In this document: piece by piece, positions 1-64,000 of the stretch
How positions within the stretch are numbered: the first letter of the stretch is position 1
How the letters are laid out: each line of letters opens with the position of its first letter
Assembly: GCA_902524385.1 (NCBI GenBank)
Contig: CABZCZ010000001.1
Coordinates: 135,941-199,940, forward strand
Length of the DNA stretch: 64,000 nt
Source of the DNA: an uncultured Alphaproteobacteria bacterium
GTDB taxonomy: Bacteria > Pseudomonadota > Alphaproteobacteria > HIMB59 > GCA-002718135
Reading direction: 5' to 3'
Made by a program: the position numbers and the translations under genes
Notes under the pieces: model-generated
Seen by the model: the letters and a program-made list of their open reading frames with translations, nothing else
Told to the model about the DNA's origin: nothing
The model's database searches: none

Positions 1-130
1 TGAGAAATTATAGAAATACTAACTTAACAATTCACTTATGCGTTTTTAACTTATTCAGAAATGCTAATATTTTTTGGTATTTAAATTTAAAATTAAAGTT
101 TATAAATTATTTTAATACATATTAATACTA

Positions 131-925
131 ATGTTAAAAAAATTACAAAGATCTGAAGGTGAAATAGATTTAAAAATTTCTGATAATGAAATAAAAAAAT
201 TTTTTCAAAAAGGATCATCTAAAGTTTTAATTCCAAATAGTCATAATAAAATTAAAGAAATCGTTTTGATTAATACTAGTGGTGGAGCTACATGTAATGA
301 TATTATTAAAACAAATATTAAAATAGAAAATTCAAAAACCAGTATTACTACTCAAGCGGCTGAAAAAATATATGCAGGTATTGGAGATCCTGCACATATA
401 AATGTGAACATTTCTATTAAAAATTCTAATATTAATTGGCTACCAAAAGAATTAATACTTTTTAATAATGCAAAATTAAAAAGAAATATAAATATTGATT
501 TAGATAGAAGTTCTAATTTATTTCTTTGTGAAACTCTAATTTTTGGGAGAAAAGCCATGCAGGAAAAAATTAACAACTTATTTTTTTTAGATCATTGGAA
601 TATTAGTATAAATAATGAAATTAAACATTTTGAAGCAATAAACATCAATAAAAATATTGATCAAACATTCAATAATAAATTTTCAATTAACCAAAATTCA
701 GCTTTTTCAACAGTTTTAATTTTTGGAGATATAGTTGATCAAATTAAAGATGATTTAAAAAAAATAATTAAAAAAATAACTAATGTTTCTTGTGAAATTT
801 CTACTTGGAATAATAAAATTGCTATAAGGTGTTTAGCTAATGATAATTATAATTTAAAAAAAACACTAAATTATATTTTAGAAAATATTATTCATGATAA
901 AGTTCCTAAAAGTTGGTATTTGTAA
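131..925 (+). CDS. ureD: urease accessory protein UreD
   Basis: 264-aa ORF abutting ureA (stop 923-925, ureA ATG 926). Size and position fit the ureD slot of a ureDABCEFG operon. The sequence itself is only weakly diagnostic. Confidence 0.7.
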   Translation: MLKKLQRSEGEIDLKISDNEIKKFFQKGSSKVLIPNSHNKIKEIVLINTSGGATCNDIIKTNIKIENSKTSITTQAAEKIYAGIGDPAHINVNISIKNSNINWLPKELILFNNAKLKRNINIDLDRSSNLFLCETLIFGRKAMQEKINNLFFLDHWNISINNEIKHFEAININKNIDQTFNNKFSINQNSAFSTVLIFGDIVDQIKDDLKKIIKKITNVSCEISTWNNKIAIRCLANDNYNLKKTLNYILENIIHDKVPKSWYL

Positions 926-1228
926 ATGAAATTAACACCTAGAGAAAAAGATAAATTAATGGTCAGCATGGCAGCTGATGTTGCCAGAAAGCGTCTAGAA
1001 AGAGGGGTTAAACTTAATTATCCAGAAGCTATAGCGTTGATTACAGATTTTGTCATAGAAGGTGCAAGAGATGGAAAAATGGTATCAGAGTTAATGGAAA
1101 CAGGTGCGCACGTAGTAAAAAAAGAAGATTGTATGGATGGGATTCAAGATATGATACCAGAGGTGCAGGTAGAAGCAACATTTCCTGATGGAACAAAATT
1201 AGTAACCGTTCATAAACCAATTAGATAA
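926..1228 (+). CDS. ureA: urease gamma subunit
   Basis: 100 aa. [11 protein letters not shown]...[10 protein letters not shown]... is the classic urease gamma N-terminus. Junction with ureB overlaps (ATAATG). Confidence 0.95.
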
Positions 1229-1536
1229 TGAAACCAGGAGAAGTAATAGCAAAACAAAACAGTGATATTAATTTAAATGATGATCGAAATTCAATTAAAT
1301 TAAAGGTTTCAAATAGTGGAGATCGACCAATACAAGTTGGAAGTCATTATCATTTTGCTGAAACTAATGAATATTTAAAATTTGATAGAGAAAAATCCAA
1401 TGGTATGCGTTTAGACATTCCATCAGGCACAGCTGTTCGGTTTGAACCCGGACAATCAAAAGATATAGAATTAATTCCAATAAGTGGAGATAGAAAGATA
1501 TTTGGTTTTAATAAGAAAGTAATGGGCCAATTGTAA
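1228..1536 (+). CDS. ureB: urease beta subunit
   Basis: 102 aa. MKPGE..., [17 protein letters not shown] and RFEPG motifs are typical of urease beta. Confidence 0.95.
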
Positions 1537-3242
1537 TGAAAAAAATAAAAAGAGAAGCTTATGCTGATATGTATGGTCCAACAACCGGTGATAAAGTTAG
1601 ACTTGCTGACACAGAACTCTTTATTGAAGTGGAAAAAGATTTAACAACTTATGGTGAAGAAGTAAAATTTGGTGGAGGAAAAGTTATTCGAGATGGAATG
1701 GGCCAGTCTCAAGTATGTCGACAAGACGGTGCTGTCGATACAGTTATAACAAACGCTTTAATTGTTGATGTAAAAGGAATTTATAAAGCTGATATTGGTC
1801 TTAAAGATGGCTTAATTAATGAGATTGGTAAGGCTGGTAATCCAGATACACAACCAAATGTAAATATTATTATAGGACCTGGAACAGAAATTATTGCAGG
1901 TGAGGGAAAAATTATCACAGCAGGAGGTTTTGATAGTCATATTCATTTTATTTGTCCTCAACAAATTGATGATGCACTTCATTCCGGTATAACTACTATG
2001 TTGGGAGGAGGAACTGGTCCTGCACATGGTACTTTAGCTACTACAGTTACACCTGGACCATGGCATATAGAGAAAATGATACAATCAGCAGATGCTTTTT
2101 CTATGAATTTAGCTTTTGCAGGAAAAGGAAACAGTTCATTACCTAAAGCACTTGAAGAACAAGTGATTGCTGGTGCAAGTTCACTAAAATTACATGAAGA
2201 TTGGGGCACAACTCCAGCAGCAATAGATAATTGCTTAAATGTTGCTGATGAACATGACATTCAAGTTATGATTCACACTGATACATTGAATGAAAGTGGA
2301 TTTGTAGAGAGCACGATAAAAGCAATTAATGGAAGAACTATTCATGCGTTTCATACAGAAGGAGCAGGAGGAGGTCATGCGCCAGATATTATAAAAGTTT
2401 GTGGTGAAGAATATGTTATTCCATCATCTACAAATCCGACAAGACCGTATACAGTTAATACAGTTGAAGAACATTTAGATATGTTAATGGTTTGTCATCA
2501 CTTGGATAAATCAATACCTGAAGATGTAGCATTTGCTGAAAGTCGAATTCGAAAAGAAACAATTGCCGCTGAAGATATACTCCATGATATGGGTGCATTT
2601 TCAATTATTGCATCTGATAGTCAAGCAATGGGTCGAGTTGGTGAAGTTATTATAAGAACATGGCAAACCGCTCATAAAATGAAAGTACAACGTGGGCAAT
2701 TAAAGGAAGAGCAGGGTGATAATGATAACTTACGTGTTAAACGTTATATAGCTAAATACACAATTAATCCTGCCATTGCTCATGGTATTTCGGATCATAT
2801 TGGCAGTATCGAAAAGAATAAACGCGCAGATATTGTCATTTGGGACACAGCTTTTTTTGGTGTTAAGCCTGAAATGGTTTTACAAGGTGGAAGTATTTCT
2901 TGTTCACAAATGGGTGATCCGAATGCATCTATACCAACACCACAACCAGTGTACTCCAGACCAATGTTTTCTTCTTTTGGAAAATCATTAGAAAAATCTA
3001 CTGCAACTTTCGTAAGTAAAGCTTCTTTAGATAAAAATTCATTCAAAAATTCTGGAATTAGCAAATCTTTATTACCAGTTAAAAATATTAGAAAAATTTC
3101 TAAAAAAGATATGGTATTAAATGATTATTGTCCAAATATAGAAGTTAATCCAGAAACTTATGAAGTTAAGGCAGATGGAGAATTAATTACCTGTGAGCCT
3201 GCTAAAATACTACCTTTAGCTCAACGTTATTTCATGTATTAA
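1536..3242 (+). CDS. ureC: urease alpha (catalytic) subunit
   Basis: 568 aa. Carries the hallmarks [46 protein letters not shown] and SSDSQAMGR. Confidence 0.97.
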
Positions 3243-3247
3243 AATTT

Positions 3248-3694
3248 ATGCAAACAGCTTTTAAAATAACAGATCACAAAGATGCTAGTAAAAATATACA
3301 AGATGAAATTACTTTATCTTATGAAGAACGATTTATACGACGAAAAAAATTAACAACAGATAATGGTACAGAATTTTTAGTTAATCTAGAAGAAACAGTC
3401 AGTATGGATGAAGATCATTATTTCGAATTAGAAAATGGAAATTTAATTCAAGTAGTGTCAAAAGAAGAAAATTTGATTGAAATTACAGGTAATAATTTAA
3501 AACATATTATTTGGCATATTGGCAACAGGCATTTACCTTGTCAAATTGAAGAGAAAAGAATTCTTATTCAAGATGATGCTGTAATTTTAGATATGATTTT
3601 AAAATTACACGGGAATGTAAAAAAAGTTTTTGAAAAATTTAAACCTGAGGGTGGGGCTTACGGTATGGGGCGTACTCATAGTCATAAGCACTAA
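3248..3694 (+). CDS. ureE: urease accessory protein UreE
   Basis: 148 aa directly after ureC, with a short His-rich C-terminal tail (GRTHSHKH). Size and position are typical of UreE. Confidence 0.85.
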   Translation: MQTAFKITDHKDASKNIQDEITLSYEERFIRRKKLTTDNGTEFLVNLEETVSMDEDHYFELENGNLIQVVSKEENLIEITGNNLKHIIWHIGNRHLPCQIEEKRILIQDDAVILDMILKLHGNVKKVFEKFKPEGGAYGMGRTHSHKH

Positions 3695-3695
3695 A

Positions 3696-4332
3696 ATGAA
3701 AAAAATAAAAGATCCTTTTCAAATATTACAAATTTGGTTTTCCTCATCTTTTCCTGTTGGTTCTTATGCGTACTCTCATGGTTTAGAGGCATTAATAGAT
3801 GATAATAAAATTAAAAATAAAGATGACGTTAGAGAATATTTAGAAGCATTATTATTTTATGGCAGTCTTAGAAATGATTATATTTTTTTAAAATCTGTAT
3901 ATATGGGTGAAGAAATTAATGACTTAATTTTAGCAAGTGCTTCTTCGAAAGAAAGACATATAGAAATGATTGATATGGGAAATTCTTTTCGAAAGATAAT
4001 GAAAGATAGTTGGGGATTACAATTAGAAGACAATACTTCTTTTATTTACAGTATTGGTAAAGCAGCTATTCATTTTGAAATAAAATTTGATGACTTAATT
4101 AAATTTTATCTTCAGTCGTATATTTCAAACTTAATAAATGTATGTGTGAAGCATATTCCTATGTCACAAAAAGATGGTCAGATATTAAATGTTAATTTTA
4201 TTGATCAAATACAAAAAATTTTTAGTACAATCAAAGGAATTAACTCTTAAAGATATTGGAACGAGTTTTTTTATTGGTGATATTTTTGCAATCAAACATG
4301 AAAATTTAGATTCAAGGATTTATTTGACATGA
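3696..4332 (+). pseudogene. ureF: urease accessory protein UreF, reading frame interrupted near its 3' end (or assembly indel)
   Basis: The ORF from ATG 3696 stops at TAA 4248-4250. The +1 frame is open from 4189 and reads ...[31 protein letters not shown], a UreF-type C-terminus. It ends at TGA 4330-4332 in an ATGA overlap with the ureG start. Confidence 0.75.
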
Positions 4333-4940
4333 ACAATATAAATGGTCCGTTAAAAGTTGGTATAGGTGGAGGAATAGGCACAGGAAAAACTAGCTTAACA
4401 GAAGCTTTATGCCGTCATTTATCAAACAGAATTTCAATGGCAGTAATATCAAATGATATTTATACAACTGAAGATGCAGAATATTTAATGAGAGCTCAAG
4501 TTCTTCCTATGGAAAGAATTAAAGGCGTTGAAACAGGTGGGTGTCCCCATACGGCTATCCGAGAAGATTGTTCAATTAATTTACTAGCTGTTGATGAAAT
4601 GAAAAAAAAATTTCCTGATTTAGAATTAATACTTATTGAATCAGGCGGCGATAATTTGGCAGCTACTTTTAGTCCAGAGTTAGTCGATTTAACAATTTAC
4701 ATGATTGATATTGCGCAAGGTGCAGATATTCCAAGAAAAAAAGCTCCGGCAATAAAAAAGTCAGATTTGCTTGTAGTTAATAAAGTTGATTTAGCACCTC
4801 ATGTCGATGTAAATATCGATCAAATGGAACAAGATGTAAAGAAAGCCAGAAATGGATTACCTTATGTTTTCGGTGAAATGAAAAATAGTAACGGAATCAA
4901 AAAAATTTCTGACTTCTTAATTTCTCAAGGTGGTATTTAA
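4329..4940 (+). CDS. ureG: urease accessory GTPase UreG
   Basis: 203 aa. P-loop [10 protein letters not shown] plus [28 protein letters not shown] and NKVDLAP motifs. Confidence 0.95.
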
Positions 4941-5209
4941 TATTCTTGTTTCTCTAAAGCGTACACAGTGTCTGTACTATTAAATTTTGCATCAAATTCT
5001 TTTGATTTTGGATCTTCAAATAAAGCATAAAATTTATCTTGGTCAGTAACATTTGCCATACTAATAACATGACCATCTTTTACAAAAGCCATATCAAAGC
5101 CATCTGTATATTTAGCTATATCTTCTTTAAAGTAATTATATAATTCCATATAATCATCTTTTGTAAATGTTCCTTTTGTAACAACACATAAGTTCATATT
5201 TTTCTCCAT
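4937..5209 (-). CDS. small hypothetical protein (alpha+beta-fold-like)
   Basis: 90-aa ORF with balanced composition. The more likely start is the second ATG at 5197, preceded by GGAGA. The stop overlaps the ureG stop by 4 nt. Confidence 0.5.
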
Positions 5210-5223
5210 TTATTCAAAAAAAA

Positions 5224-5252
5224 ATCCTCACCATTTCTCTTAATGGGAGGAT
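5224..5252 (-). terminator. intrinsic-terminator-like hairpin plus U9 in the leader of the 4937-5209 gene
   Basis: On the minus strand, ATCCTCCC-loop-GGTGAGGAT is followed by nine T (5216-5224), ending about 10-20 nt before the start codon. No co-directional upstream gene exists for it to terminate. Confidence 0.5.
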
Positions 5253-5433
5253 AATTTTATACGTATCTCATTTTAGCTGCTTGTGAACCGCAATAGAGTC
5301 AAATCGTTGTAATTTAGTTAATACATTTTTGTTACAATTCAATTAAATCCTATAATATTATTAAAATTAATTAGTTCTTATCGATAAAAGTTAATTTATT
5401 TGAACTTTTCATTACAAAACCTATATTTTATTT

Positions 5434-5718
5434 ATGAAAATTTTAGACAATATATCTAATTTATTTAACCAAAGTTCAAAAAAATCAGATAAAGAAGAAG
5501 CTATTCCTGAAAATCTTCGGAGCAAGGAATTAGAATGGAAACTAGCTTTACTTGTTAGAAATATGGATGACGTAGAAGATATAGATCTAAAATTTGTTAG
5601 TGTTTCCAAAATTGATATGGGTACCAAAAAAGATTTATTTACATCCTATAGATTGGATTTCAATGGAAGAGAAAGATTAAATCAATTTAAGAAAAAATAC
5701 AAAAATATACTTCTGTAA
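5434..5718 (+). CDS. hypothetical protein
   Basis: 94-aa charged ORF. The competing antisense ORF is Ser/Leu-rich and looks like a shadow. Confidence 0.45.
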   Translation: MKILDNISNLFNQSSKKSDKEEAIPENLRSKELEWKLALLVRNMDDVEDIDLKFVSVSKIDMGTKKDLFTSYRLDFNGRERLNQFKKKYKNILL

Positions 5719-5747
5719 AAAATATTTAATAAAATAATTTATAAATC

Positions 5748-6152
5748 TTATTCGTATTTATCAGAATACAAATAAGGTATGCCAATTACTAAAATAATAT
5801 AGAAGACCATAAAACCAGCTATTAGTGGAATAACTTCACCAGCAGGCACTGTACTAAATGGACCTAAAACAAATCCATAAATCACAAAAAGAATATTTAA
5901 ACCTACTAAATAATAGCCACCACTTCTTTTCATGCTATACAACATATAAATTGTGTAAGCGATTGCTAACTGAAATACGATACTTACAATAAAATCTAAA
6001 GTTGAGAGCTGAACATTAAAATCTCCAACAGGGGGTTGTACACCTTGCCCTGAAAAATACCCATAAGTTATTCGGTAGGTAGTATCAATAAAATCTAATG
6101 AAATTAAAATTAACATAATCCAATGTAATGGCTTGAATAAAGTTTCTTTCAT
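5748..6152 (-). CDS. hypothetical integral membrane protein
   Basis: 134 aa with about 4 hydrophobic segments. Confidence 0.55.
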   Translation of the reverse strand: MKETLFKPLHWIMLILISLDFIDTTYRITYGYFSGQGVQPPVGDFNVQLSTLDFIVSIVFQLAIAYTIYMLYSMKRSGGYYLVGLNILFVIYGFVLGPFSTVPAGEVIPLIAGFMVFYIILVIGIPYLYSDKYE

Positions 6153-6183
6153 ATTGTTTTAATACTATTTTAATACTGATTCT

Positions 6184-6888
6184 CTAATTATTATTTTTTT
6201 CATTGTCTTGTTGATGATTAACAACATCAACCAGTATTGCAATTACAAGATTTAAGATTGTTATTGAACAAATAGAGATAAAAGAAAAAAAATAAATCCA
6301 AGACCACCAATATATTGCTTGCATAGGCAGCATAACATTTTCCCAACTGGATAAGGTTAAAACCTGAAAAAGAGTAATAAGAGAAATACCTAGATCAGCC
6401 CATCTTTCTGGATCATCATCTCCAAAGAGAATAGATCCCATTGTTGCATAAATATATAGTATTATAAAAAGGAGCAAACTGACAAAAAAAACTCTTTTGA
6501 TTGATGCAAGAATAGCTTCAATAATTTTTTTTAATTCAGGTATTACAGATATCAGTCGTAGAACTCTAAATATACGAAGTAGACGTAAAACTAAGAAACT
6601 AGAGTTGTTAGGAATTGGTATAAGAGAAATTGCAACAATTATTGTATCAAAAACATTCCAACCATTCTTTAAAAAATTTTTTTTCTCTTTTTCACCTATA
6701 AAACGGATAAGTATTTCAATTACAAAGAAAACAGTTATAGCATAGTCAAGTAGATGAATCGTATTTAGAAAGATTGGATCTAACTGATAAGTTGTAGCGC
6801 CTATAAGGATAGCATTTAATATTATTATAGTTACAACTGAGAATTGAAATATACGATTATCTTTTAATTTTGCAAAAAAATCTATCAT
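6184..6888 (-). CDS. voltage-gated ion channel, single 6-TM domain (BacNaV-like)
   Basis: 234 aa. S4 is LRLLRIFRVLRL, with 4 Arg at every third residue. The pore segment LFQVLTLSSWENVM aligns with the NaChBac/NavAb LFQVMTLESWSM. Confidence 0.8.
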   Translation of the reverse strand: MIDFFAKLKDNRIFQFSVVTIIILNAILIGATTYQLDPIFLNTIHLLDYAITVFFVIEILIRFIGEKEKKNFLKNGWNVFDTIIVAISLIPIPNNSSFLVLRLLRIFRVLRLISVIPELKKIIEAILASIKRVFFVSLLLFIILYIYATMGSILFGDDDPERWADLGISLITLFQVLTLSSWENVMLPMQAIYWWSWIYFFSFISICSITILNLVIAILVDVVNHQQDNEKNNN

Positions 6889-7076
6889 TCTAGATTAATT
6901 AAAGCTATCGAAGCAGTATCTACTAAAATAAAATTTTACCATTCTCTACTTTAATCATATCTCTTATTCTTTCACCCATATTTACTCTTTATAAATTTTC
7001 AACATTATTCTCATTTTGTAAATCATAAAAATAAAGAGTTTAATATTTTCATTATTTAAATATTTCGGATACATAT

Positions 7077-8075
7077 TTAAAGACCTGTTTTTATTACTAC
7101 TTTACCATGTTTATCTCGTGGTTCTTTTAAATATTCCCACGCATTACGATATTCTTCCATTGGATATGTACGATCAATATTAGGCTTTAACTTTTCTTCT
7201 TTCAATGATTTATAAACAAAATCAGTTCCTCTATTTTTCATTTCAACATTTTCAACATAATTAAATAGTGAATATGGATGAAATGTAGCGTTTGCTTGAA
7301 ACATATCCACTATTGGTAATTGTGGAAATACTCCATCTAAAGTTCCATAAAAATAAATAGTGGCATCACGTGCAAGAGCAGGACTATATTTTGATATCAT
7401 GTCCTGGCCAACAGGATCAAAGGCAGCATCAATACCTCTACCGTTTGTCATTTCATTAATAGTAGATGCTAAATTATTTTTTTTAGGAACAATTACATAC
7501 GAAGCGCCTGACTGAATTAAATAGTCAGTATTTTTTTCAAACCTTGTAGTTGTAATCATATTGGCTCCATATAATTTGCCAATATTTAATGCTGCATTTC
7601 CAGCTGTACTCGTTCCAGCTGTTACGAGAATATTTTTTTCTGGTGAAGCTTTGCAAAGTTCAACCATTGGGTAATAAGCAGTCATAAATTGCATCCATAC
7701 CGAAGAACTTTCCACAGCACTTAATCCTTCTGGTGCACGAGTAATATATCTTGCATCTATCGTGATATAATCAGCACTCGCACCTTTATTATAATAAAAG
7801 TAGGGTAGAGTGCAGTATCGTTTACCAAGTTCTATATTATTTACACCTTCTCCAATTTGATCAACTATTCCAGCAGCTTCCATTCCTATTCGTGCAGGAA
7901 ATTTTTCAAAACTAAAAGAATATCGATCCAGCATTAAATCCATATCACCCCAATTGAGAGCAAAAGCTTCAATTCTAAGACGTACTTCACCTGGACCTGC
8001 GTTTTGTATTTCACAATCCCGTAATGTTAAACCTTGATAACCTGAATATTCATAAATAACCCATTCACGTGCCAT
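7077..8075 (-). CDS. MDR-family NAD(P)H quinone oxidoreductase / zinc-type alcohol dehydrogenase-like
   Basis: 332 aa with a GroES-like N-domain and a Rossmann region (VTAGTSTAGNAA). Confidence 0.8.
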   Translation of the reverse strand: MAREWVIYEYSGYQGLTLRDCEIQNAGPGEVRLRIEAFALNWGDMDLMLDRYSFSFEKFPARIGMEAAGIVDQIGEGVNNIELGKRYCTLPYFYYNKGASADYITIDARYITRAPEGLSAVESSSVWMQFMTAYYPMVELCKASPEKNILVTAGTSTAGNAALNIGKLYGANMITTTRFEKNTDYLIQSGASYVIVPKKNNLASTINEMTNGRGIDAAFDPVGQDMISKYSPALARDATIYFYGTLDGVFPQLPIVDMFQANATFHPYSLFNYVENVEMKNRGTDFVYKSLKEEKLKPNIDRTYPMEEYRNAWEYLKEPRDKHGKVVIKTGL

Positions 8076-8110
8076 AATTTTTACTTACTTTTATTAATAA
8101 AATTGTAATA

Positions 8111-9130
8111 CTAAATTGTCTTTAAATTATCAATTTTTCTATCCATGATAAAGAACCATAATGGAGGAATTAAAGCCATTACTAACATGACAGAATAATT
8201 AGCAGGCATTTCTATTGCTTTTTCTTCTTGAGATAGAAGAGGGTAAGGTTTTGATGCACTTTGATGATGCTCTGCATGAAGACCTAAATTAAATGTCGAC
8301 CAATTAGCGGAAATATGACGACTATTCCAAGAATGGAGATCTGTGAATCTTTCATATCTTCCATTCTCTTTTTTTCTCTCTAATCCATAGTGTTGAATAT
8401 AATTTACTATTTCCAATAAAATAATTGAAACAAAAGAATGAAAAATAACAAAAACTAAACCATTAATTCCAGCAACTAAGTAAGCTATTAACAAAAATAT
8501 AAATTCCAGTACAAAATAATGTATCATTCTGTTCTGTAGATTTAAAGTTTTAATATTTTTTCTTTCAAGAATATTTTTTTCAATTTTCCATGAAGAAATT
8601 ACACTATTAATTACACACCGAATAAAATAAAAATAAAAATTTTCTCCTCTTCTAGCTGTAGCAGGATCTTCTTTTGTAGCTACCTTTCGATGATGACCAT
8701 AAATATGTTCAATACGAAAATGTCCATAACAACATAAAACAAGTAAGAATACACCAATACCTCGCATAAATTTATTTTGTCTATGAATAAGTTCGTGCGC
8801 TGTGGTAATACCTATTGAGCCACCAGACATACCTACAGCTGCCCCTAATGCTGTTGCCGCTAAAATTGTAATATTAGGATTTGAAACAATATATAAACCA
8901 AAGATTATCAAGAATAATATACAAGGAAGTACTATTAAAATTGAGAAATTGTGAAAGACATTTTCTTTTAACTCAAGATCATCCTTATTTAAATAAGGTA
9001 AGAGCAAATCAATAATTGGAACTAATACAAAAACCCAAATAAATGGGGATATCGACCAGGATGGATTAATTATTAATCCTAAGGAACTAGAAAGTATTAA
9101 TATTAGTGGAGTTACTAAATAAAAAATCAT
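8111..9130 (-). CDS. alkB: alkane 1-monooxygenase-like membrane di-iron hydroxylase
   Basis: 339 aa. His boxes HELIHR, EHIYGHHRKVATKEDPATARRGE, NYIQHYGLER and LHAEHH closely follow the AlkB pattern. Confidence 0.8.
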   Translation of the reverse strand: MIFYLVTPLILILSSSLGLIINPSWSISPFIWVFVLVPIIDLLLPYLNKDDLELKENVFHNFSILIVLPCILFLIIFGLYIVSNPNITILAATALGAAVGMSGGSIGITTAHELIHRQNKFMRGIGVFLLVLCCYGHFRIEHIYGHHRKVATKEDPATARRGENFYFYFIRCVINSVISSWKIEKNILERKNIKTLNLQNRMIHYFVLEFIFLLIAYLVAGINGLVFVIFHSFVSIILLEIVNYIQHYGLERKKENGRYERFTDLHSWNSRHISANWSTFNLGLHAEHHQSASKPYPLLSQEEKAIEMPANYSVMLVMALIPPLWFFIMDRKIDNLKTI

Positions 9131-9193
9131 TGTAATAATTATATATTATTTTTTTTTCTAAACTAATACCTAAATTAAAATAAGGAAAATTTA

Positions 9194-10129
9194 ATGAATA
9201 ATAATATAAAAGGCCTGATTTTAATTATTATCGGTATGTTATTTATGATTACGCAGGACGTTTTAATTAAATATATTATTCAAGATACTTCTCTCATGCA
9301 AATTCTTGTATTCAGAAGTGGGATAGGTTTTATATTGTTATGTATATATTTAATATATTCAAAACAGCCAATTTATTTTGGTACAGCACATCCTTATGTA
9401 GCTATTTTTAGAGCCTCAACATTCTTTTTTGGTTTTACGCTGTTCTTTATTTCGTTAAGTCAAATAACCTTAGCTGAAGCAACAAGTTTATTTTTTGTAA
9501 GTCCATTTTTTATAACAATTTATTCTTATTTTATTTTGAATATTAAAATTGGGTTAAATAGGATCTTCTCTATTTTTGTTGGCTTTTCTGGAACACTTTT
9601 AATTATCAAACCGGAATTTAATGAAATAAATATTTATATGCTATTTCCAATTATTGCAGCTGCTACATATGCATTATCAATGACCTTGGCAAAAAAAACT
9701 TCAGAAAACGATAATTTATTTCAGCAAACCTCTCATATTTACTTAGGTGCTTTTATTGGAGGAAGTGTGATTAGTATTTTATTACATAATTCAGATTTTA
9801 ATTTATCAATATTTTCTATTCTCAGTAATCCATGGGTGCTGAATGATGTACAAAAAATTGGATTAATTTTATTTATCTCTACAACTGGTTGTATTGGAAT
9901 ATTTTGTTTAATTGCAGCCTACAGAGTTGGCTCACCTGTAGTAAACAGCTTAGCAGAGTATGTGCATCTTATCTTTGCTATAATAATTGGAATTATAATT
10001 TTTTCAGAAATACCTGATATAAATTCATTCATTGGGATTTTTCTTATAATTGCAAGCGGTATCTTTGTTGTATTTAGAGAAAATAAGCGTGAAAAATTAG
10101 TAGTTGCTGAAACTACGCTTAGAACTTAA
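9194..10129 (+). CDS. EamA/DMT-family transporter
   Basis: 311 aa, about 10 TM segments, duplicated EamA-like halves. Confidence 0.85.
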   Translation: MNNNIKGLILIIIGMLFMITQDVLIKYIIQDTSLMQILVFRSGIGFILLCIYLIYSKQPIYFGTAHPYVAIFRASTFFFGFTLFFISLSQITLAEATSLFFVSPFFITIYSYFILNIKIGLNRIFSIFVGFSGTLLIIKPEFNEINIYMLFPIIAAATYALSMTLAKKTSENDNLFQQTSHIYLGAFIGGSVISILLHNSDFNLSIFSILSNPWVLNDVQKIGLILFISTTGCIGIFCLIAAYRVGSPVVNSLAEYVHLIFAIIIGIIIFSEIPDINSFIGIFLIIASGIFVVFRENKREKLVVAETTLRT

Positions 10130-10141
10130 TATAAAAAAAAG

Positions 10142-10181
10142 TGGGGCAAAACTCCCTCAGTGGAGAGGGCTTTATACCCCA
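10142..10181. terminator. nested GC-rich hairpin flanked by A8/T8 (bidirectional terminator)
   Basis: TGGGG(10142-46)/CCCCA(10177-81) encloses CCCTC(10154-58)/GAGGG(10165-69). An A8 run at 10133-10140 gives a U8 tail on the minus strand. Confidence 0.6.
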
Positions 10182-10219
10182 AAACAATATAGTGTATTAT
10201 TTGTTTTTAATCTACTCGA

Positions 10220-10467
10220 CTAAGAAAACTTATTTTGGCTGTCTAGATCGACACCTGCATCAGTTCTAAGTTTAGCTATTTTAGGATCTTGCATTACTTC
10301 TTGCATTTTTTCCAACGATTCAATTTCTAAAACTTGATAAATTTTACTTTCATCATTTCTAGGATGTCCGTAAGCTAAAACTTTAATTCCATATTTTTCT
10401 CTTTGTGCATCGACACTGAGAAATAGATCTTTCCATTTGAGTAACCTTAATTTATTTTAACATTCAT
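10220..10467 (-). pseudogene. frameshifted paralogue of the 19040-19315 small protein
   Basis: ATG 10467 reads MNVKIN then hits a stop. The adjacent frame, open from 10456, reads NKLRLLKWKDLFLSVDAQREKYGIKVLAYGHPRNDESKIYQVLEIESLEKMQEVMQDPKIAKLRTDAGVDLDSQNKFS*. This aligns along its length with the 91-aa protein at 19040-19315. Confidence 0.65.
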
Positions 10468-10514
10468 AATAATTCTCATTATATCCTCTTATAGTTTTAA
10501 TTAATTTTTAATAC

Positions 10515-10859
10515 TTATCTACCATCACCATTTGCAGAAATCATTTTAATTGCTTTACCATTTTCAAATAAAACTGAAACGATTAGTCCTCTTTTAGTAT
10601 TATCTATTGGGGCAGTAGATTGCAATGATGCAACTAGTATTTGATCAGTACTAAAAAAAATTTTCCAATCAGGGGGTGATTTAATTTGTGCAAGGGTGTT
10701 TAAAGTTTCTTCTTTATTTTCGTAAATTTTATCATTTATCCTTGCTTTAGTTACAGTTTCCCAAACAAAATCATCTGCTAATAGTGAGGAAAGTGTATCA
10801 TCACTTGTTTTGTCAGTGTAATTAAAAAATACTTCAGCAAATTTTTCTCCTAAATTCAT
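10515..10859 (-). CDS. small NTF2/SnoaL-like fold protein
   Basis: 114 aa. Its paralogue is at 29202-29540 (shared MNLGEK... N-terminus and C-terminal ...GKAI..I.A.GD). Confidence 0.55.
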   Translation of the reverse strand: MNLGEKFAEVFFNYTDKTSDDTLSSLLADDFVWETVTKARINDKIYENKEETLNTLAQIKSPPDWKIFFSTDQILVASLQSTAPIDNTKRGLIVSVLFENGKAIKMISANGDGR

Positions 10860-10887
10860 AATTATCTCCTTATAAAATTAAATTTAT

Positions 10888-11208
10888 TTACATTTCAGTA
10901 GCACCAGTCTCTGTTTTCCATATTAATCCATCTTTTTTTAATGAAATCATCATTAAAGCCTCTTTATCTCCAGATGCATAGGTATTAAAACGGTGGGTAA
11001 CTAAAATTTCATCATTTTCATAAATACAACGAACTTTATCTTCAGTAATATTATTAAACATTTCTAAAGTTTGCTCTTCACTTCCTTCACTTTTTTTAAA
11101 AACTTTATTTTGCTTATGACTAACAAATTCATGGTCTTGATGGAAAAGAGCCCTGTGAGTTTTAGCATCTTTTTCTTCAAATGCTTTTTGTAATTTTTCA
11201 AATAACAT
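10888..11208 (-). CDS. small NTF2-like fold protein
   Basis: 106 aa. Its length and pattern resemble SnoaL-type domains. The assignment is weak. Confidence 0.45.
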   Translation of the reverse strand: MLFEKLQKAFEEKDAKTHRALFHQDHEFVSHKQNKVFKKSEGSEEQTLEMFNNITEDKVRCIYENDEILVTHRFNTYASGDKEALMMISLKKDGLIWKTETGATEM

Positions 11209-11447
11209 AAATATCCTTTTGTTTTTTTTAAAAACTAAAATTAAAATTTTATAATATTATGAATATTCTATTATTGAATAATAATTAAGTTAAGCAAAAA
11301 TAATGTTATTAATAAAAAATAATAATAATTATTAACGAAAAGTTATTCAAAGCTTTTAGTTTAATTAGTAAAAAGTTAGTTGATCTTCATAAATTTTTAA
11401 TGAAAAATCTAATATAATTATAAATTAAATTGCAAGGAGGTTATTAA

Positions 11448-11765
11448 ATGTCAATTTTTGTATCACTTGGTATTTATTCTCAAAAAGGTGCAGATGGTAT
11501 CATTAATGGAGACTCTAATCGAAAAGCAGCTATGGAAAAAATGGTGAGTAGTGTTGGAGGCAAATTAATTGATTATCATATAACAAGAGGGATGTATGAT
11601 TTTGTCATGATAACTGAAGCAGAATCATTTGAAAGTATGGCTGCATGCGCTCTAAAAGCAAAAGCAGCAGGTACTCTTACTGAGGCAGTAACTTTAGAAT
11701 CAGTTGATTTAAACAAAGTAAGAGAAATTGGAAATAAAGTAGATTTTTCTCCTCCCACTTCATAA
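11448..11765 (+). CDS. GYD-domain protein
   Basis: 105 aa. Strong RBS AAGGAGG at 11434-11440. The pattern ...HITRGMYDFVMITEA... matches the GYD family. Confidence 0.7.
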   Translation: MSIFVSLGIYSQKGADGIINGDSNRKAAMEKMVSSVGGKLIDYHITRGMYDFVMITEAESFESMAACALKAKAAGTLTEAVTLESVDLNKVREIGNKVDFSPPTS

Positions 11766-11772
11766 TTCAATA

Positions 11773-11798
11773 AGCACTCTGATTAGGGTGCTTTTTTT
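11773..11798 (+). terminator. rho-independent terminator
   Basis: A 7-bp stem AGCACTC/GGGTGCT with a 6-nt loop, followed by T7 (11792-11798), lies 8 nt after the stop. Confidence 0.75.
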
Positions 11799-11948
11799 AG
11801 ATTAATTTATGATTATTTAAATATTGTGTTTCAATTTGTTGCAACTTTGATACCATCAATTTAAGAAAATTATTTTAAATTTTATTGAAGAAAATTCAAA
11901 AGATGTTAATAAATATGTAGATTTTTTTACATATTTTTAAGTTTTTTT

Positions 11949-12404
11949 ATGCCTAAACATGATCCTCTTTTTGAAAGTTTTTGTTTTGCTCAAGCAGCTT
12001 TTGAGAGCTCTAGGCATGTTTATCGAAGAGAGCATGCTGCAGGACAGGTGAGACGTTTTTTTAACATTAGTTTTACTGCCTTTGAACTAAGACGGTATAT
12101 GATGGATTTCTATTTCTCAAAAGGTAGTTTTACTATCTCAGATCTTGTCAAAGTATCTGATTTTAGCCGCCCCACTGTGAGTTCAACGGTACATGAAGCT
12201 CTAAAATTAAAATATTTAGAAAAAATTGAGAAAGGTCACGATGGTAGAAGAAATGAATATCTTCCAACTAAACCTATGCTTGAAGCTTGGCAAAATTATT
12301 GTAATGCACTTCTTGTAAATCCAAAATTTGAACATGCTTTAAGACTTGCCCAAACTGTAATTCTGACACGTGAGTCAGTAAAATTAAAAAAAAAAAATAA
12401 GTAA
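11949..12404 (+). CDS. winged-helix (MarR-like) transcriptional regulator
   Basis: 151 aa. The segment TISDLVKVSDFSRPTVSSTVHEALKLKYLEKIEKGHDGRRNEYLPT resembles an HTH plus wing. Confidence 0.5.
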   Translation: MPKHDPLFESFCFAQAAFESSRHVYRREHAAGQVRRFFNISFTAFELRRYMMDFYFSKGSFTISDLVKVSDFSRPTVSSTVHEALKLKYLEKIEKGHDGRRNEYLPTKPMLEAWQNYCNALLVNPKFEHALRLAQTVILTRESVKLKKKNK

Positions 12405-12510
12405 AATTTTTTACTATATTTTTGTGATGTATCTCATGATAATTTCAATTATTTTTAGAACTATTAGTACTAAAATATAATTTGATACTTAATTAAATAG
12501 GTGATCTTTT

Positions 12511-13326
12511 ATGCTAAAATTAACTACTCCGACTCTAAAACACATATCTTACAAGAATGGTAAAATTGCTTATAGAGAAATGGGAGAGGGACCAGTATTA
12601 TTTCTTCTTCACGGCATGAATGGAAATAGCCAAAGCTGGGCAAATTTATTCTACTCTTTAAGTTCATTTTATAGAATTATTGCTTGGGATGCACCTAGTT
12701 TTGGAGCTTCAGATATGTTTGGAGATAGTATCGATGAATATAAAAATGCCGCTAAAGCTCTTTTAAAATCTTTAAATGTAAATAATGTAATTTTGATTGG
12801 TCATTCTATGGGTGGGTTAGTTGCTACACAACTCGCTGATGATAATGAAATTTCTTCTGATGGCTTAATACTTTCTTCAACCCATTTAGGTTTTGGTTTA
12901 AAAAAAGGGCAAGAATTAATTGAACGATATTCAAACCGTATAAAAGCATTTGAAGCAAGAACGTCAGAGTTGGATTATGCTATTAACAGAACAAGACGTA
13001 ATACTTCTAAAGATACACCTGAAGAAGTAATTCAATTTCTTGCGAATATAGCAACAGATCTTCGTGTTGAAAGTATTCGTGATGGCGGTCGCATGAGTCA
13101 AGAGACTGATAACACTAACATTTGTAATAATCTCAATGTCCCAGTACTAATTTTATCTGGTGGCAAAGACAAAGTAATTTCGACTGATATGCACGCGGCT
13201 TTGGCCGCAGCCATTCCGGGAGCTAAAAAAGTCGTTTTCCCCAATGCGGGACATGCATCTTTTGCAGAATGTGCAGATCAATTTAATGATCATGTAAAAA
13301 ATTTTGCAAAAAAAGTATGGGGGTAA
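12511..13326 (+). CDS. alpha/beta-fold hydrolase
   Basis: 271 aa. HG oxyanion motif (LLHGMNGN), nucleophile elbow GHSMGG, and a C-terminal GH. Confidence 0.85.
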   Translation: MLKLTTPTLKHISYKNGKIAYREMGEGPVLFLLHGMNGNSQSWANLFYSLSSFYRIIAWDAPSFGASDMFGDSIDEYKNAAKALLKSLNVNNVILIGHSMGGLVATQLADDNEISSDGLILSSTHLGFGLKKGQELIERYSNRIKAFEARTSELDYAINRTRRNTSKDTPEEVIQFLANIATDLRVESIRDGGRMSQETDNTNICNNLNVPVLILSGGKDKVISTDMHAALAAAIPGAKKVVFPNAGHASFAECADQFNDHVKNFAKKVWG

Positions 13327-13384
13327 GTTAACCGTTAAAAACATAAATTTAATTAAATTGTTTAATTAAATTAAAGGGAGGAAT

Positions 13385-14980
13385 ATGAAAAAATCTTTTT
13401 TAAAAACTTTGGCTTTAATTATAGCCATAACTTCAGGGCTTGGTTTTTCATCAAGCTCAGTTTTAGCAGATGACCTTAAAGTGGCTCTTGCTGCTGAACC
13501 AACATCTATGGATCCGCATTATCAGAATTTAACTATAAATAATTCATTTGCGACTCAAGTGTATAATGCGCTTGTCCTACAGGATGTAAATCAAAATTTA
13601 TTACCTGGTCTAGCATCATCTTGGGAACCTGTTGATGATCTTACTTGGCAATTCAATTTAAGACCTGGCGTTAAGTTTCACAACGGTGCAGCATTCTCTG
13701 CTGAAGATGTAATTGCTTCAATGGAACGCGCTGCTAATGTTCCTAATAGTCCATCTAGTTTTGCAACTTTTACTAAAGGGAAAACTTTTGAAGTAGTAGA
13801 TGATTTAACAATTAGAGTTTCAACCGAAAAATCTAATCCATTTATACCAAATGATATGTCTAGAATTGCTATTATAGACTCTGCTTTTATTAATGCCACT
13901 ACCGAAGATTTTAATACAGGCGTTGCATCTTTTGGCACAGGTCCATTTATATTAAATAAGTGGTTACCAGGTGATTTAATTGAAATTTCTCGAAATGATA
14001 ATTACTGGGGTGATGCGGCTGAGTGGGATAGTATAACTATCAAACCAATCAAAGATGGAACAACAAGAACAGCTGCTCTTATAGCGGGTGATGTTGATTT
14101 TATTGAACGTGTTGCACCTGCTGACTTACCAAACTTGGAAAAAAGAGATGGTATTTCTGTATTTAAATCAGTGTCTAATCGTTTGCTGTACTTAACTCTT
14201 CATATGACAGATGATCCGATCAAGCCATATGTTACTGATTTTAATGATAATCCTATAGCTTCACCTTTTCAGGATATTCGTATGCGTGAAGCAGTTTCTC
14301 TTGCTATTAATCGTCAAGCAATTGCAGATCGTGTAATGGATGGACTTTCTTCACCTGCTGGTCAATTTTCACCAGAGGGGTACATAGGATATTCACCTAA
14401 CTTACAAGCAGATATCTATAATCCAGATCGTGCAAAAGAATTAATGGCCGAAGCAGGTTATGCTGATGGTTTTAAATTAACTATTCATGGTCCAGCTGGT
14501 CGATATACTAATGATGCTAGAATTCTTGAAGCAATCGCTCAGATGTTAACGAGTGTTGGTATTGAAACTACAATAGAGACAATGCCGGCTTCTGTTTTCT
14601 TTAAACGTTTTGCAAGTGGTGGGGTTGATAAAAAACCAGAATTTACTGCTGCGATGTCTGGATATGCTAATGGATCGGGTGAACCATCTCATCCACTTAG
14701 AATTTTCATTCATACTAAGCAAAAAGATCGTGGTTATGGTCCTGGAAACAGAAATGGCTATAGCAATAGTGAAGTTGACACCATGATTGAAGATGGTCGT
14801 GCGATGATGGATGTTTCAAAAGGAATGGAAATGTTCATTAAAGCAACTGAAATGGCGATGAATGAATACGCACTACTTCCATTACATCACGAAATTGCAA
14901 CATGGGCAGCTCGTGACGGCATTACCTATGCAAACGGCGCTCTAGATAGCACGTTTTTACACTTCATTAGTAAGCAATAA
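13385..14980 (+). CDS. ABC transporter substrate-binding protein, family 5 (peptide/nickel type)
   Basis: 531 aa with a signal peptide. RBS AGGGAGG is upstream. The layout is DppA/OppA/NikA-like. Confidence 0.9.
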   Translation: MKKSFLKTLALIIAITSGLGFSSSSVLADDLKVALAAEPTSMDPHYQNLTINNSFATQVYNALVLQDVNQNLLPGLASSWEPVDDLTWQFNLRPGVKFHNGAAFSAEDVIASMERAANVPNSPSSFATFTKGKTFEVVDDLTIRVSTEKSNPFIPNDMSRIAIIDSAFINATTEDFNTGVASFGTGPFILNKWLPGDLIEISRNDNYWGDAAEWDSITIKPIKDGTTRTAALIAGDVDFIERVAPADLPNLEKRDGISVFKSVSNRLLYLTLHMTDDPIKPYVTDFNDNPIASPFQDIRMREAVSLAINRQAIADRVMDGLSSPAGQFSPEGYIGYSPNLQADIYNPDRAKELMAEAGYADGFKLTIHGPAGRYTNDARILEAIAQMLTSVGIETTIETMPASVFFKRFASGGVDKKPEFTAAMSGYANGSGEPSHPLRIFIHTKQKDRGYGPGNRNGYSNSEVDTMIEDGRAMMDVSKGMEMFIKATEMAMNEYALLPLHHEIATWAARDGITYANGALDSTFLHFISKQ

Positions 14981-14990
14981 TAAATTAAGT

Positions 14991-15016
14991 TTGGCCTGCT
15001 TTAAATAGCAGGCCAA
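14991..15016 (+). promoter_or_regulatory. perfect 10-bp intercistronic stem-loop between the binding-protein and permease genes
   Basis: TTGGCCTGCT-ttaaat-AGCAGGCCAA with no U-tail. It sits between the stop at 14980 and the SD at 15023-15028. Confidence 0.6.
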
Positions 15017-15033
15017 ACAACAAAGGAGTTATT

Positions 15034-16008
15034 ATTTTATTCTTCATTATTAGACGCGTTTTGCAGAGTATTGTTGTTTTGTTTATAATGTCATTAGTTG
15101 TATTTACGATGATCAATATTGTGGGTGACCCAGTAGATATGCTTGTGAACCCAGAGAGTCTACCTGATGAAATTGAACGTGTGCGAAGTGACTTTGGTCT
15201 AGATCAACCAGCACATATACAATATATTAAATTCTTACAGGGTGCATTATCAGGAGATTTAGGAAATTCTTTTATTTTTGGACGACCAGCACTCGCACTG
15301 ATTGCAGAACGCTTTCCAGCAACATTAGAACTTGCAACGTGTGCACTAATTATTGCTATAGTATTTGGATTACCCTTAGGTATATATGCAGGTTTAAATC
15401 CAAAGAGTTTTGGGACAAGAATAATCATGGGTGGTTCAGTACTTGGTATATCAATTCCAACATTCTGGCTTGGTTTAATGATGATTATTATTTTTTCAGT
15501 TGTTCTTGGTTGGTTACCTGTATCAGGGCGCGGTGACATAGGGAGTTTCTTAGGTTTGGAGAGTAGTGCCTTTACACTTGATGGTTTGAGCCACCTCATA
15601 ATGCCAGCTACTAATTTAGCACTTTTTAAAATAGCAATGGTTATACGTTTGGCGCGTGCTGGAACAGTAGAAGTCATGTCACTTGATTTTATTAAATTTG
15701 CTCGTGCTAGAGGATTACCTCCTGAAAGATTAGTTCGCTTTCATCTTTTACCAAATATTCTTATACCTATCATTACGGTCTTGGCAATTGAGTTTGGAAC
15801 TCTAATTGCTTTTGCCACAGTCACTGAAACTATTTTTGCTTGGCCAGGTCTTGGTAAGCTTGTGATTGATGCCATAGTAAATCTTGATCGACCTATTGTA
15901 GTTGCATACCTCATGTTTGTAGTCACTTTATTTTTACTTCTGAATTTAATTGTCGATATAATTTATGCGGCACTTGATCCACGAGTACGTCTAAATGGAG
16001 ATCAATAA
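15034..16008 (+). CDS. ABC transporter permease (DppB/OppB-like), probable non-canonical ATT start
   Basis: The conserved family N-terminus (I)LFFIIRRVLQ lies upstream of the first TTG (15061). The frame is open only from 14989 and has no ATG/GTG/TTG before 15061. SD AAGGAG is 5 nt before ATT 15034. Confidence 0.85.
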   Translation: MLFFIIRRVLQSIVVLFIMSLVVFTMINIVGDPVDMLVNPESLPDEIERVRSDFGLDQPAHIQYIKFLQGALSGDLGNSFIFGRPALALIAERFPATLELATCALIIAIVFGLPLGIYAGLNPKSFGTRIIMGGSVLGISIPTFWLGLMMIIIFSVVLGWLPVSGRGDIGSFLGLESSAFTLDGLSHLIMPATNLALFKIAMVIRLARAGTVEVMSLDFIKFARARGLPPERLVRFHLLPNILIPIITVLAIEFGTLIAFATVTETIFAWPGLGKLVIDAIVNLDRPIVVAYLMFVVTLFLLLNLIVDIIYAALDPRVRLNGDQ

Positions 16009-16916
16009 TGAAGGATGGTCAGTCTCTCATTGAAGATAAATTAAATTCAGCAAAATATAAAAAAATATTAAAAGCAAATTTTTTAAAACCTGCAACGTTG
16101 ATTCCAATTTTATTACTCACATTTATCGCTGGTTGTGCCATCTTTGCCCCAATTCTTGCCCCAACTAATCCCTACGATCTAGCTATTGTAAGTATTTTGG
16201 ACTCCAGACTTCCTCCTGGTGAAGTTATGTTTAATGGAACTGTTGCTTGGCTAGGAACAGATGGAGCTGGTCGAGATGTTTTGAGTGCAATAATTTATGG
16301 CTTGCGAACGAGTTTGATTGTAGCTTTAACAAGTGCTGCGATTGCATTAACAGTAGGACTTGTGGTGGGATTAATTGCTGCTTTTTATGGAGGAAGGATT
16401 GATGCATTTTTAATGCGTATTGTTGATATTCAATTATCTTTTCCTGCTATTCTTATTGCTCTCGTTTTATTAGCTCTATTAGGCAAAGGTGTTGATAAGG
16501 TAATAATTGCATTAGCAATTGTTCAATGGGCTTTATATGCGCGTACTGTTAGAGCTACTGCTATTGTGGAGCGCAGAAAAGAATATATTGAGGCTGCTTC
16601 CACATTGGGTCTAAATAATTTTAGAATTATTTTAAAACATCTTTTACCAAATAGTATTTCACCTCTAATTGTTTTAGCTACACTACAAACTGCACACTCA
16701 ATTTCAATTGAAGCAACACTCAGTTTTCTTGGCGTTGGTGTTCCTATTACAGAGCCATCCTTAGGATCATTAATTTCAAATGGATTTGATTTTATTTTAT
16801 CTGGAGCATATTGGATTACTTTTTTCCCTGGCGTAATGTTACTTGCAACTGTTGCCGCAATTAATATTTTTGGAGATCAACTGAGAACTATTTTAAACCC
16901 AAGGCACTCAAAATGA
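16008..16916 (+). CDS. ABC transporter permease (DppC/OppC-like)
   Basis: 302 aa. ATAATG junction with the preceding permease gene. Typical EAA-loop region. Confidence 0.9.
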   Translation: MKDGQSLIEDKLNSAKYKKILKANFLKPATLIPILLLTFIAGCAIFAPILAPTNPYDLAIVSILDSRLPPGEVMFNGTVAWLGTDGAGRDVLSAIIYGLRTSLIVALTSAAIALTVGLVVGLIAAFYGGRIDAFLMRIVDIQLSFPAILIALVLLALLGKGVDKVIIALAIVQWALYARTVRATAIVERRKEYIEAASTLGLNNFRIILKHLLPNSISPLIVLATLQTAHSISIEATLSFLGVGVPITEPSLGSLISNGFDFILSGAYWITFFPGVMLLATVAAINIFGDQLRTILNPRHSK

Positions 16917-16941
16917 GCTATATAAATATTTTAATTCTCCA

Positions 16942-18639
16942 ATGACTGACTTACTTAATATAAGGAAACTCAGTGTATCCTTTAAAATGGAATATGAAAC
17001 AACTGATGCTGTTCGAAATGTTTCTATTACGCTTCGTCCTGGAGAAGTATTAGGTATTGTAGGAGAAAGTGGGGCAGGTAAATCTACAATTGGAAATGCT
17101 ATTGTTAATCTTTTAGAACCACCGGGTGAAATTACAAGAGGGGAGGTTTTATTTAAGGGTCAGGATTTAAGAAATCTTGATGACAAACAAATGCGAGATG
17201 TCCGAGGGAAAAAAATAGGAATGATTTTTCAAGATCCTCAAACTTCTCTTAATCCACTAATGACAATTGGTGGGCAACTTATTGAAACAATAAATAAGAC
17301 AATTAATCTTTATGGTTCTGAGGCAACTAATAAAGTTATAGAGTTACTAGAGTCAGTAGGTATTGATGAACCTGAAGCACGTCTAAATTTATACCCCCAT
17401 CAATTCTCAGGTGGAATGCGCCAGCGCGTGGTGATAGCTTTAGCACTTGCTGGAGATCCTGATCTTATTATTGCCGATGAGCCAACAACAGCACTAGATG
17501 TTTCTATTCAAGCGCAAATTCTTGATCTAATCAAAAAACTCTGCCAAGAACGTCAAGTAGGGGTAATTATTATTACCCATGATATCGGTGTTATTGCAAA
17601 TATATCAGACCGAGTAACGGTTATGTTTAATGGTCAAGCTGTTGAGAGCGGAGAAGTTAAACAAATACTAACAAATCCTAAACATGAATACACAAAAAGT
17701 TTAATCGCGGCTGTACCGCGTGGTGATAGAAAAGTAGAGCGTTTTAAATCTATTGATTATATTGAAGGAGGTGCACAAACACAGCGTCGAATTGATTTGG
17801 ATCAACATTGGTTAGGAAAAAAATTCACCCAACATTACTCTGATACAGCAATTTCTATAAATGACTTGAATAAAAAATATTCTCTTAAAAAAGCTTTTTT
17901 AAAACGCAATCGCTCTTATGTGCACGCTGTTAAAGATGTGTCTCTATCAATTAAAACAGGTGAAAGTTTTGGACTAGTTGGTGAGTCTGGGTCTGGAAAA
18001 AGTACTATAGCTAAACTTGTTGCAGGACTTGTTAGTACGGATAAAGGAAGTATTAAACTTTTTGATCAAGAAGTGACAAATAAAAGTAAAGGTAAAGATG
18101 TCATAGCGGCGAGGCGTAATCTACAAATGATATTTCAAGATCCTTATTCATCGCTAAACGCAAGGATGAGAGTTCAAGATATAGTCTCTGAACCCATAAG
18201 TTATTATAAAACAGCTTCTACAAATATGGAAATGAGACAAATCGTTCGCGATCTCTTAGATCATGTAGGTCTTGGATCAAATGCAATGTTAAAGTATCCT
18301 CATGAATTCTCTGGTGGGCAACGACAAAGAATTTCTATTGCTAGAGCATTAGCATCAAGACCTAAAATTCTTATTTGCGATGAACCAACATCTGCCTTAG
18401 ACGTATCGGTGCAAGCACATATTTTAAATTTACTTAAAGATCTTCAAGATGATCTAGGTTTAACAATTCTTTTTATATCACACGATCTTCCTGTTATTCG
18501 TCAAATGTGTGACCGTGTTGCTGTCATGCGGCATGGTTCTATTTGTGAAATTGCAACAACGGACAGTTTATTTGAAAAGCCTCAACATGAATACTCAAAA
18601 CATCTTCTTGAGTTAATGCCAAAAACTGATTTTATATAA
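16942..18639 (+). CDS. fused duplicated ABC ATPase (DppD/DppF-like)
   Basis: 565 aa. Two Walker A motifs ([18 protein letters not shown]), two signature motifs ([16 protein letters not shown]) and two Walker B motifs. Confidence 0.92.
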
Positions 18640-18640
18640 A

Positions 18641-19030
18641 TTAAGTAAATTTTTCTTTTCTAATGTATCCAACTTCAGTTGTTTTAAAATGTCTAAAAGG
18701 AACGTTCAGATCATTAATCGCCTTAATAGTCTCATCAGTAATATTACCGTAAACTTCTATTTCAAATTTATCAGCTATTTCTTGATGTTTTTCTACATAT
18801 GCTACAACAGGAGGGTTATTAATGTGGTGAACCATCGCTTCACTGGTACGATAAACTTCACTCCATGTAAATTCTAATGGATCAGTTGGATCTTGATCGA
18901 AGGTATGGATTAACATATCTGGTTCTGAAGCATTAACGGCTTCATCAGCTTCTTTTGCTATCTTGAGATACTCATCTATCATACCTTCTTTTACTCGTAT
19001 TCTAGCTATTAAAATAAAAGGATTAGACAT
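18641..19030 (-). CDS. ABM-like (dimeric alpha+beta barrel) protein
   Basis: 129 aa. The N-terminus FILIARIRVKEGMIDEYL... is typical of antibiotic-biosynthesis-monooxygenase-fold domains. Confidence 0.6.
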   Translation of the reverse strand: MSNPFILIARIRVKEGMIDEYLKIAKEADEAVNASEPDMLIHTFDQDPTDPLEFTWSEVYRTSEAMVHHINNPPVVAYVEKHQEIADKFEIEVYGNITDETIKAINDLNVPFRHFKTTEVGYIRKEKFT

Positions 19031-19039
19031 ATTATAATA

Positions 19040-19315
19040 TTAATTTCCACCTTCTAACATAATGAATGTTTGAGTTTCAAGATCTACTCCTGCTTCTGTT
19101 CTTAATTTTACCATTGAAGGCAAATTGAGCATTTCTTGCATTCGCTTCATAGACTCAATCTGAAGAACTGTATAAATCTCATCTTTATTATCTTTGGGAT
19201 GTCCATAAGCTAATACAGTAACCCCATATTCTTGTCTTAAACTGTCGTTTTCATCAAACGCTTGTTTCCAAAGCTCATAACCTTTAGTTATCTTTGCGTG
19301 CGATATAATTTTCAT
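19040..19315 (-). CDS. small hypothetical protein (intact paralogue of the 10220-10467 remnant)
   Basis: 91 aa. It shares VLAYGHP...IY.VL.IES...MQE......KLRT.AGVDL with the remnant. Confidence 0.55.
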   Translation of the reverse strand: MKIISHAKITKGYELWKQAFDENDSLRQEYGVTVLAYGHPKDNKDEIYTVLQIESMKRMQEMLNLPSMVKLRTEAGVDLETQTFIMLEGGN

Positions 19316-19365
19316 AATTAAGTTCCTTTCATATAAATGAAATTAGTATTCTTTTAAATATGCAT

Positions 19366-19384
19366 GAGGGGAGTTAATCCCCTC
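19366..19384. terminator. GC-rich hairpin between two minus-strand genes
   Basis: GAGGGGA-gttaa-TCCCCTC, a 7-bp stem with only a modest U-tract. Confidence 0.4.
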
Positions 19385-19404
19385 TAATGAAATTTTTATT
19401 AAAT

Positions 19405-19773
19405 CTATTTTTTCATTGCATTAAACATACTTAAGGTGTCATCATAAGCGATAAATTTCGACAATTTATCATCTTTTACTTCCATGTAGTGTCCAAAAAT
19501 TGTATCCATGCCTTCAGCAGTTGCTTTTGCATTTACAAAAACTTTATCACCTTCACTGATCATTGATTCAATCGTAACCTGAAAATTGGTCCAGAGTTCA
19601 GGAGTTTTCATTAATTGTTGTTGAAAACCTTCTTTATTATGAGTTCCAGAAAATGGATGTTTATCACCTGGATATACCCAAATAAAATCGTCATGTACTA
19701 TATTCATAAAACCTTCCATGTCACCTTTTCCAAAGAGATCGTAACATTGTTCTACTAATGCTTTTGAGTCCAT
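19405..19773 (-). CDS. SnoaL/ketosteroid-isomerase-like protein
   Basis: 122 aa. The N-terminus ...VEQCYDLFGKGDMEGFMNIVHDDFIW is typical of SnoaL-like domains. Confidence 0.65.
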   Translation of the reverse strand: MDSKALVEQCYDLFGKGDMEGFMNIVHDDFIWVYPGDKHPFSGTHNKEGFQQQLMKTPELWTNFQVTIESMISEGDKVFVNAKATAEGMDTIFGHYMEVKDDKLSKFIAYDDTLSMFNAMKK

Positions 19774-19947
19774 AATTTTTCCTTTCTTATGTAATAACTA
19801 AAATACTTTTTTGTTACACATTTTTTACTGTTAGATAAATGCTTTGGAAGCAATATAGACATGATATATTTATATAGCAGAGTCCATTAACAATCTTCTT
19901 AGTTGGTGTTAAGTTAATCGATAATAATTAAATTGAAAGGATACAAA

Positions 19948-20226
19948 ATGTTATATCACTTAAAGTATGTTGTATATGAAGATAAGAAATTAGCTGCACA
20001 AGAGTTATTTAAAAATATGACTCAAGAGGAAAGAGATGTTGAATTTCCTGAGGGAGTAACTAAAATTGCTAGAGTTCATAATTCAGCAAGTGGCTATGGT
20101 TATGTAATCGTAGATCCAGAAAGCCATGAAAAACTTCACGGTTTCATGATGAGTTGGGCGCCAATGTGTACTTTTCCTCAAGTTGAAGCAATGATTGATG
20201 ATGAGGATTTATTAAAAGTTCTGTAA
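19948..20226 (+). CDS. small hypothetical protein (DUF3303-like pattern)
   Basis: Start moved to ATG 19948, preceded by GAAAGGA. 92 aa. The family call is from memory only. Confidence 0.45.
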   Translation: MLYHLKYVVYEDKKLAAQELFKNMTQEERDVEFPEGVTKIARVHNSASGYGYVIVDPESHEKLHGFMMSWAPMCTFPQVEAMIDDEDLLKVL

Positions 20227-20302
20227 TGAAATTATTATGGAGTATGAAATTTTTATATCTAAATAAAAATTCATTAAACTATAAAAACAAAAGAGGAATA
20301 AT

Positions 20303-20785
20303 ATGAAAAATATATTTTTAGTAATCTTAACATTTTCCATTTTTTTAATATTTGGTTCAGCATTTGCTGGTGAAAAATATGAATTTACTGGAACTGCATA
20401 TAATACAAGTGGTTTTGAAGCACCGATAGTAACAGCTAGTGAAGCTCAAATTTGGAATTGGAGCAATGATTCTTTTTGGATTTACGATGATGCTCCAGAA
20501 GGGTGGCCTAAAGAAGTTATGGCAGACTGTAAAGGTAAAGGTATTGCAAATAAGGACGGCATTCCTCTAGCAGGATTTTTTATGTGTACAGTGCATGATA
20601 CTGATGGTGATCTTTTTCTGACAAGTGGAAATTGGGAACCCTCTAAAGGTGGAGGAGATTGGACATTTATTTCGGGAACAGGTAAGTTTGAAGGAGTGAC
20701 TGGTGGAGGTAGCTATTTAAATGGCGTTCAATTTATGGGTGGCGATACCTTAAACTTTGTTACGTCAATAGAAATGCCAAACTAA
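20303..20785 (+). CDS. secreted hypothetical protein
   Basis: 160 aa. Signal peptide MKNIFLVILTFSIFLIFGSAFA. RBS AGAGGA. Confidence 0.55.
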   Translation: MKNIFLVILTFSIFLIFGSAFAGEKYEFTGTAYNTSGFEAPIVTASEAQIWNWSNDSFWIYDDAPEGWPKEVMADCKGKGIANKDGIPLAGFFMCTVHDTDGDLFLTSGNWEPSKGGGDWTFISGTGKFEGVTGGGSYLNGVQFMGGDTLNFVTSIEMPN

Positions 20786-20805
20786 ATTATTTAGAAAGGA
20801 GAAAT

Positions 20806-21108
20806 ATGGTTAGAATACAGTGGATTATGAAACCTTTTCCTGGTCAAAACGATCAGGCAATGGAAAATGTTAAAAAATTTGCAAAGTTATGGAAAGATCA
20901 AGGTGCTAACAAATGCACAATAGCAATTATGTCTGGAAATATGTGGGGTCATATTTCTTTTAATTGTAATTTTGATAATTTTGAACATTTAGGCAAAACC
21001 AGAGACTTAGTTAGAAGTCATTCAGATTTAAAACTTATGATTAATGATGGAAGTAAGCTAGGTGAAATAGTTCAAGAAAACACATATAGTATAGTTGAAA
21101 ATTACTAA
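20806..21108 (+). CDS. small hypothetical protein
   Basis: 100 aa. RBS AAGGAG is upstream. Confidence 0.45.
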   Translation: MVRIQWIMKPFPGQNDQAMENVKKFAKLWKDQGANKCTIAIMSGNMWGHISFNCNFDNFEHLGKTRDLVRSHSDLKLMINDGSKLGEIVQENTYSIVENY

Positions 21109-21142
21109 AACTTTAAATAAAAAATCATAAAGTAGGTGCAAA

Positions 21143-21454
21143 ATGTCATTAATGGTTTGGATCAAAGTTCATATTAAAGAAGGAAAAATGGATGAATATA
21201 TAAACTTACATAACTCACCAAATGGAAGGGCTTACACTTTATCTCAAGAAGGATGCAATAGTATTATTAGATCAATAGATACAGAAAATAAAAATGTTTT
21301 ACATTTAACCGAGGAATGGAGCAGCATGGATGATTGGGATAAATATATAGCTAAAAGAGAAACTGGTGAAGAAGACGACAATTTTTTAAAGAAGATAGAA
21401 AATCTTCTTACCGATAAAGGTCACGAAATCACTTTTTCAGAAATAACTAAATAA
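21143..21454 (+). CDS. small ABM-like protein
   Basis: 103 aa. The N-terminus MVWIKVHIKEGKMDEYI resembles an ABM fold. Confidence 0.45.
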   Translation: MSLMVWIKVHIKEGKMDEYINLHNSPNGRAYTLSQEGCNSIIRSIDTENKNVLHLTEEWSSMDDWDKYIAKRETGEEDDNFLKKIENLLTDKGHEITFSEITK

Positions 21455-21503
21455 ATTGATTTATGTTTGCGACAAAAGAATTTGGCAATAATAAATAGTG
21501 GTT

Positions 21504-21523
21504 TAGCCCTTAAAAAAGGGCTA
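21504..21523. terminator. bidirectional terminator hairpin between convergent genes
   Basis: TAGCCCTT-aaaa-AAGGGCTA, an 8-bp stem in an AT-rich context. Confidence 0.7.
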
Positions 21524-21528
21524 ATTAA

Positions 21529-22011
21529 TTATTGTGGTAATACTACTTTATTAATGACATGAATAACGCCATTTGTAGTTTCAATATCTGCAGTAATTAC
21601 TTCTGCATCATTTACAAAAACTTTACCGTTTTCTGCTTTTACAATTAATTTTTGACCATTAACTGTTACTGCTTCGATGGTTCCAGATATGTCTCCTGAC
21701 ATTACTTTTCCTGAAAGAACATGGTATGTTAAAATTCCTGCTAGAGTACTTTTATTCTCTGGCTTAAGAAGATCATTCAAAGTTGCTTCGTCAATTAGAG
21801 CAAATGCATCGTCTGTTGGTGCAAATACTGTAAAAGGACCCATGCCTTTAAGTGTATCAACTAAGTCAGCTGCTTGTACTGCAGCAACCAATGTATTAAA
21901 CGCGCCAGCTTTAACAGCAGTGTCAACAATATCATGTTTGTGTCCGTCTGCTTTTAAAACATTAGCAAAAAATACGAATGGAATAATTAATGTAATAAAT
22001 ATTTTTTTCAT
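21529..22011 (-). CDS. fasciclin (FAS1) domain protein, secreted
   Basis: 160 aa with a signal peptide. Motifs [17 protein letters not shown] and [12 protein letters not shown]. Confidence 0.9.
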
Positions 22012-22328
22012 AATATTTCCTCTCTAATGATTTTGAAATAGTTAGAAAAAAAATAAAAAAATGTGACAACCTGTACAAAATTAAATTTTTTTAAAATTTT
22101 TTTTTAATTTATTTTTTTTATAAAATAAATTTTTATAAATTTGACTTTTATAAGTATCAATAGTGTGGCGTATGTGTCGTGAACACTTAAGACTAAGGAA
22201 AGATGAATGGTTGATTGGCTAAAGAGGCAGGATAATATAAAAAATAATATAAAATAAAATTTATTTTCAAATATTAATAATATTTAACAAGGTATTTACT
22301 ATTTAAAATAAAGACCTATCTCATCTAT

Positions 22329-22697
22329 ATGCGACAATTTATAGTTGAATGTTGGGATAGTATTATGAACCATGACTTTAATCCATTAAAGCACATCCCT
22401 GACCTACAAGTAAGACACATGGTATTGCAAATATTAGCTTGGATGTGGTGTGTCGCATTCAGTCTTTATGTAGGATCCTGGTATGTAATGGGAGTAACTT
22501 TTGCAACACATTTTCTTCTAATCGCAGCCATTGCTATCACTATTGCTACTTTTAAAATATCTGAGAATGTTTATAAATTTAAAGAGGGTTACCATTCAGC
22601 GAATAGAGCACGAGGTAGCGTTATTTATAGAGATAAATATGGCAATCCTTATAAAGTTGCTTTGCCAAAAAATGATCCAGGTGGAGAACACGACTAA
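22329..22697 (+). CDS. hypothetical membrane protein
   Basis: 122 aa with two hydrophobic segments. The start may instead be ATG 22365 (Met13, MNHDF...). Confidence 0.45.
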   Translation: MRQFIVECWDSIMNHDFNPLKHIPDLQVRHMVLQILAWMWCVAFSLYVGSWYVMGVTFATHFLLIAAIAITIATFKISENVYKFKEGYHSANRARGSVIYRDKYGNPYKVALPKNDPGGEHD

Positions 22698-22775
22698 TTC
22701 TTTTAAATAAGTACTAAGCTCTAACTTGATAGTTTCACAATTAAAATTAATTAATGATTATTCTTAAGAAAATTA

Positions 22776-23192
22776 ATGATTATTAGATTTTATATAAAGA
22801 TTATAGTTGGTTTACTGCTTGTTAAATTTGCATTTGCAGAAGTTATAGATGTCAATGATCAAGAAATGATAAAATTATCAAATGCTAATATTCCAATTGT
22901 AGATATAAGAAGAAATTCAGAGTGGGTTCAAACCGGCGTTATTCCAAATAGTATTTTACTAACTTTTTTTGATGAACAGGGGAATTATAATTTTGATGAA
23001 TGGTACGTAAAATTACAACTAGAAATAAATGTAACTGATCCAATAATCTTACTTTGCAGATCAGGAAAAAGATCTAAGGTAGTCGCTAATATGATAGATG
23101 AGAAATTTAATACTATTATTTACAATGCACAAAGTGGAATCAACTCATGGATTAATAAAAAATTCATAACAGTTGAGCCTAAAGGTAATTAG
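22776..23192 (+). CDS. rhodanese-domain protein, exported
   Basis: 138 aa with a signal-like N-terminus. Active-site loop LLCRSGKRS. Confidence 0.8.
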   Translation: MIIRFYIKIIVGLLLVKFAFAEVIDVNDQEMIKLSNANIPIVDIRRNSEWVQTGVIPNSILLTFFDEQGNYNFDEWYVKLQLEINVTDPIILLCRSGKRSKVVANMIDEKFNTIIYNAQSGINSWINKKFITVEPKGN

Positions 23193-23342
23193 AAAAAGGG
23201 TAACGATAGGCCTTACCACTCACCCAACTGACCTATAAGCAAATTATATCGCAGAATCCTTAATAATCTCCTCTCATGAACAAAAGAAAGTAGTAAGAGT
23301 GATAGAAAAAGGTCAATAACGTAGACAAATACAAAATAAATT

Positions 23343-23951
23343 TTAAGTTTTTACAAATGCATTAAAAGAAAAACATCTTCGCTCGCCATCTTTACGAAAC
23401 GGATGAACATCATGCATTAAAAAAGCAGGAAATATATACATGTCACCGACACGAGGTTTAAAGGTAATACGATGCTTTACCAAAGGAGGGCTATTACGTG
23501 GCATGGAGACACGACCATCAAAAAAAGAGAGTCTTCCAGCAAAAGAGATCTCTTTGTTATATTTAATAGAATTTGGAACTTCAAGATAACACACTCCACT
23601 AACGTTACCTCTATGGATATGTGGGGGATTAAAATCACCAGCAAATTGTCTAACTATCCATGCTCGATCAATTCTAATGGAAGAGGGATTAACCTTAATA
23701 ACGTTTTTGTAATAAGATTCAATAATGCGCTTAAGTTGTTTTTCTAAACCGCTAGTAAAAAGAAAATCTTTTGTTAAGCGAAATTGCTGCTGAACATTTC
23801 CCGCCAAACTATGTGAGTGATCCAATAATTTACTTTTGTGTTTATTTTCAATTATTTTGTTTACAAAAGAATTAACTTTACCAATCATTGTACGTGATAA
23901 ATTATATTTACCTATTGTTGGTCCAAAAGGCTTAAAGTAAGTTTCTTTCAT
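23343..23951 (-). CDS. 2OG-Fe(II)-oxygenase-like protein (TIGR02466-type)
   Basis: 202 aa. Contains FNPPHIH... and a C-terminal FPAFLMHDVHP. The family name is recalled, not searched. Confidence 0.6.
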   Translation of the reverse strand: MKETYFKPFGPTIGKYNLSRTMIGKVNSFVNKIIENKHKSKLLDHSHSLAGNVQQQFRLTKDFLFTSGLEKQLKRIIESYYKNVIKVNPSSIRIDRAWIVRQFAGDFNPPHIHRGNVSGVCYLEVPNSIKYNKEISFAGRLSFFDGRVSMPRNSPPLVKHRITFKPRVGDMYIFPAFLMHDVHPFRKDGERRCFSFNAFVKT

Positions 23952-24126
23952 AGAATATATTTTTTATTAACGATATTTTAATTGCTAAATATGCTTTTTA
24001 TCTTAAATGATTAATATAATAAGACTTTTTTTAAAATCCAAGAAATTCTATTTTACAAGAAACATATAGGAAACTAATTTTTGTTAAAAATTATTATTAA
24101 TATTTAATTAATATTAATTTAATAAA

Positions 24127-24681
24127 ATGTATTATTGTAAAATTATGATTAAATATTTTTTATCAACACTTTTATTATTATCTTTTAGCTGTAACGCTAT
24201 AGAAATAACATCTCCAGCATTTAGTGATGGAGAAAGTATACCAAAAAAGTATGCATGTGAGAAAAGAGGTGGTGAGAATATATCTATTCCAATAAATATC
24301 TCTAATGTCCCTGAAAATGCTAAATCAATTGTATTAATAATGGATGATCCAGATGCAATGAGTCTTGCAGGTAAAATTTGGGTTCATTGGATATTATTTG
24401 ATATCCCAACTGACGTAAACGAATTGCCAGAAATGAAAGATGGAAAAATTGGTATTGGTATGAGTGGCCAAAACAGTAATTATAAAGAAAATTATGATGG
24501 ACCATGTCCTCCGCGCGGAATGCATGTATATAATATTAAAGCTTATGCTCTAGATAAAGAGATAAAAGAGAGCTTTGGAGCATTACCACAAATTGAATTT
24601 GAAAAAAAATATAACGATTCAATCCTCAGTTCTTCAGTTTTATCTGGAAAATATTCAATATTACATGTTTTGAAAAAATAG
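24127..24681 (+). CDS. YbhB/YbcL-family PEBP-like protein
   Basis: Motifs MDDPDA, WVHWILFDIP and YDGPCPPRGMHVYNIKAYALD. The signal-like N-terminus suggests the start could be ATG 24145. Confidence 0.85.
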   Translation: MYYCKIMIKYFLSTLLLLSFSCNAIEITSPAFSDGESIPKKYACEKRGGENISIPINISNVPENAKSIVLIMDDPDAMSLAGKIWVHWILFDIPTDVNELPEMKDGKIGIGMSGQNSNYKENYDGPCPPRGMHVYNIKAYALDKEIKESFGALPQIEFEKKYNDSILSSSVLSGKYSILHVLKK

Positions 24682-24728
24682 GTCCACACAAATTATATAT
24701 TTTGAATGAGTACAAACAAATATTTTAA

Positions 24729-27266
24729 TTAATTATTTCGAATTATTGGATAAACCTTAGGGCTTAAATTATTATATGTATCTAAAATTATTAATGCCAT
24801 TGTAAATATACCAGTAGATAAATAAACTAGAATAATTGAAGATATATCAAGATGCCAATCAATATTAAAAATAAAGTTAACAACTAAGTAGGAAGCTACT
24901 CCGCTTATAAGTAATGTGAGAACTATCGTATTGAAAAATAAAATAGCAAATTCTAGTAAGCTAGTTTTGATAATTTCTATTTTCTTTAATCCTAAAATTT
25001 TAAATACTAAATTTTGATATATTTTATTTTTTCCTTGGACCAAAATGGCACTACTAATGACTAATAAACCAATAAAAATAATTATAACAGCAAGAGCGAT
25101 GACAGCAATGTTAATTTGATTCAATAATTTATTTATTGTTTCAGCATAATTAGAAATTTTGATAGAAGATATGTTTGGAAATTTCTCTAAAAGCGCGTAT
25201 TCTTGAAAGTTGTCTTGATCAGATAGTTTAATCGTTGCAATATATTGATGCGGAATAGTCTCGCCATAGTTTGTATTCAACAGCATCACAAAATTTAATG
25301 TAAAATCTGCATAATCAACATCACGAAAATTTTTAACGATACCAATAATATCACGTCCGTATAGACTTAAGGTAATGCTATCGTTTATTTTAATACCTAA
25401 ATCCTGTGCAGCGTTATAATCAAAAGAAATATACATTTGATCAGTAGGGTTATCTGACCACCATTCACCCTCTACAATAGGATTGTTTTCTGGAGGTTCT
25501 TTCAACCAGGAAAATTGACGCTCGGATCTTATAACCCAATAAGAGGGATTACCTTGATCAATATATGTTGCAGGATCAATACCATTTACCTCTTTTATTC
25601 TCGCTGAAGCTGTAGGAGCAAAAATAAGTTCACTCATTGGATATTCATTAAGAATATACTCTTGAAAGTCACTTTTAATAGATTGATCAATACTAATAAA
25701 AAAGAAGTCAGGTGCTTTTGTGTCTACACTTCTTTTAATAATGTTTTGAAAAGAGCCTGCAATAATAAGAATTGTCAGTAAAAGCGAAATACCCATTCCT
25801 AGTGTTGTTAAAATCAACGGACCAATAGAACTAGGACTGATAAGATTACGCTTTGCTAAAAGTAAATTAAAGTTTGTAATATTCGTTACTTTTCTAAAGA
25901 ACAGATTAAATAGTTTGAATAGACCATAAAAAAGTAAAATAGTAATTAAAAAACCAATTAAAAATATAAAATTATATATCCACAAATTACTACCTAGGGT
26001 GAAGATCGTAATCATTAGAAAAAAAAGAGTTAGTAACACTATAATTGTATTAAAAGAAAATTGTAAACTTACAAATTCATATGTATTACGAAAAAGACTG
26101 TTGGCAGAGAGTTGCTGTATAGAGTTTAATGCTGGAATTAAAAAAATGGTAATCGCAATTAGAGCAATAAATGTAATTTTAAAAAAAATAACAAGATCAC
26201 TACTATTCTGAAGAGAAAAATTTAATTCTTTGGGGAGGAGGGAGTTTATAATTCCAGGACTAAAACTACTGAGTATAAAAGCAATAATACAAATAAAAGA
26301 AGAGATGATAAATATCTGATATGCAAGTATACATTGAATAATACGAGTGCTAAGTCCAAGTGATTTTTGAACAGCTATGGCATTATAGTTTTGATTGATG
26401 TAAGCAATAACCATATTTGAAATACCAATACCTGCAATAAGAATGGCCGCTAAAGATATTAAACTTAAAAAATTAGCAAAATTATCAAGAATACGTTGAA
26501 TAAAACTTGTGGTGTTCTCTGGAAAGCGGATATTAATATTTGATGACTTTGGAAAAAGTTTTTTAAGTTTTTCTTTTCCTCGCTCTTCACTAACAGTATC
26601 AAAATATTTGACCCGGTACTCGTATTCAAAAAAATTCTCTGAGGAAGCAAGTTTTAAAGAGTTTAATCCTAGTTGAGAAATAATAACAAGATCACCAAAT
26701 AAACCACTTGCTCCTAAATCAGGCATTTTCTCTATGATGGAGTGAACCATATAACGTTGATCGCGAATAATTAAATCATCCCCTTCTTGTAATTGTAAAT
26801 TAACGGCTAAGTTTTCATTGATGATTACAAATTCACTACTTTTAAAAAAATCTGATCCCACAGTTCCTCCAGTGGTTATGAACTCGCCGTATAAAGGATA
26901 TAAATCATCAATAACACGTAGCTGCACAAAGGATGTTTTAGGCGGATTTAATTTTTTATTCGCAACCATGGACGTGATTGTTGTATTTAAAGATAATTTT
27001 GCAAAGGTATTTATTTCCTTAATGATATCAGCATCCATTTTTGTATTTTGTAACTCTATTTCTGCATCACCCCCTAAGATCGTTTTGGTATTTGATTTGA
27101 TTTCTTTTAGTAACGATTGATTTAAAGTGTTAATTAGAAATAAAATAAAAACACTGATAAAAATTGTAATAAAAATTGTAATTTTTTTTTGTAAGCTCCT
27201 TTTTAAATCGTTAAGAGCTTGTTTATGAATAAACAGCAGTTGATTAAACAACTGTGCCATTTTCAA
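24729..27266 (-). CDS. ABC transporter permease, duplicated FtsX-type (YbbP-like)
   Basis: 845 aa with two FtsX-like TM bundles separated by large loops. It overlaps the upstream ATPase gene by 23 nt. Confidence 0.85.
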   Translation of the reverse strand: MKMAQLFNQLLFIHKQALNDLKRSLQKKITIFITIFISVFILFLINTLNQSLLKEIKSNTKTILGGDAEIELQNTKMDADIIKEINTFAKLSLNTTITSMVANKKLNPPKTSFVQLRVIDDLYPLYGEFITTGGTVGSDFFKSSEFVIINENLAVNLQLQEGDDLIIRDQRYMVHSIIEKMPDLGASGLFGDLVIISQLGLNSLKLASSENFFEYEYRVKYFDTVSEERGKEKLKKLFPKSSNINIRFPENTTSFIQRILDNFANFLSLISLAAILIAGIGISNMVIAYINQNYNAIAVQKSLGLSTRIIQCILAYQIFIISSFICIIAFILSSFSPGIINSLLPKELNFSLQNSSDLVIFFKITFIALIAITIFLIPALNSIQQLSANSLFRNTYEFVSLQFSFNTIIVLLTLFFLMITIFTLGSNLWIYNFIFLIGFLITILLFYGLFKLFNLFFRKVTNITNFNLLLAKRNLISPSSIGPLILTTLGMGISLLLTILIIAGSFQNIIKRSVDTKAPDFFFISIDQSIKSDFQEYILNEYPMSELIFAPTASARIKEVNGIDPATYIDQGNPSYWVIRSERQFSWLKEPPENNPIVEGEWWSDNPTDQMYISFDYNAAQDLGIKINDSITLSLYGRDIIGIVKNFRDVDYADFTLNFVMLLNTNYGETIPHQYIATIKLSDQDNFQEYALLEKFPNISSIKISNYAETINKLLNQINIAVIALAVIIIFIGLLVISSAILVQGKNKIYQNLVFKILGLKKIEIIKTSLLEFAILFFNTIVLTLLISGVASYLVVNFIFNIDWHLDISSIILVYLSTGIFTMALIILDTYNNLSPKVYPIIRNN

Positions 27267-27909
27267 TTGTCATGATGCGATCACAGCGTTTTGCCAAATC
27301 AGCATCATGCGTGACTAAACAAAGACTTTTTTGATATTTTGTTGCAATGTTAAATATTAATTCAGTAATTACTTCTGTATTTTCATCATCTAGGTTGCCT
27401 GTTGGTTCATCAGCAAGGATTAATTCAGGTTTTTTAATTATGGCTCTTGCAATGGCGACGCGTTGTTGTTCACCACCAGATAATTGACTTGGAAAGTGTT
27501 GAAGACGATCTTCTAATCCTAAATCAACTAAAATTTCTTTTGCTTGGCTTAATGCATCTTTTTGAAAATTAATTTCTAATGGGAGTGCCACGTTCTCTAA
27601 AGCCGTATAATTGGGAATTAAATAAAACGATTGAAATACTATACCAATATTCTTTTTTCTATATTCGGTTAATTGATCTTCGCTGTAAGTCGTTATGTCC
27701 TGATCTTGGTAGGTAATGTTCCCTGACGTAGGCTTTTCTAAACCTGCCATCAACATCAGCAAGGATGTTTTACCAGATCCACTCTTACCAACAATTGCAA
27801 GTTTTTCATTTTGATAGATAGTAAAATCTATTCCTTTGATTACTTCAGTTAAGAGTGTTCCATTTTGATATTGTAAGTGTATATTGGAGAAGCGAAGTAG
27901 GGAATTCAT
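27244..27909 (-). CDS. ABC transporter ATP-binding protein (YbbA/LolD-like)
   Basis: 221 aa. Motifs [23 protein letters not shown] and [11 protein letters not shown]. Confidence 0.9.
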
Positions 27910-28513
27910 GAAAAAAATCGTCTATATTTTAATTTTTCTTATAAGTCCATTATCATTGCAAGCACAAGACTATAAGATTATTCTTTTTGGTGATTCCTTG
28001 ATGGCTGGTTACGGTTTAGACAGTGCGGATCATCTCAACCTATACTTAGAAAAAGATTTGCAATCGCTAAACATACAAAGCAGTATTACAAATGCTTCTG
28101 TATCAGGTGATACGACAAGTGGCGGATTAAATAGATTAAATTGGAGTCTGCAAGATGACTATGATTTGTTTGTACTCGGATTAGGTGCAAATGATATGCT
28201 TAGAGGTATTGCGCCAGAGATCACAAAAACTAATTTATCAAAAATTATTGATACAGTTTTAGATAAAGACATAAAACTCTTGCTAACTGGTATGCAGGCA
28301 CCAAACTCATATGGATCTGATTATCAACAATCATTTAATGATATTTACCCAAATTTAGCAGAAGAATTTAAAATATCTTTATATCCTTTTCTTTTAGAAG
28401 GCGTGGCACTAATACCAGAATTAAATCAATCTGATGGAAAACATCCAAATAAAGAAGGCATACAAATAATTAGTAAGAATTTGGCGGATACAATAAAGAG
28501 TATAATAAATTAA
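27908..28513 (+). CDS. tesA: SGNH/GDSL arylesterase-lysophospholipase (TesA-like)
   Basis: Signal peptide followed by the LFGDSLMAGYG block I, GANDMLRG, and DGKHPN block V. It is divergent from ybbA-ybbP, as in E. coli. Confidence 0.8.
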   Translation: MKKIVYILIFLISPLSLQAQDYKIILFGDSLMAGYGLDSADHLNLYLEKDLQSLNIQSSITNASVSGDTTSGGLNRLNWSLQDDYDLFVLGLGANDMLRGIAPEITKTNLSKIIDTVLDKDIKLLLTGMQAPNSYGSDYQQSFNDIYPNLAEEFKISLYPFLLEGVALIPELNQSDGKHPNKEGIQIISKNLADTIKSIIN

Positions 28514-28588
28514 TATCATTGTTCACTTATTTCAAATCTTGTAGCGTGAGCTTTTTATTTGGTTGATAAAAACCTTTCTCAAAAAAAT

Positions 28589-29005
28589 CTATAAATATAT
28601 TTTGTTTGATAAACCGTAAATTAAGATTACTGAAATAATAAAAGCAGCAAAAGAAAATGTTAGATCTATGATACTATTTTTTGCGCCTATGTCTTTATCA
28701 ATAAATTTAAAATAAAACATGAGATCATAAATTAGCTGAGCGGTTGCGACTAAAAAAAATAAATTATAAAAAACCCAAGTACCTTCTGGCCCATTGGGTC
28801 TAAAAAGAATATAAATACCCATAAAAACAAAGCCAAAAATAAAAGTTCCTACATAGCGCATTGGCAATATTCCACTTTGATCTACGTTATATTCTTTTAC
28901 TATTCCTTGAGGAAAGAAAAAAATTCTAATTAAAAAAATACTTAGAAGACCTATTATGGCTAGATGTAAAACTAAAAAGAGTAGATTATTAAAATTTTCA
29001 ATCAT
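28589..29005 (-). CDS. 4-TM membrane protein, paralogue family (copy 1)
   Basis: 138 aa. It shares M.E.FN..., ILF..GPEGTW.F and IIYGL..KIYL with 44482-44898 and, more loosely, with 44051-44461. Confidence 0.6.
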   Translation of the reverse strand: MIENFNNLLFLVLHLAIIGLLSIFLIRIFFFPQGIVKEYNVDQSGILPMRYVGTFIFGFVFMGIYILFRPNGPEGTWVFYNLFFLVATAQLIYDLMFYFKFIDKDIGAKNSIIDLTFSFAAFIISVILIYGLSNKIYL

Positions 29006-29201
29006 ATTTTCTTTTATCAGACATTACTGAAATATCATATTCAAAAGTAGATCATATATAAATCAAAATTGATCAAAATTAGATAAAACCAATATCATTT
29101 TTTTATAATAATAGTTTTTAGTTATATTTTAAATAGATTTATCCAGTTCTATGATAAGCTTCTTCAAAAACCTCGACTTTTAATTATAGTTTAATTATCA
29201 C

Positions 29202-29540
29202 TTAAGCTGGATCACCTTTAGCAGTAATTTGTTGAATCGCCTTATCATCTCTAAATTTAACAAACCACATAACTATACCTTTTCCAGTATCCCACTACTG
29301 TAATACGCTTATTACAAGTAAGTCATCTGATGAATGGTGAACTTCCGGTGTTAATTTTATTGATGTACCTATGCTACTTATTCTTTCTAGAATTACTTGT
29401 TTAGATTGAATAGTTTTTTGCGGACCTTTTGTAAGAGATCGCAACTCAAATTTATCATCCATCAAACTTGGTAAAGTTTCACGGTCTAAGTTGCTCATAT
29501 AATCAAACCACGCTTTTTTATATTTCTCTCCTAAATTCAT
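29202..29540 (-). pseudogene. NTF2-like gene interrupted by an in-frame TAG
   Basis: The 81-codon ORF ends at TAG (29295-29297). The same frame continues WDTGKGIVMWFVKFRDDKAIQQITAKGDPA* to 29202. This restores the full 113-114 codon length of the paralogue at 10515-10859. Confidence 0.6.
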
Positions 29541-29600
29541 TTTTTTATGATAAATTTTTTATTTAAAATTGCTATAATAAAATTAGAAAATAATCTTAGT

Positions 29601-31424
29601 ATGTTTAATTATAAAAATAAAACTTTAATTAACTTAATTTTATTATTTTTAGTATTTAATTTTATTTTTATTTCAACAACAGTTTTTGCGAAAAAAGACA
29701 AAATATTTATCTCAGATTTAGATAATCTTGGTAAATTTGAAGATGTTATAAATTTACCTGAAGAAATGTTTGAAGGATTCAATAATAACAGTTTTAAAGA
29801 AAAAGGAATGACTTCAGGAAAAAAAGTTGCTTATTATTTTATTACAAAAAAAAAGATACTAGAAAAATATCCTCATAACATGATGAAGGCTATGGCCTAT
29901 TTTGAAATATATTTTTTACAAACATTAAAGGATAAGGAAAAAAATTTAGAAAGATTTAAAGAAGATAACTATAATTCTAACGACATACATTCTATCAACA
30001 CCTTGCTATCATTAAATAAAGCAAGAGAAAGTATGAGAAAAGCTGTTGGCTTAACATTAGAAGATTCACCTGAAGAAGCTATAAAAAGATTTTGGCTAAT
30101 GAATACTTATCTTTCAAAAGGAATAATAAAAACAAAAAAGATTGATTCAAAAATAAAAAAAAAGATAAGTATAACAACTGATCTTAAATCTGATCTAAAA
30201 GGCCTTAAAACATTGATTGAAAAAGAATTAGAAGATAGACTTTTAAAAAAAGATTTTAATAAAGAATTAAAAAATTATGTAAGAAATATTAAAAAGAAAA
30301 TTGCAAAATTAAAAAAAATTGATCTTCAAAATATTGATTTTATAAATAATAAAAACCAGGAAAATATTATTTCCTCAAATCAATTGGAAGAAGTTATTAA
30401 TATTATAGATAATAACGTTTTATCTCTTCTGTACAATGATATTGAAATTTACAGTAATCATGATGAATTACAAAAATCATTATCCTTACTAGATTTAGCT
30501 GATTACGCACTTTCAAAAACATTAGAATTTTATCCAAAAAAATATGTATCAGATTTAAGTGAAGTTGATATGAGTTACTTAAGCGAAGAAGAATTAGTAA
30601 CTATTAATGAAATATCCTCACAGTCTAAAATTAATAATAAAATCAAAAATAAAGAATTACTCAAAACTTTATATACTTTAGAAAATATTGATTATGATAC
30701 AGTAAGTTTTATTGAAAAAATTAATAATCTTGGAATAGCTACAAATGAAATTAGCATTAGTTATCAATCCTTAGAAAAAATGAAAACATGGAATGCAAAA
30801 GATTGGGCGTCATCGTATAAAAATGAAATACCAAAAGAAATTTATGATGAAAATGGAGATATTGTTGAGGTTTTATCAGATATTAATATTGAAGATATAA
30901 AAGCTCAAATAGCTATAGATGAGTTTAGAAAATTAAGTGATGAGTTTTCATCAATTGCAAATGATATTAAAAATGAGAATTTAAATATTTCAGAAATTTT
31001 AGAAAATACAGATTTTTCAATTGAGTTAGATAAATATGATAAATTTTTTATGATTTATGGATACAGTGATTTTAATGACTATGTAACCGCATGGAATAGT
31101 AGTTGGGATCGTGATTATTCTCGTGATGAATTAGTAGATTTAATAAATCAACCACAAAATACTGATATCGCAACTGCAATTAATGAAGTGGATACAGATG
31201 GACTAGGATTTGATGCAGGAGCTTTGGCATCTAGTGTTGGGATGGAATTAGCTGATGTAGCTTCCCAAGTAGCTAATGCAGTTGCAGCAGATGTATCTGT
31301 TGATTTAGAAGCTGTTTCAAAAGGGCTTGGGTATTCAAGTTTTTCAGATGCTGTATCAGCATATAATGAGAAATATGGCACTAATTATACTGATGCTGAA
31401 GCAAAAGAAGCATTAGGATTATAA
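29601..31424 (+). CDS. large exported hypothetical protein, Lys/Glu/Asn-rich
   Basis: The ORF is open from 29547. ATG 29601 gives a signal-anchor (NLILLFLVFNFIFISTTVFA). The C-terminal 90 aa are Ala/Val/Asp-rich. No recognisable domain. Confidence 0.5.
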   Translation: MFNYKNKTLINLILLFLVFNFIFISTTVFAKKDKIFISDLDNLGKFEDVINLPEEMFEGFNNNSFKEKGMTSGKKVAYYFITKKKILEKYPHNMMKAMAYFEIYFLQTLKDKEKNLERFKEDNYNSNDIHSINTLLSLNKARESMRKAVGLTLEDSPEEAIKRFWLMNTYLSKGIIKTKKIDSKIKKKISITTDLKSDLKGLKTLIEKELEDRLLKKDFNKELKNYVRNIKKKIAKLKKIDLQNIDFINNKNQENIISSNQLEEVINIIDNNVLSLLYNDIEIYSNHDELQKSLSLLDLADYALSKTLEFYPKKYVSDLSEVDMSYLSEEELVTINEISSQSKINNKIKNKELLKTLYTLENIDYDTVSFIEKINNLGIATNEISISYQSLEKMKTWNAKDWASSYKNEIPKEIYDENGDIVEVLSDINIEDIKAQIAIDEFRKLSDEFSSIANDIKNENLNISEILENTDFSIELDKYDKFFMIYGYSDFNDYVTAWNSSWDRDYSRDELVDLINQPQNTDIATAINEVDTDGLGFDAGALASSVGMELADVASQVANAVAADVSVDLEAVSKGLGYSSFSDAVSAYNEKYGTNYTDAEAKEALGL

Positions 31425-32174
31425 TTATTCATCAATATAAAATACCTCTTTGTAAAATTTATCTTTAGGTGCATTAAAATTTTTCTCATTCTTTCTTAGT
31501 TCAATAAGACAGTGATCAATGAGATCAATTTTAGCATTTAAAAATTTAATATTTTGCGGAATAGGAATGTGAATAGGGTATCCTTTGATAAACTCTACAT
31601 GTAAGTCGTATCCACCCATATAAAATTCTTTTAAGATTTTACCTTTATTTAAGAGATAATTATTCGATGATTCATGAATAATGGCACTTGCTTTAGAATT
31701 ATTTCTTTCAAGAGACTCAAATAAAGTATTATTTTTTATAATTTCCATTGTGTAGGGATAGAGTTCTAATTTTTTCATATCACTAAAGGATAATTCTTTA
31801 TCAAAAGGCGTTAATTGTAATGTTTCTAACCGTACATAATTTATAATTTCTGGTGCATTGTCAAAAAGGGCTGCATAAAGGCTTACAACGATCCTCGTTC
31901 CAGTAAAATCAACTGTAGTAAGCTCATACCCACAAAGACTTACGTCATCTTGTTCATCAAAAACAACTAAAGGATCAAAATAAAATGTTCTTTTAGGATA
32001 TTCTTGTGCTTCAGTAATAATGAGTTTGTCATTTCCCTGATCAAGGGGAAGTTCTTTTTTAATAAATTCTTTAGAACTTAGTAATTGATCACCCTTAGCA
32101 GCACCAGTTAGAAGGAGAACAATAATAAGGAGGGAGAAAAGAAAAATTATAATTCTTTTGATAACTGGTGCCAC
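31425..32174 (-). CDS. hypothetical exported/anchored protein
   Basis: 249 aa. GTG start. N-terminal TM segment IIIFLFSLLIIVLLLTG. Confidence 0.45.
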   Translation of the reverse strand: MAPVIKRIIIFLFSLLIIVLLLTGAAKGDQLLSSKEFIKKELPLDQGNDKLIITEAQEYPKRTFYFDPLVVFDEQDDVSLCGYELTTVDFTGTRIVVSLYAALFDNAPEIINYVRLETLQLTPFDKELSFSDMKKLELYPYTMEIIKNNTLFESLERNNSKASAIIHESSNNYLLNKGKILKEFYMGGYDLHVEFIKGYPIHIPIPQNIKFLNAKIDLIDHCLIELRKNEKNFNAPKDKFYKEVFYIDE

Positions 32175-32269
32175 TAAAACTTCTATAAAAATAAATTTTG
32201 ATAAAAATGAGAAATCATTAAGGTAATATTAAGAACAAATCTTAATCTAAACATATTTTAAACCCGAAT

Positions 32270-33115
32270 TTGCCTAAATTAATAAATAGAAATATTTCTG
32301 TGGCACTGAGTCTAAAAAATATTCATTATAAAATTATAAAATTAATCATTTTAAAACTCCTCTTAAGTGCCACACCTTTATTAGCTCATTACGAACTACC
32401 AAGAGAGATTGACTTAATGATGATTGAACATGATTTAAATAAATGTTCCAAAGGTAAAATTGATAGTTATTTTTTTCACAAAGAAAAAGATCCAGATTAT
32501 TGGCTAGGAATTTATACTAGTTCTAATCTTGATTTAGAATGTCTAAGGGAACAATTTCAAAATAAGATTACTAATTACCCAGTTAATTTTTTAAACAATC
32601 CTAGGATTAAAGTTTCACATGATTTGAGCTATTATAAATCTTACATTACAAATTTTAATAGAGTAGTTTGTGGTGAAAGATGTTACCTTGATGAAGATTC
32701 AATTTTATTTGTAGATGATAATTATTGGTACATCTATGATTTATATAATTCTTATGGACACAAAGCGAATTTTATAAAAACTTTAGATAATAAAATTCAT
32801 ATTCAATTATTAGAGTCAACTCATATTAAAAATATTGTATTTGATATTAATACTAAAGATTTTTTATATCTTTATGATGGAATTTTAGAATTTCATGATG
32901 ATTATTATATTGCCACACATTCAAAAAGCTATTTTTATGGAGGAGGAGCCTTTTGGTATTCGGCTAAAAGAGATTATCAAAATAATATTTTAGAGTTAAT
33001 TGATTTAAAAACCAACTTTTCAAATTGTGAAGATACAAAATTATATTCTTGGTCTGGTCAATTATATGATTTTATTTTGGAAACTAATAATTTACAAAAT
33101 TGCAGGGAGCATTAA
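32270..33115 (+). CDS. hypothetical protein (first gene of the co-directional block)
   Basis: 281 aa. TTG start in the track, so the start is uncertain. Signal-like segment. Confidence 0.4.
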   Translation: MPKLINRNISVALSLKNIHYKIIKLIILKLLLSATPLLAHYELPREIDLMMIEHDLNKCSKGKIDSYFFHKEKDPDYWLGIYTSSNLDLECLREQFQNKITNYPVNFLNNPRIKVSHDLSYYKSYITNFNRVVCGERCYLDEDSILFVDDNYWYIYDLYNSYGHKANFIKTLDNKIHIQLLESTHIKNIVFDINTKDFLYLYDGILEFHDDYYIATHSKSYFYGGGAFWYSAKRDYQNNILELIDLKTNFSNCEDTKLYSWSGQLYDFILETNNLQNCREH

Positions 33116-33384
33116 TGGAATCTTTATCAAGGGTTATTTTATTTTTAACATCTTATTTTATCGTTTTAGCTTTATCTTTTAGCATCAATATAGAATTTGA
33201 ATATCTACAAAGTGGATTATTCTTATTTATTTCTATAATTATTGCATCTTGGCTCTATTATTTACATTTTAAGAAAAAAGAATCTCCAGAATTTCAAAAA
33301 GAAGTTTTGTATGTCATGTTTTTTCTCTGTTTTGTAACATCTACATGGTCATTTAAATTAAATTATTTTCATTTGTATGATTAA
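33100..33384 (+). CDS. small membrane protein
   Basis: 94 aa, 3 hydrophobic segments. It overlaps its neighbours by 16 nt and 8 nt. Confidence 0.4.
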   Translation: MQGALMESLSRVILFLTSYFIVLALSFSINIEFEYLQSGLFLFISIIIASWLYYLHFKKKESPEFQKEVLYVMFFLCFVTSTWSFKLNYFHLYD

Positions 33385-33688
33385 TAATTTCTGGTTTTAT
33401 TTTTTCCTAACTCCAGTCTTAGTAGGGACAATTATTTTATCTATTCCATCCTTTTATTACTCATCAATTAATCCTCCAGTATTTGAGGATGCTGTATCAA
33501 CATGTAAAGATATTAGTAATGAAGATGTTTACGCTACTCAATATGGAACGCTTCAAGATAAGTGCATTGCAAATTATATGGGAGAGCCAAGAGATTGGGA
33601 ATACTTTTATATTTTAATTAGCTTTATTGGGATAAGTTTTATTATACCATTATTGATATTTATAACTTATAAATTAATAGTTTCATAA
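33377..33688 (+). CDS. small membrane protein
   Basis: 103 aa, with TM segments at both ends. Confidence 0.4.
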   Translation: MINNFWFYFFLTPVLVGTIILSIPSFYYSSINPPVFEDAVSTCKDISNEDVYATQYGTLQDKCIANYMGEPRDWEYFYILISFIGISFIIPLLIFITYKLIVS

Positions 33689-33762
33689 ATCTTATTCATA
33701 TCAAAACAATATATGACTTTTTTTATTATTCTATATCTTCAAAATATAGATATAATTTAAAT

Positions 33763-33999
33763 GTGAAAAAAATTGAAATCGAAATTGATGAAAATATTGA
33801 AATTATAAAAAATACAATTTTGAGATTGAGCTACATATTTACAGATTATAATTTTTCCCATGAATATAACAAAATTATTATAGAAGGTAAAAATTTAATC
33901 TATGAAGAGATTAAAGAAAAGGTATTTTATTATATTTACAAAGAAAAGATTAATTTACAAAATGCTTCTATTCGAAAAAAAATTTATGAATCTTTCTAA
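33763..33999 (+). CDS. hxsD: candidate HxsD-like small protein
   Basis: 78 aa with a GTG start. It sits directly upstream of the first rSAM gene, coupled by TAATG, as HxsD does. Sequence similarity to the family motif is weak. Confidence 0.45.
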   Translation: MKKIEIEIDENIEIIKNTILRLSYIFTDYNFSHEYNKIIIEGKNLIYEEIKEKVFYYIYKEKINLQNASIRKKIYESF

Positions 34000-35417
34000 T
34001 GAATTTATTTCCATATCAATTTCATAATATCAATAATAAGAAACTTATTACAAATGATGCTGGAGAATTTTTTTTTACAAATGAAAAGCACTTAGATAAA
34101 CTCATAAAAAGAGAGATAGACGGTAAATTTACAAAGTTTTTGTTAAATAAAGGTTTTATGTATGAGAAAGAAAATGACCTGTATTGGAATAATTTCAAAT
34201 ATAAATTAGTAAAAAGAAAAAAACTACCTGATCAACTTAGTTATTTTATGATCATTCCAACTCTAAGATGTAATTTAAATTGCAGTTATTGTCAGGTTTC
34301 AAGAGTTGATGAAAAAGCTAAGAACTATGATTGGAGTGCAGAGGATTTAAAATTATTTTTAAATTTTTTAGAAACTAATAATACCACAAGAGGAAAAATA
34401 GAATTTCAAGGTGGAGAACCAACATTGCGGTTAGATATTATCAATAAGATTCAGCATTGGATTAAAAATAATAACTTAAATTTTGATTTAATAATTTGTA
34501 CTAATTTACAAAATTTATCCAATGATTTTAAAAAATTATTAGAAAATGAAAATGTATTCATAAGCACATCTATAGATGGGAAAAAATCAATTCATCAAAA
34601 ACAAAGGACAAAAGATAAAGGTACAACAGATGAATTTTATAAAAATTTAGATTTCGTATTAAAAAATTATGGAAATGATAAAATTTCAGCCCTGCCTACT
34701 TTTACTGATTTTTCTAAAATAGATGAAACTGTTGAATATTATAAAGAGTTAGGTCTAAAATCTATATTTCTTAGACCTGTTAATTTTCAAGGATTTGCCA
34801 GAAAAAAATATCCATCATCTTTAAATCAAGTCGATTTGTGGACAGATGCTTATTTTAAATCTTTAGATAAGATATTTTTAAATAATCATAAAAGTAAGGA
34901 TAGAATTTTAGAATTTGGATTTGAAAATATTTTAAAAAGAATTTTTAACGTTGGTTATAATGGTTATGTAGATTTACGTAGTCCAAATTTCTATGCAAAA
35001 GATAATGTAATTATTGATTACGATGGTAAATTTTACCCATCCGATGAAGCTAGAATGCTAACTAGAATTAAGTTAATGGATTTTTCAATTGGTAATTTGA
35101 GAGATGGCTTTGATAATGATAAGCTTTCAAAATTTAATTGGAATTCAATGAATGAAACAAATCCTGATTGTATTAATTGTGCATATCAACCTTATTGTGG
35201 AATTGATATTGTCGATGATATATCAAGATATAGTAGGGCTGATTTACCAAAATATTTAACTTCTTTTTGTCAAACTCATATGAAAAAATTTAATTATGTA
35301 TTTGATAAAATTATATCAATGGATCCAGTTAATTTATTTAATATTAATGGTCATCTAACTAAAAATTTTAATTATCAACCACCATTTGGACAAATTTACT
35401 ATGATACGACTCACTAG
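33999..35417 (+). CDS. hxsB: radical SAM/SPASM-type maturase (HxsB-like)
   Basis: 472 aa. The CxxxCxxC cluster motif is in IIPTLRCNLNCSYCQV, followed by GGEPTL. C-terminal Cys cluster NPDCINCAYQPYCG...FCQTH. Confidence 0.8.
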   Translation: MNLFPYQFHNINNKKLITNDAGEFFFTNEKHLDKLIKREIDGKFTKFLLNKGFMYEKENDLYWNNFKYKLVKRKKLPDQLSYFMIIPTLRCNLNCSYCQVSRVDEKAKNYDWSAEDLKLFLNFLETNNTTRGKIEFQGGEPTLRLDIINKIQHWIKNNNLNFDLIICTNLQNLSNDFKKLLENENVFISTSIDGKKSIHQKQRTKDKGTTDEFYKNLDFVLKNYGNDKISALPTFTDFSKIDETVEYYKELGLKSIFLRPVNFQGFARKKYPSSLNQVDLWTDAYFKSLDKIFLNNHKSKDRILEFGFENILKRIFNVGYNGYVDLRSPNFYAKDNVIIDYDGKFYPSDEARMLTRIKLMDFSIGNLRDGFDNDKLSKFNWNSMNETNPDCINCAYQPYCGIDIVDDISRYSRADLPKYLTSFCQTHMKKFNYVFDKIISMDPVNLFNINGHLTKNFNYQPPFGQIYYDTTH

Positions 35418-36492
35418 AACAATAGAACATGAATTAACGGTAAAAGAATCTTTTGTTGTAAAAATTGTTAATAAAAATTTTGAATTACTTGAAGAGAATG
35501 AAGCAATATCTAAAAATAATGGTAATTTCATAGAGGTTATTACAAAATATGGTAAATTTAAATTTGAAAATATAGATGAGCCATTATCAATAGATGAAGT
35601 TTTAATAATATTTACTGAGGTAAATAAATGTCAAAGATTCTTTAGACCATCAGCTACAATCAATACAATTTTATTAACGGAAGAATGTGATCAACTTTGT
35701 ATTATGTGCTCTCAACCACCTAAAAATAAAAGATACGATCATTTTGATCTATTTTATGAGGCTGCTATGCTAATACCTTTTAATTCGACTTTAGGTATTT
35801 CTGGAGGAGAGCCAACTTTACTTAAAAAAAATTTATTTAAATTCCTTAATAGGGTTATTACTGTGAGAAATGATATTCGCTTTCATATTTTGAGTAATTG
35901 TCAGCATATTGAGAATGAAGATATTAAAATATTAGCTAAATTGTCAAAAAATATTTTATGGGGAATACCTGTATATTCTCATATTCCTCAAACACATGAT
36001 ACTATTGTCGGTAAAAAAGGCTCTTTTGTAAGAGTTATGGAAAGCTTCAACTATTTTATACAAACTGGTTCTAGAGTTGAATTAAGAACAGTCTTGCTTC
36101 AACAAAATTACGAAGATTTACCAAAATTATCAGAATTTATAACTACACATCTAAACTGGATTGAGTTTTGGGCAATAATGCAATTGGAAAATTTTGGATA
36201 CGCTAAGATGAATTGGGATAGAATATTTTTCGATAATTCAAAAAGCTTTGAAAATTTAGGTTATGCAATTAACACTATTTCTGCAAAAAGAATGAATGTT
36301 TCACTTTATAACTTCCCTCTTTGTACAATACCAGATTTCTATAGAAAATATGCAGTTAGATCAATTTCTGATTGGAAACAAAAATATCTTGATGAGTGTA
36401 CGGGCTGTGTTGAAAAAGATTATTGTGGTGGATTTTTTGAATGGTACAATAAAGAAAAAGGATATAATAAAATTGGATTGAGAAAGTCATGA
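35386..36492 (+). CDS. hxsC: radical SAM maturase (HxsC-like)
   Basis: 368 aa (or start at ATG 35401). Motifs LTEECDQLCIMCSQ (CxxxCxxC) and GGEPTL, with a C-terminal CTGCVEKDYCGG. It overlaps hxsB and joins hxsA through an ATGA junction. Confidence 0.8.
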   Translation: MDKFTMIRLTRTIEHELTVKESFVVKIVNKNFELLEENEAISKNNGNFIEVITKYGKFKFENIDEPLSIDEVLIIFTEVNKCQRFFRPSATINTILLTEECDQLCIMCSQPPKNKRYDHFDLFYEAAMLIPFNSTLGISGGEPTLLKKNLFKFLNRVITVRNDIRFHILSNCQHIENEDIKILAKLSKNILWGIPVYSHIPQTHDTIVGKKGSFVRVMESFNYFIQTGSRVELRTVLLQQNYEDLPKLSEFITTHLNWIEFWAIMQLENFGYAKMNWDRIFFDNSKSFENLGYAINTISAKRMNVSLYNFPLCTIPDFYRKYAVRSISDWKQKYLDECTGCVEKDYCGGFFEWYNKEKGYNKIGLRKS

Positions 36493-37040
36493 TTAAATTT
36501 TTAATATCTACACTAGCGGCCGCAGGTTTATTAGATTCTCCTGAAAATATTGACGGAAATAATAAAGGTGAAGAAAAAACTAAAACAATTGAAAATGCTT
36601 TTTTTAACTATTTTAATTATGACTTAGGTTATACTTTGGCTGCACATAGCTCTCATGGATCACATGGATCTCATGGATCACATGGATCTCATCAATCTCA
36701 TTCTAATTCTGGACATAGTAGTCATCAAAGTCATGTAAGTCATCAATCTTCTAGCCAACCAAGTTCTCCTATAGTCCCTAAAGGTGGTAACAACGCTACA
36801 CCACCAAAATCAATTCTTCCGGAAACTCCTCAAAAATTAAAAGGCTCAATGGGAGAATTTAAAATTAAAACACTACAAGTTCAGGCGGTTCTTTATGCTT
36901 ATGGTTATTATAATGGATCACTTGATGGAATAATAGGACCAGATACTAAAATCGCGATTATGAATTTTCAAAAGGATTACGGCTTAACTGTTACAGGTAC
37001 TTTATCAGATGAATTACTTAAATATCTTCAAATCAAATAG
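36489..37040 (+). CDS. hxsA: His-Xaa-Ser repeat protein (HxsA-like) with C-terminal peptidoglycan-binding-type domain
   Basis: 183 aa. Signal-like N-terminus, HSSHGSHGSHGSHGSHQSHSNSGHSSHQSHVSHQS tract, Pro/Ser linker, and a C-terminal YGYYNGSLDGIIGPDTKIAIMNFQKDYGLTVTG motif. Confidence 0.85.
   Translation: MIKFLISTLAAAGLLDSPENIDGNNKGEEKTKTIENAFFNYFNYDLGYTLAAHSSHGSHGSHGSHGSHQSHSNSGHSSHQSHVSHQSSSQPSSPIVPKGGNNATPPKSILPETPQKLKGSMGEFKIKTLQVQAVLYAYGYYNGSLDGIIGPDTKIAIMNFQKDYGLTVTGTLSDELLKYLQIK
36645..36749 (+). repeat. in-frame His-x-Ser codon repeat, including 4 tandem CATGGATCW 9-mers
   Basis: 36654-36689 is CATGGATCA CATGGATCT CATGGATCA CATGGATCT. Degenerate CAT-NNN-TCN/AGT units flank it. Confidence 0.9.
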
Positions 37041-37413
37041 TTTTTATATTTTAACATTAGTCTTATTACTTGGAATAATAATTGGTTCATTATGGAAAAT
37101 ACCATTAAAATATTTTCTAATTAATATTTACCAAGAGGATTTTAGCGAGTTAGTTTATAAATGTGATAATTCTATGAGAGATCACTTTATTGCAAAAGCT
37201 CAAGTTTTAAAAAATTATAATGAAGATACTATTGAAAATTTAGAACAAACTGAATTAGGTTTAATTGATTGCCATGATTATGATTTATTAAGAAAAAAAT
37301 TAATTTTACTTGGTCTTACAAACAATGAACTTTCATATATGGGCTTGAAAGCTATAGAAAAAAATGGAGCTGATTTAAAAAAATTAGTAGAAATACATGA
37401 AATACTTTATTAG
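37009..37413 (+). CDS. hypothetical N-terminally anchored protein
   Basis: 134 aa with one TM segment (FYILTLVLLLGIIIGSLW). It overlaps hxsA by 32 nt and the next gene by 17 nt. Confidence 0.45.
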   Translation: MNYLNIFKSNSFYILTLVLLLGIIIGSLWKIPLKYFLINIYQEDFSELVYKCDNSMRDHFIAKAQVLKNYNEDTIENLEQTELGLIDCHDYDLLRKKLILLGLTNNELSYMGLKAIEKNGADLKKLVEIHEILY

Positions 37414-38647
37414 TTTTTTATTAATTTTTTTTTCTGTAAGTGTATTAGCATCTTCTTTTTATTCTAAACTATTAAAAGAAGCAGCTTTAAAAAATAATTT
37501 TAAACAAATATCAGTTGTAAATAAAAAATTTGATAAAAAAAAATCTTCTTTAGGAAAGAAGTTTTTTCATGACACGATGTTAAGTTTTAATTCTGATATG
37601 TCTTGTGGCACTTGCCATCTAACTAAATTTAGTTCTGCAGATGGGTTACCAAATGCTGTTGGGGTAGGAGGAGAAGGTGAGGGAATTGATAGAATGTTTA
37701 GTGACGGTGAAATTGTTCCTAGGAATACTTTACCTCTATGGGGAAGGGGATCAAAAGATTTCAATACACTTTTTTGGGATGGTAAAATTACACAAGTTGA
37801 TGGCGAAATAATAAGTCAATTAGGCTTATTAACAAAAAATTATGCTTCAATGGATAATGAATATGAAATCATTCAGGATTTTTATCAAGATCCACTTATA
37901 TCAGCAGTTCACCTACCATTTGTAGAAATTAGAGAATTAGTTGCAGATGATGAAGAAGTAACAGAAGTTTTAAAAAAAGAAAGTATTGATACTGCTATGA
38001 ATGTTTTTTATGACTTAACTGAGAGAATAAAAAAAGATTCAGACTATACAAAAGAAATTAAAGAGATTTATAATTTAGAAGTCGATCAAATAGAGTTTTT
38101 TGTTGTTGCAGATGCTATTGCACATTTTATTAGAGATGAGTTTGCAATTAAAGAAACTATATTTTCTGATTTTGTATTTAATGACGGAAAATTAAATGAC
38201 GATGCAATAAGAGGAGGTTTGTTATTTTATGGAAAAGCTAAATGTAGTAGTTGCCATAGTGGAACTTTATTTTCAGATCTAGATTTTCATTCAATTCCAT
38301 ATCCTCAAGTCGGTTTTGGTAAAAATGGCTTTGGAGTAGACTATGGAAGATTTAATGTAACTTACGACCCTGACGATTTATATAAGTTTAGAACGCCTCC
38401 GTTGATAAATGTTGAGTTCACCAAGCCTTATTCACATTCCGGATCTGTTTTTGATTTAAAAGAAGCAATTAGATATCATTTTGATCCTCTGAAAAATTTG
38501 GATTTACAAAATATCTCAGATCTAGAAAGAGTTGAAATGTATAAAAAACTTAAAATATCAGGTCAAAATATTAATCAGATACCCTACTTAGATGAAAATG
38601 AATTAGATCAATTAGTTGAATTTTTAAAAACTTTAAGTTTTAAATAA
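37397..38647 (+). CDS. di-haem cytochrome c peroxidase / MauG-family protein
   Basis: 416 aa with a signal peptide. Two CxxCH motifs (CGTCH, CSSCH). Family signature FRTPPLINVEFTKPYSHSGSVFDLKEAIRYH. Confidence 0.85.
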   Translation: MKYFISFLLIFFSVSVLASSFYSKLLKEAALKNNFKQISVVNKKFDKKKSSLGKKFFHDTMLSFNSDMSCGTCHLTKFSSADGLPNAVGVGGEGEGIDRMFSDGEIVPRNTLPLWGRGSKDFNTLFWDGKITQVDGEIISQLGLLTKNYASMDNEYEIIQDFYQDPLISAVHLPFVEIRELVADDEEVTEVLKKESIDTAMNVFYDLTERIKKDSDYTKEIKEIYNLEVDQIEFFVVADAIAHFIRDEFAIKETIFSDFVFNDGKLNDDAIRGGLLFYGKAKCSSCHSGTLFSDLDFHSIPYPQVGFGKNGFGVDYGRFNVTYDPDDLYKFRTPPLINVEFTKPYSHSGSVFDLKEAIRYHFDPLKNLDLQNISDLERVEMYKKLKISGQNINQIPYLDENELDQLVEFLKTLSFK

Positions 38648-38654
38648 TATTTAA

Positions 38655-39422
38655 ATGAACTTATTGACTAAATTTAGTTTTTATACAATTCTGGTATTTC
38701 TAATTGTATTTAGTTTAAGTTATTTAAGTGGATTATATGAAACGGAAATAAAACCTCGTTTTAATGGTTATTCGAAAAATAATATTTCTTTTAAGAATAA
38801 AAATGAAATTAAAATCAATGGCAATAAAATTAATTCAGAAATAATAAGTTTTTTACATTATTACAACGAAAATTTAAAATTAGATTCATTAAAGGACAAT
38901 GTAAATTTAAAAAAGATAAACATAAAGTTTTTAGAATGTGAAACAAATAAGTATAAAAAAAATAAACAAGTTTCTAGTAATAAAAAAGATTTCAAATTCG
39001 ATCCAAATATTAAATCCAATTTTATATTTAATATAAATTGTTTACATAATCTTATTCAAAAAGGAGAAAAAACCCATATTATATATGATATCAATCAGTA
39101 TAATTGCTCATGGAGAGGTTACAAAAAAGTTTATCAAATTGATAATCACTATTTATTAGATATAACCGAAAAAGTATGTGGAACTTTACCATCTAGATTT
39201 CATAATTTTTATTTAGTCAAAATAGATAATAATGAAATTTATATTGTCGATTCAATATTATCAGGAAGATATCCAATAAATAGGTTAAATTATTTTAAAA
39301 TAATTAATAAAAAAATAAAAATTATTACCGATAATTGTAATGAGGGCTCTAAAAATTGTTTTGGTTTAAGGCCAGAATATTTTGAATTAAATTTTGAAGA
39401 AAACTTTAACAATAACTCTTAG
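38655..39422 (+). CDS. hypothetical anchored protein (last gene of the block)
   Basis: 255 aa with an N-terminal TM segment. Asn/Lys-rich. It starts 7 nt after the MauG-like gene. Confidence 0.45.
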   Translation: MNLLTKFSFYTILVFLIVFSLSYLSGLYETEIKPRFNGYSKNNISFKNKNEIKINGNKINSEIISFLHYYNENLKLDSLKDNVNLKKINIKFLECETNKYKKNKQVSSNKKDFKFDPNIKSNFIFNINCLHNLIQKGEKTHIIYDINQYNCSWRGYKKVYQIDNHYLLDITEKVCGTLPSRFHNFYLVKIDNNEIYIVDSILSGRYPINRLNYFKIINKKIKIITDNCNEGSKNCFGLRPEYFELNFEENFNNNS

Positions 39423-40059
39423 CTTTTTTTGCAGCATCTAGAACTTGTATCAATAAATTTCTTTTATCTAAAATTTGTTCTTTCTCAAAATTACTTTTAT
39501 TCCATAATCCTTCGTAAATAACATTATTTACTAAATAAACACCTTTGCCATGCCTTTCACCATCTTTGAAATTTCCATAATAATATTCATTTGGTGAAAA
39601 AAAATAAATACCTAAACCTTCTCTAAGACCATTTTTGTATAAGCCTAAATATCTATGAGAAGAATTTTCCCAAGATGTTAGTCCATATCCATGATTTTTA
39701 TTTAAATATATTTGCCCAATGTAATTACCATTAGAAAATTTCTGATTAACGCAAGCTAAACCATTTTCAGGAAGTATATTTTGTTTTTTTTCAGCAACTA
39801 ACGTCTTATTTTTATTTTTAATATATAGATTATATTCTGCTACTATAGTTTCTCTATCTCCATAACTACATTTTTTATTGTTTGTTTTATAAATTACTCC
39901 ATCATTTTTCTTACAATAATAATCTTTAATAATTGCTGCTTTAGTTTCAGTAATTTTGTAACTATTATTATTTGATAAATTATTTGATGTCGTTCCACCT
40001 AAACATCCATATAAAAATAAAAAGGACATAAGTATTAAACACTTATTTATATTTAACAT
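39406..40059 (-). CDS. MORN-repeat lipoprotein
   Basis: 217 aa. Lipobox-like LFLYGC. Repeats of the YxGxxxxGxxxGxG type (YIGQIYLNKNHGYG, YLGLYKNGLREGLG, YYGNFKDGERHGKG). Confidence 0.7.
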   Translation of the reverse strand: MLNINKCLILMSFLFLYGCLGGTTSNNLSNNNSYKITETKAAIIKDYYCKKNDGVIYKTNNKKCSYGDRETIVAEYNLYIKNKNKTLVAEKKQNILPENGLACVNQKFSNGNYIGQIYLNKNHGYGLTSWENSSHRYLGLYKNGLREGLGIYFFSPNEYYYGNFKDGERHGKGVYLVNNVIYEGLWNKSNFEKEQILDKRNLLIQVLDAAKKAKSYC

Positions 40060-40109
40060 TTTCTAGACATTCTAAATCATAGTTTTTTTTATTAAACAAA
40101 AATAAAGTA

Positions 40110-40565
40110 TTATAAAAATGAAATTTGATCAATGGGAGACATATGCCCATTTTCAATTTCATCTAATGTAGAATTCGCTTTTTCTATTAATTTTATAGCA
40201 TTATTTAGAGCCCACATTTGTTTTGTTGCTAAATTTTCGTCAAAAACCTTGTTGCCTAAGTCTATTTGATTTTGTTCTTCTTTAATTTTATTAATTATAT
40301 ATTCTGCAGCACTGATCGCATTAAAAGAGACATTAGTAAGTTTTGAAGCTTTTCCCATAAACTCTTTTCTCATCATTATTGTTTCTTTAAGATCAAGTCT
40401 TTCTCTTCTTTTTTTTAACCACCCTTCATTAGCCGCCTGTTTTCTAAGTGTAGACAATGAATAGTTGAATTCAGTAGCGATATCTTGAAGAGTAGGGTAC
40501 TCATTTCTATTTCCTTTTATATAATAATTACGTGCTTCAGTGTAATCAGGACGTTTTCTTGTCAT
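40110..40565 (-). CDS. phage-type HTH protein (terminase-small-subunit-like N-terminus)
   Basis: 151 aa. ...YYIKGNRNEYPTLQDIATEFNYSLSTLRKQAANEGWLKKRRE resembles the HTH of phage small-terminase/DNA-packaging proteins. Called by pattern only. Confidence 0.45.
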   Translation of the reverse strand: MTRKRPDYTEARNYYIKGNRNEYPTLQDIATEFNYSLSTLRKQAANEGWLKKRRERLDLKETIMMRKEFMGKASKLTNVSFNAISAAEYIINKIKEEQNQIDLGNKVFDENLATKQMWALNNAIKLIEKANSTLDEIENGHMSPIDQISFL

Positions 40566-40648
40566 AAAAACATTAATGCTAATGATTCTCTTTAAAGAAA
40601 GTTCTAGAAAAAAATATTTGTTTAAAAAAATTTAATAATGTGAATAAA

Positions 40649-41383
40649 TTAGTTTTTTTTATTACTTAAAAGTAAATTTTTAAATTCTTCAACAGCAACT
40701 GTTGCAGGTTTGTGAATGGCAAAATCAAATTGATTTTGATTACGTGATGGTTCTAAATTTAATTCAACAGTTGGCTTATTCATATCTTTGAACATTGTAA
40801 CAAATCCAGCGGCAGGGTAGACCTCTCCAGAGGTACCAATTGAAACAAACATGCTAGATTGCTCAGCTAAATCGTGAATTTCATCCATTTGCATGGGCAT
40901 TTCACCAAACCACACAATGTGAGGTCTCATTTGTGAACCGCATTCAGGGCATTTATGGGTCTCATTTAGGTCCACCAGCCACTCAAATACATGATTATCA
41001 TTCATCATACATCTAGCTTTATTTAACTCACCATGCATATGAATTATTGATGATGACCCGCCAATCTCATGCAAATTATCGATATTCTGTGTAACTATAT
41101 GAATTTTATATGTTTTTTCAAATTCATGAAGTAAAATATGGGCCCTATTTGGCTTAATTCCTGAATTTAGTTCTTTTCGACGTTTATTATAAAAATCATA
41201 GACAAGAGTAGGGTTTCTATAGAATCCTTCTGGACTGGCAACATCTTCAATCCTATGATTATTCCAAAGTCCATCTGAGTCTCTGAATGTTTCAATCCCA
41301 GACTCTTTGCTTATACCAGCACCCGTTAATATAAAGATCTGGGAATCAGCTGAAATCTGCGGTAATTGTTCCATTTGATACAC
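40649..41383 (-). CDS. cobB: NAD-dependent protein deacylase (Sir2/CobB family)
   Basis: 244 aa. Motifs GAGISKESGIETFRDSDGLW, QNIDNLHE, the CPECG zinc site, and a GTSG-type segment. Confidence 0.9.
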   Translation of the reverse strand: MYQMEQLPQISADSQIFILTGAGISKESGIETFRDSDGLWNNHRIEDVASPEGFYRNPTLVYDFYNKRRKELNSGIKPNRAHILLHEFEKTYKIHIVTQNIDNLHEIGGSSSIIHMHGELNKARCMMNDNHVFEWLVDLNETHKCPECGSQMRPHIVWFGEMPMQMDEIHDLAEQSSMFVSIGTSGEVYPAAGFVTMFKDMNKPTVELNLEPSRNQNQFDFAIHKPATVAVEEFKNLLLSNKKN

Positions 41384-41503
41384 TATATACAGTATTTTAT
41401 TACACGTGAAAATCTATATCTAGTTTGTAATTTTAGAAATAGATTTAGATAATATATATAAATTATTGAAATATATACTTAATATTTATTGCTTGACTAT
41501 TAT

Positions 41504-41527
41504 TTACGATAACTGTAATTATCGTAA
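41504..41527. promoter_or_regulatory. 9-6-9 inverted repeat TTACGATAA-ctgtaa-TTATCGTAA (lox/dif-like site or operator)
   Basis: A perfect 9-bp inverted repeat with an asymmetric 6-bp spacer. It lies 9 nt upstream of the recombinase ATG and just downstream of TTGACT (41493-41498). Confidence 0.4.
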
Positions 41528-41535
41528 TATATATT

Positions 41536-42594
41536 ATGGTTAAAATATCACTTAATGATAAAGTAACAAAGCTAAAGGAAAAATCTAAGGCTAAGAACAC
41601 ACAAGATAAGTACCAAGGTGATTGGTTAAAATTTATAGATTACTGCAATGATAAATATAAATGTAGCCCATTAGATGTAGATGATATGGATAGCGCATAT
41701 GCATTAACTGCAAATTATATGGATTGGCTACATGAAGATCCAGAAGCTAAAATACTAAAAGGCACAAGCAATATTCCTGGAAGAGAAAAAGTAAATAACA
41801 ACCCCTACTCCTCAACTGCCTATAAAGCATCGACCATTCAAAGAATTCTTGCATCAATTACTTATAAATACAGAGTAAACGGATTTCAATTTGACAGAAA
41901 AAATCCAAATATATCAGAAACTATAAGCGCTATAGTTAGAGATGAAAAGAATAATCAATCTGGGCAAGCAAAAGAGTTATTAAAAAAAGATATTGAAAAA
42001 ATAATAGATAATATACCGACAGATAAAGATGATATTAGAAATATTAGAGATAAAGCTCTCATACTAGTAGGTTTTTATAGTTTTTGTAGAAGATCAGAAC
42101 TGCTTGGCATGAAATATGAACATTTAAACTTTGAAAAAGATGGAATTCAAGTTTTAATTCCCTTTTCAAAAACAGATCAAAAGGGTGAAGGCAGAATGAT
42201 ATATTTACCAAGAAATGATTCTACGTATTGTCCAGTTAAAGCACTTAAAAACTGGTTAGAAAGTGCTTTGATTGATACTGGCCCCCTCTTTTATAAGATT
42301 AACAAAGCAAATAATATTGAAAAATATATTCTCAATAATAAAAATCAAAAAGTAAGTTTAACAGATACAAGTTTTGTTATAATTTTAAAGAAGAGAGCCG
42401 AAGAAGCAGGGTTAAATAATTGCGATAAAATTTCTGGTCATAGTCTAAGGATTGGATCGATTACTCAAGCTAGGATGAATGGAGTTCCAACTCATGAAAT
42501 TATGGCTCAGAGCGGTCATAAAACAACACAGATGATTGATAGGTATACTAAGTTAACAAATATTAAAGAAACAAGTGCTGCAAAAAAATTATGA
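41536..42594 (+). CDS. tyrosine recombinase/integrase, Cre-like
   Basis: 352 aa. Catalytic pattern ...CRRSEL... (Arg), HSLRIGS (His-x-x-Arg), GHKTTQMIDRYT (His...Tyr). The overall layout resembles Cre (DIRN...; SGHS.R.G...). Confidence 0.9.
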   Translation: MVKISLNDKVTKLKEKSKAKNTQDKYQGDWLKFIDYCNDKYKCSPLDVDDMDSAYALTANYMDWLHEDPEAKILKGTSNIPGREKVNNNPYSSTAYKASTIQRILASITYKYRVNGFQFDRKNPNISETISAIVRDEKNNQSGQAKELLKKDIEKIIDNIPTDKDDIRNIRDKALILVGFYSFCRRSELLGMKYEHLNFEKDGIQVLIPFSKTDQKGEGRMIYLPRNDSTYCPVKALKNWLESALIDTGPLFYKINKANNIEKYILNNKNQKVSLTDTSFVIILKKRAEEAGLNNCDKISGHSLRIGSITQARMNGVPTHEIMAQSGHKTTQMIDRYTKLTNIKETSAAKKL

Positions 42595-42601
42595 ATATTA
42601 T

Positions 42602-43024
42602 TTAATAAAATGCAATAGCTGCAGCTGTTAAAACAATTATTAAAAGCCCTCTTCCACTCATGGTTGATATTTTCATTATTTTTTTATTAGGAGGTAATTT
42701 TTTTTTTGAAGAATTGTATACATGAAAATTGGTAAATATTGAAAAGCCTAGAAGAAAACCAGCAGCAATTAATTTAACAGTAAATGCACTATTAATTATA
42801 AATCCATTGTATAAAATGATTGAAAGTAAAATGCCTGTAACCCAAAGTATAAGTAAAGATAGAAGCCCAATGTATCCTAATATTTTTAAAATTTTAGCAA
42901 CATGTATTTCAGGAATTTTATTTTCTTTGGTATAGACTGATTGAATTACTCCTCCACCTACTAAAACTCCACCTGAAAATACTATTGCAAGATAATGAAA
43001 TAATTTAAGTATTACTATTGTCAT
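42602..43024 (-). CDS. hypothetical 4-TM membrane protein
   Basis: 140 aa and hydrophobic throughout. Confidence 0.5.
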   Translation of the reverse strand: MTIVILKLFHYLAIVFSGGVLVGGGVIQSVYTKENKIPEIHVAKILKILGYIGLLSLLILWVTGILLSIILYNGFIINSAFTVKLIAAGFLLGFSIFTNFHVYNSSKKKLPPNKKIMKISTMSGRGLLIIVLTAAAIAFY

Positions 43025-43087
43025 TAAATTTTAATATTAATATATTTATCACATTTGATAAGATAAAAAAAAATATATACTTATTTT

Positions 43088-43483
43088 ATGAAAACTTTAA
43101 AAATTATTTTATTATCTTTTATTTTCACCATTAGCATTAATGGATATGCCAAAGTTGGAGACACTTATGATTGTTCTGTCAATAATCACATAAGACACTA
43201 TTATAGCAGTTACACTAAACAAGGAAGTGGACCAGAAGATAGGTATAAATTTGATTTTTCTTTTTTGAGAGGTGATGAGAACTTAAAATTTCTTCCAGGA
43301 GAAGGAGCAAATTATTTTTCATCAATTGCATACAATTATTCTGAAAATTTTGAAAAAGAACGTTTTAAAGCATCTTCCATGAGTGATGGTCATTTAGCTT
43401 ATGATCAAGGAATGTTTACATTTGTTTTTAATGATTATGAGTATACAGTTATGTTAATAGCAAAATGTGAGGTTAATAAATGA
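43088..43483 (+). CDS. secreted hypothetical protein
   Basis: 131 aa. Signal peptide MKTLKIILLSFIFTISINGYA. Confidence 0.45.
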   Translation: MKTLKIILLSFIFTISINGYAKVGDTYDCSVNNHIRHYYSSYTKQGSGPEDRYKFDFSFLRGDENLKFLPGEGANYFSSIAYNYSENFEKERFKASSMSDGHLAYDQGMFTFVFNDYEYTVMLIAKCEVNK

Positions 43484-44019
43484 AAATAAAAAAAGGAGAT
43501 AAATTAGATGAGATTACACTACCAAAACATGATGGTAATGAATTTAATTTATCAGAAACTAAAGGAAAAAAAGTTTTATTGACTTTTTATAGAGTCGCTG
43601 GATGCACTTTTTGTAATTTAAGACTTCTTGAGTTTAATAAAAGATATAACGAATTTGGTCCAAATTTTACCCATGTAGGAATTTTTCATTCAAATGTTAA
43701 TCTTTTAAGATCAAATATGAAGAAGCACGGCCCTATCCCATTTACTGTTTTGGCTGATGAAAAATTTAAATATTTTGAAAAATATTCAATAGAGCGTAGT
43801 TGGTTTAAATTATTTTTAGCAAGTATTTATAAAACATTTGCAATCTTTCCGGCCTTAATAAGAGGTTTTATGCCTATTCCTCTTGGAGGATATTTTAATA
43901 CTGCAGTAACAGATATAATGATTAATGAAGAAGGTATAGTGGAAGAAGTTTTGTATGCAAAAAAACATGCTGCTGATCATTTTGCATTTAATAAAGTAAA
44001 GGAATTTTCATTAAGTTGA
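43480..44019 (+). CDS. AhpC/TSA-redoxin-family protein
   Basis: 179 aa. The stretch KKVLLTFYRVAGCTFCNLRL carries a thioredoxin-fold CxxC. ATGA junction with the upstream gene. Confidence 0.65.
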   Translation: MKIKKGDKLDEITLPKHDGNEFNLSETKGKKVLLTFYRVAGCTFCNLRLLEFNKRYNEFGPNFTHVGIFHSNVNLLRSNMKKHGPIPFTVLADEKFKYFEKYSIERSWFKLFLASIYKTFAIFPALIRGFMPIPLGGYFNTAVTDIMINEEGIVEEVLYAKKHAADHFAFNKVKEFSLS

Positions 44020-44020
44020 T

Positions 44021-44048
44021 AAAAGCTGGGAATTCAATCCCAGCTTTT
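44021..44048. terminator. bidirectional rho-independent terminator
   Basis: AAAAGCTGGGA-attcaa-TCCCAGCTTTT lies between convergent genes. Confidence 0.8.
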
Positions 44049-44050
44049 AG

Positions 44051-44461
44051 TTACATGTAAATTATATCTGACATATTATATAAAAGATATACTGCTATAA
44101 ATAAAAATACATGCCCTATTACTTCATCAGCAACATCACTTTTTGCATCAGGGTCTATAAATTTTAATCTTTGGGCCCAACTTAAAATAACTTGAGCAAA
44201 AGAAAGTAAAAATCCGTTTACAAAAAATATCCAGCAAGATTGAGGTCCGTTTTCTCTAAATAATATCCAAATTCCAATTATTACAATTGGCACAATAAAT
44301 GTTCCTATAATTCTAACAATTGGCAAAGCCTTTTCACCTAAATCATATCTTGTAACAAGTGAATTTGGTGAAAATACAGTTAGGAAACCATAGTAAGATA
44401 TTCCTAATAAATTAATTAAAAATAAAATTAGATTTAAAGTACCTCCAAAATTTTCAACCAT
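44051..44461 (-). CDS. 4-TM membrane protein, paralogue family (copy 2)
   Basis: 136 aa. MVENFGG..., ILFRENGPQSCW, and a C-terminal ...IIYM. Confidence 0.6.
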   Translation of the reverse strand: MVENFGGTLNLILFLINLLGISYYGFLTVFSPNSLVTRYDLGEKALPIVRIIGTFIVPIVIIGIWILFRENGPQSCWIFFVNGFLLSFAQVILSWAQRLKFIDPDAKSDVADEVIGHVFLFIAVYLLYNMSDIIYM

Positions 44462-44481
44462 AATAACTCCTTATAAAATTA

Positions 44482-44898
44482 TTATAGATAAATTTTATCA
44501 AATAAACCATAAATTATAATTAAGTTTAATACTAGAACTACTGCAGATACAATTGGCTGCTCTATTGTCGAATTAACCTTATCTCTTCCAAAAAGAAAAG
44601 CTATTTTAAAATGAAAACAAAAATTGTACACAGTTGCCATTGCAAAGACAATAACATTAATTATAAAAAAAGGCCAAGTACCTTCGGGTCCAGTAAATAA
44701 AATATAAAGACCAACAAAGAAAAAAGCAGTAACCCAAAAAATTCCAAAATTGGCAGCTGGTGCAGCACTTGAGTCAGTGTTATATTTTGCAAATTCTTTT
44801 TCTTTATTAAATAGAAATGTAAACGAGTAATAACCTGCTAATGCAATGTTAATTATGTATAAAATCAAATAAAAAATTCCATTAAAACTTTCAACCAT
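44482..44898 (-). CDS. 4-TM membrane protein, paralogue family (copy 3)
   Basis: 138 aa. MVESFNG..., ILFTGPEGTWPF, ...IIYGLFDKIYL. It is the closest paralogue to 28589-29005. Confidence 0.6.
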   Translation of the reverse strand: MVESFNGIFYLILYIINIALAGYYSFTFLFNKEKEFAKYNTDSSAAPAANFGIFWVTAFFFVGLYILFTGPEGTWPFFIINVIVFAMATVYNFCFHFKIAFLFGRDKVNSTIEQPIVSAVVLVLNLIIIYGLFDKIYL

Positions 44899-45010
44899 AA
44901 AAGCCTCCTATAAAAGTTATTGTATATTTATATATTTGTTTTTTAAGATTCTGTGACAATAGTTACCATATTTGGCTGGTATTTTAAAAAAAATTTAGTT
45001 AAAAAAAAAT

Positions 45011-46825
45011 ATGAATTCTGAAAGAAAATTAGCCACCATTCTTGCTACCGACTGTGTTAATTTTAGTAAACATATGGAGGAGAACGAAGAACTTACACTC
45101 ACCAACCTTAATGAATGCAGAAAAATAATTGATGATGTTATAGCTGAATTTGGTGGTAAAATTTTTTCAACTGCTGGTGACTCTGTTGTTGCTGAATTCC
45201 CAAGTCCTGTACAGTGCGTTAAAGCTGCTATTGAATTCCAGGATAAATTATATGAAAGAAATGAGCATTCATTAACTAAGTTACAATTAAACTGGAGAGT
45301 CGGTATTCATGTAGATGATGTAATTGTAGAAAATAATAATATTATGGGCTCAGGTGTGAATGTGGCGGCAAGACTAGAAAGTCAAAGTGAACCAGGTAAA
45401 ATTCTTGTTTCAAAAATTGTCAAAGATCAAGTTGATAAAAGAATTGATTATTCAATAGAAGCTGATGGTACAAGAAAACTAAAAAATATAAGCGATGAGT
45501 TCGAGGTTTTCAAAGTAAAAGGATTAAAAATTGATGAAAATGATTTCTTCTCTGAAGAAGTTAATGAGGAAAACAATGAAGATGAAAATAATAAAAAAGA
45601 TGATAATGTAATTATTTCACGAAATTCTTCACATCCAAAAATAGCAATACTGACATTTAAGAATGTAAGTAAAAATGATGACAGTGAATTTTTGGTAGAA
45701 GCCATTACAGGTGATTTAATTATAGAGTTTTCCAGAATGAAAGAATTTGATGTTGTATCAAAAAAAACATGTGACGATCATGATAAAAGTAATGAAGACG
45801 CACTTTCATTTGCAAAAAAACATAAAATAGATTTTTTAGTTGGTGGAAATATTAGATCAGTTGGTAATAGATTAAGAGTAGCAGTAGATTTAACTAATGC
45901 AAAAGATGGTTCCATTATATGGGGAGATCGATATGATAGAGTTCTTGAAGACATTTTTGATATTCAAGATGAAATTGTACAAAAGATATCAAAAGAATTA
46001 TTAGGTAATATAGAAATTACAAATTTACAAAATATAAAAAGAAAACCTACTGATAATTTAAATTCATATGAAAATTTAGTTATTGGAAGATATCACTGGC
46101 TCAGACAATCATCAGCAAAAGAACATAATGATAAAGCTTTATTTCACTTTGATAAAGCTCTCGAACAAGATGAAACGAATGCAAGAGCGCACTCGCTTAA
46201 AGCTTGTACAATTGGTGGTGGTCTAGGTAAACAATATTATGAAGATAATGATAAAATGATGAAAATGATATTTCACCATATTGAGAAAAGTTTAGAGCAT
46301 GATGAGAACGATTATGAAGTAAGAAGAATTAGCTCAGCCATTTCCTTAATGCAAAAAAAATATGAAGAATCAGAAGAACATGGAAAAATTGCCTACTCTA
46401 TGAATCCAAATGATCCAAGAGTTCTTGCAGTTTATGGCGAAATATTAGTAAGAAATAAAAAAATTGATCAAGGTTTAGAATTACTTCATAAAGCGCTTGA
46501 ATTAGATCCTATACCTGCTGGTCAAAAAACATCAGATAATAGATATAGAGATCTTGTATTAGGATATTTTTGTAAAAAAGATTATAATGTTTGCATAACT
46601 CAAGCTAAAAAAATTAAAGAGTTGGAGCCACGATCTTGGTTATTCCTCTTATTTTCATTGAAAGAAAAGGATAATGAAATCAATTTAAAAGAAAATGAAT
46701 ATTTTGTTAACAAATATGATGATTATTCAAAACTAGATTGGAAAGAGACAATTAAAGGTTTTCACCTACCAGATGAAGAAATGAATAAAAATTTAGAAAA
46801 TTTTACAAATAAAGTTATTAATTAA
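45011..46825 (+). CDS. class III adenylate/guanylate cyclase with C-terminal TPR-like region
   Basis: 604 aa. Motifs LATILATDCVNFS, GDSVVAEF, RVGIHVDDV and GSGVNVAARLES, followed by a helical-repeat region. Confidence 0.85.
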   Translation: MNSERKLATILATDCVNFSKHMEENEELTLTNLNECRKIIDDVIAEFGGKIFSTAGDSVVAEFPSPVQCVKAAIEFQDKLYERNEHSLTKLQLNWRVGIHVDDVIVENNNIMGSGVNVAARLESQSEPGKILVSKIVKDQVDKRIDYSIEADGTRKLKNISDEFEVFKVKGLKIDENDFFSEEVNEENNEDENNKKDDNVIISRNSSHPKIAILTFKNVSKNDDSEFLVEAITGDLIIEFSRMKEFDVVSKKTCDDHDKSNEDALSFAKKHKIDFLVGGNIRSVGNRLRVAVDLTNAKDGSIIWGDRYDRVLEDIFDIQDEIVQKISKELLGNIEITNLQNIKRKPTDNLNSYENLVIGRYHWLRQSSAKEHNDKALFHFDKALEQDETNARAHSLKACTIGGGLGKQYYEDNDKMMKMIFHHIEKSLEHDENDYEVRRISSAISLMQKKYEESEEHGKIAYSMNPNDPRVLAVYGEILVRNKKIDQGLELLHKALELDPIPAGQKTSDNRYRDLVLGYFCKKDYNVCITQAKKIKELEPRSWLFLLFSLKEKDNEINLKENEYFVNKYDDYSKLDWKETIKGFHLPDEEMNKNLENFTNKVIN

Positions 46826-47562
46826 TCTTTATTTTTTCTATCTGTAAAAGCACTTGCTAATATACCAGCTGGTAAAGCAACTGCTCCAATTCCAAACAAT
46901 GCAGTGCATACTGCTGCAAATCTACCTAAAAAAGTAATAGGAGTATAATCACCATAACCTGTTGACAATAAAGCCGCAGAACTTACCCATAAAGCTCTAG
47001 GAATTGATCCAAATGCTTTAGGTTGTAAATCTCCTTCAACAACATAAAGTAAGGTAGCAGATAATAACATTAGACTTAAAGTAATTAATAATGAAAATAT
47101 TAATTCATGCCTTCTATCATAAATTGCATGAAGTATAAAATCTACTGACTCACTAAAACGTCCAAAACGAAGAATACTAAATATTCTTATAGCTCTTAAT
47201 AATCTTACTAAGAAACCTTCATTTATTCCTATCAAAAATAATGGGATAAGTGCAATAGCATCAATTAAAGCAGGGAAAGTAAAAATATATTTTATTTTTC
47301 CGTTAAGTCCTTTAAATTTTTCTATTTGATCAACAGCAATTAATCTACAAATATACTCAATTAAAAATATAATACCAAAAAAAAGTTTCGCTGAATCAAA
47401 GAGCTGCGAATATTGCTCATAAATCAATTTTTCTGACTCAATAACAACAAAAACGCAGTTCAATATAATGAGAAAGAATATAATTTTTTCAATTAATGTA
47501 AAATCCTTCTCTTCAAGCCCAAAATGTAAGTGTTCGAATAAATACTTTGAAAATGAATTCAT
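46822..47562 (-). CDS. voltage-gated-type K+ channel (6-TM)
   Basis: 246 aa. S4 is LVRLLRAIRIFSILRFGR. K+ selectivity filter STGYGDYTP. Confidence 0.85.
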   Translation of the reverse strand: MNSFSKYLFEHLHFGLEEKDFTLIEKIIFFLIILNCVFVVIESEKLIYEQYSQLFDSAKLFFGIIFLIEYICRLIAVDQIEKFKGLNGKIKYIFTFPALIDAIALIPLFLIGINEGFLVRLLRAIRIFSILRFGRFSESVDFILHAIYDRRHELIFSLLITLSLMLLSATLLYVVEGDLQPKAFGSIPRALWVSSAALLSTGYGDYTPITFLGRFAAVCTALFGIGAVALPAGILASAFTDRKNKD

Positions 47563-47596
47563 TTTTATATAAATTCTTTATATCAAAAATTACAAA

Positions 47597-49267
47597 ATGA
47601 AAATTAACATTTTTTACTTACTGTCTAAGATTAGTATAATTTTAATAAGCTTATTATGTATTTTATCTATTCTACTATTTTATAATAATGCAGTTACTTT
47701 AAATTCTTTATATATACTCATTTCTGTATTTATTATTGGCTCTGTAATACGGCTAAATAAATTAAAGAAATTTACACGAGTACTATTTACTATAATTATA
47801 CTTCCCACCTTATCATATCTAATGGTGATTTTTTCCTATGATATAGTTATTCAAAAGGAATTTTTTTTAATTAATCAAACTTTAAGTATTTTTATAGATA
47901 AAATCTTATTAATAACTTTATATTTTATTCCATCAATATTCATAATGATGTTTTATAAATACGAAGTATTATCACTAAATAATAAATCAGGAACAACAAT
48001 ACCTGAGATAGTAACATTTCTTTTTCAGTTTTTATTATTTGCTATACCTTCATTTTTAGCTTTATCCTTTGTTTTTAATTTAGAACTTACAAGTATACTT
48101 GCTGCAGGTGGTATAGTTTTTGCTGCTATTGCACTTTCTTTACAATCAAGCTTATCAGATTTAATTAAAGGAATTTTTGTAAATATTGAGAGACCATTTG
48201 CGATAAATGATTGGATTACTGTTGATGACAAAACAGGTTATGTAGAAAATATTACCTGGAGAAGTACAAGAATAAGAACATTTCAGAATACTGAAGTAAT
48301 CATTCCAAATGAAATAGTTGCAGATTCAATTTTAACTAATTGGAGCAAGCAAGACAAAGAGAAAATGAGTGAAGGGTTCCATATTTTTAATAAACTATAT
48401 TTTCACCCATCTCATGATCCAGAAAATATCTCTAAGTTACTTTATAATGCTCTTAAAAAAGCTAAGCCAGTTGATGGAAGAGAACAATTAAATTTACAGT
48501 GGGTTCGTTTTATAGGCGCTAATGAATTTGGATTAGAATTTGTTGTTGCTTTTGATTGCACAAAAAGAATTTTAAAAAATTCGATGCAAGATAGTGTTAT
48601 GATGGAAATTCATAAAACTTTAAGACATGCAGGTGTTCAAATGTCTGCAGGAAAATTATATGGAAAACTTGAAGAAGATACAGGGTTGCATGCTCTTGAT
48701 ACACATAGAAACCCTGAAGATTTTGAAAAAAGAAAAGTAAGTGAATACAATCCTTATAATGAATCTGTAAAGAACAAAGTACTCCTTCAAAAAATTCCTA
48801 TTTTTATGTCTTTAAATTCCAAAGATTTAGATGAGATTGCTGAAAAAGCAGAAAGACTACATTTTGAAAAAGACGATTACATAATCAAACAAAATGATTC
48901 TGGTGATTCTCTTTACGTAATAAATGATGGAGTAGTGTCTGTTTACCTAGATAGTGAAAAAAAAGATAAAGTATTTTTAGCAAAACTTGGTGTTGGAGAT
49001 TTTGTTGGTGAAGGAAGTCTCCTCACAGGTGAACCAAGATCTGCAAATGTAATAGCTGAAACGCCTTGTATCGTAATAAAAGTAAGCAAAGATATTATTA
49101 AAAATATTTTTTCTAAAAATCCTAATGTTTATGATTATGTAGCAAATATTCTAGCACAAAGAAAAATAAAACTTGATAAGAAAAAAAATGAAAGTCAATT
49201 GACTAAAGATGAAAATAAAAATTTTGTTAATGATATTAAGAATGCGATAATAAATTTTTTAAAGTAG
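47597..49267 (+). CDS. MscS-family mechanosensitive channel fused to a cyclic-nucleotide-binding domain
   Basis: 556 aa. MscS core ...LIKGIFVNIERPFAINDWITVDDKTGYVENITWRSTRIRT... C-terminal cNMP motif GDFVGEGSLLTGEPRSANVIA. Confidence 0.85.
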   Translation: MKINIFYLLSKISIILISLLCILSILLFYNNAVTLNSLYILISVFIIGSVIRLNKLKKFTRVLFTIIILPTLSYLMVIFSYDIVIQKEFFLINQTLSIFIDKILLITLYFIPSIFIMMFYKYEVLSLNNKSGTTIPEIVTFLFQFLLFAIPSFLALSFVFNLELTSILAAGGIVFAAIALSLQSSLSDLIKGIFVNIERPFAINDWITVDDKTGYVENITWRSTRIRTFQNTEVIIPNEIVADSILTNWSKQDKEKMSEGFHIFNKLYFHPSHDPENISKLLYNALKKAKPVDGREQLNLQWVRFIGANEFGLEFVVAFDCTKRILKNSMQDSVMMEIHKTLRHAGVQMSAGKLYGKLEEDTGLHALDTHRNPEDFEKRKVSEYNPYNESVKNKVLLQKIPIFMSLNSKDLDEIAEKAERLHFEKDDYIIKQNDSGDSLYVINDGVVSVYLDSEKKDKVFLAKLGVGDFVGEGSLLTGEPRSANVIAETPCIVIKVSKDIIKNIFSKNPNVYDYVANILAQRKIKLDKKKNESQLTKDENKNFVNDIKNAIINFLK

Positions 49268-49277
49268 AGTAATCCCC

Positions 49278-50564
49278 CTACTCTTCGTCAATTTCTTTGC
49301 TAAAATCTTCTTGAAGTTTTTTTAATTCTTTAATTGCAGCTTTCATGTCGGAACTATCAAATATTTGAATATCCACGTGGTTTCCTTTTTTTGAATATGA
49401 TTTTTTTGTTTTAATATTAGTTTTATTTTTAAAACTAATTACCTTGTAAGTTTTAACAGGTCTTACAAAACCTTTAGGGATTATTTCTTCATACTCTTCA
49501 CAATTTATTTGATTTTTGACTAAATTATATGTTGTATCAGAGATTATAATTTCATTTTCTGGAGCAATAGATTGTAATCTAGAAGCTAAATTTACAGAAG
49601 ATCCTATAGCTGTATAATCACTCATTATACTTGATCCAAAATCTCCAACATTCGCAAAACCAGAAGAAATACCATATCTTACCTTCAATCCATCTTTGAC
49701 ACCTTGTCTAGTCCAAAATGATTGAAGATCATCAACTCGTTCTTTCATTTCTAGTGCCATACATATGCAATTTATAGCATCATTTTCATCACCAAGTGTT
49801 TCAGGAGCACCATGAAAGGAAAGAATTGCATCACCTATAAATTTATCGATCGTAGCATTTGAATTTATTGCAATTAAACTCATTTCACTAAGATAATTAT
49901 TTAAAATTAGAGCAAGTTTTTCTGCTTCTAACGTATCAGATAAATCAGTGAAATTTACAATATCAGAGAAAAATATTGTTAAATTTTTTCTGACATAGCT
50001 CTCTTTTGTTTTTTTACCTGACTCTTCTTCATCAAAAATAGATTTGTATACTTGAGGTGAAAGATATTTTGATAATCTATTAGCAATATTTTCTAATCTT
50101 TTAGTTTTTTCTTCAATCAATTCTCTATCTCTTAATTTTTGATCAAGTAATTCTTCCTTCTCCCTTCGAAGATTATATTCATCTGTTCGATCAACAAATT
50201 GTCCTTGAATACCATTCAAAAAAGGGAAATCTTTATTTTCAGTATAGGCAGAAAGTAAAGAATATACCTTAATTTCATTATCAATTTTAATTTCTATTTT
50301 AGGAATAATAACAAAACCATTTTTTTCTAAATGTTGTTGAAAATTTTTAATATATTCATCTCCAACTCCAAGTTGCTCTAAAATACTAGTAAAGGGGATA
50401 TTATTTACAGTTTTAAGAATAGGAAAAAATTTTTTAAAATTTTTATTTACTCTTAAAACTTCTAATTTTCGATTGGCAAAATAAGCTGCAGTAACAGCAT
50501 TAGAGAAATTAAAAAAACTTAAATCAATGACAGTTTTTTCATTAAAAAACTTATCAAGTTTCAT
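49278..50564 (-). CDS. class III adenylate cyclase with N-terminal sensor-like domain
   Basis: 428 aa. Motifs LTIFFSDIVNFTDL, KFIGDAILSFHG, RYGISSGFANVGDFGS and AIGSSVNLASRLQS. Confidence 0.85.
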   Translation of the reverse strand: MKLDKFFNEKTVIDLSFFNFSNAVTAAYFANRKLEVLRVNKNFKKFFPILKTVNNIPFTSILEQLGVGDEYIKNFQQHLEKNGFVIIPKIEIKIDNEIKVYSLLSAYTENKDFPFLNGIQGQFVDRTDEYNLRREKEELLDQKLRDRELIEEKTKRLENIANRLSKYLSPQVYKSIFDEEESGKKTKESYVRKNLTIFFSDIVNFTDLSDTLEAEKLALILNNYLSEMSLIAINSNATIDKFIGDAILSFHGAPETLGDENDAINCICMALEMKERVDDLQSFWTRQGVKDGLKVRYGISSGFANVGDFGSSIMSDYTAIGSSVNLASRLQSIAPENEIIISDTTYNLVKNQINCEEYEEIIPKGFVRPVKTYKVISFKNKTNIKTKKSYSKKGNHVDIQIFDSSDMKAAIKELKKLQEDFSKEIDEE

Positions 50565-50575
50565 TTTTTAATTGA

Positions 50576-51094
50576 TTATGGGTGATGTTTTGTAATTCCG
50601 CTGATATAATCCATTATTGCTATAACTAGGCCTGATAAAATAAATACAGCATGAATAAATATCATTAAGTAGATTTCCTCTGATGTCTTTGAACCAACAT
50701 CAATAAAAGCTTCTAATAAACCAATGCTTGAAATAGCGACAATAGAAGCAATTAATTTTAACTTTAAGCCTGAAAAATCAAGTTTACCCATCCACTCAGG
50801 TTTATCTTCAGATTGATTTGCAATATCGATTTTAGACACGAAATTCTCATATCCAGCAAAAATTACCATTAAAACTAAATTTCCAACAAGAGCTAAATCC
50901 ACAATATGTAGAACAAATACAAGAAGTTCATTTAATGTTAAGTCACCTAAGTGTGTGATTTCATAAATAAATAACGTAATAACTTTATATGTAATAACTA
51001 AAAGTGTTAAACATAATGCAACATAAACTGGAGCAAGTGCCCATCTGCTTGAAAACATTGCTCTCTCAAGAAGACCTTCAAAAAAACTACGCAT
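50576..51094 (-). CDS. YqhA/UPF0114-family membrane protein
   Basis: 172 aa. The N-terminus ...FEGLLERAMFSSRWALAPVY is typical of YqhA. Confidence 0.7.
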   Translation of the reverse strand: MRSFFEGLLERAMFSSRWALAPVYVALCLTLLVITYKVITLFIYEITHLGDLTLNELLVFVLHIVDLALVGNLVLMVIFAGYENFVSKIDIANQSEDKPEWMGKLDFSGLKLKLIASIVAISSIGLLEAFIDVGSKTSEEIYLMIFIHAVFILSGLVIAIMDYISGITKHHP

Positions 51095-51138
51095 TAAATA
51101 TAACTAATTTTTAAATAATATTTGTCAATTAAATTTTA

Positions 51139-52059
51139 TTATTTACCCCATTTATAAGTAAGCAAATCATATTTTTTTGCAAAATTAAGTAATAAATTTT
51201 TTGTATCTTGGTCTAGAGGTTTAATAGGATCTCTGCAAAAATCTGATTTTATTACTCCACCTTCTTTCATTACTGTTTTTGTAGCTCTGAAACCACATTG
51301 TCTATTTTCAAAATTTATTAAAGGCAGAATGTTATTATATATTTCTTCAGCTTTATCTTTTTCATTATTCCAAAAATGATTAATTACTGGTGCAATTTTT
51401 TCTGGAAGTAATGCTGAACTCATGCTGCCAGAAATTCCTGCTTCTAAGTCAGCATACAAAGTGATACTTTCTTCTCCATCGAAAGGTGCATCTAATCTTT
51501 CACTACAATTTTTAATAAGCGTTCTTATTTTTGAAGCAGCTTGAGCACTTTCAATTTTAAAGCATGTTAAATTTTCAATTTCATTTATCATTTTAGTTAG
51601 AAGAGGTATGGTAAGTTCTATACCGGATAAGGGAGCATCTTGAATCATGATTGGAATACCTACGTTTGAAATTTCATTAAATTGTTGAAAAATTTGATCT
51701 GAATTCCCCTTTAGTAATGCACCATGATAAGGGGGCATCATCATTATAATGTCTGCACCAAGTGATTTTGCTAATTCTGCTCTAGGACGAACAATATCAG
51801 TAGCAAAATGAGAAACTGTAACTATTGTTTTAACTCTTCCATCAATTTTTTTCATACAAAGTTTAGTTAATTTTTCTCTTTCTTTGTCTGAAATTAAAAA
51901 TTGCTCAGAATAATTAGCTAGAATGCAGATGCCTTCAACTTTTTGATCAACCATACAATCCAAAACTCTTTCCATACCATCATAATCTACCTCACCATTA
52001 TCGTGAAAAGGTGTTGGAGCTACAGGCCACATTCCATAATATTTATATTTAGTACTCAT
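51139..52059 (-). CDS. dihydrodipicolinate synthase/N-acetylneuraminate lyase-family aldolase
   Basis: 306 aa. TIM-barrel DapA-like pattern (ILANYSEQ..., PPYH, FKIES Lys region). The substrate is unknown. Confidence 0.75.
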   Translation of the reverse strand: MSTKYKYYGMWPVAPTPFHDNGEVDYDGMERVLDCMVDQKVEGICILANYSEQFLISDKEREKLTKLCMKKIDGRVKTIVTVSHFATDIVRPRAELAKSLGADIIMMMPPYHGALLKGNSDQIFQQFNEISNVGIPIMIQDAPLSGIELTIPLLTKMINEIENLTCFKIESAQAASKIRTLIKNCSERLDAPFDGEESITLYADLEAGISGSMSSALLPEKIAPVINHFWNNEKDKAEEIYNNILPLINFENRQCGFRATKTVMKEGGVIKSDFCRDPIKPLDQDTKNLLLNFAKKYDLLTYKWGK

Positions 52060-52077
52060 ATAATTTTTAATTAAATA

Positions 52078-52965
52078 TTAATTTCCATTAATAACAATAT
52101 TTTTAGTATTTTTGAAATCTTTGCTTCTTTCATTAAAAGTTATAAGCAATACTGATGAAAATACAACTATCCCCCCAATCCATGTCCATACGTCTGGAGT
52201 TTCATTAAAGACAAAAAAGCCAAAAGCTGAACCAAAAATTAATCCACTAAACCACACTGGTTGCGTTACTGATAATTCAGCATATTTATATGACAAAGCT
52301 AAAGATAGATGAAGAATTGTCCCTGATATCGCACCTATAAAAACAAATATAAAGGATTGTAATGATGGCATTTGCCAAAAATATATAGCAAGAGGCAAAG
52401 CAAAAAATGTCATAAGAGTATATTGATATGTAACCATTGTTATAGGAGAATCATCTTTAGAAACAAATTTAGATACGATAATAATTAAAGACCAGAATGT
52501 TAATGAAATTAAAATCATAATTGTTCCAATATTAAAATCTACTATCCCAGGTCTAACAATAATAAGCATTCCTATAAAACCAATTACTAATGCCAAAATA
52601 CGATACATATAAACTTTCTCTCTAAAAATTATAAAACCAAGTAAAACAACGATAATAGGACTCAAGAAATGTAAAGCTTTAAATTGCTCAAAGGGAACAT
52701 ATATTAGAGCGCCAAATCCAAGTATCATCATTGGAAGATTGAATAACCCACGAATAAAATAAAATTTAAAATTTTTTGTTTTATATGGAATAAATTTTTT
52801 TTTAATTACATATGGAAAAATTATTATAAGACCAAAAAAGAATCTTAGAAAACCGATTGTATAAACATTAGAATCATATTGCGCACTTCGAATTAACGAC
52901 TCCATTAAAACTGCAAAAAAAGATCCTGAGACAGTTAATAAAATTGCTTTTATATTATTATTCAT
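52078..52965 (-). CDS. EamA/DMT-family transporter
   Basis: 295 aa, 10 TM segments. Confidence 0.85.
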   Translation of the reverse strand: MNNNIKAILLTVSGSFFAVLMESLIRSAQYDSNVYTIGFLRFFFGLIIIFPYVIKKKFIPYKTKNFKFYFIRGLFNLPMMILGFGALIYVPFEQFKALHFLSPIIVVLLGFIIFREKVYMYRILALVIGFIGMLIIVRPGIVDFNIGTIMILISLTFWSLIIIVSKFVSKDDSPITMVTYQYTLMTFFALPLAIYFWQMPSLQSFIFVFIGAISGTILHLSLALSYKYAELSVTQPVWFSGLIFGSAFGFFVFNETPDVWTWIGGIVVFSSVLLITFNERSKDFKNTKNIVINGN

Positions 52966-53165
52966 TAGCTATTTAGGTTTAATTGAATTGATTTCTTTGC
53001 AATATCTTTTTTAAGATAGTTTTCTCTGTAAGTTATAATTAATATGGAAGAAAAAATAATTAATCCACCAATTATTGTCCAAACATCAGGAATTTCATTA
53101 AAAATTAAGAAACCGAAAAAAGAAGCAATTAGTGCTAAGACAATAGCCTTAACATTATCTGTCAT
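52965..53165 (-). CDS. EamA-derived mini-ORF (probable remnant of a tandem paralogue)
   Basis: 66 aa. MTDNVKAIVLALIASFF matches the N-terminus of the downstream transporter (MNNNIKAILLTVSGSFF). FLIFNEIPDVWTIIGGLIIFSSILIITY matches that transporter's C-terminus. Confidence 0.45.
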   Translation of the reverse strand: MTDNVKAIVLALIASFFGFLIFNEIPDVWTIIGGLIIFSSILIITYRENYLKKDIAKKSIQLNLNS

Positions 53166-53168
53166 AAT

Positions 53169-54278
53169 TTAAACAAATGGAATATCGCAAATTTCTCCTA
53201 CATATTTCTTTGAATCAATCAATATGTCGAAATTACCTTTAATAGTAAAATATGGTTTATTTATCATTGCTATGCCAATTACTTTATTGAATGTTGGTGA
53301 AAAAACTGCAGATCTTATTTCACCAATGATTTTATCATCTATAGTCAAATTAATAGCTGATCTTAAGTTTATTTTATCTAAGTTTATTTTAACACCCATT
53401 AATTTTTTTTCTATTCCACTTTTTTGAATTTTAATTAAATTATCTTTTCCAAGAAATTCTATATCATTATCTAAATTAACAAATTTATCTAATCTACATT
53501 CAAATGGATTATCATTTATATCAATATCATTTCCGTATGATAGCAAAGCACCTTCAATTCTTTCAATTTGATGGGGGCATCCTGGTTTAACATTAAATTC
53601 ACTACCTTCTTCAAATAATAAATCGTATAATTCTAATCCTGATTTAGAATCCTCTACATAAATCTCCACACCGCCCTGCTTTGACCAACCTGATCTAGCA
53701 ATTAAATGTTTAGAATTTTTAAAATTAAAATATTTAAAGTTATAAAATTTCAAATCTAAAATTTTTTTACCAAAAATTTTTTCTAATAAATTAAATGCTT
53801 TTGGACCTTGTACTGCCAAAATATTTACGTCAGGTTCAAAAATTGAAACCTCTAATTTTTTTCCAATAGCAAGGCCTTTAGCAAATAACATTACATCTGA
53901 GTCAGCAATTGAAATCCACCATTTTTCATTATTAAATTTTAGTACAACTGGATCATTAATCATGCCTCCATTTTCATCAATAATTGGACAATAATAACAT
54001 TTACCATCTAGGGCCTTACTTAAATCTCTGCATGTCATTAATTGAACTAACTGATAAGAATCCTTGCCACTAATTTCTATTTGCCTCTCAGCTGCAACAT
54101 CCCATACCTGAACGAAGTTTTTTAAATGATGATATGTTTCTTCCATACTCTCCTCAAAACCTGCTGGAAGAAGCATATGATTGTATATTGTATAAGAAGT
54201 TAGACCCTGGTTTTCAATTCTAGATGAATAAATAGTACTTCTTAATCTTCTTGATTTGGCTACAAATTGATTAAGCAT
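53169..54278 (-). CDS. dmdA: GcvT-family aminomethyltransferase, probable DMSP demethylase
   Basis: 369 aa. The N-terminus ...[30 protein letters not shown]... and [16 protein letters not shown] resemble the DmdA branch of the GcvT fold. Subfamily assignment needs phylogeny. Confidence 0.6.
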
Positions 54279-54346
54279 GAAACCCTCGTATAAATATTTG
54301 TATTAAATTAGTCTACATCTAATTAAATTAAATTCCTCTTAATCAA

Positions 54347-54517
54347 TCAAAGAAAATAATTATAGGCAAAGTAAAAAGATAAAACAACCAATGCAATAGC
54401 TACCCAAATAGATAAGTTAGTAAAAAAAATTTTTAAATTATTGTTTGAGCTTAAGAAGGACGGTAAAACCAAGATAAATACCCCAATCATATAAATAATT
54501 GGAACTAATTTATCCAT
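54347..54517 (-). CDS. unlisted 56-codon ORF, two-TM small membrane protein
   Basis: MDKLVPIIYMIGVFILVLPSFLSSNNNLKIFFTNLSIWVAIALVVLSFYFAYNYFL*. Its ATG lies 3 nt after the stop of the upstream gene. It is below the size cut-off of the ORF track. Confidence 0.35.
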   Translation of the reverse strand: MDKLVPIIYMIGVFILVLPSFLSSNNNLKIFFTNLSIWVAIALVVLSFYFAYNYFL

Positions 54518-54520
54518 TTA

Positions 54521-55381
54521 TTAATATTTTTCCTTATCAATTAATTGACTTACAAGTAAATTTCCGAAACCTTTTTTTGAAGCTTGTTTGTAAAATGATT
54601 TTGCTACTTTTGAGAGTTTATTAGCATTTGGTAAATCTGAAACAAGATCATTAATATAATTTAAATCTTTATATGTATTATCTACAGAAAAAACATACCC
54701 TTTGTAATTACCTTTTATAGCCTTATCTGCAATTCTATCTAAAGCTACTGAATTTCCAGAACCCAGTCTAGCTACATCACATAGAAGTTTTATATTGATA
54801 TCTAGTTTTTTAGCAGATTTGAAAAATTCAATTACCGAAGTAGTAGTCATTAATGATAAAAAGTTAGACAATAGTTTTGCCGAAGATGCTTTAGACACAT
54901 CACCAAAATTAAAAACTGACCTACAAAAAGAATTTAGATATTTTTTACATTTTAAAAAATCATTTTTCTTACCGCCATAAATTCCACCTAATATACCCTG
55001 CTCACTTTGAACAGGACCACCCATTACTCCACAAAAATTATAACTGATTTTTTTTGATCGAAAAATTTTATTCATTTTTAAAGCACCATTCTTATCGTGT
55101 GTTGTTAAATCAATAACAAGTGTTTTATTATCAATGTAATTTTTTATTTTATTTGCTACATTTATAGCAATGGGCGTATTAGTTACACACATCAACAAAC
55201 AATCAATTTTAAAATTTTTAATTTCACTATAAGTTTTTAATTCTTTTGCTCCAATTTTTAGTAATTTATTAACAGGTTTTCTATTCTTATGAGCAAAAAT
55301 ATATACATTATGTTTTTTTAATAAATTTTTAGCCATACCATAACCCATATAGCCAACACCTATAAAACCTACATTACTCAT
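54521..55381 (-). CDS. NAD(P)-dependent 3-hydroxyisobutyrate/6-phosphogluconate dehydrogenase-family oxidoreductase
   Basis: 286 aa with an N-terminal GFIGVGYMGYGMAKNL Rossmann motif. Confidence 0.8.
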   Translation of the reverse strand: MSNVGFIGVGYMGYGMAKNLLKKHNVYIFAHKNRKPVNKLLKIGAKELKTYSEIKNFKIDCLLMCVTNTPIAINVANKIKNYIDNKTLVIDLTTHDKNGALKMNKIFRSKKISYNFCGVMGGPVQSEQGILGGIYGGKKNDFLKCKKYLNSFCRSVFNFGDVSKASSAKLLSNFLSLMTTTSVIEFFKSAKKLDINIKLLCDVARLGSGNSVALDRIADKAIKGNYKGYVFSVDNTYKDLNYINDLVSDLPNANKLSKVAKSFYKQASKKGFGNLLVSQLIDKEKY

Positions 55382-55420
55382 AAAAATACTATAGTGAATA
55401 AATTTTTATTTAAAAGTAAT

Positions 55421-56590
55421 TTATGAATTTTGATGAAATCTAGATGCAAATATAGAAACTATAAAAACAATAGTTAATAAAGGAATACATAACAAATTGA
55501 TTACAGTCCAATTAGCAAAATATAAAAGAAAACCTGCAGACAAAGATCCAATTCCTTGAGTAGAAAATACTATAAAATCATTTAAACCTTGCGCAGTAAA
55601 TTTATCTTTTTCATCATATGAGACAACTAATAAACTCGATCCAGAAACAAATAAAAAATTCCATCCAATACCAAGTAATATCAAACCAAGCATGTAAGAA
55701 TAATAATAATCAAATAAAGTATTTATAAAAATACTTAAAAATAAAATTGAAATACCTGCATAAATAATGTTTGTATTTCCAAATTTTTTAATTAAATCTC
55801 CTGAAAATAGTGAGGGTAGAAACATTCCAATTACATGTAATTGAATTACAATACTAGTTTCAAATAGACTAAATTTATTAACTAAGTACATATGTAGAGG
55901 AGTTGCAGTCATAATTATGGCCATTGTAAAATAACCAATTCCTGCACTTACGATTGATTGAATGATTTTAATATTTTTTAATAATTTAAAAATAGTTTCT
56001 AATTTAAATTTACTATTTATGTTAGTGGTTTTTGTATCTTTATAAAAAAGTAGAATAAAAAAAGGAATAATAGCAGTAATAGACAAAAATATATAGCTAC
56101 CTAAAAATAAATTATCTGGAAAATAATCTTTAAAATATTCTGCAAAATTTGATGACAGTAATGCAGAGACAATACCTAATAATAGTATTATGGAAATAGA
56201 TCTTGGTATAAATTCCTTTTCTACTGATTCAGATGCAGCAAAACGATATTGATGAACAAAAGCTTGTGCGTTTCCAATTAAAAAATTACCTAGTGCAAAT
56301 AGAATAAAATTTTCAATATAAATAGCAATTGAACATAAAATTAATGCAGAGCAACTTAAAATTGATGAAAATAAAAAACCTCTTTGCCTACCATAAATAC
56401 TCATAAATCTTGAAGCCATAGGTGCGCCTAGTGCAATACCAATAATCATTAACATCATTGGAAGTGTTGCCAATGAGTCTTTAAGCATTATCTGAGATGT
56501 AATTATACCGCCTAGCAAAACTACAGCCATAGGGGGAAACATAGCAAATGTTGATGCAGAACAAATTACTATAAAATTTTTGTTAATCAT
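55421..56590 (-). CDS. MFS transporter
   Basis: 389 aa, 12 TM pattern. Confidence 0.85.
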   Translation of the reverse strand: MINKNFIVICSASTFAMFPPMAVVLLGGIITSQIMLKDSLATLPMMLMIIGIALGAPMASRFMSIYGRQRGFLFSSILSCSALILCSIAIYIENFILFALGNFLIGNAQAFVHQYRFAASESVEKEFIPRSISIILLLGIVSALLSSNFAEYFKDYFPDNLFLGSYIFLSITAIIPFFILLFYKDTKTTNINSKFKLETIFKLLKNIKIIQSIVSAGIGYFTMAIIMTATPLHMYLVNKFSLFETSIVIQLHVIGMFLPSLFSGDLIKKFGNTNIIYAGISILFLSIFINTLFDYYYSYMLGLILLGIGWNFLFVSGSSLLVVSYDEKDKFTAQGLNDFIVFSTQGIGSLSAGFLLYFANWTVINLLCIPLLTIVFIVSIFASRFHQNS

Positions 56591-56707
56591 AAAATAAGAT
56601 AATATCTTATTGGTTATATTAAATTATCTATATGTCACTCTTTGTTTAAAGTAAGAGTTAACAAAATATTTAGTAGACCATTAATTACTATTGAGATAAA
56701 AATAGTA

Positions 56708-57598
56708 ATGGTTTCAAGTCATGATTTTATTAAAGATATAAGAAATGAGGATATAAAAATCTATATCAATGGAAAATTCTACAAAAGAAAAGATGCAAAA
56801 ATATCAGTATTTGATTCTTCTGTTCTACTTGGTGACGGAGTTTGGGATTCATTAAGATATCATGAAAATGGTTTTATTTTTCTTAAAGAACATTTAGATA
56901 GGTTATATAAAGATGCAAAACTAATTGATTTAAAAATTCCAATATCGCGTAAAAGTCTCTCTCAAGAACTTAATAAAACTATAAAAGTTAATAAAATGAA
57001 ATCAGATGTTCATTTGAGAATAATTATTTCAAGGGGTATCAAATCAACTCCTTATCAATCACCTAAGGTTACTATATCAAAGCCAACTATTATAATTATA
57101 CCTGAGTATAAAAAACCAGATATTCAGGCGTATAAAAAAGGATTAAAATTAGTTACAGTTAATACAATAAGAGGTCCCATTAATGTTCAAAATCCACAAA
57201 TAAATTCACTTAGTAAGTTAAATTGTATTCTCGCTTGTATTGAGGCTAATAAAAAAAATGCTGATGAAGCTCTGATGTTTGATATTAACGGAAATATAGC
57301 AACAAATAATAGTACACATTTCTTCTTTGTAAAAGATAACACGGTTTATACCTCAACTGGTAAATATTGTGTAACAGGAATTACTAGAAAAAAAATTATA
57401 GAATTATGTAAAAAATATAAAATCAAAGTAAAAGAAAAAAACTTTAAGTTAAAAGAAGTATTAAATGCTGATGAAGCATTTGTAACTGGTTCATTTGCAG
57501 GTATTGTACCCGTTAATGCAATAAATAAAAAAAAATTCTCTCTAAAAAATAATCCATTAACAATAAAATTATCAAATTTTTATAATAATTTATTTTAA
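56708..57598 (+). CDS. class IV (branched-chain/D-amino-acid) aminotransferase
   Basis: Start moved to ATG 56708. Fold-type IV pattern (DSSVLLGDGVWDSLR, ...RGI..., LNCILA..EA, ...GITR...). Confidence 0.75.
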   Translation: MVSSHDFIKDIRNEDIKIYINGKFYKRKDAKISVFDSSVLLGDGVWDSLRYHENGFIFLKEHLDRLYKDAKLIDLKIPISRKSLSQELNKTIKVNKMKSDVHLRIIISRGIKSTPYQSPKVTISKPTIIIIPEYKKPDIQAYKKGLKLVTVNTIRGPINVQNPQINSLSKLNCILACIEANKKNADEALMFDINGNIATNNSTHFFFVKDNTVYTSTGKYCVTGITRKKIIELCKKYKIKVKEKNFKLKEVLNADEAFVTGSFAGIVPVNAINKKKFSLKNNPLTIKLSNFYNNLF

Positions 57599-58312
57599 AT
57601 GATTAATATATTTATGTGGTCAGGTCCTAGAAATATCAGTACTGCATTGATGAGATCATTTGAAAATAGGACTGATACAAAGGTTTATGACGAACCATTT
57701 TATTCATATTACTTAAAGAATACAAATTTAGATCATCCGATGAAAGAAGAAATTATAAATACTTATCCATTTGATGAAAAAGAAATTATAAATTTAATTA
57801 CAGAAAATGATGATAATTATAAAATTTTTTATCAAAAACATATGACCCATCACATTTTAGATGAAACAAATTTAGAGTGGATAAATAAAGGTTTAAATTG
57901 TTTTTTAATCCGCGATCCTGCAAAAGTAATTGTTTCATATATAAAAAAAAATACTTTAAGATCGATAAAAGATACTGGATTTGAAAAACTTTATCAAATT
58001 TTTAATTCATTAAAATCAAAAAAACCAATTGTAATAAATTCAGATTATTTATTAGAAAATCCTGAAAAATATTTAAAAATTTTATGCAAAAAACTAAATT
58101 TAAGCTTTGATGAAAAAATGCTTAATTGGCCAAAAGGATTTAGAGATACTGATGGTATTTGGTCTAAAGTTTGGTATCAGGATGTGATTTCAACAACAAC
58201 ATTTAATCCTAATAGTAAAAAAAAATACAATGTACCTAAAGATTTTGAAAATATTTATAAAAAATGTCTAGAGATCTATGAAGAAATAAATGAATATTCA
58301 ATTCAGATATGA
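57599..58312 (+). CDS. sulfotransferase-like P-loop family protein
   Basis: 237 aa. The N-terminus MWSGPRNISTALMRSF...VYDEPFY is recalled as a sulfotransferase-like family. Not searched. Confidence 0.45.
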   Translation: MINIFMWSGPRNISTALMRSFENRTDTKVYDEPFYSYYLKNTNLDHPMKEEIINTYPFDEKEIINLITENDDNYKIFYQKHMTHHILDETNLEWINKGLNCFLIRDPAKVIVSYIKKNTLRSIKDTGFEKLYQIFNSLKSKKPIVINSDYLLENPEKYLKILCKKLNLSFDEKMLNWPKGFRDTDGIWSKVWYQDVISTTTFNPNSKKKYNVPKDFENIYKKCLEIYEEINEYSIQI

Positions 58313-59103
58313 TTAAAGAAAATATTCAACAAGCATCAAAAATTTTATTTGAACATAGGTTAAATAAAACAGGATTAAGTTCGCTAAAACATTTAGAACC
58401 AAAAACAATTAATGATGCTTATAAAATACAAGAAAATCTTAAACTAAGATATTTAGAATTAAAAGATAATTTCTGTATTGGAAAAAAAGTTGGATGCACA
58501 TCTCTAGCTGCTCAGAAACAGATGAATATAAAAGAACCTTTCTATGGAAATCTATTTAACAGATACAGTACAAAAAATGTTAATTTATTAAATTCTAAAT
58601 ATTTCTCTGAACCATATGTTGAACCAGAAATTAGTTTCAGAATAAAAGATGATATAAATATTTCTAATGCTCCTTTCAAATTCAAAGACTTAGATTACTT
58701 ATTAGATGGTTTATTTTGTTCAGTTGAAATAGTTGATTTTAGATTTAGAAAACCATTATCAGAAATTGGCGCCTCAAATGTAATATCAACTAATGGGGCA
58801 TCAGAATTTTGGATATGGGATGAAAATTTAATTAAAATTAAAAATGTAGATCTTAATAATTTTGAAGTAAGTTTATTAATAAATGATGAAATTGTAGATA
58901 CAGGAAATACAAAAAATGTTTTGGATAATCCATTAAATGCAGCTCTTTGGTTAATTAATAATCTTGCAGAAAAAGGTGAGCCTATGCTTAAAGGTCAGTT
59001 TATTAGTTCTGGATCTTGTACTAAAGCATTTAGAATTTATCCCAAAAGTAAAATTAAAGCTGATTTTAATCAATTAGGCTCAATTGAATTTGAATATATT
59101 TAA
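58309..59103 (+). CDS. 2-keto-4-pentenoate hydratase/FAH-fold family protein
   Basis: 264 aa. MhpD-like pattern (...IGKKVGCTSLAAQKQMNIKEPFYGNLF...EPEISF...). Confidence 0.65.
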   Translation: MIKENIQQASKILFEHRLNKTGLSSLKHLEPKTINDAYKIQENLKLRYLELKDNFCIGKKVGCTSLAAQKQMNIKEPFYGNLFNRYSTKNVNLLNSKYFSEPYVEPEISFRIKDDINISNAPFKFKDLDYLLDGLFCSVEIVDFRFRKPLSEIGASNVISTNGASEFWIWDENLIKIKNVDLNNFEVSLLINDEIVDTGNTKNVLDNPLNAALWLINNLAEKGEPMLKGQFISSGSCTKAFRIYPKSKIKADFNQLGSIEFEYI

Positions 59104-59117
59104 GTTATTTATTTGTT

Positions 59118-59480
59118 ATGAAGACGAAAGTTTTTTATAATAAAGCATGCAGTATTTGCAGTTTTGAAATCAATCACTACAAAAAAACTAAGAATAATAT
59201 TGAATGGGTAGACATAAACAATGTAAACTTATCAAAATTAGAGACAAATAAAAATGCAAAAGCACTTTTGAGACGTCTGCATACGAAAAAAAATAATAAA
59301 GTTTTTGCAGGAGTTGATGCTTTTATTGAAATGTGGTTAGAGATACCAAAATACAGATTTTTGGCAAAAATTATAAGAAAACCAATAATATATCAGATTT
59401 CTTGGGTTATTTATGAAGCTTTTGCATTAATTCTATTTTACAAAAACAAGAATCAACTAAATAAATTAGAAAGAATTTAA
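59118..59480 (+). CDS. DCC-family thiol-disulfide oxidoreductase (DUF393-like)
   Basis: 120 aa with an N-terminal FYNKACSICSFEINHY CxxC motif. Confidence 0.65.
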   Translation: MKTKVFYNKACSICSFEINHYKKTKNNIEWVDINNVNLSKLETNKNAKALLRRLHTKKNNKVFAGVDAFIEMWLEIPKYRFLAKIIRKPIIYQISWVIYEAFALILFYKNKNQLNKLERI

Positions 59481-59867
59481 ATGAATAGTTATTTTGAGTT
59501 ATTAGAAAAAATTGTACTTTCAGTGCTTATCGTTTGTACAATCATTGCTATTGCTATGGAAGTACAAGGTATGATTACGGTTTACAAAGTCACACTTGCA
59601 GACATTCTTTTGCTATTTATTTATATTGAAATTATTGGAATGATTAAGGAGTACTGGATTTCAAAAATGATAAGAATGAGCTACCCTCTTTTCATTGCAA
59701 TGACAGCTCTTGCCAGAATGATAATTATGCAAAGAAAAGATGTTGATCCATCTGCCTATGTGTATGAGTCTGTAGCAATATTGATATTAGCAATCGCAAT
59801 TGTAGTATTAAGAGTGCGACATATGGAAATACTTAATAGGCGTTCTAAAAAATTACTTGACGATTAA
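59481..59867 (+). CDS. PsiE-like membrane protein
   Basis: 128 aa, 4 TM segments. Weak family resemblance. Confidence 0.45.
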   Translation: MNSYFELLEKIVLSVLIVCTIIAIAMEVQGMITVYKVTLADILLLFIYIEIIGMIKEYWISKMIRMSYPLFIAMTALARMIIMQRKDVDPSAYVYESVAILILAIAIVVLRVRHMEILNRRSKKLLDD

Positions 59868-59878
59868 TTAATACTAAA

Positions 59879-61054
59879 ATGTTTAAATCAAATATCAGCT
59901 TTGCTGAAGAGCAACTCGTATCTTATTTGCCTAAAATGGGAAAATATTATGAATTAAATAGAAATTACAGTGAAGACAAATCTAATTATACTACATCTTT
60001 ATTATCTCCTTTTATTAGGTATAGACTAATTTCTGAAGAACAAATTCTGAAAAAAGTTTTAGAAAAATATGAACTGAGAGATTGTGAAAAATTTGTCCAA
60101 GAAATTTATTGGAGAACTTATTGGAAAGGTTGGCTCGAACATAGACCATCAATTTATTCCGATTATTTAGAAGATAGAAATAAATTAATTGAAAAATTTA
60201 GTAATAAAAAATTTTATTTAAAGGCAATTTCTGGAAATACAAATCTATCATTTTTTAATCATTGGGTTAATACTCTAAAAGAAGATGGGTACTTGCATAA
60301 TCATGTAAGAATGTGGTTTGCCTCAATTTGGATTTTTACTCTTAATTTACCCTGGCAACTTGGAGCTGATTTTTTTATGCAACATTTATTAGATGGTGAT
60401 CCTGCCTCTAATACTTTATCTTGGCGATGGGTTGCTGGGATACAGACCAAGGGTAAAAATTATTTAGCAAGAAAAAGTAATATAGAAAAATATAGTAATA
60501 TTAAAATATCAGATAATGAAATTTTAAATGAAAATGCAAATCCTTTAGTCGAAGAAAAAATTTATAATGTAAACGAACTAAATTTAAATATTGATTATAA
60601 TTTTGAAGAAATGAAATATATTATAATTCCAACTGATGAGTTAAACATTCTTAAAGATTTAAATCATAAGAACATAAATATTTTTACAGGTTTACCATTA
60701 GAAGATTATAATGAACACAACTTCTCTGAAAAAATCATTAAACATATTAAGAGCATTTGTATTTCATGTTTTAATGATGATGAATTTTATAAGAATATTA
60801 AAATTGATATTGAATTTGAAAATTATTTTAAAAATTTAGATAAATGGATATCAAATTTTCAAATTCAAAAGATATATTTACCATATGTTACAAAAGGAAA
60901 TTGGAGAAAAATTTATAAAAAAATTATTACAAGATACCCTTCTATTAATTTCATAATTTTTAATAGAAAATATGATGTTAATAGTTGGATTTTTTCTAAA
61001 AAAGGTTATTTCAAATTTAAACAAAATATTCCGCAACTAATTACAAAATTTTAA
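59879..61054 (+). CDS. photolyase/cryptochrome FAD-binding-domain protein lacking the canonical N-terminal domain
   Basis: 391 aa. Motifs LLSPFIRYRLIS, YWRTYWKGW, HNHVRMWFASIW and DGDPASNTLSWRWVAG. Confidence 0.7.
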   Translation: MFKSNISFAEEQLVSYLPKMGKYYELNRNYSEDKSNYTTSLLSPFIRYRLISEEQILKKVLEKYELRDCEKFVQEIYWRTYWKGWLEHRPSIYSDYLEDRNKLIEKFSNKKFYLKAISGNTNLSFFNHWVNTLKEDGYLHNHVRMWFASIWIFTLNLPWQLGADFFMQHLLDGDPASNTLSWRWVAGIQTKGKNYLARKSNIEKYSNIKISDNEILNENANPLVEEKIYNVNELNLNIDYNFEEMKYIIIPTDELNILKDLNHKNINIFTGLPLEDYNEHNFSEKIIKHIKSICISCFNDDEFYKNIKIDIEFENYFKNLDKWISNFQIQKIYLPYVTKGNWRKIYKKIITRYPSINFIIFNRKYDVNSWIFSKKGYFKFKQNIPQLITKF

Positions 61055-61057
61055 ATT

Positions 61058-62002
61058 ATGAAAAATATACTTGAGATTAAGAATGTAACTAAATTTTACA
61101 AAAATTCAGTTAAAGCATTAGAAAATGTAAATCTCAATATAAAAGAAGGAGAAATATTTGCACTACTAGGACCAAATGGTGCAGGAAAATCAACTCTAAT
61201 AAACTCAATTTGTGGAATAGTAAACTTCAATACCGGAACAATAAAAATTAATAACATGGATATTATTAAAAATTATCGAGCTACTAGAAAAATGACAGGT
61301 ATTGTTCCTCAAGAATTAAATCTTGAATCTTTTGAAACTGTTTGGAACAATGTGAATTATTCTAGAGGTCTTTTTGGTAAGAGGCCTGATCACAATTATA
61401 TAGAAAAGCTTTTAAAACAATTATCCTTATGGGACAAAAAAGATAATAAAATTAAAGAACTGTCGGGTGGAATGAAAAGGAGAGTCCTGATAGCTAAAGC
61501 TTTATCTCATCAACCAAAATTGTTATTTTTAGATGAACCCACAGCTAGTGTTGATGTTGAACTACGTAAAGATATGTGGGATGTTGTAAAAAAACTTAAT
61601 AAAGATGGTGTTACAATTATACTAACAACACATTATATAGAAGAAGCTGAAGAATTAAGTGATAGAGTAGCGGTTATTAATGATGGTAAAATAATTTTAG
61701 TAGATGATAAAGATAAATTAATTGAAAAACTCGGAGAAAAAACAATTAAAATTGAATTACTTGAACCTATTGAAAATATAAATGGTAATTTAACAAAATA
61801 TAATTTTACTTTAGATCAAACAAATAAAATTATTTCACATACCTATAATTTAAACTCAAATACAACAGATATTACTGAGCTATTAAATGATATAAAGAGA
61901 GATGGTATTGAAATAAAAGATATTAATACTGAGCAAAGTTCATTGGAGGAAATTTTTATTAAACTAATCAAGGAAAATAATAATGAATTGGTACGGAATT
62001 AA
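61058..62002 (+). CDS. ABC transporter ATP-binding protein (ABC-2 type)
   Basis: 314 aa. Motifs GPNGAGKST, LSGGMKRR and LLFLDEPT. Confidence 0.9.
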   Translation: MKNILEIKNVTKFYKNSVKALENVNLNIKEGEIFALLGPNGAGKSTLINSICGIVNFNTGTIKINNMDIIKNYRATRKMTGIVPQELNLESFETVWNNVNYSRGLFGKRPDHNYIEKLLKQLSLWDKKDNKIKELSGGMKRRVLIAKALSHQPKLLFLDEPTASVDVELRKDMWDVVKKLNKDGVTIILTTHYIEEAEELSDRVAVINDGKIILVDDKDKLIEKLGEKTIKIELLEPIENINGNLTKYNFTLDQTNKIISHTYNLNSNTTDITELLNDIKRDGIEIKDINTEQSSLEEIFIKLIKENNNELVRN

Positions 62003-62744
62003 AGCAATATATATTCATGAAATGGAAAGGTTCAGAAGAACATTATTTCAGAGTCTCGCCTCACCAATCATTACAACTTCTCTTTACTTCGTAGTTTTTG
62101 GCTCAGCAATTGGATCAAGAATTACCGAGATAGATGGAATAAATTACGGTTCTTATATTGTACCAGGAATGATTATGTTAACTATCTTAACGCAATCAAT
62201 TTCAAATGCATCTTTTGCTTTTTATTTTCCAAGATTTACAAATACAATCTATGAAATACTTGCCGCACCATTATCATCGTTTGAGATAGTCCTTGGTTTT
62301 GTAGGAGCCGCAGCATCCAAATCATTAATAATTGGATGTGTAATTATTCTAACAGCTAATTTTTTTGTAGATGTAAGAATAGATCACCCACTTCTCATGA
62401 TGTTTTTTTTAATTCTAACATCCATTACATTTGCTTTATTTGGTTTTATAATTGGAATGTACGCTGAAGGTTTTGAAGGATTACAGATTATTCCAATTCT
62501 AGTAATAACACCATTAGTCTTCTTAGGAGGAAGTTTTTACTCTATTAATATGCTTCCAGAATTTTGGCAGAAAATATCCTTACTTAATCCTGTTTTATAT
62601 TTAATAAGTGGTTTCAGATATAGTTTTTACGAGGTTTCTGATGTATCATTATTCACAAGCACATTAACTATTTTGACAATTTTAATTGGATGCATAATAT
62701 TTATTACATATACATTTTCAAAAGGATATAGAATTAAAGATTAA
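61983..62744 (+). CDS. ABC-2-type permease
   Basis: 253 aa, 6 TM segments. It overlaps the ATPase gene by 20 nt. Confidence 0.85.
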   Translation: MNWYGIKAIYIHEMERFRRTLFQSLASPIITTSLYFVVFGSAIGSRITEIDGINYGSYIVPGMIMLTILTQSISNASFAFYFPRFTNTIYEILAAPLSSFEIVLGFVGAAASKSLIIGCVIILTANFFVDVRIDHPLLMMFFLILTSITFALFGFIIGMYAEGFEGLQIIPILVITPLVFLGGSFYSINMLPEFWQKISLLNPVLYLISGFRYSFYEVSDVSLFTSTLTILTILIGCIIFITYTFSKGYRIKD

Positions 62745-63539
62745 ATGATTGATAAAAAAATAAGTAATGAATTTCAAAATAATGGAGTTGTGTTAATGAA
62801 AAAAATTATTGATCAAAAATGGATTGAAGAATTAAGAAAAGGTATTGAGTATAATTTTCAAAACCCAAGTAAATATAAATGTGTTTACGAAGAATCAGAT
62901 AATCAAGAGATATTTTATGATGATTATTGTAATTGGCAAAGAATAAAAGAGTATAAAAATTTTATTTTTAATTCTGATATTGCGAAAATTGCAGGTTCAT
63001 TAATGCAATCTAATAAAGTAAATTTATTCCATGAGCATGTTTTAATAAAAGAAAAAGGATCAAAAAAAAGAACACCTTGGCATCAAGACCAGGGATATTA
63101 CTGTGTACAAGGAAGAGATAATGTAAGTATTTGGATACCACTTGATAAAATTGATATTAATTCGTCAATGGAATTCATACTAGGGTCACATAAATGGGAT
63201 AAAATATTTTTACCTACAAAATTTAAAGGTAATGATTATGAGCATAAAGATAAAGAATTTGAAAAAATTCCAGATATTGAAAAAAATAGAAAAGATTATG
63301 AAATTAAATCTTATGAATGTGAATTAGGTGACGCCATAGCATTTAATTATGCAACAATTCATGCTGCATATGGCAATAATTCAAATAATAGAAGAAGAGC
63401 TTTTTCAGTTAGATTTACTGGTGATGATGCAAGATATAAAAAGAGGAAAGGTGAAATGTCTCCTCCATTTCCAAATATTAATCTAAAAAATAATGAGGTT
63501 TTAGATAGTGAAACTTTTCCAGTCTTAATTTCTTCTTAA
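62745..63539 (+). CDS. phytanoyl-CoA dioxygenase (PhyH)-family Fe(II)/2OG oxygenase
   Basis: 264 aa. Motifs WHQDQGYY, a distal H in TIHAAYGN, and RRRAFSVRF. Confidence 0.75.
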   Translation: MIDKKISNEFQNNGVVLMKKIIDQKWIEELRKGIEYNFQNPSKYKCVYEESDNQEIFYDDYCNWQRIKEYKNFIFNSDIAKIAGSLMQSNKVNLFHEHVLIKEKGSKKRTPWHQDQGYYCVQGRDNVSIWIPLDKIDINSSMEFILGSHKWDKIFLPTKFKGNDYEHKDKEFEKIPDIEKNRKDYEIKSYECELGDAIAFNYATIHAAYGNNSNNRRRAFSVRFTGDDARYKKRKGEMSPPFPNINLKNNEVLDSETFPVLISS

Positions 63540-64000
63540 GAAATATATTAATGGTAGAGCGGTGGCATACATTATTAAGCTATAAATAGCAGCAGGTATC
63601 AAATAAACCGTACTTGCAAAGAAAGTATTAGCTACTACAATTGCTAAAGTTCCATTTTGTAGCCCCACTTCCATTAACCAACATCTGAAAGTTTCTTTAG
63701 ATGCATTAAAAGATTTCGAAATAAAATAAACAATTATCATCATTATCACATTGAGAAATAACATAACCAAACCGGCTTGAGCAAAATAACTAACGACATT
63801 TTCTCTTTGAGAAACAATCGCACCGAGTAGTACTAAAGCAAATAAGACAATAGAGATGTTTTTAGCAATTTTCTCAAAACTGGATAAGAAGCCACTTAAT
63901 AAAACACCCAAAATTACGGGAATAGTTACAATTAAAAACATTTGAAAAGCGACGTTTAATAATGATTGACCTTCATTTAAGCCGCCATAACCCAGAAGTG
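63525..64000 (-). CDS. bile acid:Na+ symporter (BASS)-family transporter, 5' end outside the window
   Basis: The frame stays open upstream of the listed Met through to the window edge (...GYGGLNEGQSLLNVAFQMFLIV...). The protein is a polytopic membrane protein. Confidence 0.6.
   Translation of the reverse strand, partial: LLGYGGLNEGQSLLNVAFQMFLIVTIPVILGVLLSGFLSSFEKIAKNISIVLFALVLLGAIVSQRENVVSYFAQAGLVMLFLNVIMMIIVYFISKSFNASKETFRCWLMEVGLQNGTLAIVVANTFFASTVYLIPAAIYSLIMYATALPLIYFLRRN

Follow-up and report, generated by a model that had tools for sequence, protein, structure and literature searches.

Results

The channel gene and its predicted protein

The window, by which we mean the whole stretch of 64,000 nucleotides that was analysed, carries at 6184..6888 on the minus strand a complete ATG-start ORF of 234 amino acids plus stop, the coding sequence of a NavRh-type single-domain voltage-gated cation channel. 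The Pfam Ion_trans model (PF00520) covers residues 11-230 of the 234 with E=7.8e-44, a value that puts a chance match far out of consideration, and a weaker PKD_channel match overlaps it. The AlphaFold2 model of the protein has a mean pLDDT of 81 and displays helices S1-S6 together with the P1 and P2 helices as expected. In a search of the NCBIfam models the only match was an archaeal K+ channel model at 29 bits, far below its cut-off of 300, and an exact-sequence look-up returned no identical record, the nearest cluster being 97% identical.

The voltage-sensor domain S1-S4 (residues about 12-115; 6544..6855, minus strand) comprises predicted helices at residues 12-31, 38-65, 76-88 and 99-115. 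The S4 helix (6544..6594, minus strand) reads LVLRLLRIFRVLRLIS, the same as in NavRh, and carries its gating arginines at every third position, 102, 105, 108 and 111. Alignment A1 shows no variation at R102, R105 and R108, and at least 90% conservation at R111. N25, D48, E58 and D81 are located inside the S1-S4 region, where they would act as the countercharges, and are the same residues in NavRh.

The P1 pore helix (LGISLITLFQVL, residues 166-177; 6358..6393, minus strand) coincides with a helix predicted over the same residues and aligns with the pore helices of BacNaV and Cav channels. It is followed by the selectivity filter T178-L179-S180-S181-W182-E183-N184 (6337..6357, minus strand), a direct reading of the sequence, where NavRh has TLSSWET. 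The S6 inner helix (residues about 196-222; 6223..6303, minus strand) is predicted to be helical from residue 196, and its Asn213 is invariant in alignment A1 and the same in NavRh. The protein closes with a short C-terminal tail, DVVNHQQDNEKNNN (residues 221-234; 6187..6228, minus strand), which has neither neck nor coiled-coil.

The features of the BacNaV superfamily are thus present: one 6-TM Ion_trans domain in a protein within the range of about 230-290 aa, four S4 arginines with the countercharge positions of S1-S3, and a pore helix, a T-x-x-x-W filter and the S6 Asn, with LFQVLTLSSWEN pairing with LFQVMTLESWS. The first-pass annotation had proposed a 6-TM BacNaV-type voltage-gated channel with four S4 arginines at every third position and a pore helix that aligns with those of BacNaVs, and all of this is borne out by the Ion_trans match, the predicted S1-S6 helices, R102/105/108/111 and the HMMER pairing of the pore helix.

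Register of the selectivity filter and length of the tail

Counting codons from 6888 places residues 178-184, T-L-S-S-W-E-N, exactly at 6337..6357 on the minus strand, the same motif and coordinates that had been read initially. HMMER alignment with NavAe-type pore constructs pairs lfqvltlsswe with LFQVMTLESWS and then opens a one-residue gap, while against Cav3.1 the same segment pairs with FQVITLEGWVD of repeat I and FQILTQEDWNK of repeat II. In a MAFFT alignment with 23 homologues (24 sequences) the filter is set against TFEDWTD, TFESWAT and TLEGWPD. As these three independent alignments agree, the column of the canonical Glu belongs to Ser180, and Glu183 stands three residues further on. 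The first reading, with Ser in place of the key Glu and an acidic residue three positions later, is therefore correct, and the mis-registration that had been named as its possible flaw did not appear, since the canonical column holds Ser180 and no Glu. The filter consequently differs from the canonical NaChBac/NavAb type, position 3 being Ser180 and not Glu, as well as from the AnclNav/CavMr type, positions 3 and 7 being Ser and Asn and not acidic. It corresponds to the NavRh type, with TLSSWE, Ser at the constriction and Glu at position 6.

The tail DVVNHQQDNEKNNN extends 14 residues past the S6 motif LNLVIAILV, close to the roughly 15 residues first estimated, and the accompanying claim that neck and coiled-coil are lacking stands. 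A spacer of 31 nt separates the channel from the next ORF downstream; there is no room for a neck plus coiled-coil. The C-terminal neck and four-helix coiled-coil of canonical NaChBac/NavAb channels are absent, and the relatives with E/D filters (AnclNav-like) have tails of 40-86 residues that end in a heptad-like segment. Channels of the NavRh type have about 227-234 aa and end within about 7-14 residues of the S6 motif, and the window protein falls within both ranges. In the secondary literature on NavRh we found no explicit statement on its missing C-terminal domain.

Gene neighbourhood

The channel gene is flanked by a urease cluster (UreD, urease alpha and, as we presume from their translations, the accessory ORFs UreF and UreG) and by several unrelated genes, which encode a Zn-dependent dehydrogenase, an FA_desaturase-family membrane enzyme and an EamA transporter. 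Further neighbours are a 90-aa ORF and a 134-aa membrane ORF. These neighbours are common to the close lineage only; SAR11 genomes further removed retain the channel but do not have them around it, and synteny therefore offers no functional clue.

The channel is followed, 31 nt further on and on the same strand, by the 134-aa ORF (5748-6152, minus strand), a predicted membrane protein without a Pfam family. It is kept, at 95-98% amino acid identity, in 44 of the 80 related loci, all of the close lineage; in loci L008 and L015 inserts of 0.5-2 kb separate it from the channel. A terminator scan from the channel to this ORF gave no terminator-like site, and a promoter scan around the channel gene gave 8 promoter-like sites against 12.4 expected, which is below random. 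Directly upstream of the channel is a 332-aa ORF resembling Zn-dependent dehydrogenases and quinone oxidoreductases (7077-8075, minus strand). This ORF is found in only 7 of the 80 loci, and in the close relatives inspected (L001, L008, L015 and L055) the FA_desaturase-family ORF (8111..9130 in the window) adjoins the channel instead. The site of the dehydrogenase looks like a small flexible insertion point.

Two other observations concern the surroundings. The Rfam model 5_ureB_sRNA (RF02514) matches at full length and above its gathering score (98.5 bits) at 1689-1974 on the minus strand, antisense within the urease alpha ORF (1536..3242, plus strand); most likely this reflects conserved urease coding sequence under the model and not a SAR11 sRNA. 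Between 12000 and 20000 of the window the GC content is 0.34-0.36, compared with about 0.27 elsewhere. This segment, which appears ordinary, holds genes for a MarR-like regulator, an alpha/beta hydrolase and a complete Opp/Dpp-type ABC transporter (SBP_bac_5, two permeases and a fused double ATPase).

Orthology to NavRh

A phmmer search against all PDB chains gave one outstanding match, 4dxw_A (229 aa, E=3.7e-121), in which residues 1-224 align with residues 1-224 without a gap. The identity is 192/224 (85.7%), counted on the 4DXW sequence as transcribed from the phmmer alignment. N25, D48, E58, D81, R102/105/108/111, S180, S181, E183 and N213 were all checked and are identical in the two proteins. 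This is further supported by a Foldseek comparison of the AlphaFold2 model with the PDB, where the four 4dxw chains take ranks 1-4 and NavMs, NavAb and CavAb come next. The entry, released on 2012-05-23, is entitled 'Crystal structure of NavRh, a voltage-gated sodium channel', and the structure was reported by Zhang et al. (2012, Nature). NavRh is the channel of Rickettsiales sp. HIMB114 (UniProt D0RMU8, PDB 4DXW; PMC4278185), a marine SAR11-type alphaproteobacterium.

On this comparison of sequences, the window protein is almost certainly the SAR11 orthologue of NavRh. The two share the same S4, countercharge residues, S6 Asn and TLSSWE filter, a linker from filter to P2 that is one residue shorter than in NavAb-type channels, and the lack of a C-terminal neck or coiled-coil. 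They differ at filter position 7, which is Asn here and Thr in NavRh (T184N), in a tail that is 5 residues longer here (234 versus 229 aa), and in 32 substitutions in all, mostly conservative; these differences are ordinary natural variation. The first-pass annotation had implied an uncharacterised filter variant. This view has to be given up, as NavRh, to which the protein is orthologous at 86% identity without gaps, has a TLSSWE filter that has already been analysed in the literature.

Distribution in SAR11 and selection

Scanning one genome per species yielded 80 related loci, and all 80 belong to single-cell genomes, metagenome-assembled genomes (MAGs) or isolates of Pelagibacterales/SAR11, for example Pelagibacteraceae bacterium AG-337-I02, Pelagibacterales bacterium CODY6, Ca. 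Pelagibacter ubique HIMB4 and HIMB1709. The best matches among them are 97-98% identical to the window channel. The window accordingly derives from a SAR11 genome, in keeping with its GC content of 24-36%. TLSSWE is present in each of the 77 loci with a readable filter, as TLSSWEN (51), TLSSWET (13), TLSSWEQ (12) or TLSSWEM (1), so that Asn at position 7, as in the window, is the commonest natural variant in genomes (51/77). Every scorable tail among the SAR11 genome loci has 7-14 residues.

The metagenomic set gives the same picture. It consists of the best 120 of 3170 matches, taken as clusters at 90% identity; nearly all of these are marine-metagenome proteins of 227-230 aa, some of them named 'voltage-gated sodium channel' by JGI. 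Among these best 120 the filters are TLSSWET (63), TLSSWEN (49), TLSSWEQ (4), TLSGWEN (2), TLSSWEI (1) and TLSSWEM (1), that is, TLSSWE in 118 of the 120 nearest clusters and TLSGWE in the other two. The tail has 7-13 residues in the 118 that could be scored. Genome and cluster counts together demonstrate that the TLSSWE filter and the short tail are fixed, family-wide characters of the SAR11 channel. In a library of representatives at 50% identity, short-tailed TLSSWE/TLSGWE proteins reach 43-60% identity to the window protein (P0122, P0126 and P0154). About 50 SAR11 single-cell genomes and MAGs at species level, with AG- and AH- names (L001-L050), carry the TLSSWEN form itself.

The channel gene is under very strong purifying selection. 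Compared with its closer relatives (91-99% amino acid identity) the Nei-Gojobori dN/dS is 0.009-0.053 at a proportion of synonymous differences of 0.54-0.68, with synonymous sites near saturation. For the nearest genome relatives (among L001-L076) the protein is 98-99% identical while 54-56% of synonymous sites differ, corresponding to a dS of about 1 and a dN/dS of 0.009-0.026. Purifying selection of this extreme kind is often described for SAR11 core genes. Our values agree with the pN/pS of 0.016 given for the SAR11 vgsc gene in a 2025 paper (PMC12636525). There, coastal and offshore Pelagibacteraceae genera differ in the distribution of vgsc, which is characteristic of the coastal ones, and comparative genomics led to the suggestion of a role in coping with variable salinity (PMC12636525).

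Could the short tail be an artefact, that is, the mark of a truncated or decaying gene, or of an assembly or frameshift error that deleted a coiled-coil? The contrast with NaChBac, NavAb and AnclNav-type channels, with their tails of 40-86 residues, is the one argument for this, and we give it practically no credence. Every tail that could be scored among the 77 SAR11 genome loci is equally short, as are those of 118 of the 120 metagenomic clusters, the crystallised NavRh itself has 229 aa, and a separate ORF lies 31 nt downstream. Selection as strong as that observed (dN/dS 0.01-0.05) excludes a truncated or decaying gene. The reading as a truncation or pseudogene was accordingly rejected on family-wide tail length and dN/dS.

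Discussion

Relation to other channel families

With the canonical BacNaVs (NaChBac, NavAb, NavMs and NavAe) the window protein shares the single 6-TM Ion_trans domain, four S4 arginines, the S6 Asn, the P1-filter-P2 architecture with T..xW and the homotetrameric fold, at 32-35% identity in Foldseek alignments. In contrast to their TLESW filter, position 3 has changed from Glu to Ser and the carboxylate is shifted to position 6; in addition, one residue is missing after the filter, as are neck and coiled-coil. The one-residue gap that HMMER opens after the filter against NavAe-type constructs agrees with the published remark that NavRh is one residue shorter than other BacNaVs just above the filter (PMC6152994).

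The ancestor-like BacNaVs (AnclNav), among them CavMr and NavPp, have the filters TLEGWVD and TFEDWTD, summarised as T(L/F)E(G/D)W(V/T)D (Shimomura et al. 2020, PMC7041947). Their linker after the filter has the same length as in the window protein. However, Glu/Asp at position 3 and Asp at position 7 give them 2-3 acidic residues per subunit compared with one here, and their long tails end in a heptad-like segment. In a library of 1.84 billion proteins the nearest single-domain relatives beyond the TLSSWE clade are of this type, with filters such as TFEDWTD (P0129, P0133, P0141 and P0156). P0129, with the TFEDWTD filter, reaches 216 bits at 45% identity, while NavAb, NaChBac and NavMs reach 131-147 bits, which suggests that the NavRh clade may be nearer to the ancestor-like BacNaVs than to NavAb/NaChBac and was perhaps derived from them, as judged from bit scores and identity only. 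The four proteins P0129, P0133, P0141 and P0156 score about 200-216 bits and have long heptad-like tails.

Glu183 aligns with the outer EEDD ring of eukaryotic Nav channels, three residues past the DEKA locus. Because Glu183 matches this outer-ring position, NavRh has served as a scaffold for DEKA models (PMC5008630, PMC6152994). The bacterial channel differs in being a homotetramer with an inner ring of Ser, with no Lys and no four-repeat asymmetry.

What is known of NavRh

The TLSSWE filter and the missing coiled-coil of the window channel are already-known properties of NavRh. The crystal structure of NavRh, the peculiarity of its filter and the selectivity of the graft have been on public record since 2012, and the channel is the subject of many simulation studies. 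Zhang et al. in 2012 (Nature) and 2013 (Cell Research) reportedly described the roles of Ser181 and of the Thr178 and Leu179 carbonyls and the trapping of Ca2+ at Glu183. When transferred to NaChBac, the NavRh filter, TLSSWET, is Na+-selective, and its carboxylates share the spatial position of those in NavAb, but NavRh itself showed no function on expression in mammalian or insect cells (PMC4225499). Its functional activity had not been demonstrated as of PMC4278185, and it is tabulated as not conducting Na+ (PMC5460950). Elsewhere the filters of NavAb and NavRh are contrasted as 'TLESWS or TLSSWE' (PMC5445024), Ser180 is described as the equivalent of the constriction or inner ring and Glu183 as the outer ring, the counterpart of EEDD in eukaryotic channels (PMC5008630), and hydrated Ca2+ has been captured in or above the filter at a possible blocking site (PMC4692491). 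In molecular dynamics simulations of wild-type NavRh, Na+ and K+ alike are quick to enter the filter, and the authors write of the 'weak Na+/K+ selectivity of these channels' (PMC5008630). A BacNaV relative with an altered filter, NsvBa, is non-selective (PMC4225499).

The first-pass annotation had considered that ion selectivity, and possibly gating, could be unusual unless TLSSWEN channels were already characterised as ordinary Na+ channels. For the filter this is largely the case, the graft being Na+-selective. As native NavRh has never given currents, views on how the native protein selects ions and gates are deduced, for the NavRh clade in general, from the filter graft and simulations.

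A model of channel function and its alternatives

The whole mechanism that we favour is probably that of a homotetrameric, voltage-gated, Na+-preferring NavRh-like channel. Four identical 234-aa subunits would form the voltage-gated cation channel. S1-S4 would act as the voltage sensor, in which the four S4 arginines pass the acidic and polar countercharges N25, D48, E58 and D81 on depolarisation, and S5, P1, filter, P2 and S6 would make up the pore. At the constriction the inner Glu ring would be replaced by Ser180, and the four-carboxylate ring would be provided by Glu183, one turn further out. Glu183 and Ser181 would form an outer cation site and the backbone carbonyls of Thr178 and Leu179 an inner one, the roles of Ser181 and of the carbonyls being those reportedly described for NavRh, and Ca2+ would be expected to act as a blocker at the outer site. 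A Na+-preferring pore is expected because the NavRh carboxylates share the spatial position of the NavAb Glu ring, and also because of the NaChBac graft experiment. In the absence of a cytoplasmic neck or coiled-coil, tetramer assembly must rest on the transmembrane domain. For the SAR11 channel we infer both native conductance and assembly without a C-terminal domain.

As the only carboxylate ring lies at the outer mouth above a Ser-lined constriction, the native SAR11 channel might instead be a weakly selective or non-selective cation channel, passing Na+ and K+ and perhaps modulated by Ca2+. The quick entry of both ions into the wild-type NavRh filter in simulations (PMC5008630), the non-selectivity of NsvBa (PMC4225499) and the lack of any native current recorded from the NavRh clade point in this direction. 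Against this, the TLSSWE graft makes NaChBac Na+-selective and the carboxylates are reported at the spatial position of those in NavAb (PMC4225499), and we therefore consider weak selectivity rather unlikely. The lack of a heterologous current would also be explained if the protein were no stand-alone depolarisation-activated channel, needing a SAR11-specific partner, lipid or condition, or having another role altogether. Such a dependence is consistent with the listing of NavRh as not conducting Na+ (PMC5460950; PMC4278185), with tails of 7-14 residues in every scorable clade member and with the conserved 134-aa membrane ORF 31 nt downstream in the close lineage. However, NavRh crystallised alone as a tetramer (4DXW, four chains), gating charges, countercharges, S6 Asn and pore helices are intact under strong purifying selection, more distant SAR11 lineages keep the channel without the downstream ORF beside it, and failure in heterologous expression is presumably common for AT-rich marine bacterial membrane proteins. 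We regard this alternative as very improbable, somewhat more so than weak selectivity.

More broadly, the missing current, the missing assembly domain, the single ring of carboxylates outside a constriction lined by Ser, and the extreme conservation are grounds on which native NavRh-clade channels might be thought not to be conventional Na+ channels at all, owing to unusual selectivity, Ca2+-dependent block or other needs in gating or assembly. On this view the polymorphism of N, T and Q at filter position 7 could tune such properties between SAR11 lineages or habitats. Although these are its bases, the idea seems to us improbable, and the Na+-preferring, voltage-gated NavRh-like channel remains our preferred reading.

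Significance for SAR11

As an entry in a catalogue the window channel is of small value, being a known, well-conserved channel of SAR11. SAR11 are the ocean's most abundant bacteria, and the SAR11 cell is a tiny, non-motile oligotroph. The gene has been singled out as a habitat-associated SAR11 gene under strong selection (PMC12636525). In SAR11 cells the channel most likely admits Na+ on depolarisation and may so serve ionic or osmotic homeostasis, a role that is speculative. Even though synonymous divergence is saturated, the protein hardly varies over a very large number of SAR11 genomes, and the physiological use of a voltage-gated channel in these cells is therefore an ecological question.

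Follow-up and report, generated by a model that had tools for sequence, protein, structure and literature searches.

A probable flexible genomic island beside a conserved Cre-like recombinase in the HIMB59 clade

The HIMB59 or "MarineAlpha5" clade was formerly known as SAR11 subclade V. In the window analyzed here, a 64,000-nucleotide stretch of a contig from an uncultured member of this clade, about 15 kb of DNA separate one gene for a small membrane protein (c1) from two tandem relatives (c2 and c3). The original prediction held that the whole interval from 28.6 to 44.9 kb is a strain-variable island which was inserted into, or arose by recombination within, an array of these paralogues. This raises the question of which part of the locus varies and what makes it vary. 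A strain-variable island does exist, yet it is confined to 29,099-40,109, and the larger extent was not upheld. This ~11-kb segment is likely to be one form of a flexible genomic island (fGI), which would occupy a fixed chromosomal site with gene content that turns over in the HIMB59 clade.

Extent and turnover of the variable segment

The features of the locus are listed in Table 1. The island has a G+C content of 0.254, compared to 0.283 for the whole window, and ranks lowest among 106 sliding 11-kb stretches. The low G+C announced for the entire interval between the membrane-protein genes holds for this part but not for 40110-44050, where G+C is normal (0.288) and which is conserved backbone rather than accessory DNA. 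On the left, the island starts in the region upstream of c1, and on the right it stops at the stop codon of a 151-aa gene, called HTH here, which is followed by a CobB-type sirtuin gene and then by the tyrosine recombinase gene INT. The left anchor FtsX-ABC-GDSL-c1 and the right anchor HTH-CobB-INT recur in L001 to L011, in L102, and in 76 species loci. The GDSL lipase gene adjoins c1 in 11 of 11 c1-bearing contigs, and one locus (L069) has the order GDSL-HTH-CobB-INT without any c1.

Table 1. Features of the locus, with positions in the window (a dot marks features given without a strand)
Feature	Position	Strand	Evidence or remark
GDSL/TesA-like lipase, conserved left-flank anchor	27884..28513	+	Pfam Lipase_GDSL_2; NCBIfam PRK10528 below cut-off
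c1, subfamily S4, small 4-helix membrane protein	28589..29005	-	BLASTP, AlphaFold; upstream region is the island left edge
Orphan 3' tail of HTH-type gene	29079..29098	-	Reverse strand ..DDIGFI*; scar beside c1
Strain-variable island proper	29099..40109	.	Absent, shorter, or with other genes in relatives; lowest G+C of the window
Indel block inside island	29099..31434	.	Missing from L001, L004, L007, L009
Remnant, 3' end of another o249-family allele	29139..29180	-	..EVFEEAYHRTG*; common to L002, L003, L011
81-aa ORF in indel block	29295-29540	-	90%-identity cluster size 153
625-aa secreted/membrane protein in indel block	29547-31424	+	90%-identity cluster size 74
Semi-conserved left module: o249 (-), o281 (+), o94 (+), o103 (+)	31425..33688	.	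Unannotated; signal peptides or TM segments in all; cluster sizes 354, 535, 13
His-Xaa-Ser (Hxs) cluster	33763..38647	+	NCBIfam, Pfam
Right end of cargo: 255-aa unannotated membrane protein (o255, +), MORN-repeat lipoprotein (-)	38655..40059	.	o255 deleted in L097
151-aa lineage-specific "HTH" gene	40110..40565	-	dN/dS 0.14; frequently truncated in relatives
Conserved single-copy motif AATTTAATAAYGTGAATAAATTA	40629..40651	.	Directly 3' of sirtuin gene
CobB-type NAD-dependent protein deacylase (Sir2), conserved backbone	40649..41383	-	Pfam, NCBIfam; dN/dS 0.083
Palindrome ATTTACGATAA-CTGTAA-TTATCGTAATA	41502..41529	.	Between -35-like and -10-like boxes of INT promoter
Resident Cre-like tyrosine recombinase INT	41536..42594	+	Conserved in 76 species-level HIMB59 genomes
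Conserved but mosaic right flank	42602..44019	.	140-aa membrane protein (-), 131-aa accessory ORF, AhpC/Prx-like redoxin (+)
c2, subfamily S1, backbone gene	44051..44461	-	Allele classes at 96%, 63%, 36-39% identity
c3, subfamily S2	44482..44898	-	Presence/absence varies among close genomes; dN/dS 0.035

Alignment with relatives, most of them single-cell assemblies in which chimeras are possible, bore out the variability of 29.1-40.1 kb, which is absent from L008 and L102, but not that of 40.1-44.0 kb, which is conserved in 76 species. The exact c1 protein was found in 80 collection blocks. Contigs with an identical c1 have 23.3-29.1 kb in common at ~95% identity and diverge completely beyond it, ten of them at position 29,098 or 29,180 of the window. 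Among genomes whose c1 is 99-100% identical, gene content differs and the island ranges from 0 kb (L008 and L102) through 1.9 kb (L002) and 7.5 kb (L011) to ~15.6 kb (L001 and L018, where it carries a complete type I Zorya system). The two empty-site genomes keep HTH-CobB-INT-m140-AhpC between c1 and c2. Across 75 loci, 536 ORFs fell into 214 protein clusters, 143 of them singletons, and this cargo is rich in type I, II, and III R-M genes, helicases, and caspase-like proteins. As a proxy for recruitment, public 90%-identity clusters count 200-870 members for the backbone versus 1-15 for 33.4-40.1 kb, a measure affected by greedy clustering, in which the common c1, ABC, and HTH proteins form one-member clusters of their own.

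To the right of the island, 40.1-44.9 kb is conserved backbone and a recombinant mosaic of old alleles; in 36 close genomes, the allele classes of INT, AhpC, the cyclase, and c3 occur in every pairwise combination. The 131-aa accessory ORF in this flank (43088-43483) is absent from all relatives examined. The 151-aa gene had been described as a phage-type HTH gene, a label that found no match in Pfam, NCBIfam, PHROGs, or PADLOC, and its 388 homologues are all unannotated and all within this lineage. The sirtuin is of the CobB type and not a defence SIR2; it was recognized by Pfam and NCBIfam and had no PADLOC match.

Islands at conserved positions that encode mostly hypothetical proteins have already been reported for HIMB59, in a paper that has two unannotated islands (PMC10734472), and hypervariable regions are known in SAR11 (PMC3448164), as are replacement and additive fGIs (PMC4033161, PMC10872708). 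The present island resembles the fGIs or "metagenomic islands" of streamlined marine bacteria in its fixed position between core genes across species, its strain-specific hypothetical, defence, and envelope genes, its apparently low representation in metagenome-derived data (here by the cluster-size proxy), and the evidence of homologous recombination in its flanks. It differs in showing both additive and replacement behaviour and in abutting a clade-wide Cre-like recombinase. The HIMB59 paper gives no gene-by-gene account of this island, and the words "integrase" and "recombinase" have 0 occurrences there (PMC10734472). The R-M (types I, II, and III), type I Zorya, caspase-like, and helicase genes at the site also recall defence islands and core-gene-flanked hotspots, but the window's own variant is without a recognised defence system and many other variants carry transporters and oxidoreductases.

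Cargo of the window's variant

Two of the gene assignments made for the cargo were confirmed. The lipoprotein has MORN repeats and an LYGC lipobox, and the Hxs locus contains, in one operon-like block, HxsB, HxsC, a TIGR03982 protein, and a MauG-like TIGR03981 di-haem protein that all exceed NCBIfam cut-offs. Completing the block are a 78-aa ORF and an HxsA-like protein. HxsB and HxsC are paired radical-SAM maturases, scoring 393.8 bits with TIGR03978 (cut-off 370) and 305.4 bits with TIGR03977 (cut-off 267.9), respectively. These four proteins account for the likeness to the Hxs system as defined by NCBIfam (TIGR03977-03982), and the other two genes differ from it. The HxsA-like protein, which carries His-x-Ser repeats and a PG_binding_1 domain, scores 90.5 bits with the HxsA model, below the cut-off of 121.65; its sequence nonetheless has HGSHGSHGSHGSHQSH H-x-S repeats. 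The 78-aa ORF stands in the HxsD position and matches no NCBIfam model, HxsD included. The Hxs system is not known to have an assigned function in any organism.

The Hxs genes are rare, with 90%-identity clusters of 1-15 members, and the cluster is absent from 77 species loci. It recurs in Tara contigs in the same context and at 99.2-99.8% identity to the window, compared to a difference of ~5% in the flanks. In L097, an Hxs block at 99.2% identity is joined to a MORN allele at 91.8%.

Junctions and the resident recombinase

The orphan tail beside c1 has the sequence of the live end of the HTH gene in L008. Elsewhere, truncated 5' parts of the HTH gene stop at profile positions 39, 42, 72, 88, 97, 113, 181, and 390, and orphan tails begin at positions 316, 397, 416, ~431, and ~444. 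In L027, an intact HTH gene is followed by one 568-aa gene and then by the orphan tail of another HTH allele, and the deletion junction of L102 falls within TAGTTTTTTT microhomology. A search for direct repeats at the edges found no repeat family in 28-45.5 kb and no repeated att- or attC-type sites. Taken together, the orphan tails, the scattered breakpoints, and the microhomology argue for homologous plus illegitimate recombination rather than for site-specific insertion or exchange between paralogues.

From the observed junctions, we infer the following mechanism. Homologous recombination in the conserved flanks would have turned the right flank into a mosaic of old alleles, and cargo would be brought in by recombination that is homologous on one side only, where the HTH-CobB-INT block serves as anchor, and illegitimate at the opposite join, leaving tails of the 151-aa gene orphaned. 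Microhomology-mediated deletions and fusions would contribute as well. Defence systems and genes for the envelope or for transport make up most of the cargo, which in this window is the rare Hxs radical-SAM maturation cluster along with secreted, membrane, and lipoprotein genes. Judging from gene content, phage- or niche-driven selection probably holds the variants at low frequency. Integrase-mediated insertion into the end of a gene also classically leaves an orphaned 3' end, and the scattered start points of the tails could stem from later erosion.

The predicted tyrosine recombinase was recognized by Pfam and NCBIfam. The 73 full-length copies of INT are intact and do not vary in the catalytic residues R-K-HxxR-H-Y; the dN/dS of the gene is 0.067. 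In a PDB profile search, the nearest solved relative was Cre (6e-9), with IntI4 at E = 0.57; XerH and XerA were among the top structural matches, and XerH was not among the PDB sequence matches. The NCBIfam models for XerA, XerD, XerC, and XerS scored 19-55 bits versus cut-offs of 220-335, and no integron-integrase model was among the NCBIfam matches. Directly upstream of INT lies a ~28-bp AT-rich, noncoding palindrome with a 6-bp centre, a candidate lox/dif-like core site or operator. Its 9-6-9 core (41504-41527) recurs without mismatch in 65 of 73 loci, and its inner arms are retained at 65% INT identity. Each of the divergent INT lineages is preceded by a palindrome of its own whose arms have changed symmetrically, and INT'' and an INT remnant likewise have analogous upstream sites. 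The foreign SIR2'-INT' segment of L080 and L105 terminates at a hybrid copy of the palindrome, and related INT'/SIR2' pairs that travel with cargo, e.g., Dcm methylases, abut the resident site. Such foreign INT-bearing segments ending at the INT palindrome are the most novel lead from this locus, albeit an unproven one. The palindrome and the sirtuin-proximal motif are single-copy in each locus, and no related copies were detected in the islands or at the c1 edge with ≤5 mismatches. The 64-kb window has no clean GC skew or gene-orientation switch at 41.5 kb that would mark the site as a replication terminus.

INT itself might build the island, either as an integron-like platform or as a hotspot organiser, by site-specific capture of circular DNA at its cognate site. 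The intact catalytic residues, the purifying selection, the conserved palindrome and its symmetric arm changes in divergent lineages, and the hybrid site in L080 and L105 speak for such a role, and the orphan HTH tails look like attL/attR duplications. We nevertheless regard it as unlikely: CobB and the 151-aa gene separate the variable block from the palindrome in 72 of 73 loci, the palindrome and the motif lack further copies, the junctions are scattered and use microhomology, and INT does not belong to the IntI type. Site-specific recombination may contribute in part to the plasticity of the locus, with the conserved INT and its palindrome 1.4 kb from the edge and foreign segments ending at the palindrome in L080 and L105.

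Chromosomal integrons likewise have a resident tyrosine recombinase transcribed away from the variable region and a conserved site in the promoter region, but INT is without an IntI-specific family match, attC repeats are missing here, two conserved genes stand between the site and the variable region, and the cassettes would be multi-gene and on both strands. XerS/difSL, XerH/difH, and XerL/dif with LME-1 represent modules in which a single recombinase resolves dimers, together with the elements that hijack them (PMC2731167, PMC9765430). The INT locus shares with these modules and with Cre/loxP a single recombinase conserved clade-wide under purifying selection, an adjacent AT-rich noncoding palindrome whose centre is 6 bp long, and foreign DNA that ends in a hybrid site copy; Cre is the nearest solved relative of INT, and XerH and XerA are among its top structural matches. 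It differs in falling far below the Xer family cut-offs and in having a palindrome that overlaps its promoter and could be a mere operator. For Pelagibacter ubique, of a different lineage, no dif/Xer was reported (PMC2731167). Tycheposons, in the work cited in PMC10872708, are cargo elements of marine picoplankton that are linked to tRNAs and have tyrosine recombinases; they also combine a tyrosine recombinase with variable cargo in a streamlined marine bacterium, but the window is without a tRNA gene and INT is resident, vertically inherited, and outside the variable cargo, being kept in empty-site genomes and in 76 species.

It is more doubtful still that the stretch from the c1 edge through the island to HTH-CobB-INT represents what is left of a prophage or a decayed integrative element, with INT as its integrase and the 151-aa gene as its excisionase or terminase-like HTH. 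INT does match the phrog_1 integrase (1.9e-24), its gene is located at an end of the variable region, and INT'/SIR2' pairs move with cargo up to the resident site. However, strong purifying selection and vertical conservation in 76 species characterize INT, CobB, and HTH, which also persist in empty-site genomes. PHROGs matched INT and Sir2 only and none of the island proteins, viral scans were negative, phage structural and replication genes were missing, no relatives lay on viral contigs, and there was neither a tRNA nor a repeat of the palindrome at the flanks.

The membrane-protein paralogues

The three membrane-protein ORFs were found where predicted, encoding 138, 136, and 138 aa, respectively. 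Pairwise BLASTP supports their paralogy at the protein level (c1/c2, 36% aa identity, E 1e-23; c1/c3, 31%, E 7e-19; c2/c3, 25%, E 5e-14), and the motifs quoted for c1 and c3 are visible in these alignments. Four long helices in an AlphaFold model (pLDDT 90) are consistent with the predicted 4-TM protein. At the nucleotide level, c1 and c3 share just one 29-nt stretch at 83%, and divergence among the three genes is too great for recombination between them. They are ancient paralogues and old backbone genes. Nor do they bracket the accessory segment, since c1 alone touches an edge and c2 and c3 lie 3.9 kb past the right one.

It is very improbable that insertion into a tandem paralogue array, or recombination between its members, explains the strain variability. 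In favour, the three copies share one orientation, subfamilies can be neighbours (as in L068), and c3 is present or absent among close genomes. Against it, the lack of usable DNA homology at 25-36% aa identity contradicts paralogue exchange, the right boundary is an HTH/CobB/recombinase block found in 76 species, so that any split must be ancient, the empty-site genomes keep that block between c1 and c2, and L069 has it without c1. Any splitting of an array, if it ever occurred, would predate the radiation of this family and therefore cannot explain present variability. The sole hint of an ancestral array comes from L068, where a c1-type copy on the right side of INT has a member of another subfamily as its tandem neighbour. 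The paralogues neither set the island edges nor cause the variation, and they do not serve as recombination substrates.

Limits and cargo of the accessory segment

Homologues of the resident Cre-like tyrosine recombinase (INT) were collected from 76 loci, each from a different species-level genome and all single-cell or metagenome-assembled. Contigs of close relatives were added through exact-protein look-ups; those with INT, c3, and the HTH gene gave no matches, and retrieval was by homology instead. The 76 genomes, labeled Pelagibacteraceae, "MarineAlpha5," or HIMB59, belong to the HIMB59/AEGEAN-169 lineage, once classed as SAR11 subclade V. HIMB59 bacteria are abundant in the ocean and little studied. 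The sirtuin gene CobB and INT are neighbors in 76/76 species, and the sequence past the HTH stop codon, or past CobB where HTH is damaged, is unrelated between genomes. On the other side, contigs encoding an identical c1 protein remain ~95% identical over 23.3 to 29.1 kb of the window and diverge at 29,098 or 29,180. Since relatives diverge at this left edge and beyond the HTH stop codon while CobB-INT is kept, the accessory segment is confined to the 11 kb between c1 and HTH, and 40.1 to 44.9 kb is backbone. The original prediction, an island at 28589 to 44898 bracketed by three paralogous membrane-protein genes (c1, c2, and c3), was largely right as an observation and half right as an interpretation: a strain-variable island exists, but neither its proposed limits nor its proposed cause stood. 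Likewise, the low G+C content ascribed to the whole interval applies to the accessory segment, which at 0.254 is lower than any other 11-kb stretch of the window, whereas 40,110 to 44,050 is normal (0.288). The boundaries and cause of a real hypervariable island are thereby corrected.

Comparison with relatives revealed different genes, or none, at the same site. One close relative (L102, HTH 99% identical) has no island and reads cyclase-c3-c2-AhpC-m140-INT-CobB-HTH-c1-GDSL, where m140 is a 140-aa membrane protein and GDSL a lipase gene; in another (L008), c1 abuts HTH directly. The site holds 1.9 kb of different genes in L002, 7.5 kb in L011, and ~15.6 kb in total in L001/L018, where a module of two island ORFs, o249 and o281, is followed by a complete type I Zorya system (ZorA1, ZorB1, ZorC1, and ZorD1; SAG AG-893-F05). 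A more distant genome (L069) reads GDSL-pseudogene-HTH-CobB-INT, without c1. The segment, now well documented, belongs to a known kind, the flexible genomic islands or defense hotspots. A tRNA-linked island or tycheposon was ruled out, as the window has no tRNA gene. HIMB59 islands at conserved positions have been described, two of hypothetical proteins and one with a BREX-like system, and no recombinase is mentioned there (PMC10734472). The present site, hosting Zorya and restriction-modification in other strains, should be useful for studies of HIMB59 pangenomes and phage-host dynamics.

The 536 ORFs left of CobB/HTH in 75 loci fall into 214 clusters, including 143 singletons. The commonest recognizable cargo comprises type I, II, and III restriction-modification systems, Dcm, SNF2/ResIII helicases, caspase-like proteases, and a MADS component, and there are transporters and oxidoreductases as well. 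In the window, the cargo consists of a 625-aa protein and several smaller ones, all unannotated and either secreted or in the membrane, together with the predicted MORN lipoprotein and Hxs locus. HxsB, HxsC, TIGR03982, and the MauG-like TIGR03981 scored above the cutoff; HxsA fell below it, yet its H-x-S repeats are plain to see, and it has a peptidoglycan-binding domain. Because most other island proteins carry signal peptides, transmembrane segments, or a lipobox, the cargo is suggested to be envelope directed. The remaining genes between the paralogues encode the predicted tyrosine recombinase, the unannotated HTH protein, the sirtuin, the 140-aa membrane protein, a 131-aa protein, and an AhpC-like redoxin. 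The "phage-type" label given to HTH was not borne out: it had no match in four libraries, and its homologues are unannotated and lineage restricted. The sirtuin was rejected as a defense gene, being CobB type with no PADLOC hit.

As a proxy for read recruitment, we used the member counts of 90%-identity clusters. These were 200 to 870 for INT, AhpC, c2, c3, the cyclase, the ion channel, and MscS, and 1 to 15 for the Hxs genes, MORN, and the island ORFs o103 and o255; o249 and o281 were common (354 and 535 members). The Hxs genes were found in 0/77 species loci. About 14 short Tara/Logan contigs do carry them in the same setting, at 99.2 to 99.8% identity; L097 lacks o255 and has a MORN allele of 91.8% identity. 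Most contigs with HTH are <2 kb, as is to be expected at a site of assembly breaks.

Coordinates of features in the window and in related loci (locus handle before the colon)
Feature	Position	Strand	Remark
568-aa ORF	1536-3242		
5_ureB_sRNA match	1689-1974	-	Antisense within the 568-aa ORF
G+C-rich region	12000-18000		0.35-0.39 (0.28 overall)
c1	28589-29005	-	Four-helix membrane protein
HTH-type scar	29,079-29,098		20 nt beside c1
Accessory segment	29,099-40,109		
o249-family remnant	29,139-29,180		Another allele
HxsA-like protein	36489-37040		His-x-Ser repeats, C-terminal peptidoglycan-binding domain
HTH	40110-40565	-	151 aa
Conserved motif	40629-40651		AATTTAATAAYGTGAATAAATTA
CobB	40649-41383	-	Sirtuin
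Palindrome	41502-41529		ATTTACGATAA-CTGTAA-TTATCGTAATA, INT promoter
Palindrome core	41504-41527		TTACGATAA-CTGTAA-TTATCGTAA
INT	41536-42594	+	Tyrosine recombinase
Backbone with allele classes	42602-46825		Equivalents in L011-L086
131-aa ORF	43088-43483		Region 43047-43479; between m140 and AhpC
c2	44051-44461	-	Four-helix membrane protein
c3	44482-44898	-	Four-helix membrane protein
Zorya genes	L001:1-7313; L018:249-3545		Same island site
Chimeric ORF	L005:2-412		Beside c1
Palindrome in relatives	L011-L086:~9960-9990		
INT-m140 insertions	L034, L035, L037, L048, and others:~11056-12640		0.6-1.6 kb
SIR2'-INT' segments	L080:7528-10000; L105:1083-2350		Foreign
Flipped site	L083:9930-10000		
Head-to-head sites	L106:2797-3270; L107:630-1110		

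Paralogues, junctions, and island turnover

The three membrane-protein ORFs are present where they had been placed. They are paralogous as proteins (c1/c2, 36%, E 1e-23; c1/c3, 31%, E 7e-19; c2/c3, 25%, E 5e-14), and the motifs first noticed are visible in their alignments. The same cannot be said of the DNA, where the similarity of c1 to c3 is limited to 29 nt at 83%. The AlphaFold model, a confident one, consists of four long helices (pLDDT 90, pTM 0.83); it had no significant structural match in the PDB, and Pfam and NCBIfam gave no family match. Homologues number 132; every one is unannotated, marine, and ~138 aa long. Given significant protein similarity, almost no DNA similarity, and no known family, c1, c2, and c3 are ancient paralogues of an uncharacterized small membrane protein. 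The family has four subfamilies: S4 (c1 type) lies beside GDSL; S1 (c2) and S2 (c3) lie between AhpC and the cyclase, S2 often being missing; and S3 takes the place of S1 in more distant genomes. S4 and S3 stand in tandem, right of INT, in L068 only. Homologous recombination between the paralogues was ruled out, as they lack DNA similarity. A paralogue array may have been split anciently, but any such event would predate the radiation of the family and does not explain the present variation.

We found no att- or attC-type repeats flanking or subdividing the island, and an integron was ruled out by the lack of both an IntI match and attC repeats. The edges carry scars instead. The 20 nt beside c1 are the 3' end of an HTH-type gene (..DDIGFI*), and the same sequence in L008 is the live end of HTH; in L001, L004, L005, L007, and L009, the HTH remnant is ~35 nt long and frameshifted. 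A clean example is L027, where an intact HTH is followed by one 568-aa Sel1/protease-like gene and a 60- to 68-nt orphan tail of the other HTH allele; genomes in which that other allele is intact have the same downstream sequence. Across genomes, HTH 5' fragments end at scattered profile positions from 39 to 390, and orphan tails start at 316 to ~444. The deletion junction of L102 lies within a 10-bp microhomology, TAGTTTTTTT, and L023 and L005 have fusions at short shared strings. The L005 ORF beside c1 is a chimera of a histone-deacetylase-like N terminus and an o249-family C terminus, joined at the shared peptide EGGYD. We also considered whether the HTH tail holds a precise att site (core ATATGTCTCC), an idea weakened by scattered breakpoints and microhomology junctions.

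The right flank consists of deeply diverged, discrete allele classes: INT at ~90% or 77%; AhpC at 94%, 70%, or 48%; c2 at 96%, 63%, or 36 to 39%; the cyclase at 97% or 60%; and c3 as presence or absence. Among 36 close genomes, the classes of INT, AhpC, the cyclase, and c3 occur in all pairwise combinations. Taken together, the scars, scattered breakpoints, microhomology, and allele mosaics indicate that three recombination routes would act on the island, namely, homologous exchange within the flanks, recombination that is homologous on one side and makes an illegitimate join at the other end, and microhomology-mediated deletion. This catalogue of orphan tails, scattered breakpoints, microhomology, and four-gamete mosaics is unusually direct sequence-level evidence bearing on island turnover without dedicated mobility genes.

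The recombinase and its promoter palindrome

INT is intact in 73/73 full-length copies, its R, K, HxxR, H, and Y residues never vary, and its dN/dS is 0.067, like that of its housekeeping neighbors. Marine metagenomes are rich in the family (6,420 matches). In profile searches, the nearest solved relative was Cre (E 6e-9), XerA and XerD were weak, and IntI4 was not significant; a model of moderate quality (pLDDT 61) matched Cre/Tre, XerH, and XerA at TM 0.40 to 0.45. Since CobB and HTH separate its palindrome from the main island, turnover is not attributed to INT.

The palindrome lies directly upstream of INT, its core between TTGACT and TAATAT boxes; it is unique within the window and exact in 65/73 loci. 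In the most divergent relative (L083, INT 65% identical), the inner arms are kept and the spacer, TTACAG, is the exact reverse complement, so that the site is flipped. In L106/L107, whose recombinase INT'' is 43% identical, a site GTACGATAA-TAACTG-TTATCGTAC with symmetrically changed outer arm positions (T..A to G..C) lies 35 bp upstream of INT''. Two such palindromic sites stand head to head there, 153 bp apart, one upstream of a 76-aa INT-gene remnant and the other upstream of intact INT'', which is followed by a co-directional sirtuin gene. In L080 and L105, which are independent samples, a foreign segment carries sirtuin and recombinase genes (SIR2'-INT') that are 50% and 40% identical to their resident counterparts and are accompanied by a Dcm methylase and small ORFs. 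The segment stops at a hybrid site, TTACGTTAA-CTGTAA-TTATCGTAA, abutting resident INT. As sites accompany divergent INT lineages and foreign segments end there, site and recombinase form a conserved module, and the palindrome may well be a site of recombination.

Most of these observations would fit an autoregulatory operator within the INT promoter equally well. Going further, we tentatively propose, as a rather unlikely reading, that INT and the palindrome are a self-contained site-specific recombination module, dimer-resolving or docking. Its possible role would be that of a chromosome-dimer-resolution system of HIMB59-type streamlined bacteria, functionally analogous to XerS/difSL, XerH/difH, or XerL/dif. 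XerS and XerH are gene-plus-site modules, and Pelagibacter ubique is reported to have no dif/Xer (PMC2731167); a module that resolves dimers or docks mobile elements would fill this gap for streamlined marine alphaproteobacteria. In Legionellales, the attachment site of a mobile element revealed a hidden single-recombinase dif system, for which site criteria were given (PMC9765430). Like dif sites, the HIMB59 palindrome is conserved, AT-rich, noncoding, and linked to its gene. If the module resolved dimers, elements with a related recombinase and sirtuin (L080/L105 and L106/L107) would insert at its site, exploiting it, and the flexible island would adjoin a dif-like site. Horizontally acquired DNA is often found at the terminus. 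When 41.5 kb was considered as a candidate replication terminus, neither gene orientation nor skew (GC or GC3) switched cleanly there within the 64-kb window. A viral origin was rejected: neither INT nor INT' has relatives on viral contigs, and the 51 viral matches to the palindrome pattern, a count near chance by rough estimate, included none with the right spacer or linked genes and no contig with a mimic of the palindrome.

Other features of the window

The unannotated 131-aa ORF is missing from 77 species loci and from L102 and is therefore a second, tiny accessory insertion. Other loci carry insertions between INT and the 140-aa gene. A conserved motif directly 3' of the sirtuin stop codon is kept whether HTH follows or not; occurring in one copy per locus, it was ruled out as a cassette repeat.

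Farther left, G+C content is clearly higher over a 6-kb region. Rfam gave a single match in the window, 5_ureB_sRNA, at 98.5 bits; it is probably due to conserved coding sequence of urease and not to an sRNA gene.

What the first reader, a model, noticed from the sequence alone, without database searches (positions are those of the whole stretch)
36489..37040. HxsA here looks like an exported, peptidoglycan-tethered His-rich protein rather than a small RiPP precursor
- **Domain order read from the translation:**
  - a hydrophobic signal-like N-terminus (MIKFLISTLAAAGLL);
  - the HxS tract (residues 53-87);
  - a Pro/Ser-rich linker (SSSQPSSPIVPKGGNNATPPKSILPETPQK);
  - a C-terminal LQVQAVLYAYGYYNGSLDGIIGPDTKIAIMNFQKDYGLTVTGTLSDELLKYL segment.
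- **PG-binding match:** the C-terminal segment fits the PG_binding_1 consensus (LGYY.G..DG.fG..T..A...FQ...GL...G).
- **Topological puzzle:** cytoplasmic Fe-S enzymes would have to modify the repeat before Sec export.
- **Possible role (hypothesis):** the end product could be a wall-anchored His array in the periplasm, for example a metal (Ni/Zn/Cu/Fe) buffer or relay.
Basis: partly seen in the sequence, partly recalled or inferred. Interest (0 to 1): 0.7.

Follow-up and report, generated by a model that had tools for sequence, protein, structure and literature searches.

The report
Known wall-anchored HxsA, six-gene variant
The gene encodes HxsA, an exported, cell-wall-binding His-Xaa-Ser repeat protein whose architecture is already the known family design and was shown in 2026 to be a periplasmic anti-phage effector in E. 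coli. This marine copy is a divergent member with two extra periplasmic partner genes.

Summary
ORF 36489-37040 (+) encodes a 183-aa protein with four parts: a short hydrophobic signal-like N-terminus, ten HxS repeats (residues 53-87), a Pro/Ser linker, and a C-terminal PG_binding_1 domain (Pfam E=4e-14; high-confidence three-helix model, rmsd 1.0-1.4 A to the best-matching solved peptidoglycan-binding modules).

This is not special to this locus. The curated HxsA model is 190 positions long and matches the protein end to end. About 105 of 117 homologues carry PF01471, and 109 of 112 full-length ones have the same N-terminus. Li et al. (Nat Commun 2026) showed experimentally that E. coli HxsA needs its signal peptide and peptidoglycan-binding domain. 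It is matured by HxsB/C/D, acts in the periplasm and blocks phage DNA entry. The "topological puzzle" is therefore already answered, and the metal-buffer idea remains untested speculation.

What differs here:
- The host looks like a SAR11-type marine bacterium.
- The cassette has six genes: HxsD-B-C-A plus a membrane-anchored TIGR03982 protein and a secreted MauG-like di-haem enzyme.
- This six-gene form was found in every environmental relative examined (20 of 21 genome loci in the same order, 4 of 4 metagenome lineages).
- The repeat tract is twice as long and has no Arg or Lys, which fits poorly with the published electrostatic DNA-binding model.

Verdict: a new, divergent member of a known kind. 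Interest is modest.

The parts
33763..33999 (+). Divergent hxsD (78 aa). Its stop overlaps the hxsB start.
   Evidence: No NCBIfam hit on its own. An HMM built from the ORFs sitting just upstream of hxsB in 14 related loci hits this ORF at E=2e-15, and no other of 192 window ORFs scores. The C-terminal 'YKEKI..N..IRKKIY' aligns with the 'LLNDYxLRE' region of Klebsiella HxsD (hhalign E=0.0017; alignment A3).
33999..35417 (+). hxsB, radical SAM/SPASM maturase (472 aa)
   Evidence: TIGR03978 scores 393.8 bits against a cutoff of 370. PF04055 is present. The translation shows CNLNCSYC and a C-terminal CINC...C motif.
35386..36492 (+). hxsC, radical SAM maturase (368 aa from the TTG; metagenome gene calls start at 35401, giving 363 aa)
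   Evidence: TIGR03977 scores 305.4 bits against a cutoff of 267.9. The translation shows CDQLCIMC and CTGC...C motifs. The 363-aa gene call appears.
36489..37040 (+). hxsA (183 aa), the finding itself
   Evidence: TIGR03979 scores 90.5 bits, below its cutoff of 121.65, but the match is end to end (residues 3-182 against profile positions 7-188 of 190). Profile alignment to Klebsiella HxsA gives 99.8% probability, E=2e-30.
36489..36533 (+). HxsA residues 1-15: signal-like N-terminus carrying the family motif F.I.(S/T)L.AAG
   Evidence: K3 is followed by a 12-residue uncharged hydrophobic run. 109 of 112 full-length homologues have the equivalent, and 91 of 112 have an A[AF]G motif (alignment A1). 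It aligns with the signal peptide MKKFNFAALLPGFLALNNSVWA of Klebsiella HxsA.
36645..36749 (+). HxsA residues 53-87: ten HxS repeats ending in SHQSS
   Evidence: Searches give 11 His, no Lys or Arg, and net charge about 0 at pH 8. SHQSS occupies the position of SHRSS, the site of the +8 Da modification in E. coli. Among homologues the terminal motif is SHRSS in 49 of 115 and SHQSS in 7.
36750..36848 (+). HxsA residues 88-120: Pro/Ser linker with the conserved (S/A)TPP.SILP motif
   Evidence: Alignment A1 shows P111 invariant and T104 nearly invariant. The region is disordered in the AF2 model.
36849..37037 (+). HxsA residues 121-183: PG_binding_1 three-helix domain
   Evidence: Pfam hit, PDB sequence hits, AF2 model and Foldseek hits.
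37009..37413 (+). TIGR03982 / PF27798 His-Xaa-Ser system protein (134 aa). It is a bitopic membrane protein with an extracytoplasmic domain of about 100 aa, and its start overlaps the hxsA 3' end by 32 nt.
   Evidence: TIGR03982 scores 90.5 bits against a cutoff of 40. PF27798 is marked on identical gene calls. A 19-residue hydrophobic anchor spans residues 11-29. Invariant CD..MR.H, DC.DYD..RK, AIE and HEI(R)Y motifs, including two Cys, appear across 17 sequences.
37397..38647 (+). His-Xaa-Ser system-associated MauG-like di-haem enzyme (416 aa) with a secretion signal
   Evidence: TIGR03981 scores 377.2 bits against a cutoff of 340. PF03150 is present. Two CxxCH motifs (CGTCH, CSSCH) and the N-terminus MKYFISFLLIFFSVSVLA|SS are in the translation. 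PDB hits are di-haem peroxidases, the MauG-like 'Di-heme enzyme' 6e1c, and MauG itself.
38655..39422 (+). Lineage-specific downstream ORF (255 aa, N-terminal hydrophobic segment). It is probably co-transcribed but is not part of the conserved cassette.
   Evidence: It starts 8 nt after the MauG-like gene. It has no family hit and no homologue in any of 21 related loci. It is present only in near-identical TARA contigs.

Best explanation
This is hxsA, the effector gene of a His-Xaa-Ser (HXS) system of the six-gene type, in a SAR11-like marine alphaproteobacterium.

**Proposed mechanism**
1. HxsA is made with a short Sec-type signal.
2. Its intrinsically disordered HxS tract is covalently modified in the cytoplasm by the radical-SAM pair HxsB/HxsC with HxsD. 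By analogy with E. coli this happens at the terminal S-H-x-S-S motif, here SHQSS.
3. The still-unfolded protein is exported.
4. The C-terminal PG_binding_1 domain docks it on the sacculus.
5. In this cassette type two further extracytoplasmic proteins, the membrane-anchored TIGR03982 protein and the secreted MauG-like di-haem enzyme, most likely carry out or assist a second, oxidative maturation step in the periplasm.
6. The end product is a wall-tethered, modified His/Ser array. By homology with the E. coli system it most likely acts as a periplasmic barrier to phage genome entry.

**Shown here:** gene identities, domain architecture, full-length homology to enterobacterial HxsA, conservation of the six-gene order, and the secretory or membrane signals on the two extra proteins.

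**Inferred:** Sec export of this copy, a periplasmic second maturation step, and the anti-phage function of this variant.

My confidence is about 0.9 for 'HxsA of an HXS system, exported and peptidoglycan-binding' and about 0.5 for 'anti-phage in this variant'.
For: - **Family assignments.** HxsB and HxsC score above their curated cutoffs, as do TIGR03982 and TIGR03981. HxsA matches TIGR03979 end to end.
- **PG-binding domain.** PF01471 E=4e-14. The structure model and fold matches to solved PG-binding modules agree.
- **Homology to the studied type.** hhalign against Klebsiella HxsA gives 99.8%, E=2e-30 over 186 columns.
- **N-terminus.** The hydrophobic segment is conserved in 109 of 112 homologues and absent from HxsB/C/D.
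- **Cassette conservation.** The order hxsB-hxsC-hxsA-TIGR03982-MauG-like is conserved in 20 of 21 genome loci; in the remaining locus the last two genes lie inverted upstream. It is also found in 4 of 4 further metagenome lineages.
- **hxsD.** A divergent hxsD is identified by a position-specific profile.
- **Experiments on E. coli HXS.** Signal peptide 1-22 and the PG-binding domain are required. HxsA is periplasmic. Processing depends on HxsB/C/D. A +8 Da modification sits on SHRSS. The system blocks 110 of 113 phages at DNA entry (PMC13128918).
- **Neighbourhood.** Near the cassette here are ORFans and a tyrosine recombinase. In relatives the flanks carry helicases, nucleases, integrases, resolvases, plasmid RepB and Gabija GajB.
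Against: - HxsA scores below the curated TIGR03979 cutoff (90.5 against 121.65 bits).
- No signal-peptide predictor was run. The hydrophobic run is only 12 residues and is followed directly by Asp, with no clear AxA cleavage site.
- The tract has no Arg or Lys and is uncharged at seawater pH. This weakens direct transfer of the 'basic repeats bind DNA' model.
- The four-gene E. coli system works without a MauG-like enzyme, so the six-gene type may make a chemically different product with a different role.
- Defence-island evidence is thin: GajB appears in 2 of 19 loci, PADLOC 2023 has no HXS model, and no relatives were found in viral contigs.
- No experiment exists for any six-gene system.
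Confidence: 0.6

Rival explanations
1. The wall-tethered His array would be a periplasmic metal (Ni/Zn/Cu/Fe) buffer or relay, and the modifications would tune the coordination chemistry.
For: The tract holds 11 His within 35 residues and has no competing basic residues. The closest non-HXS NCBIfam match of the MauG-like enzyme is the MbnH family (112.5 bits). From my own knowledge, MbnH modifies the copper-binding protein MbnP. The published study did not examine metals. A urease cluster and a Nik/Opp-type ABC transporter lie in the same window, but they are 18-35 kb away.
Against: Among 139 ORFs flanking 19 related cassettes, no metal-transport or metal-regulator family appears in the 25 most frequent Pfam families. 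The flanks are mobile-element and defence-like genes. The distribution is patchy and includes plasmids, which is typical of accessory or defence functions. The homologous E. coli system has a demonstrated anti-phage phenotype that needs every repeat. Simple His-rich metal binders do not need two radical-SAM enzymes.
Confidence: 0.12
2. The six-gene type would build a protein-derived redox cofactor or cross-link on HxsA or on the TIGR03982 protein. The radical-SAM step would come first and MauG-like oxidation second, as in TTQ or CTQ biogenesis. The product would be a wall-bound catalytic or electron-transfer protein, not a DNA-entry barrier.
For: A secreted MauG-like di-haem enzyme accompanies hxsA in every environmental cassette examined. 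A second CCP_MauG paralogue lies next to the cassette in 9 loci. The TIGR03982 protein has invariant Cys, His and Tyr positions in its extracytoplasmic domain. NCBIfam's short name for TIGR03981 is 'SAM_quin_mod'. The QHNDH maturation radical-SAM enzyme appears among the weaker HxsB matches.
Against: No dehydrogenase or other catalytic partner is conserved in the cassette. HxsA has no Trp or Cys, which are the usual cofactor precursors. Four-gene systems are functional without the MauG-like enzyme.
Confidence: 0.15
3. This is the classical RiPP reading. HxsA would be only a precursor, and a small modified HxS peptide would be excised and released as the active product.
For: Radical-SAM/SPASM maturases usually act on RiPP precursors (the HxsB matches). 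Small HxS-repeat families HxsA2-4 exist, with profiles of 81-96 positions. N-terminal processing depends on HxsB/C/D.
Against: The PG-binding domain is conserved across the family and is required for function in E. coli. The active species recovered from the periplasm covers residues 48-214, which includes the PG-binding domain. Linker motifs are conserved between the tract and the domain.
Confidence: 0.05

Closest known systems
E. coli / Klebsiella four-gene HXS anti-phage system (HxsD-HxsB-HxsC-HxsA; Li et al., Nat Commun 2026, PMC13128918)
   Same: The gene order D-B-C-A is the same. The two radical-SAM enzymes have the same Cys motifs. HxsA has the same architecture: signal peptide, spacer ending in '(Y/F)(T/I)(L/A)AxH', HxS repeats ending in S-H-x-S-S, a Ser/Pro linker and PG_binding_1. 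Full-length profile homology is shown.
   Different: HxsC is only 34% identical, and HxsA falls below the TIGR03979 cutoff. The tract has ten repeats with no Arg, against five repeats with three Arg. The terminal motif is SHQSS instead of SHRSS. HxsD is too divergent for TIGR03976. Two extra conserved genes, TIGR03982 and the MauG-like gene, are absent from the Klebsiella and Agrobacterium cassettes. No experimental data exist for this type.
Six-gene HXS cassettes of Rhodobacterales/Hyphomicrobiales and marine metagenomes (NCBIfam TIGR03976-TIGR03982; Pfam PF27798)
   Same: The gene content and order are identical. Identities to the window proteins are 36-47% for HxsB, 40-52% for HxsC, 41-50% for TIGR03982 and 36-51% for the MauG-like protein. 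The N-terminal AAG motif, the HGSHGSH core, the STPP.SILP linker motif and the PG domain are shared.
   Different: Most of those tracts have 5-7 repeats and end in SHRSS with 1-2 Arg. The window clade has 9-10 repeats, no basic residue and SHQSS. The window also has a lineage-specific 255-aa ORF downstream, and it lacks the second CCP_MauG paralogue seen in 9 loci.
MauG / MbnH-type periplasmic di-haem protein-modifying enzymes
   Same: The TIGR03981 protein has two CxxCH motifs, a secretion signal and sequence similarity to MbnH, MauG and di-haem peroxidases. It is encoded next to its presumed protein substrate, as MauG and MbnH are (the latter from my own knowledge).
   Different: It belongs to a separate curated family: 377 bits to TIGR03981, against 112 bits to MbnH and 75 bits to MauG, both far below their cutoffs. 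The substrate and chemistry are unknown, and the presumed substrate HxsA has no Trp.
PG_binding_1-anchored periplasmic or wall proteins (SltB3, SleB, CtpB, endolysins)
   Same: The three-helix fold is the same, with rmsd 1.0-1.4 A and 28-38% identity among the close matches. The LGYY.G..DG..G..T..A...FQ consensus is shared.
   Different: In those proteins the module targets an enzyme to the wall. Here it carries a disordered, post-translationally modified repeat and no catalytic domain.

Membership tests
HxsA (TIGR03979, His-Xaa-Ser repeat protein) | Scores at or above the curated HMM cutoff | tested here: not met
   90.5 bits against a cutoff of 121.65. The match is nevertheless end to end (residues 3-182 against profile positions 7-188 of 190), E=1.2e-25.
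HxsA (TIGR03979, His-Xaa-Ser repeat protein) | Tandem His-Xaa-Ser repeats (five or more) ending in S-H-x-S-S | tested here: met
   Ten HxS units at residues 53-87 with terminal SHQSS. The Ser, His and C-terminal Ser shown to be essential in E. coli are retained.
HxsA (TIGR03979, His-Xaa-Ser repeat protein) | C-terminal PG_binding_1 domain | tested here: met
   PF01471 E=4.2e-14, a confident three-helix model and Foldseek hits to PG-binding modules.
HxsA (TIGR03979, His-Xaa-Ser repeat protein) | N-terminal signal peptide | tested here: inconclusive
   K3 plus a 12-residue hydrophobic run is present, conserved in 109 of 112 homologues, and aligned with the Klebsiella signal peptide. No SignalP-type predictor was available, and no clear AxA site follows the run.
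HxsA (TIGR03979, His-Xaa-Ser repeat protein) | Full-length homology to experimentally studied enterobacterial HxsA | tested here: met
   hhalign of A1 against Klebsiella HxsA gives 99.8% probability, E=2.1e-30, over 186 columns.
HXS system (Li et al. 2026) | Adjacent paired radical-SAM maturases HxsB and HxsC | tested here: met
   TIGR03978 scores 393.8 (cutoff 370) and TIGR03977 scores 305.4 (cutoff 267.9). CxxxCxxC and the C-terminal Cys motifs are present.
HXS system (Li et al. 2026) | Small HxsD protein (TIGR03976; LYW and LLNDYxLRE motifs) upstream of hxsB | tested here: inconclusive
   There is no TIGR03976 hit. The 78-aa ORF in the HxsD position matches a profile of positional orthologues at E=2e-15. 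Besides the Klebsiella HxsD control, 2 of those 14 reach TIGR03976 at E below 1. The link to Klebsiella HxsD is weak (hhalign E=0.0017, probability 16%).
HXS system (Li et al. 2026) | Gene order hxsD-hxsB-hxsC-hxsA | tested here: met
   Coordinates are 33763-33999, 33999-35417, 35386-36492 and 36489-37040, all on the + strand and overlapping.
HXS system (Li et al. 2026) | Periplasmic, HxsB/C/D-dependent processed and +8 Da-modified HxsA that confers phage resistance | not testable with these tools
   These are experimental properties, known only for the E. coli four-gene system.
Six-gene HXS variant (with TIGR03982 and TIGR03981) | TIGR03982/PF27798 membrane protein and MauG-like di-haem protein immediately downstream of hxsA | tested here: met
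   TIGR03982 scores 90.5 (cutoff 40) and TIGR03981 scores 377.2 (cutoff 340). The same order appears in 20 of 21 genome loci and 4 of 4 metagenome lineages.
Small HxS-repeat RiPP-type precursors (HxsA2/HxsA3/HxsA4) | Short (about 80-100 aa) repeat peptide scoring above the NF038296/NF038309/NF038313 cutoffs | tested here: not met
   Scores are 20.5-22.5 bits against cutoffs of 48-65, and only the repeat region matches. The protein is 183 aa and carries a folded C-terminal domain.
Tat-exported protein | Twin-arginine motif in the N-region | tested here: not met
   The N-terminus is MIKFLIS, with no Arg.

The most novel reading that the evidence does not exclude
In the six-gene HXS type, which appears to be the usual form in marine and environmental bacteria, HxsA would be matured in two compartments. 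Cytoplasmic radical-SAM chemistry would come first, followed by periplasmic oxidation by the MauG-like di-haem enzyme with the TIGR03982 membrane protein. The product would be an uncharged, cross-linked or oxidised His/Ser array on the cell wall. Its activity, whether anti-phage or metal/redox-related, would not rest on electrostatic DNA binding and would differ mechanistically from the E. coli model.
Probability: 0.2. Interest if true: 0.6.

Novelty: new member of a known kind. Interest (0 to 1): 0.28.

Why it matters
The core claim, that HxsA is an exported, peptidoglycan-tethered protein, is already in the family definition and was demonstrated experimentally in 2026. The finding therefore adds no new biology.

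Three points may be useful to others:
- **A likely sampling bias.** All 20 genome loci with the conserved order, the one rearranged locus and all 4 further metagenome lineages found here carry two extra extracytoplasmic genes. The published survey, dominated by Klebsiella and E. coli genomes, reports more than 99.8% four-gene systems. The six-gene form may be the common one outside Enterobacteria.
- **A test of the published model.** The window's HxsA has a long repeat tract without Arg or Lys. That makes it a natural test of the idea that basic repeats bind DNA.
- **Ecology.** If the anti-phage role holds, this would be an envelope-level defence carried on a variable region of a SAR11-like genome, a group of great ecological importance.

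Tried and rejected
- **Scan with alignment A1.** It was repeated with the 14-sequence alignment A2.
- **Bias of that scan.** The search pattern SHGSH[GS]SH[QR] favours Gly-rich tracts. The 21 of 21 six-gene count is therefore not an unbiased census. Klebsiella and Agrobacterium four-gene cassettes were found separately through HxsC.
- **Viral contigs.** The scan found no HxsA relatives.
- **PADLOC 2023.** It has no HXS models and gave only weak pVip-type radical-SAM hits.
- **Promoters and terminators.** The scan of 33300-39800 gave no excess over shuffles, so operon limits remain undefined.
- **Source organism.** The exact HxsA sequence appears only on short TARA contigs with no taxon name. 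The SAR11-like assignment rests on GC content and a 71%-identical named DmdA.
- **Haft & Basu 2011.** The paper (J Bacteriol; the original description as I recall it) is not in the library, so its content is not cited as evidence.
- **Membrane-anchor reading.** HxsA's N-terminus as a membrane anchor was rejected because the hydrophobic run is only 12 residues.
- **Tat export.** Rejected because there is no Arg in the N-region.
- **orf255 as a cassette member.** Rejected because it has no homologue in related loci.
Full report
**1. What is in the sequence**

ORF 36489-37040 (+) encodes 183 aa, and its ATG overlaps the stop codon of the upstream gene (ATGA).

- **N-terminus.** MIKFLISTLAAAGLL has Lys3 followed by a 12-residue uncharged hydrophobic run (mean Kyte-Doolittle 2.17). 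The best 19-mer window scores only 1.01, so the run is too short for a membrane helix. HxsB, HxsC and HxsD, and the cytoplasmic controls DmdA and UreC, have nothing comparable.
- **Repeat tract.** Residues 53-87 hold ten His-Xaa-Ser units with X = S,G,G,G,G,Q,S,Q,V,Q. They are encoded by a 9/18-nt tandem DNA repeat.
- **C-terminus.** It matches Pfam PF01471 PG_binding_1 at E=4.2e-14 (52.9 bits, cutoff 23; residues 130-178).
- **Structure.** An AlphaFold2 model built on 24 homologues gives pLDDT 89-96 for residues 121-183 as three helices, and a disordered chain for residues 1-120. Foldseek against the PDB returns peptidoglycan-binding modules as the best hits: SltB3 crystallised with NAG-NAM-pentapeptide, the SleB N-terminal domain, SltB2, CtpB and the 1lbu DD-peptidase, with rmsd 1.0-1.4 A over 53-59 residues. 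Sequence search of the PDB agrees.

The one soft point is the signal peptide. No dedicated predictor was available, and in this clade the hydrophobic run is followed directly by Asp16, with no obvious AxA site.

**2. The architecture is the family's, not a peculiarity of this locus**

- NCBIfam's HxsA model (TIGR03979) is 190 positions long. This protein aligns to it from residue 3 to 182 (profile positions 7-188). The score of 90.5 bits is below the curated cutoff of 121.65.
- A database search gave 117 homologues of 146-258 aa, and about 105 of them carry a precomputed PF01471 hit.
- A 24-sequence alignment shows five conserved elements: the N-terminal F.I.(S/T)L.AAG motif, a (Y/F)TLA.H entry into the tract, the HGSHGSH core, an STPP.SILP motif in the linker, and the PG domain.
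- Of 112 full-length homologues, 109 have a basic residue followed by an uncharged hydrophobic run in the first 40 residues.
- A Klebsiella plasmid HxsA reads MKKFNFAALLPGFLALNNSVWA|SD..., then HRSHSSHRSHSSHRSS, a Ser-rich linker and the PG domain. It aligns with the present family over 186 columns at 99.8% probability, E=2e-30.
- The small 'RiPP-precursor-like' HxS proteins are separate families, HxsA2/3/4, with profiles of 81-96 positions. This protein matches them only in the repeats and far below their cutoffs.

**3. What is already known experimentally**

Li et al. (Nat Commun 2026, PMC13128918) studied the E. coli four-gene HXS system.

- Replacing the signal peptide or mutating the PG-binding domain abolishes function.
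- Wild-type HxsA is recovered from the periplasm.
- N-terminal processing requires HxsB, HxsC and HxsD and their Fe-S and motif residues.
- A +8 Da modification maps to the SHRSS motif.
- Each HxS repeat is needed.
- The system blocks phage DNA entry for 110 of 113 coliphages.

Their model has maturation in the cytoplasm, then export and anchoring to peptidoglycan. The model fits the disordered state of residues 1-120 predicted here. From general knowledge, Sec exports unfolded chains post-translationally.

The paper does not mention metals, haem or MauG.

**4. The surroundings: a six-gene cassette**

Upstream of hxsA:
- hxsB scores 393.8 bits against TIGR03978 (cutoff 370).
- hxsC scores 305.4 bits against TIGR03977 (cutoff 267.9).
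- A 78-aa ORF at 33763-33999 sits ahead of them and has no library hit on its own. A profile built from the ORFs in the same position in 14 related loci hits it at E=2e-15 and hits nothing else among 192 window ORFs. Its C-terminal motif aligns with the LLNDYxLRE region of Klebsiella HxsD. I read it as a divergent HxsD.

Downstream, overlapping hxsA by 32 nt:
- A TIGR03982/PF27798 protein (90.5 bits, cutoff 40) has a 19-residue membrane anchor. Its roughly 100-residue domain carries invariant CD..MR.H, DC.DYD..RK, AIE and HEI(R)Y motifs.
- A TIGR03981 'His-Xaa-Ser system-associated MauG-like' protein (377 bits, cutoff 340) has a canonical signal peptide (…SVSVLA|SS) and two CxxCH haem motifs.

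The 255-aa ORF that follows is not conserved elsewhere.

**5. How general the six-gene form is**

- A scan of one genome per GTDB species found 23 loci, 21 of them full cassettes. Twenty have the order hxsB-hxsC-hxsA-TIGR03982-MauG-like. In the one exception the last two genes lie inverted upstream.
- Four further, mutually distant metagenome lineages also have PF27798 and CCP_MauG genes directly after hxsA.
- The Klebsiella plasmid and an Agrobacterium pAt plasmid cassette lack both genes.
- The search pattern was biased towards Gly-rich tracts, so this is not a census. Still, the six-gene form is clearly common in environmental Alphaproteobacteria and others.
- The published survey, dominated by enterobacterial genomes, reports more than 99.8% four-gene systems.
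- The extra genes are already catalogued (NCBIfam names, Pfam PF27798). I found no paper that discusses them.

**6. How this HxsA differs from the studied one**

- The tract is twice as long: ten repeats and 11 His, against five repeats.
- The tract has no Lys or Arg, against three Arg in Klebsiella. Its calculated net charge at pH 8 is about 0.
- The terminal motif is SHQSS. The Ser, His and C-terminal Ser that were essential in E. coli are kept, and the Arg is not.
- Close relatives differ by one repeat unit, nine against ten.

The published proposal that 'basic-residue-enriched' repeats engage DNA electrostatically therefore transfers poorly to this variant. If the function is conserved, it should depend on the modified His/Ser array itself.

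**7. Host and neighbourhood**

- The window has about 28% G+C and encodes DMSP demethylase DmdA and urease.
- Near-identical sequences come only from TARA ocean assemblies.
- The closest organism-named DmdA (71% identity) is from a Pelagibacterales single-cell genome. I infer a SAR11-like host.
- The cassette is flanked by ORFs without family matches. A MORN-repeat protein, a Sir2-family protein and a tyrosine recombinase lie within 5 kb.
- In 19 related loci the 139 flanking ORFs are heterogeneous. The most frequent Pfam families are a second CCP_MauG paralogue (9), helicases, SNase, HTH regulators, integrase, resolvase, RepB and HNH. No metal-transport family is among the top 25.
- Two loci have a strong Gabija GajB neighbour.

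This looks like an accessory, mobile or defence-type context and not a metal-homeostasis operon, although the evidence is modest.

**8. Most likely mechanism**

- **Shown here:** the identities, the architecture, conservation of the cassette, and the extracytoplasmic targeting signals on the two extra proteins.
- **From the literature on a homologue:** cytoplasmic HxsB/C/D-dependent maturation, periplasmic location, PG-domain dependence and the anti-phage function.
- **Inferred:**
  - This HxsA is exported by Sec and docks on peptidoglycan.
  - The MauG-like enzyme and the TIGR03982 protein add a second, periplasmic maturation step.
  - The product acts as a periplasmic barrier to phage genome entry.

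I put about 0.9 on the first layer (an HxsA that is exported and wall-binding) and about 0.5 on the anti-phage function for this subtype.

Rivals:
- A protein-derived redox cofactor or cross-link system made by radical-SAM plus MauG-like chemistry.
- A released small peptide, which is unlikely given the conserved and required PG domain.

**9. Verdict**

The finding is a correct reading of a known architecture. The protein is a new, divergent member of the HxsA family in a catalogued but experimentally unstudied six-gene variant. Novelty is low for the claim as made. Residual interest lies in the periplasmic MauG-like step and the Arg-free tract.

Noticed in passing
window 1689-1974 (-), inside the urease alpha gene 1536-3242 (+): Rfam 5_ureB_sRNA scores 98.5 bits, antisense to a gene that NCBIfam calls urease subunit alpha. 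The family was defined antisense to Helicobacter ureB, so the hit probably reflects conservation of the urease coding sequence and not a real sRNA in this organism.
   Followed up: partly
window 131-4940 and 13385-18639: A urease gene cluster and a Nik/Opp/Gsi-type ABC transporter (substrate-binding protein plus fused ATPase) lie 18-35 kb upstream of the HXS cassette. They bear on nickel supply but are not linked to hxsA.
   Followed up: no
window 53169-54278 (-): DMSP demethylase DmdA scores 515 bits against a cutoff of 410. The best organism-named relative (71% identity) is from Pelagibacterales bacterium SAG-MED31. With about 28% G+C this points to a SAR11-like host.
   Followed up: partly
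L006:8979-10553, L009:11865-13436, L011:11862-13433, L012:11856-13430, L013:11865-13436, L022:12093-13667 and others: Nine flanking ORFs carry a CCP_MauG domain. In several Rhodobacterales cassettes an ORF of about 524 aa sits directly after the MauG-like gene, and these are presumably the nine. The window has no counterpart.
   Followed up: partly
window 38655-39422 (+): A 255-aa ORF with an N-terminal hydrophobic segment starts 8 nt after the MauG-like gene. It has no family match and no homologue in 21 related loci, and is present only in near-identical TARA contigs.
   Followed up: partly
window 39406-42594: Just downstream of the cassette lie a MORN-repeat protein, a 151-aa ORF without matches, a Sir2-family protein (PF02146, E=1e-45) and a tyrosine recombinase (PF00589; phrog_1 integrase). 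G+C dips to 24% at 32-36 kb and 38-40 kb. This may be a genomic island, but no att repeats were searched for.
   Followed up: no
window 36643-36701; P0001-P0007: The HxS core is a 9/18-nt DNA tandem repeat. Relatives at 68-96% identity carry 9 or 10 HxS units, which suggests copy-number change by slippage.
   Followed up: no
window 37009-37413 and 16 orthologues: The TIGR03982 protein has two invariant Cys, two invariant His and a C-terminal HEI(R)Y motif in its extracytoplasmic domain. It could be a partner or substrate of the MauG-like enzyme. It also has a weak PADLOC '4TM effector' hit (E=0.0017), which is probably meaningless.
   Followed up: partly
L005-L022 flanks: Two related loci carry a Gabija GajB helicase next to the HXS cassette (best E=7e-245). 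One cassette sits on an Arenibacterium plasmid (L009), and many HxsC hits are on Klebsiella, Rhizobium and Agrobacterium plasmids.
   Followed up: no
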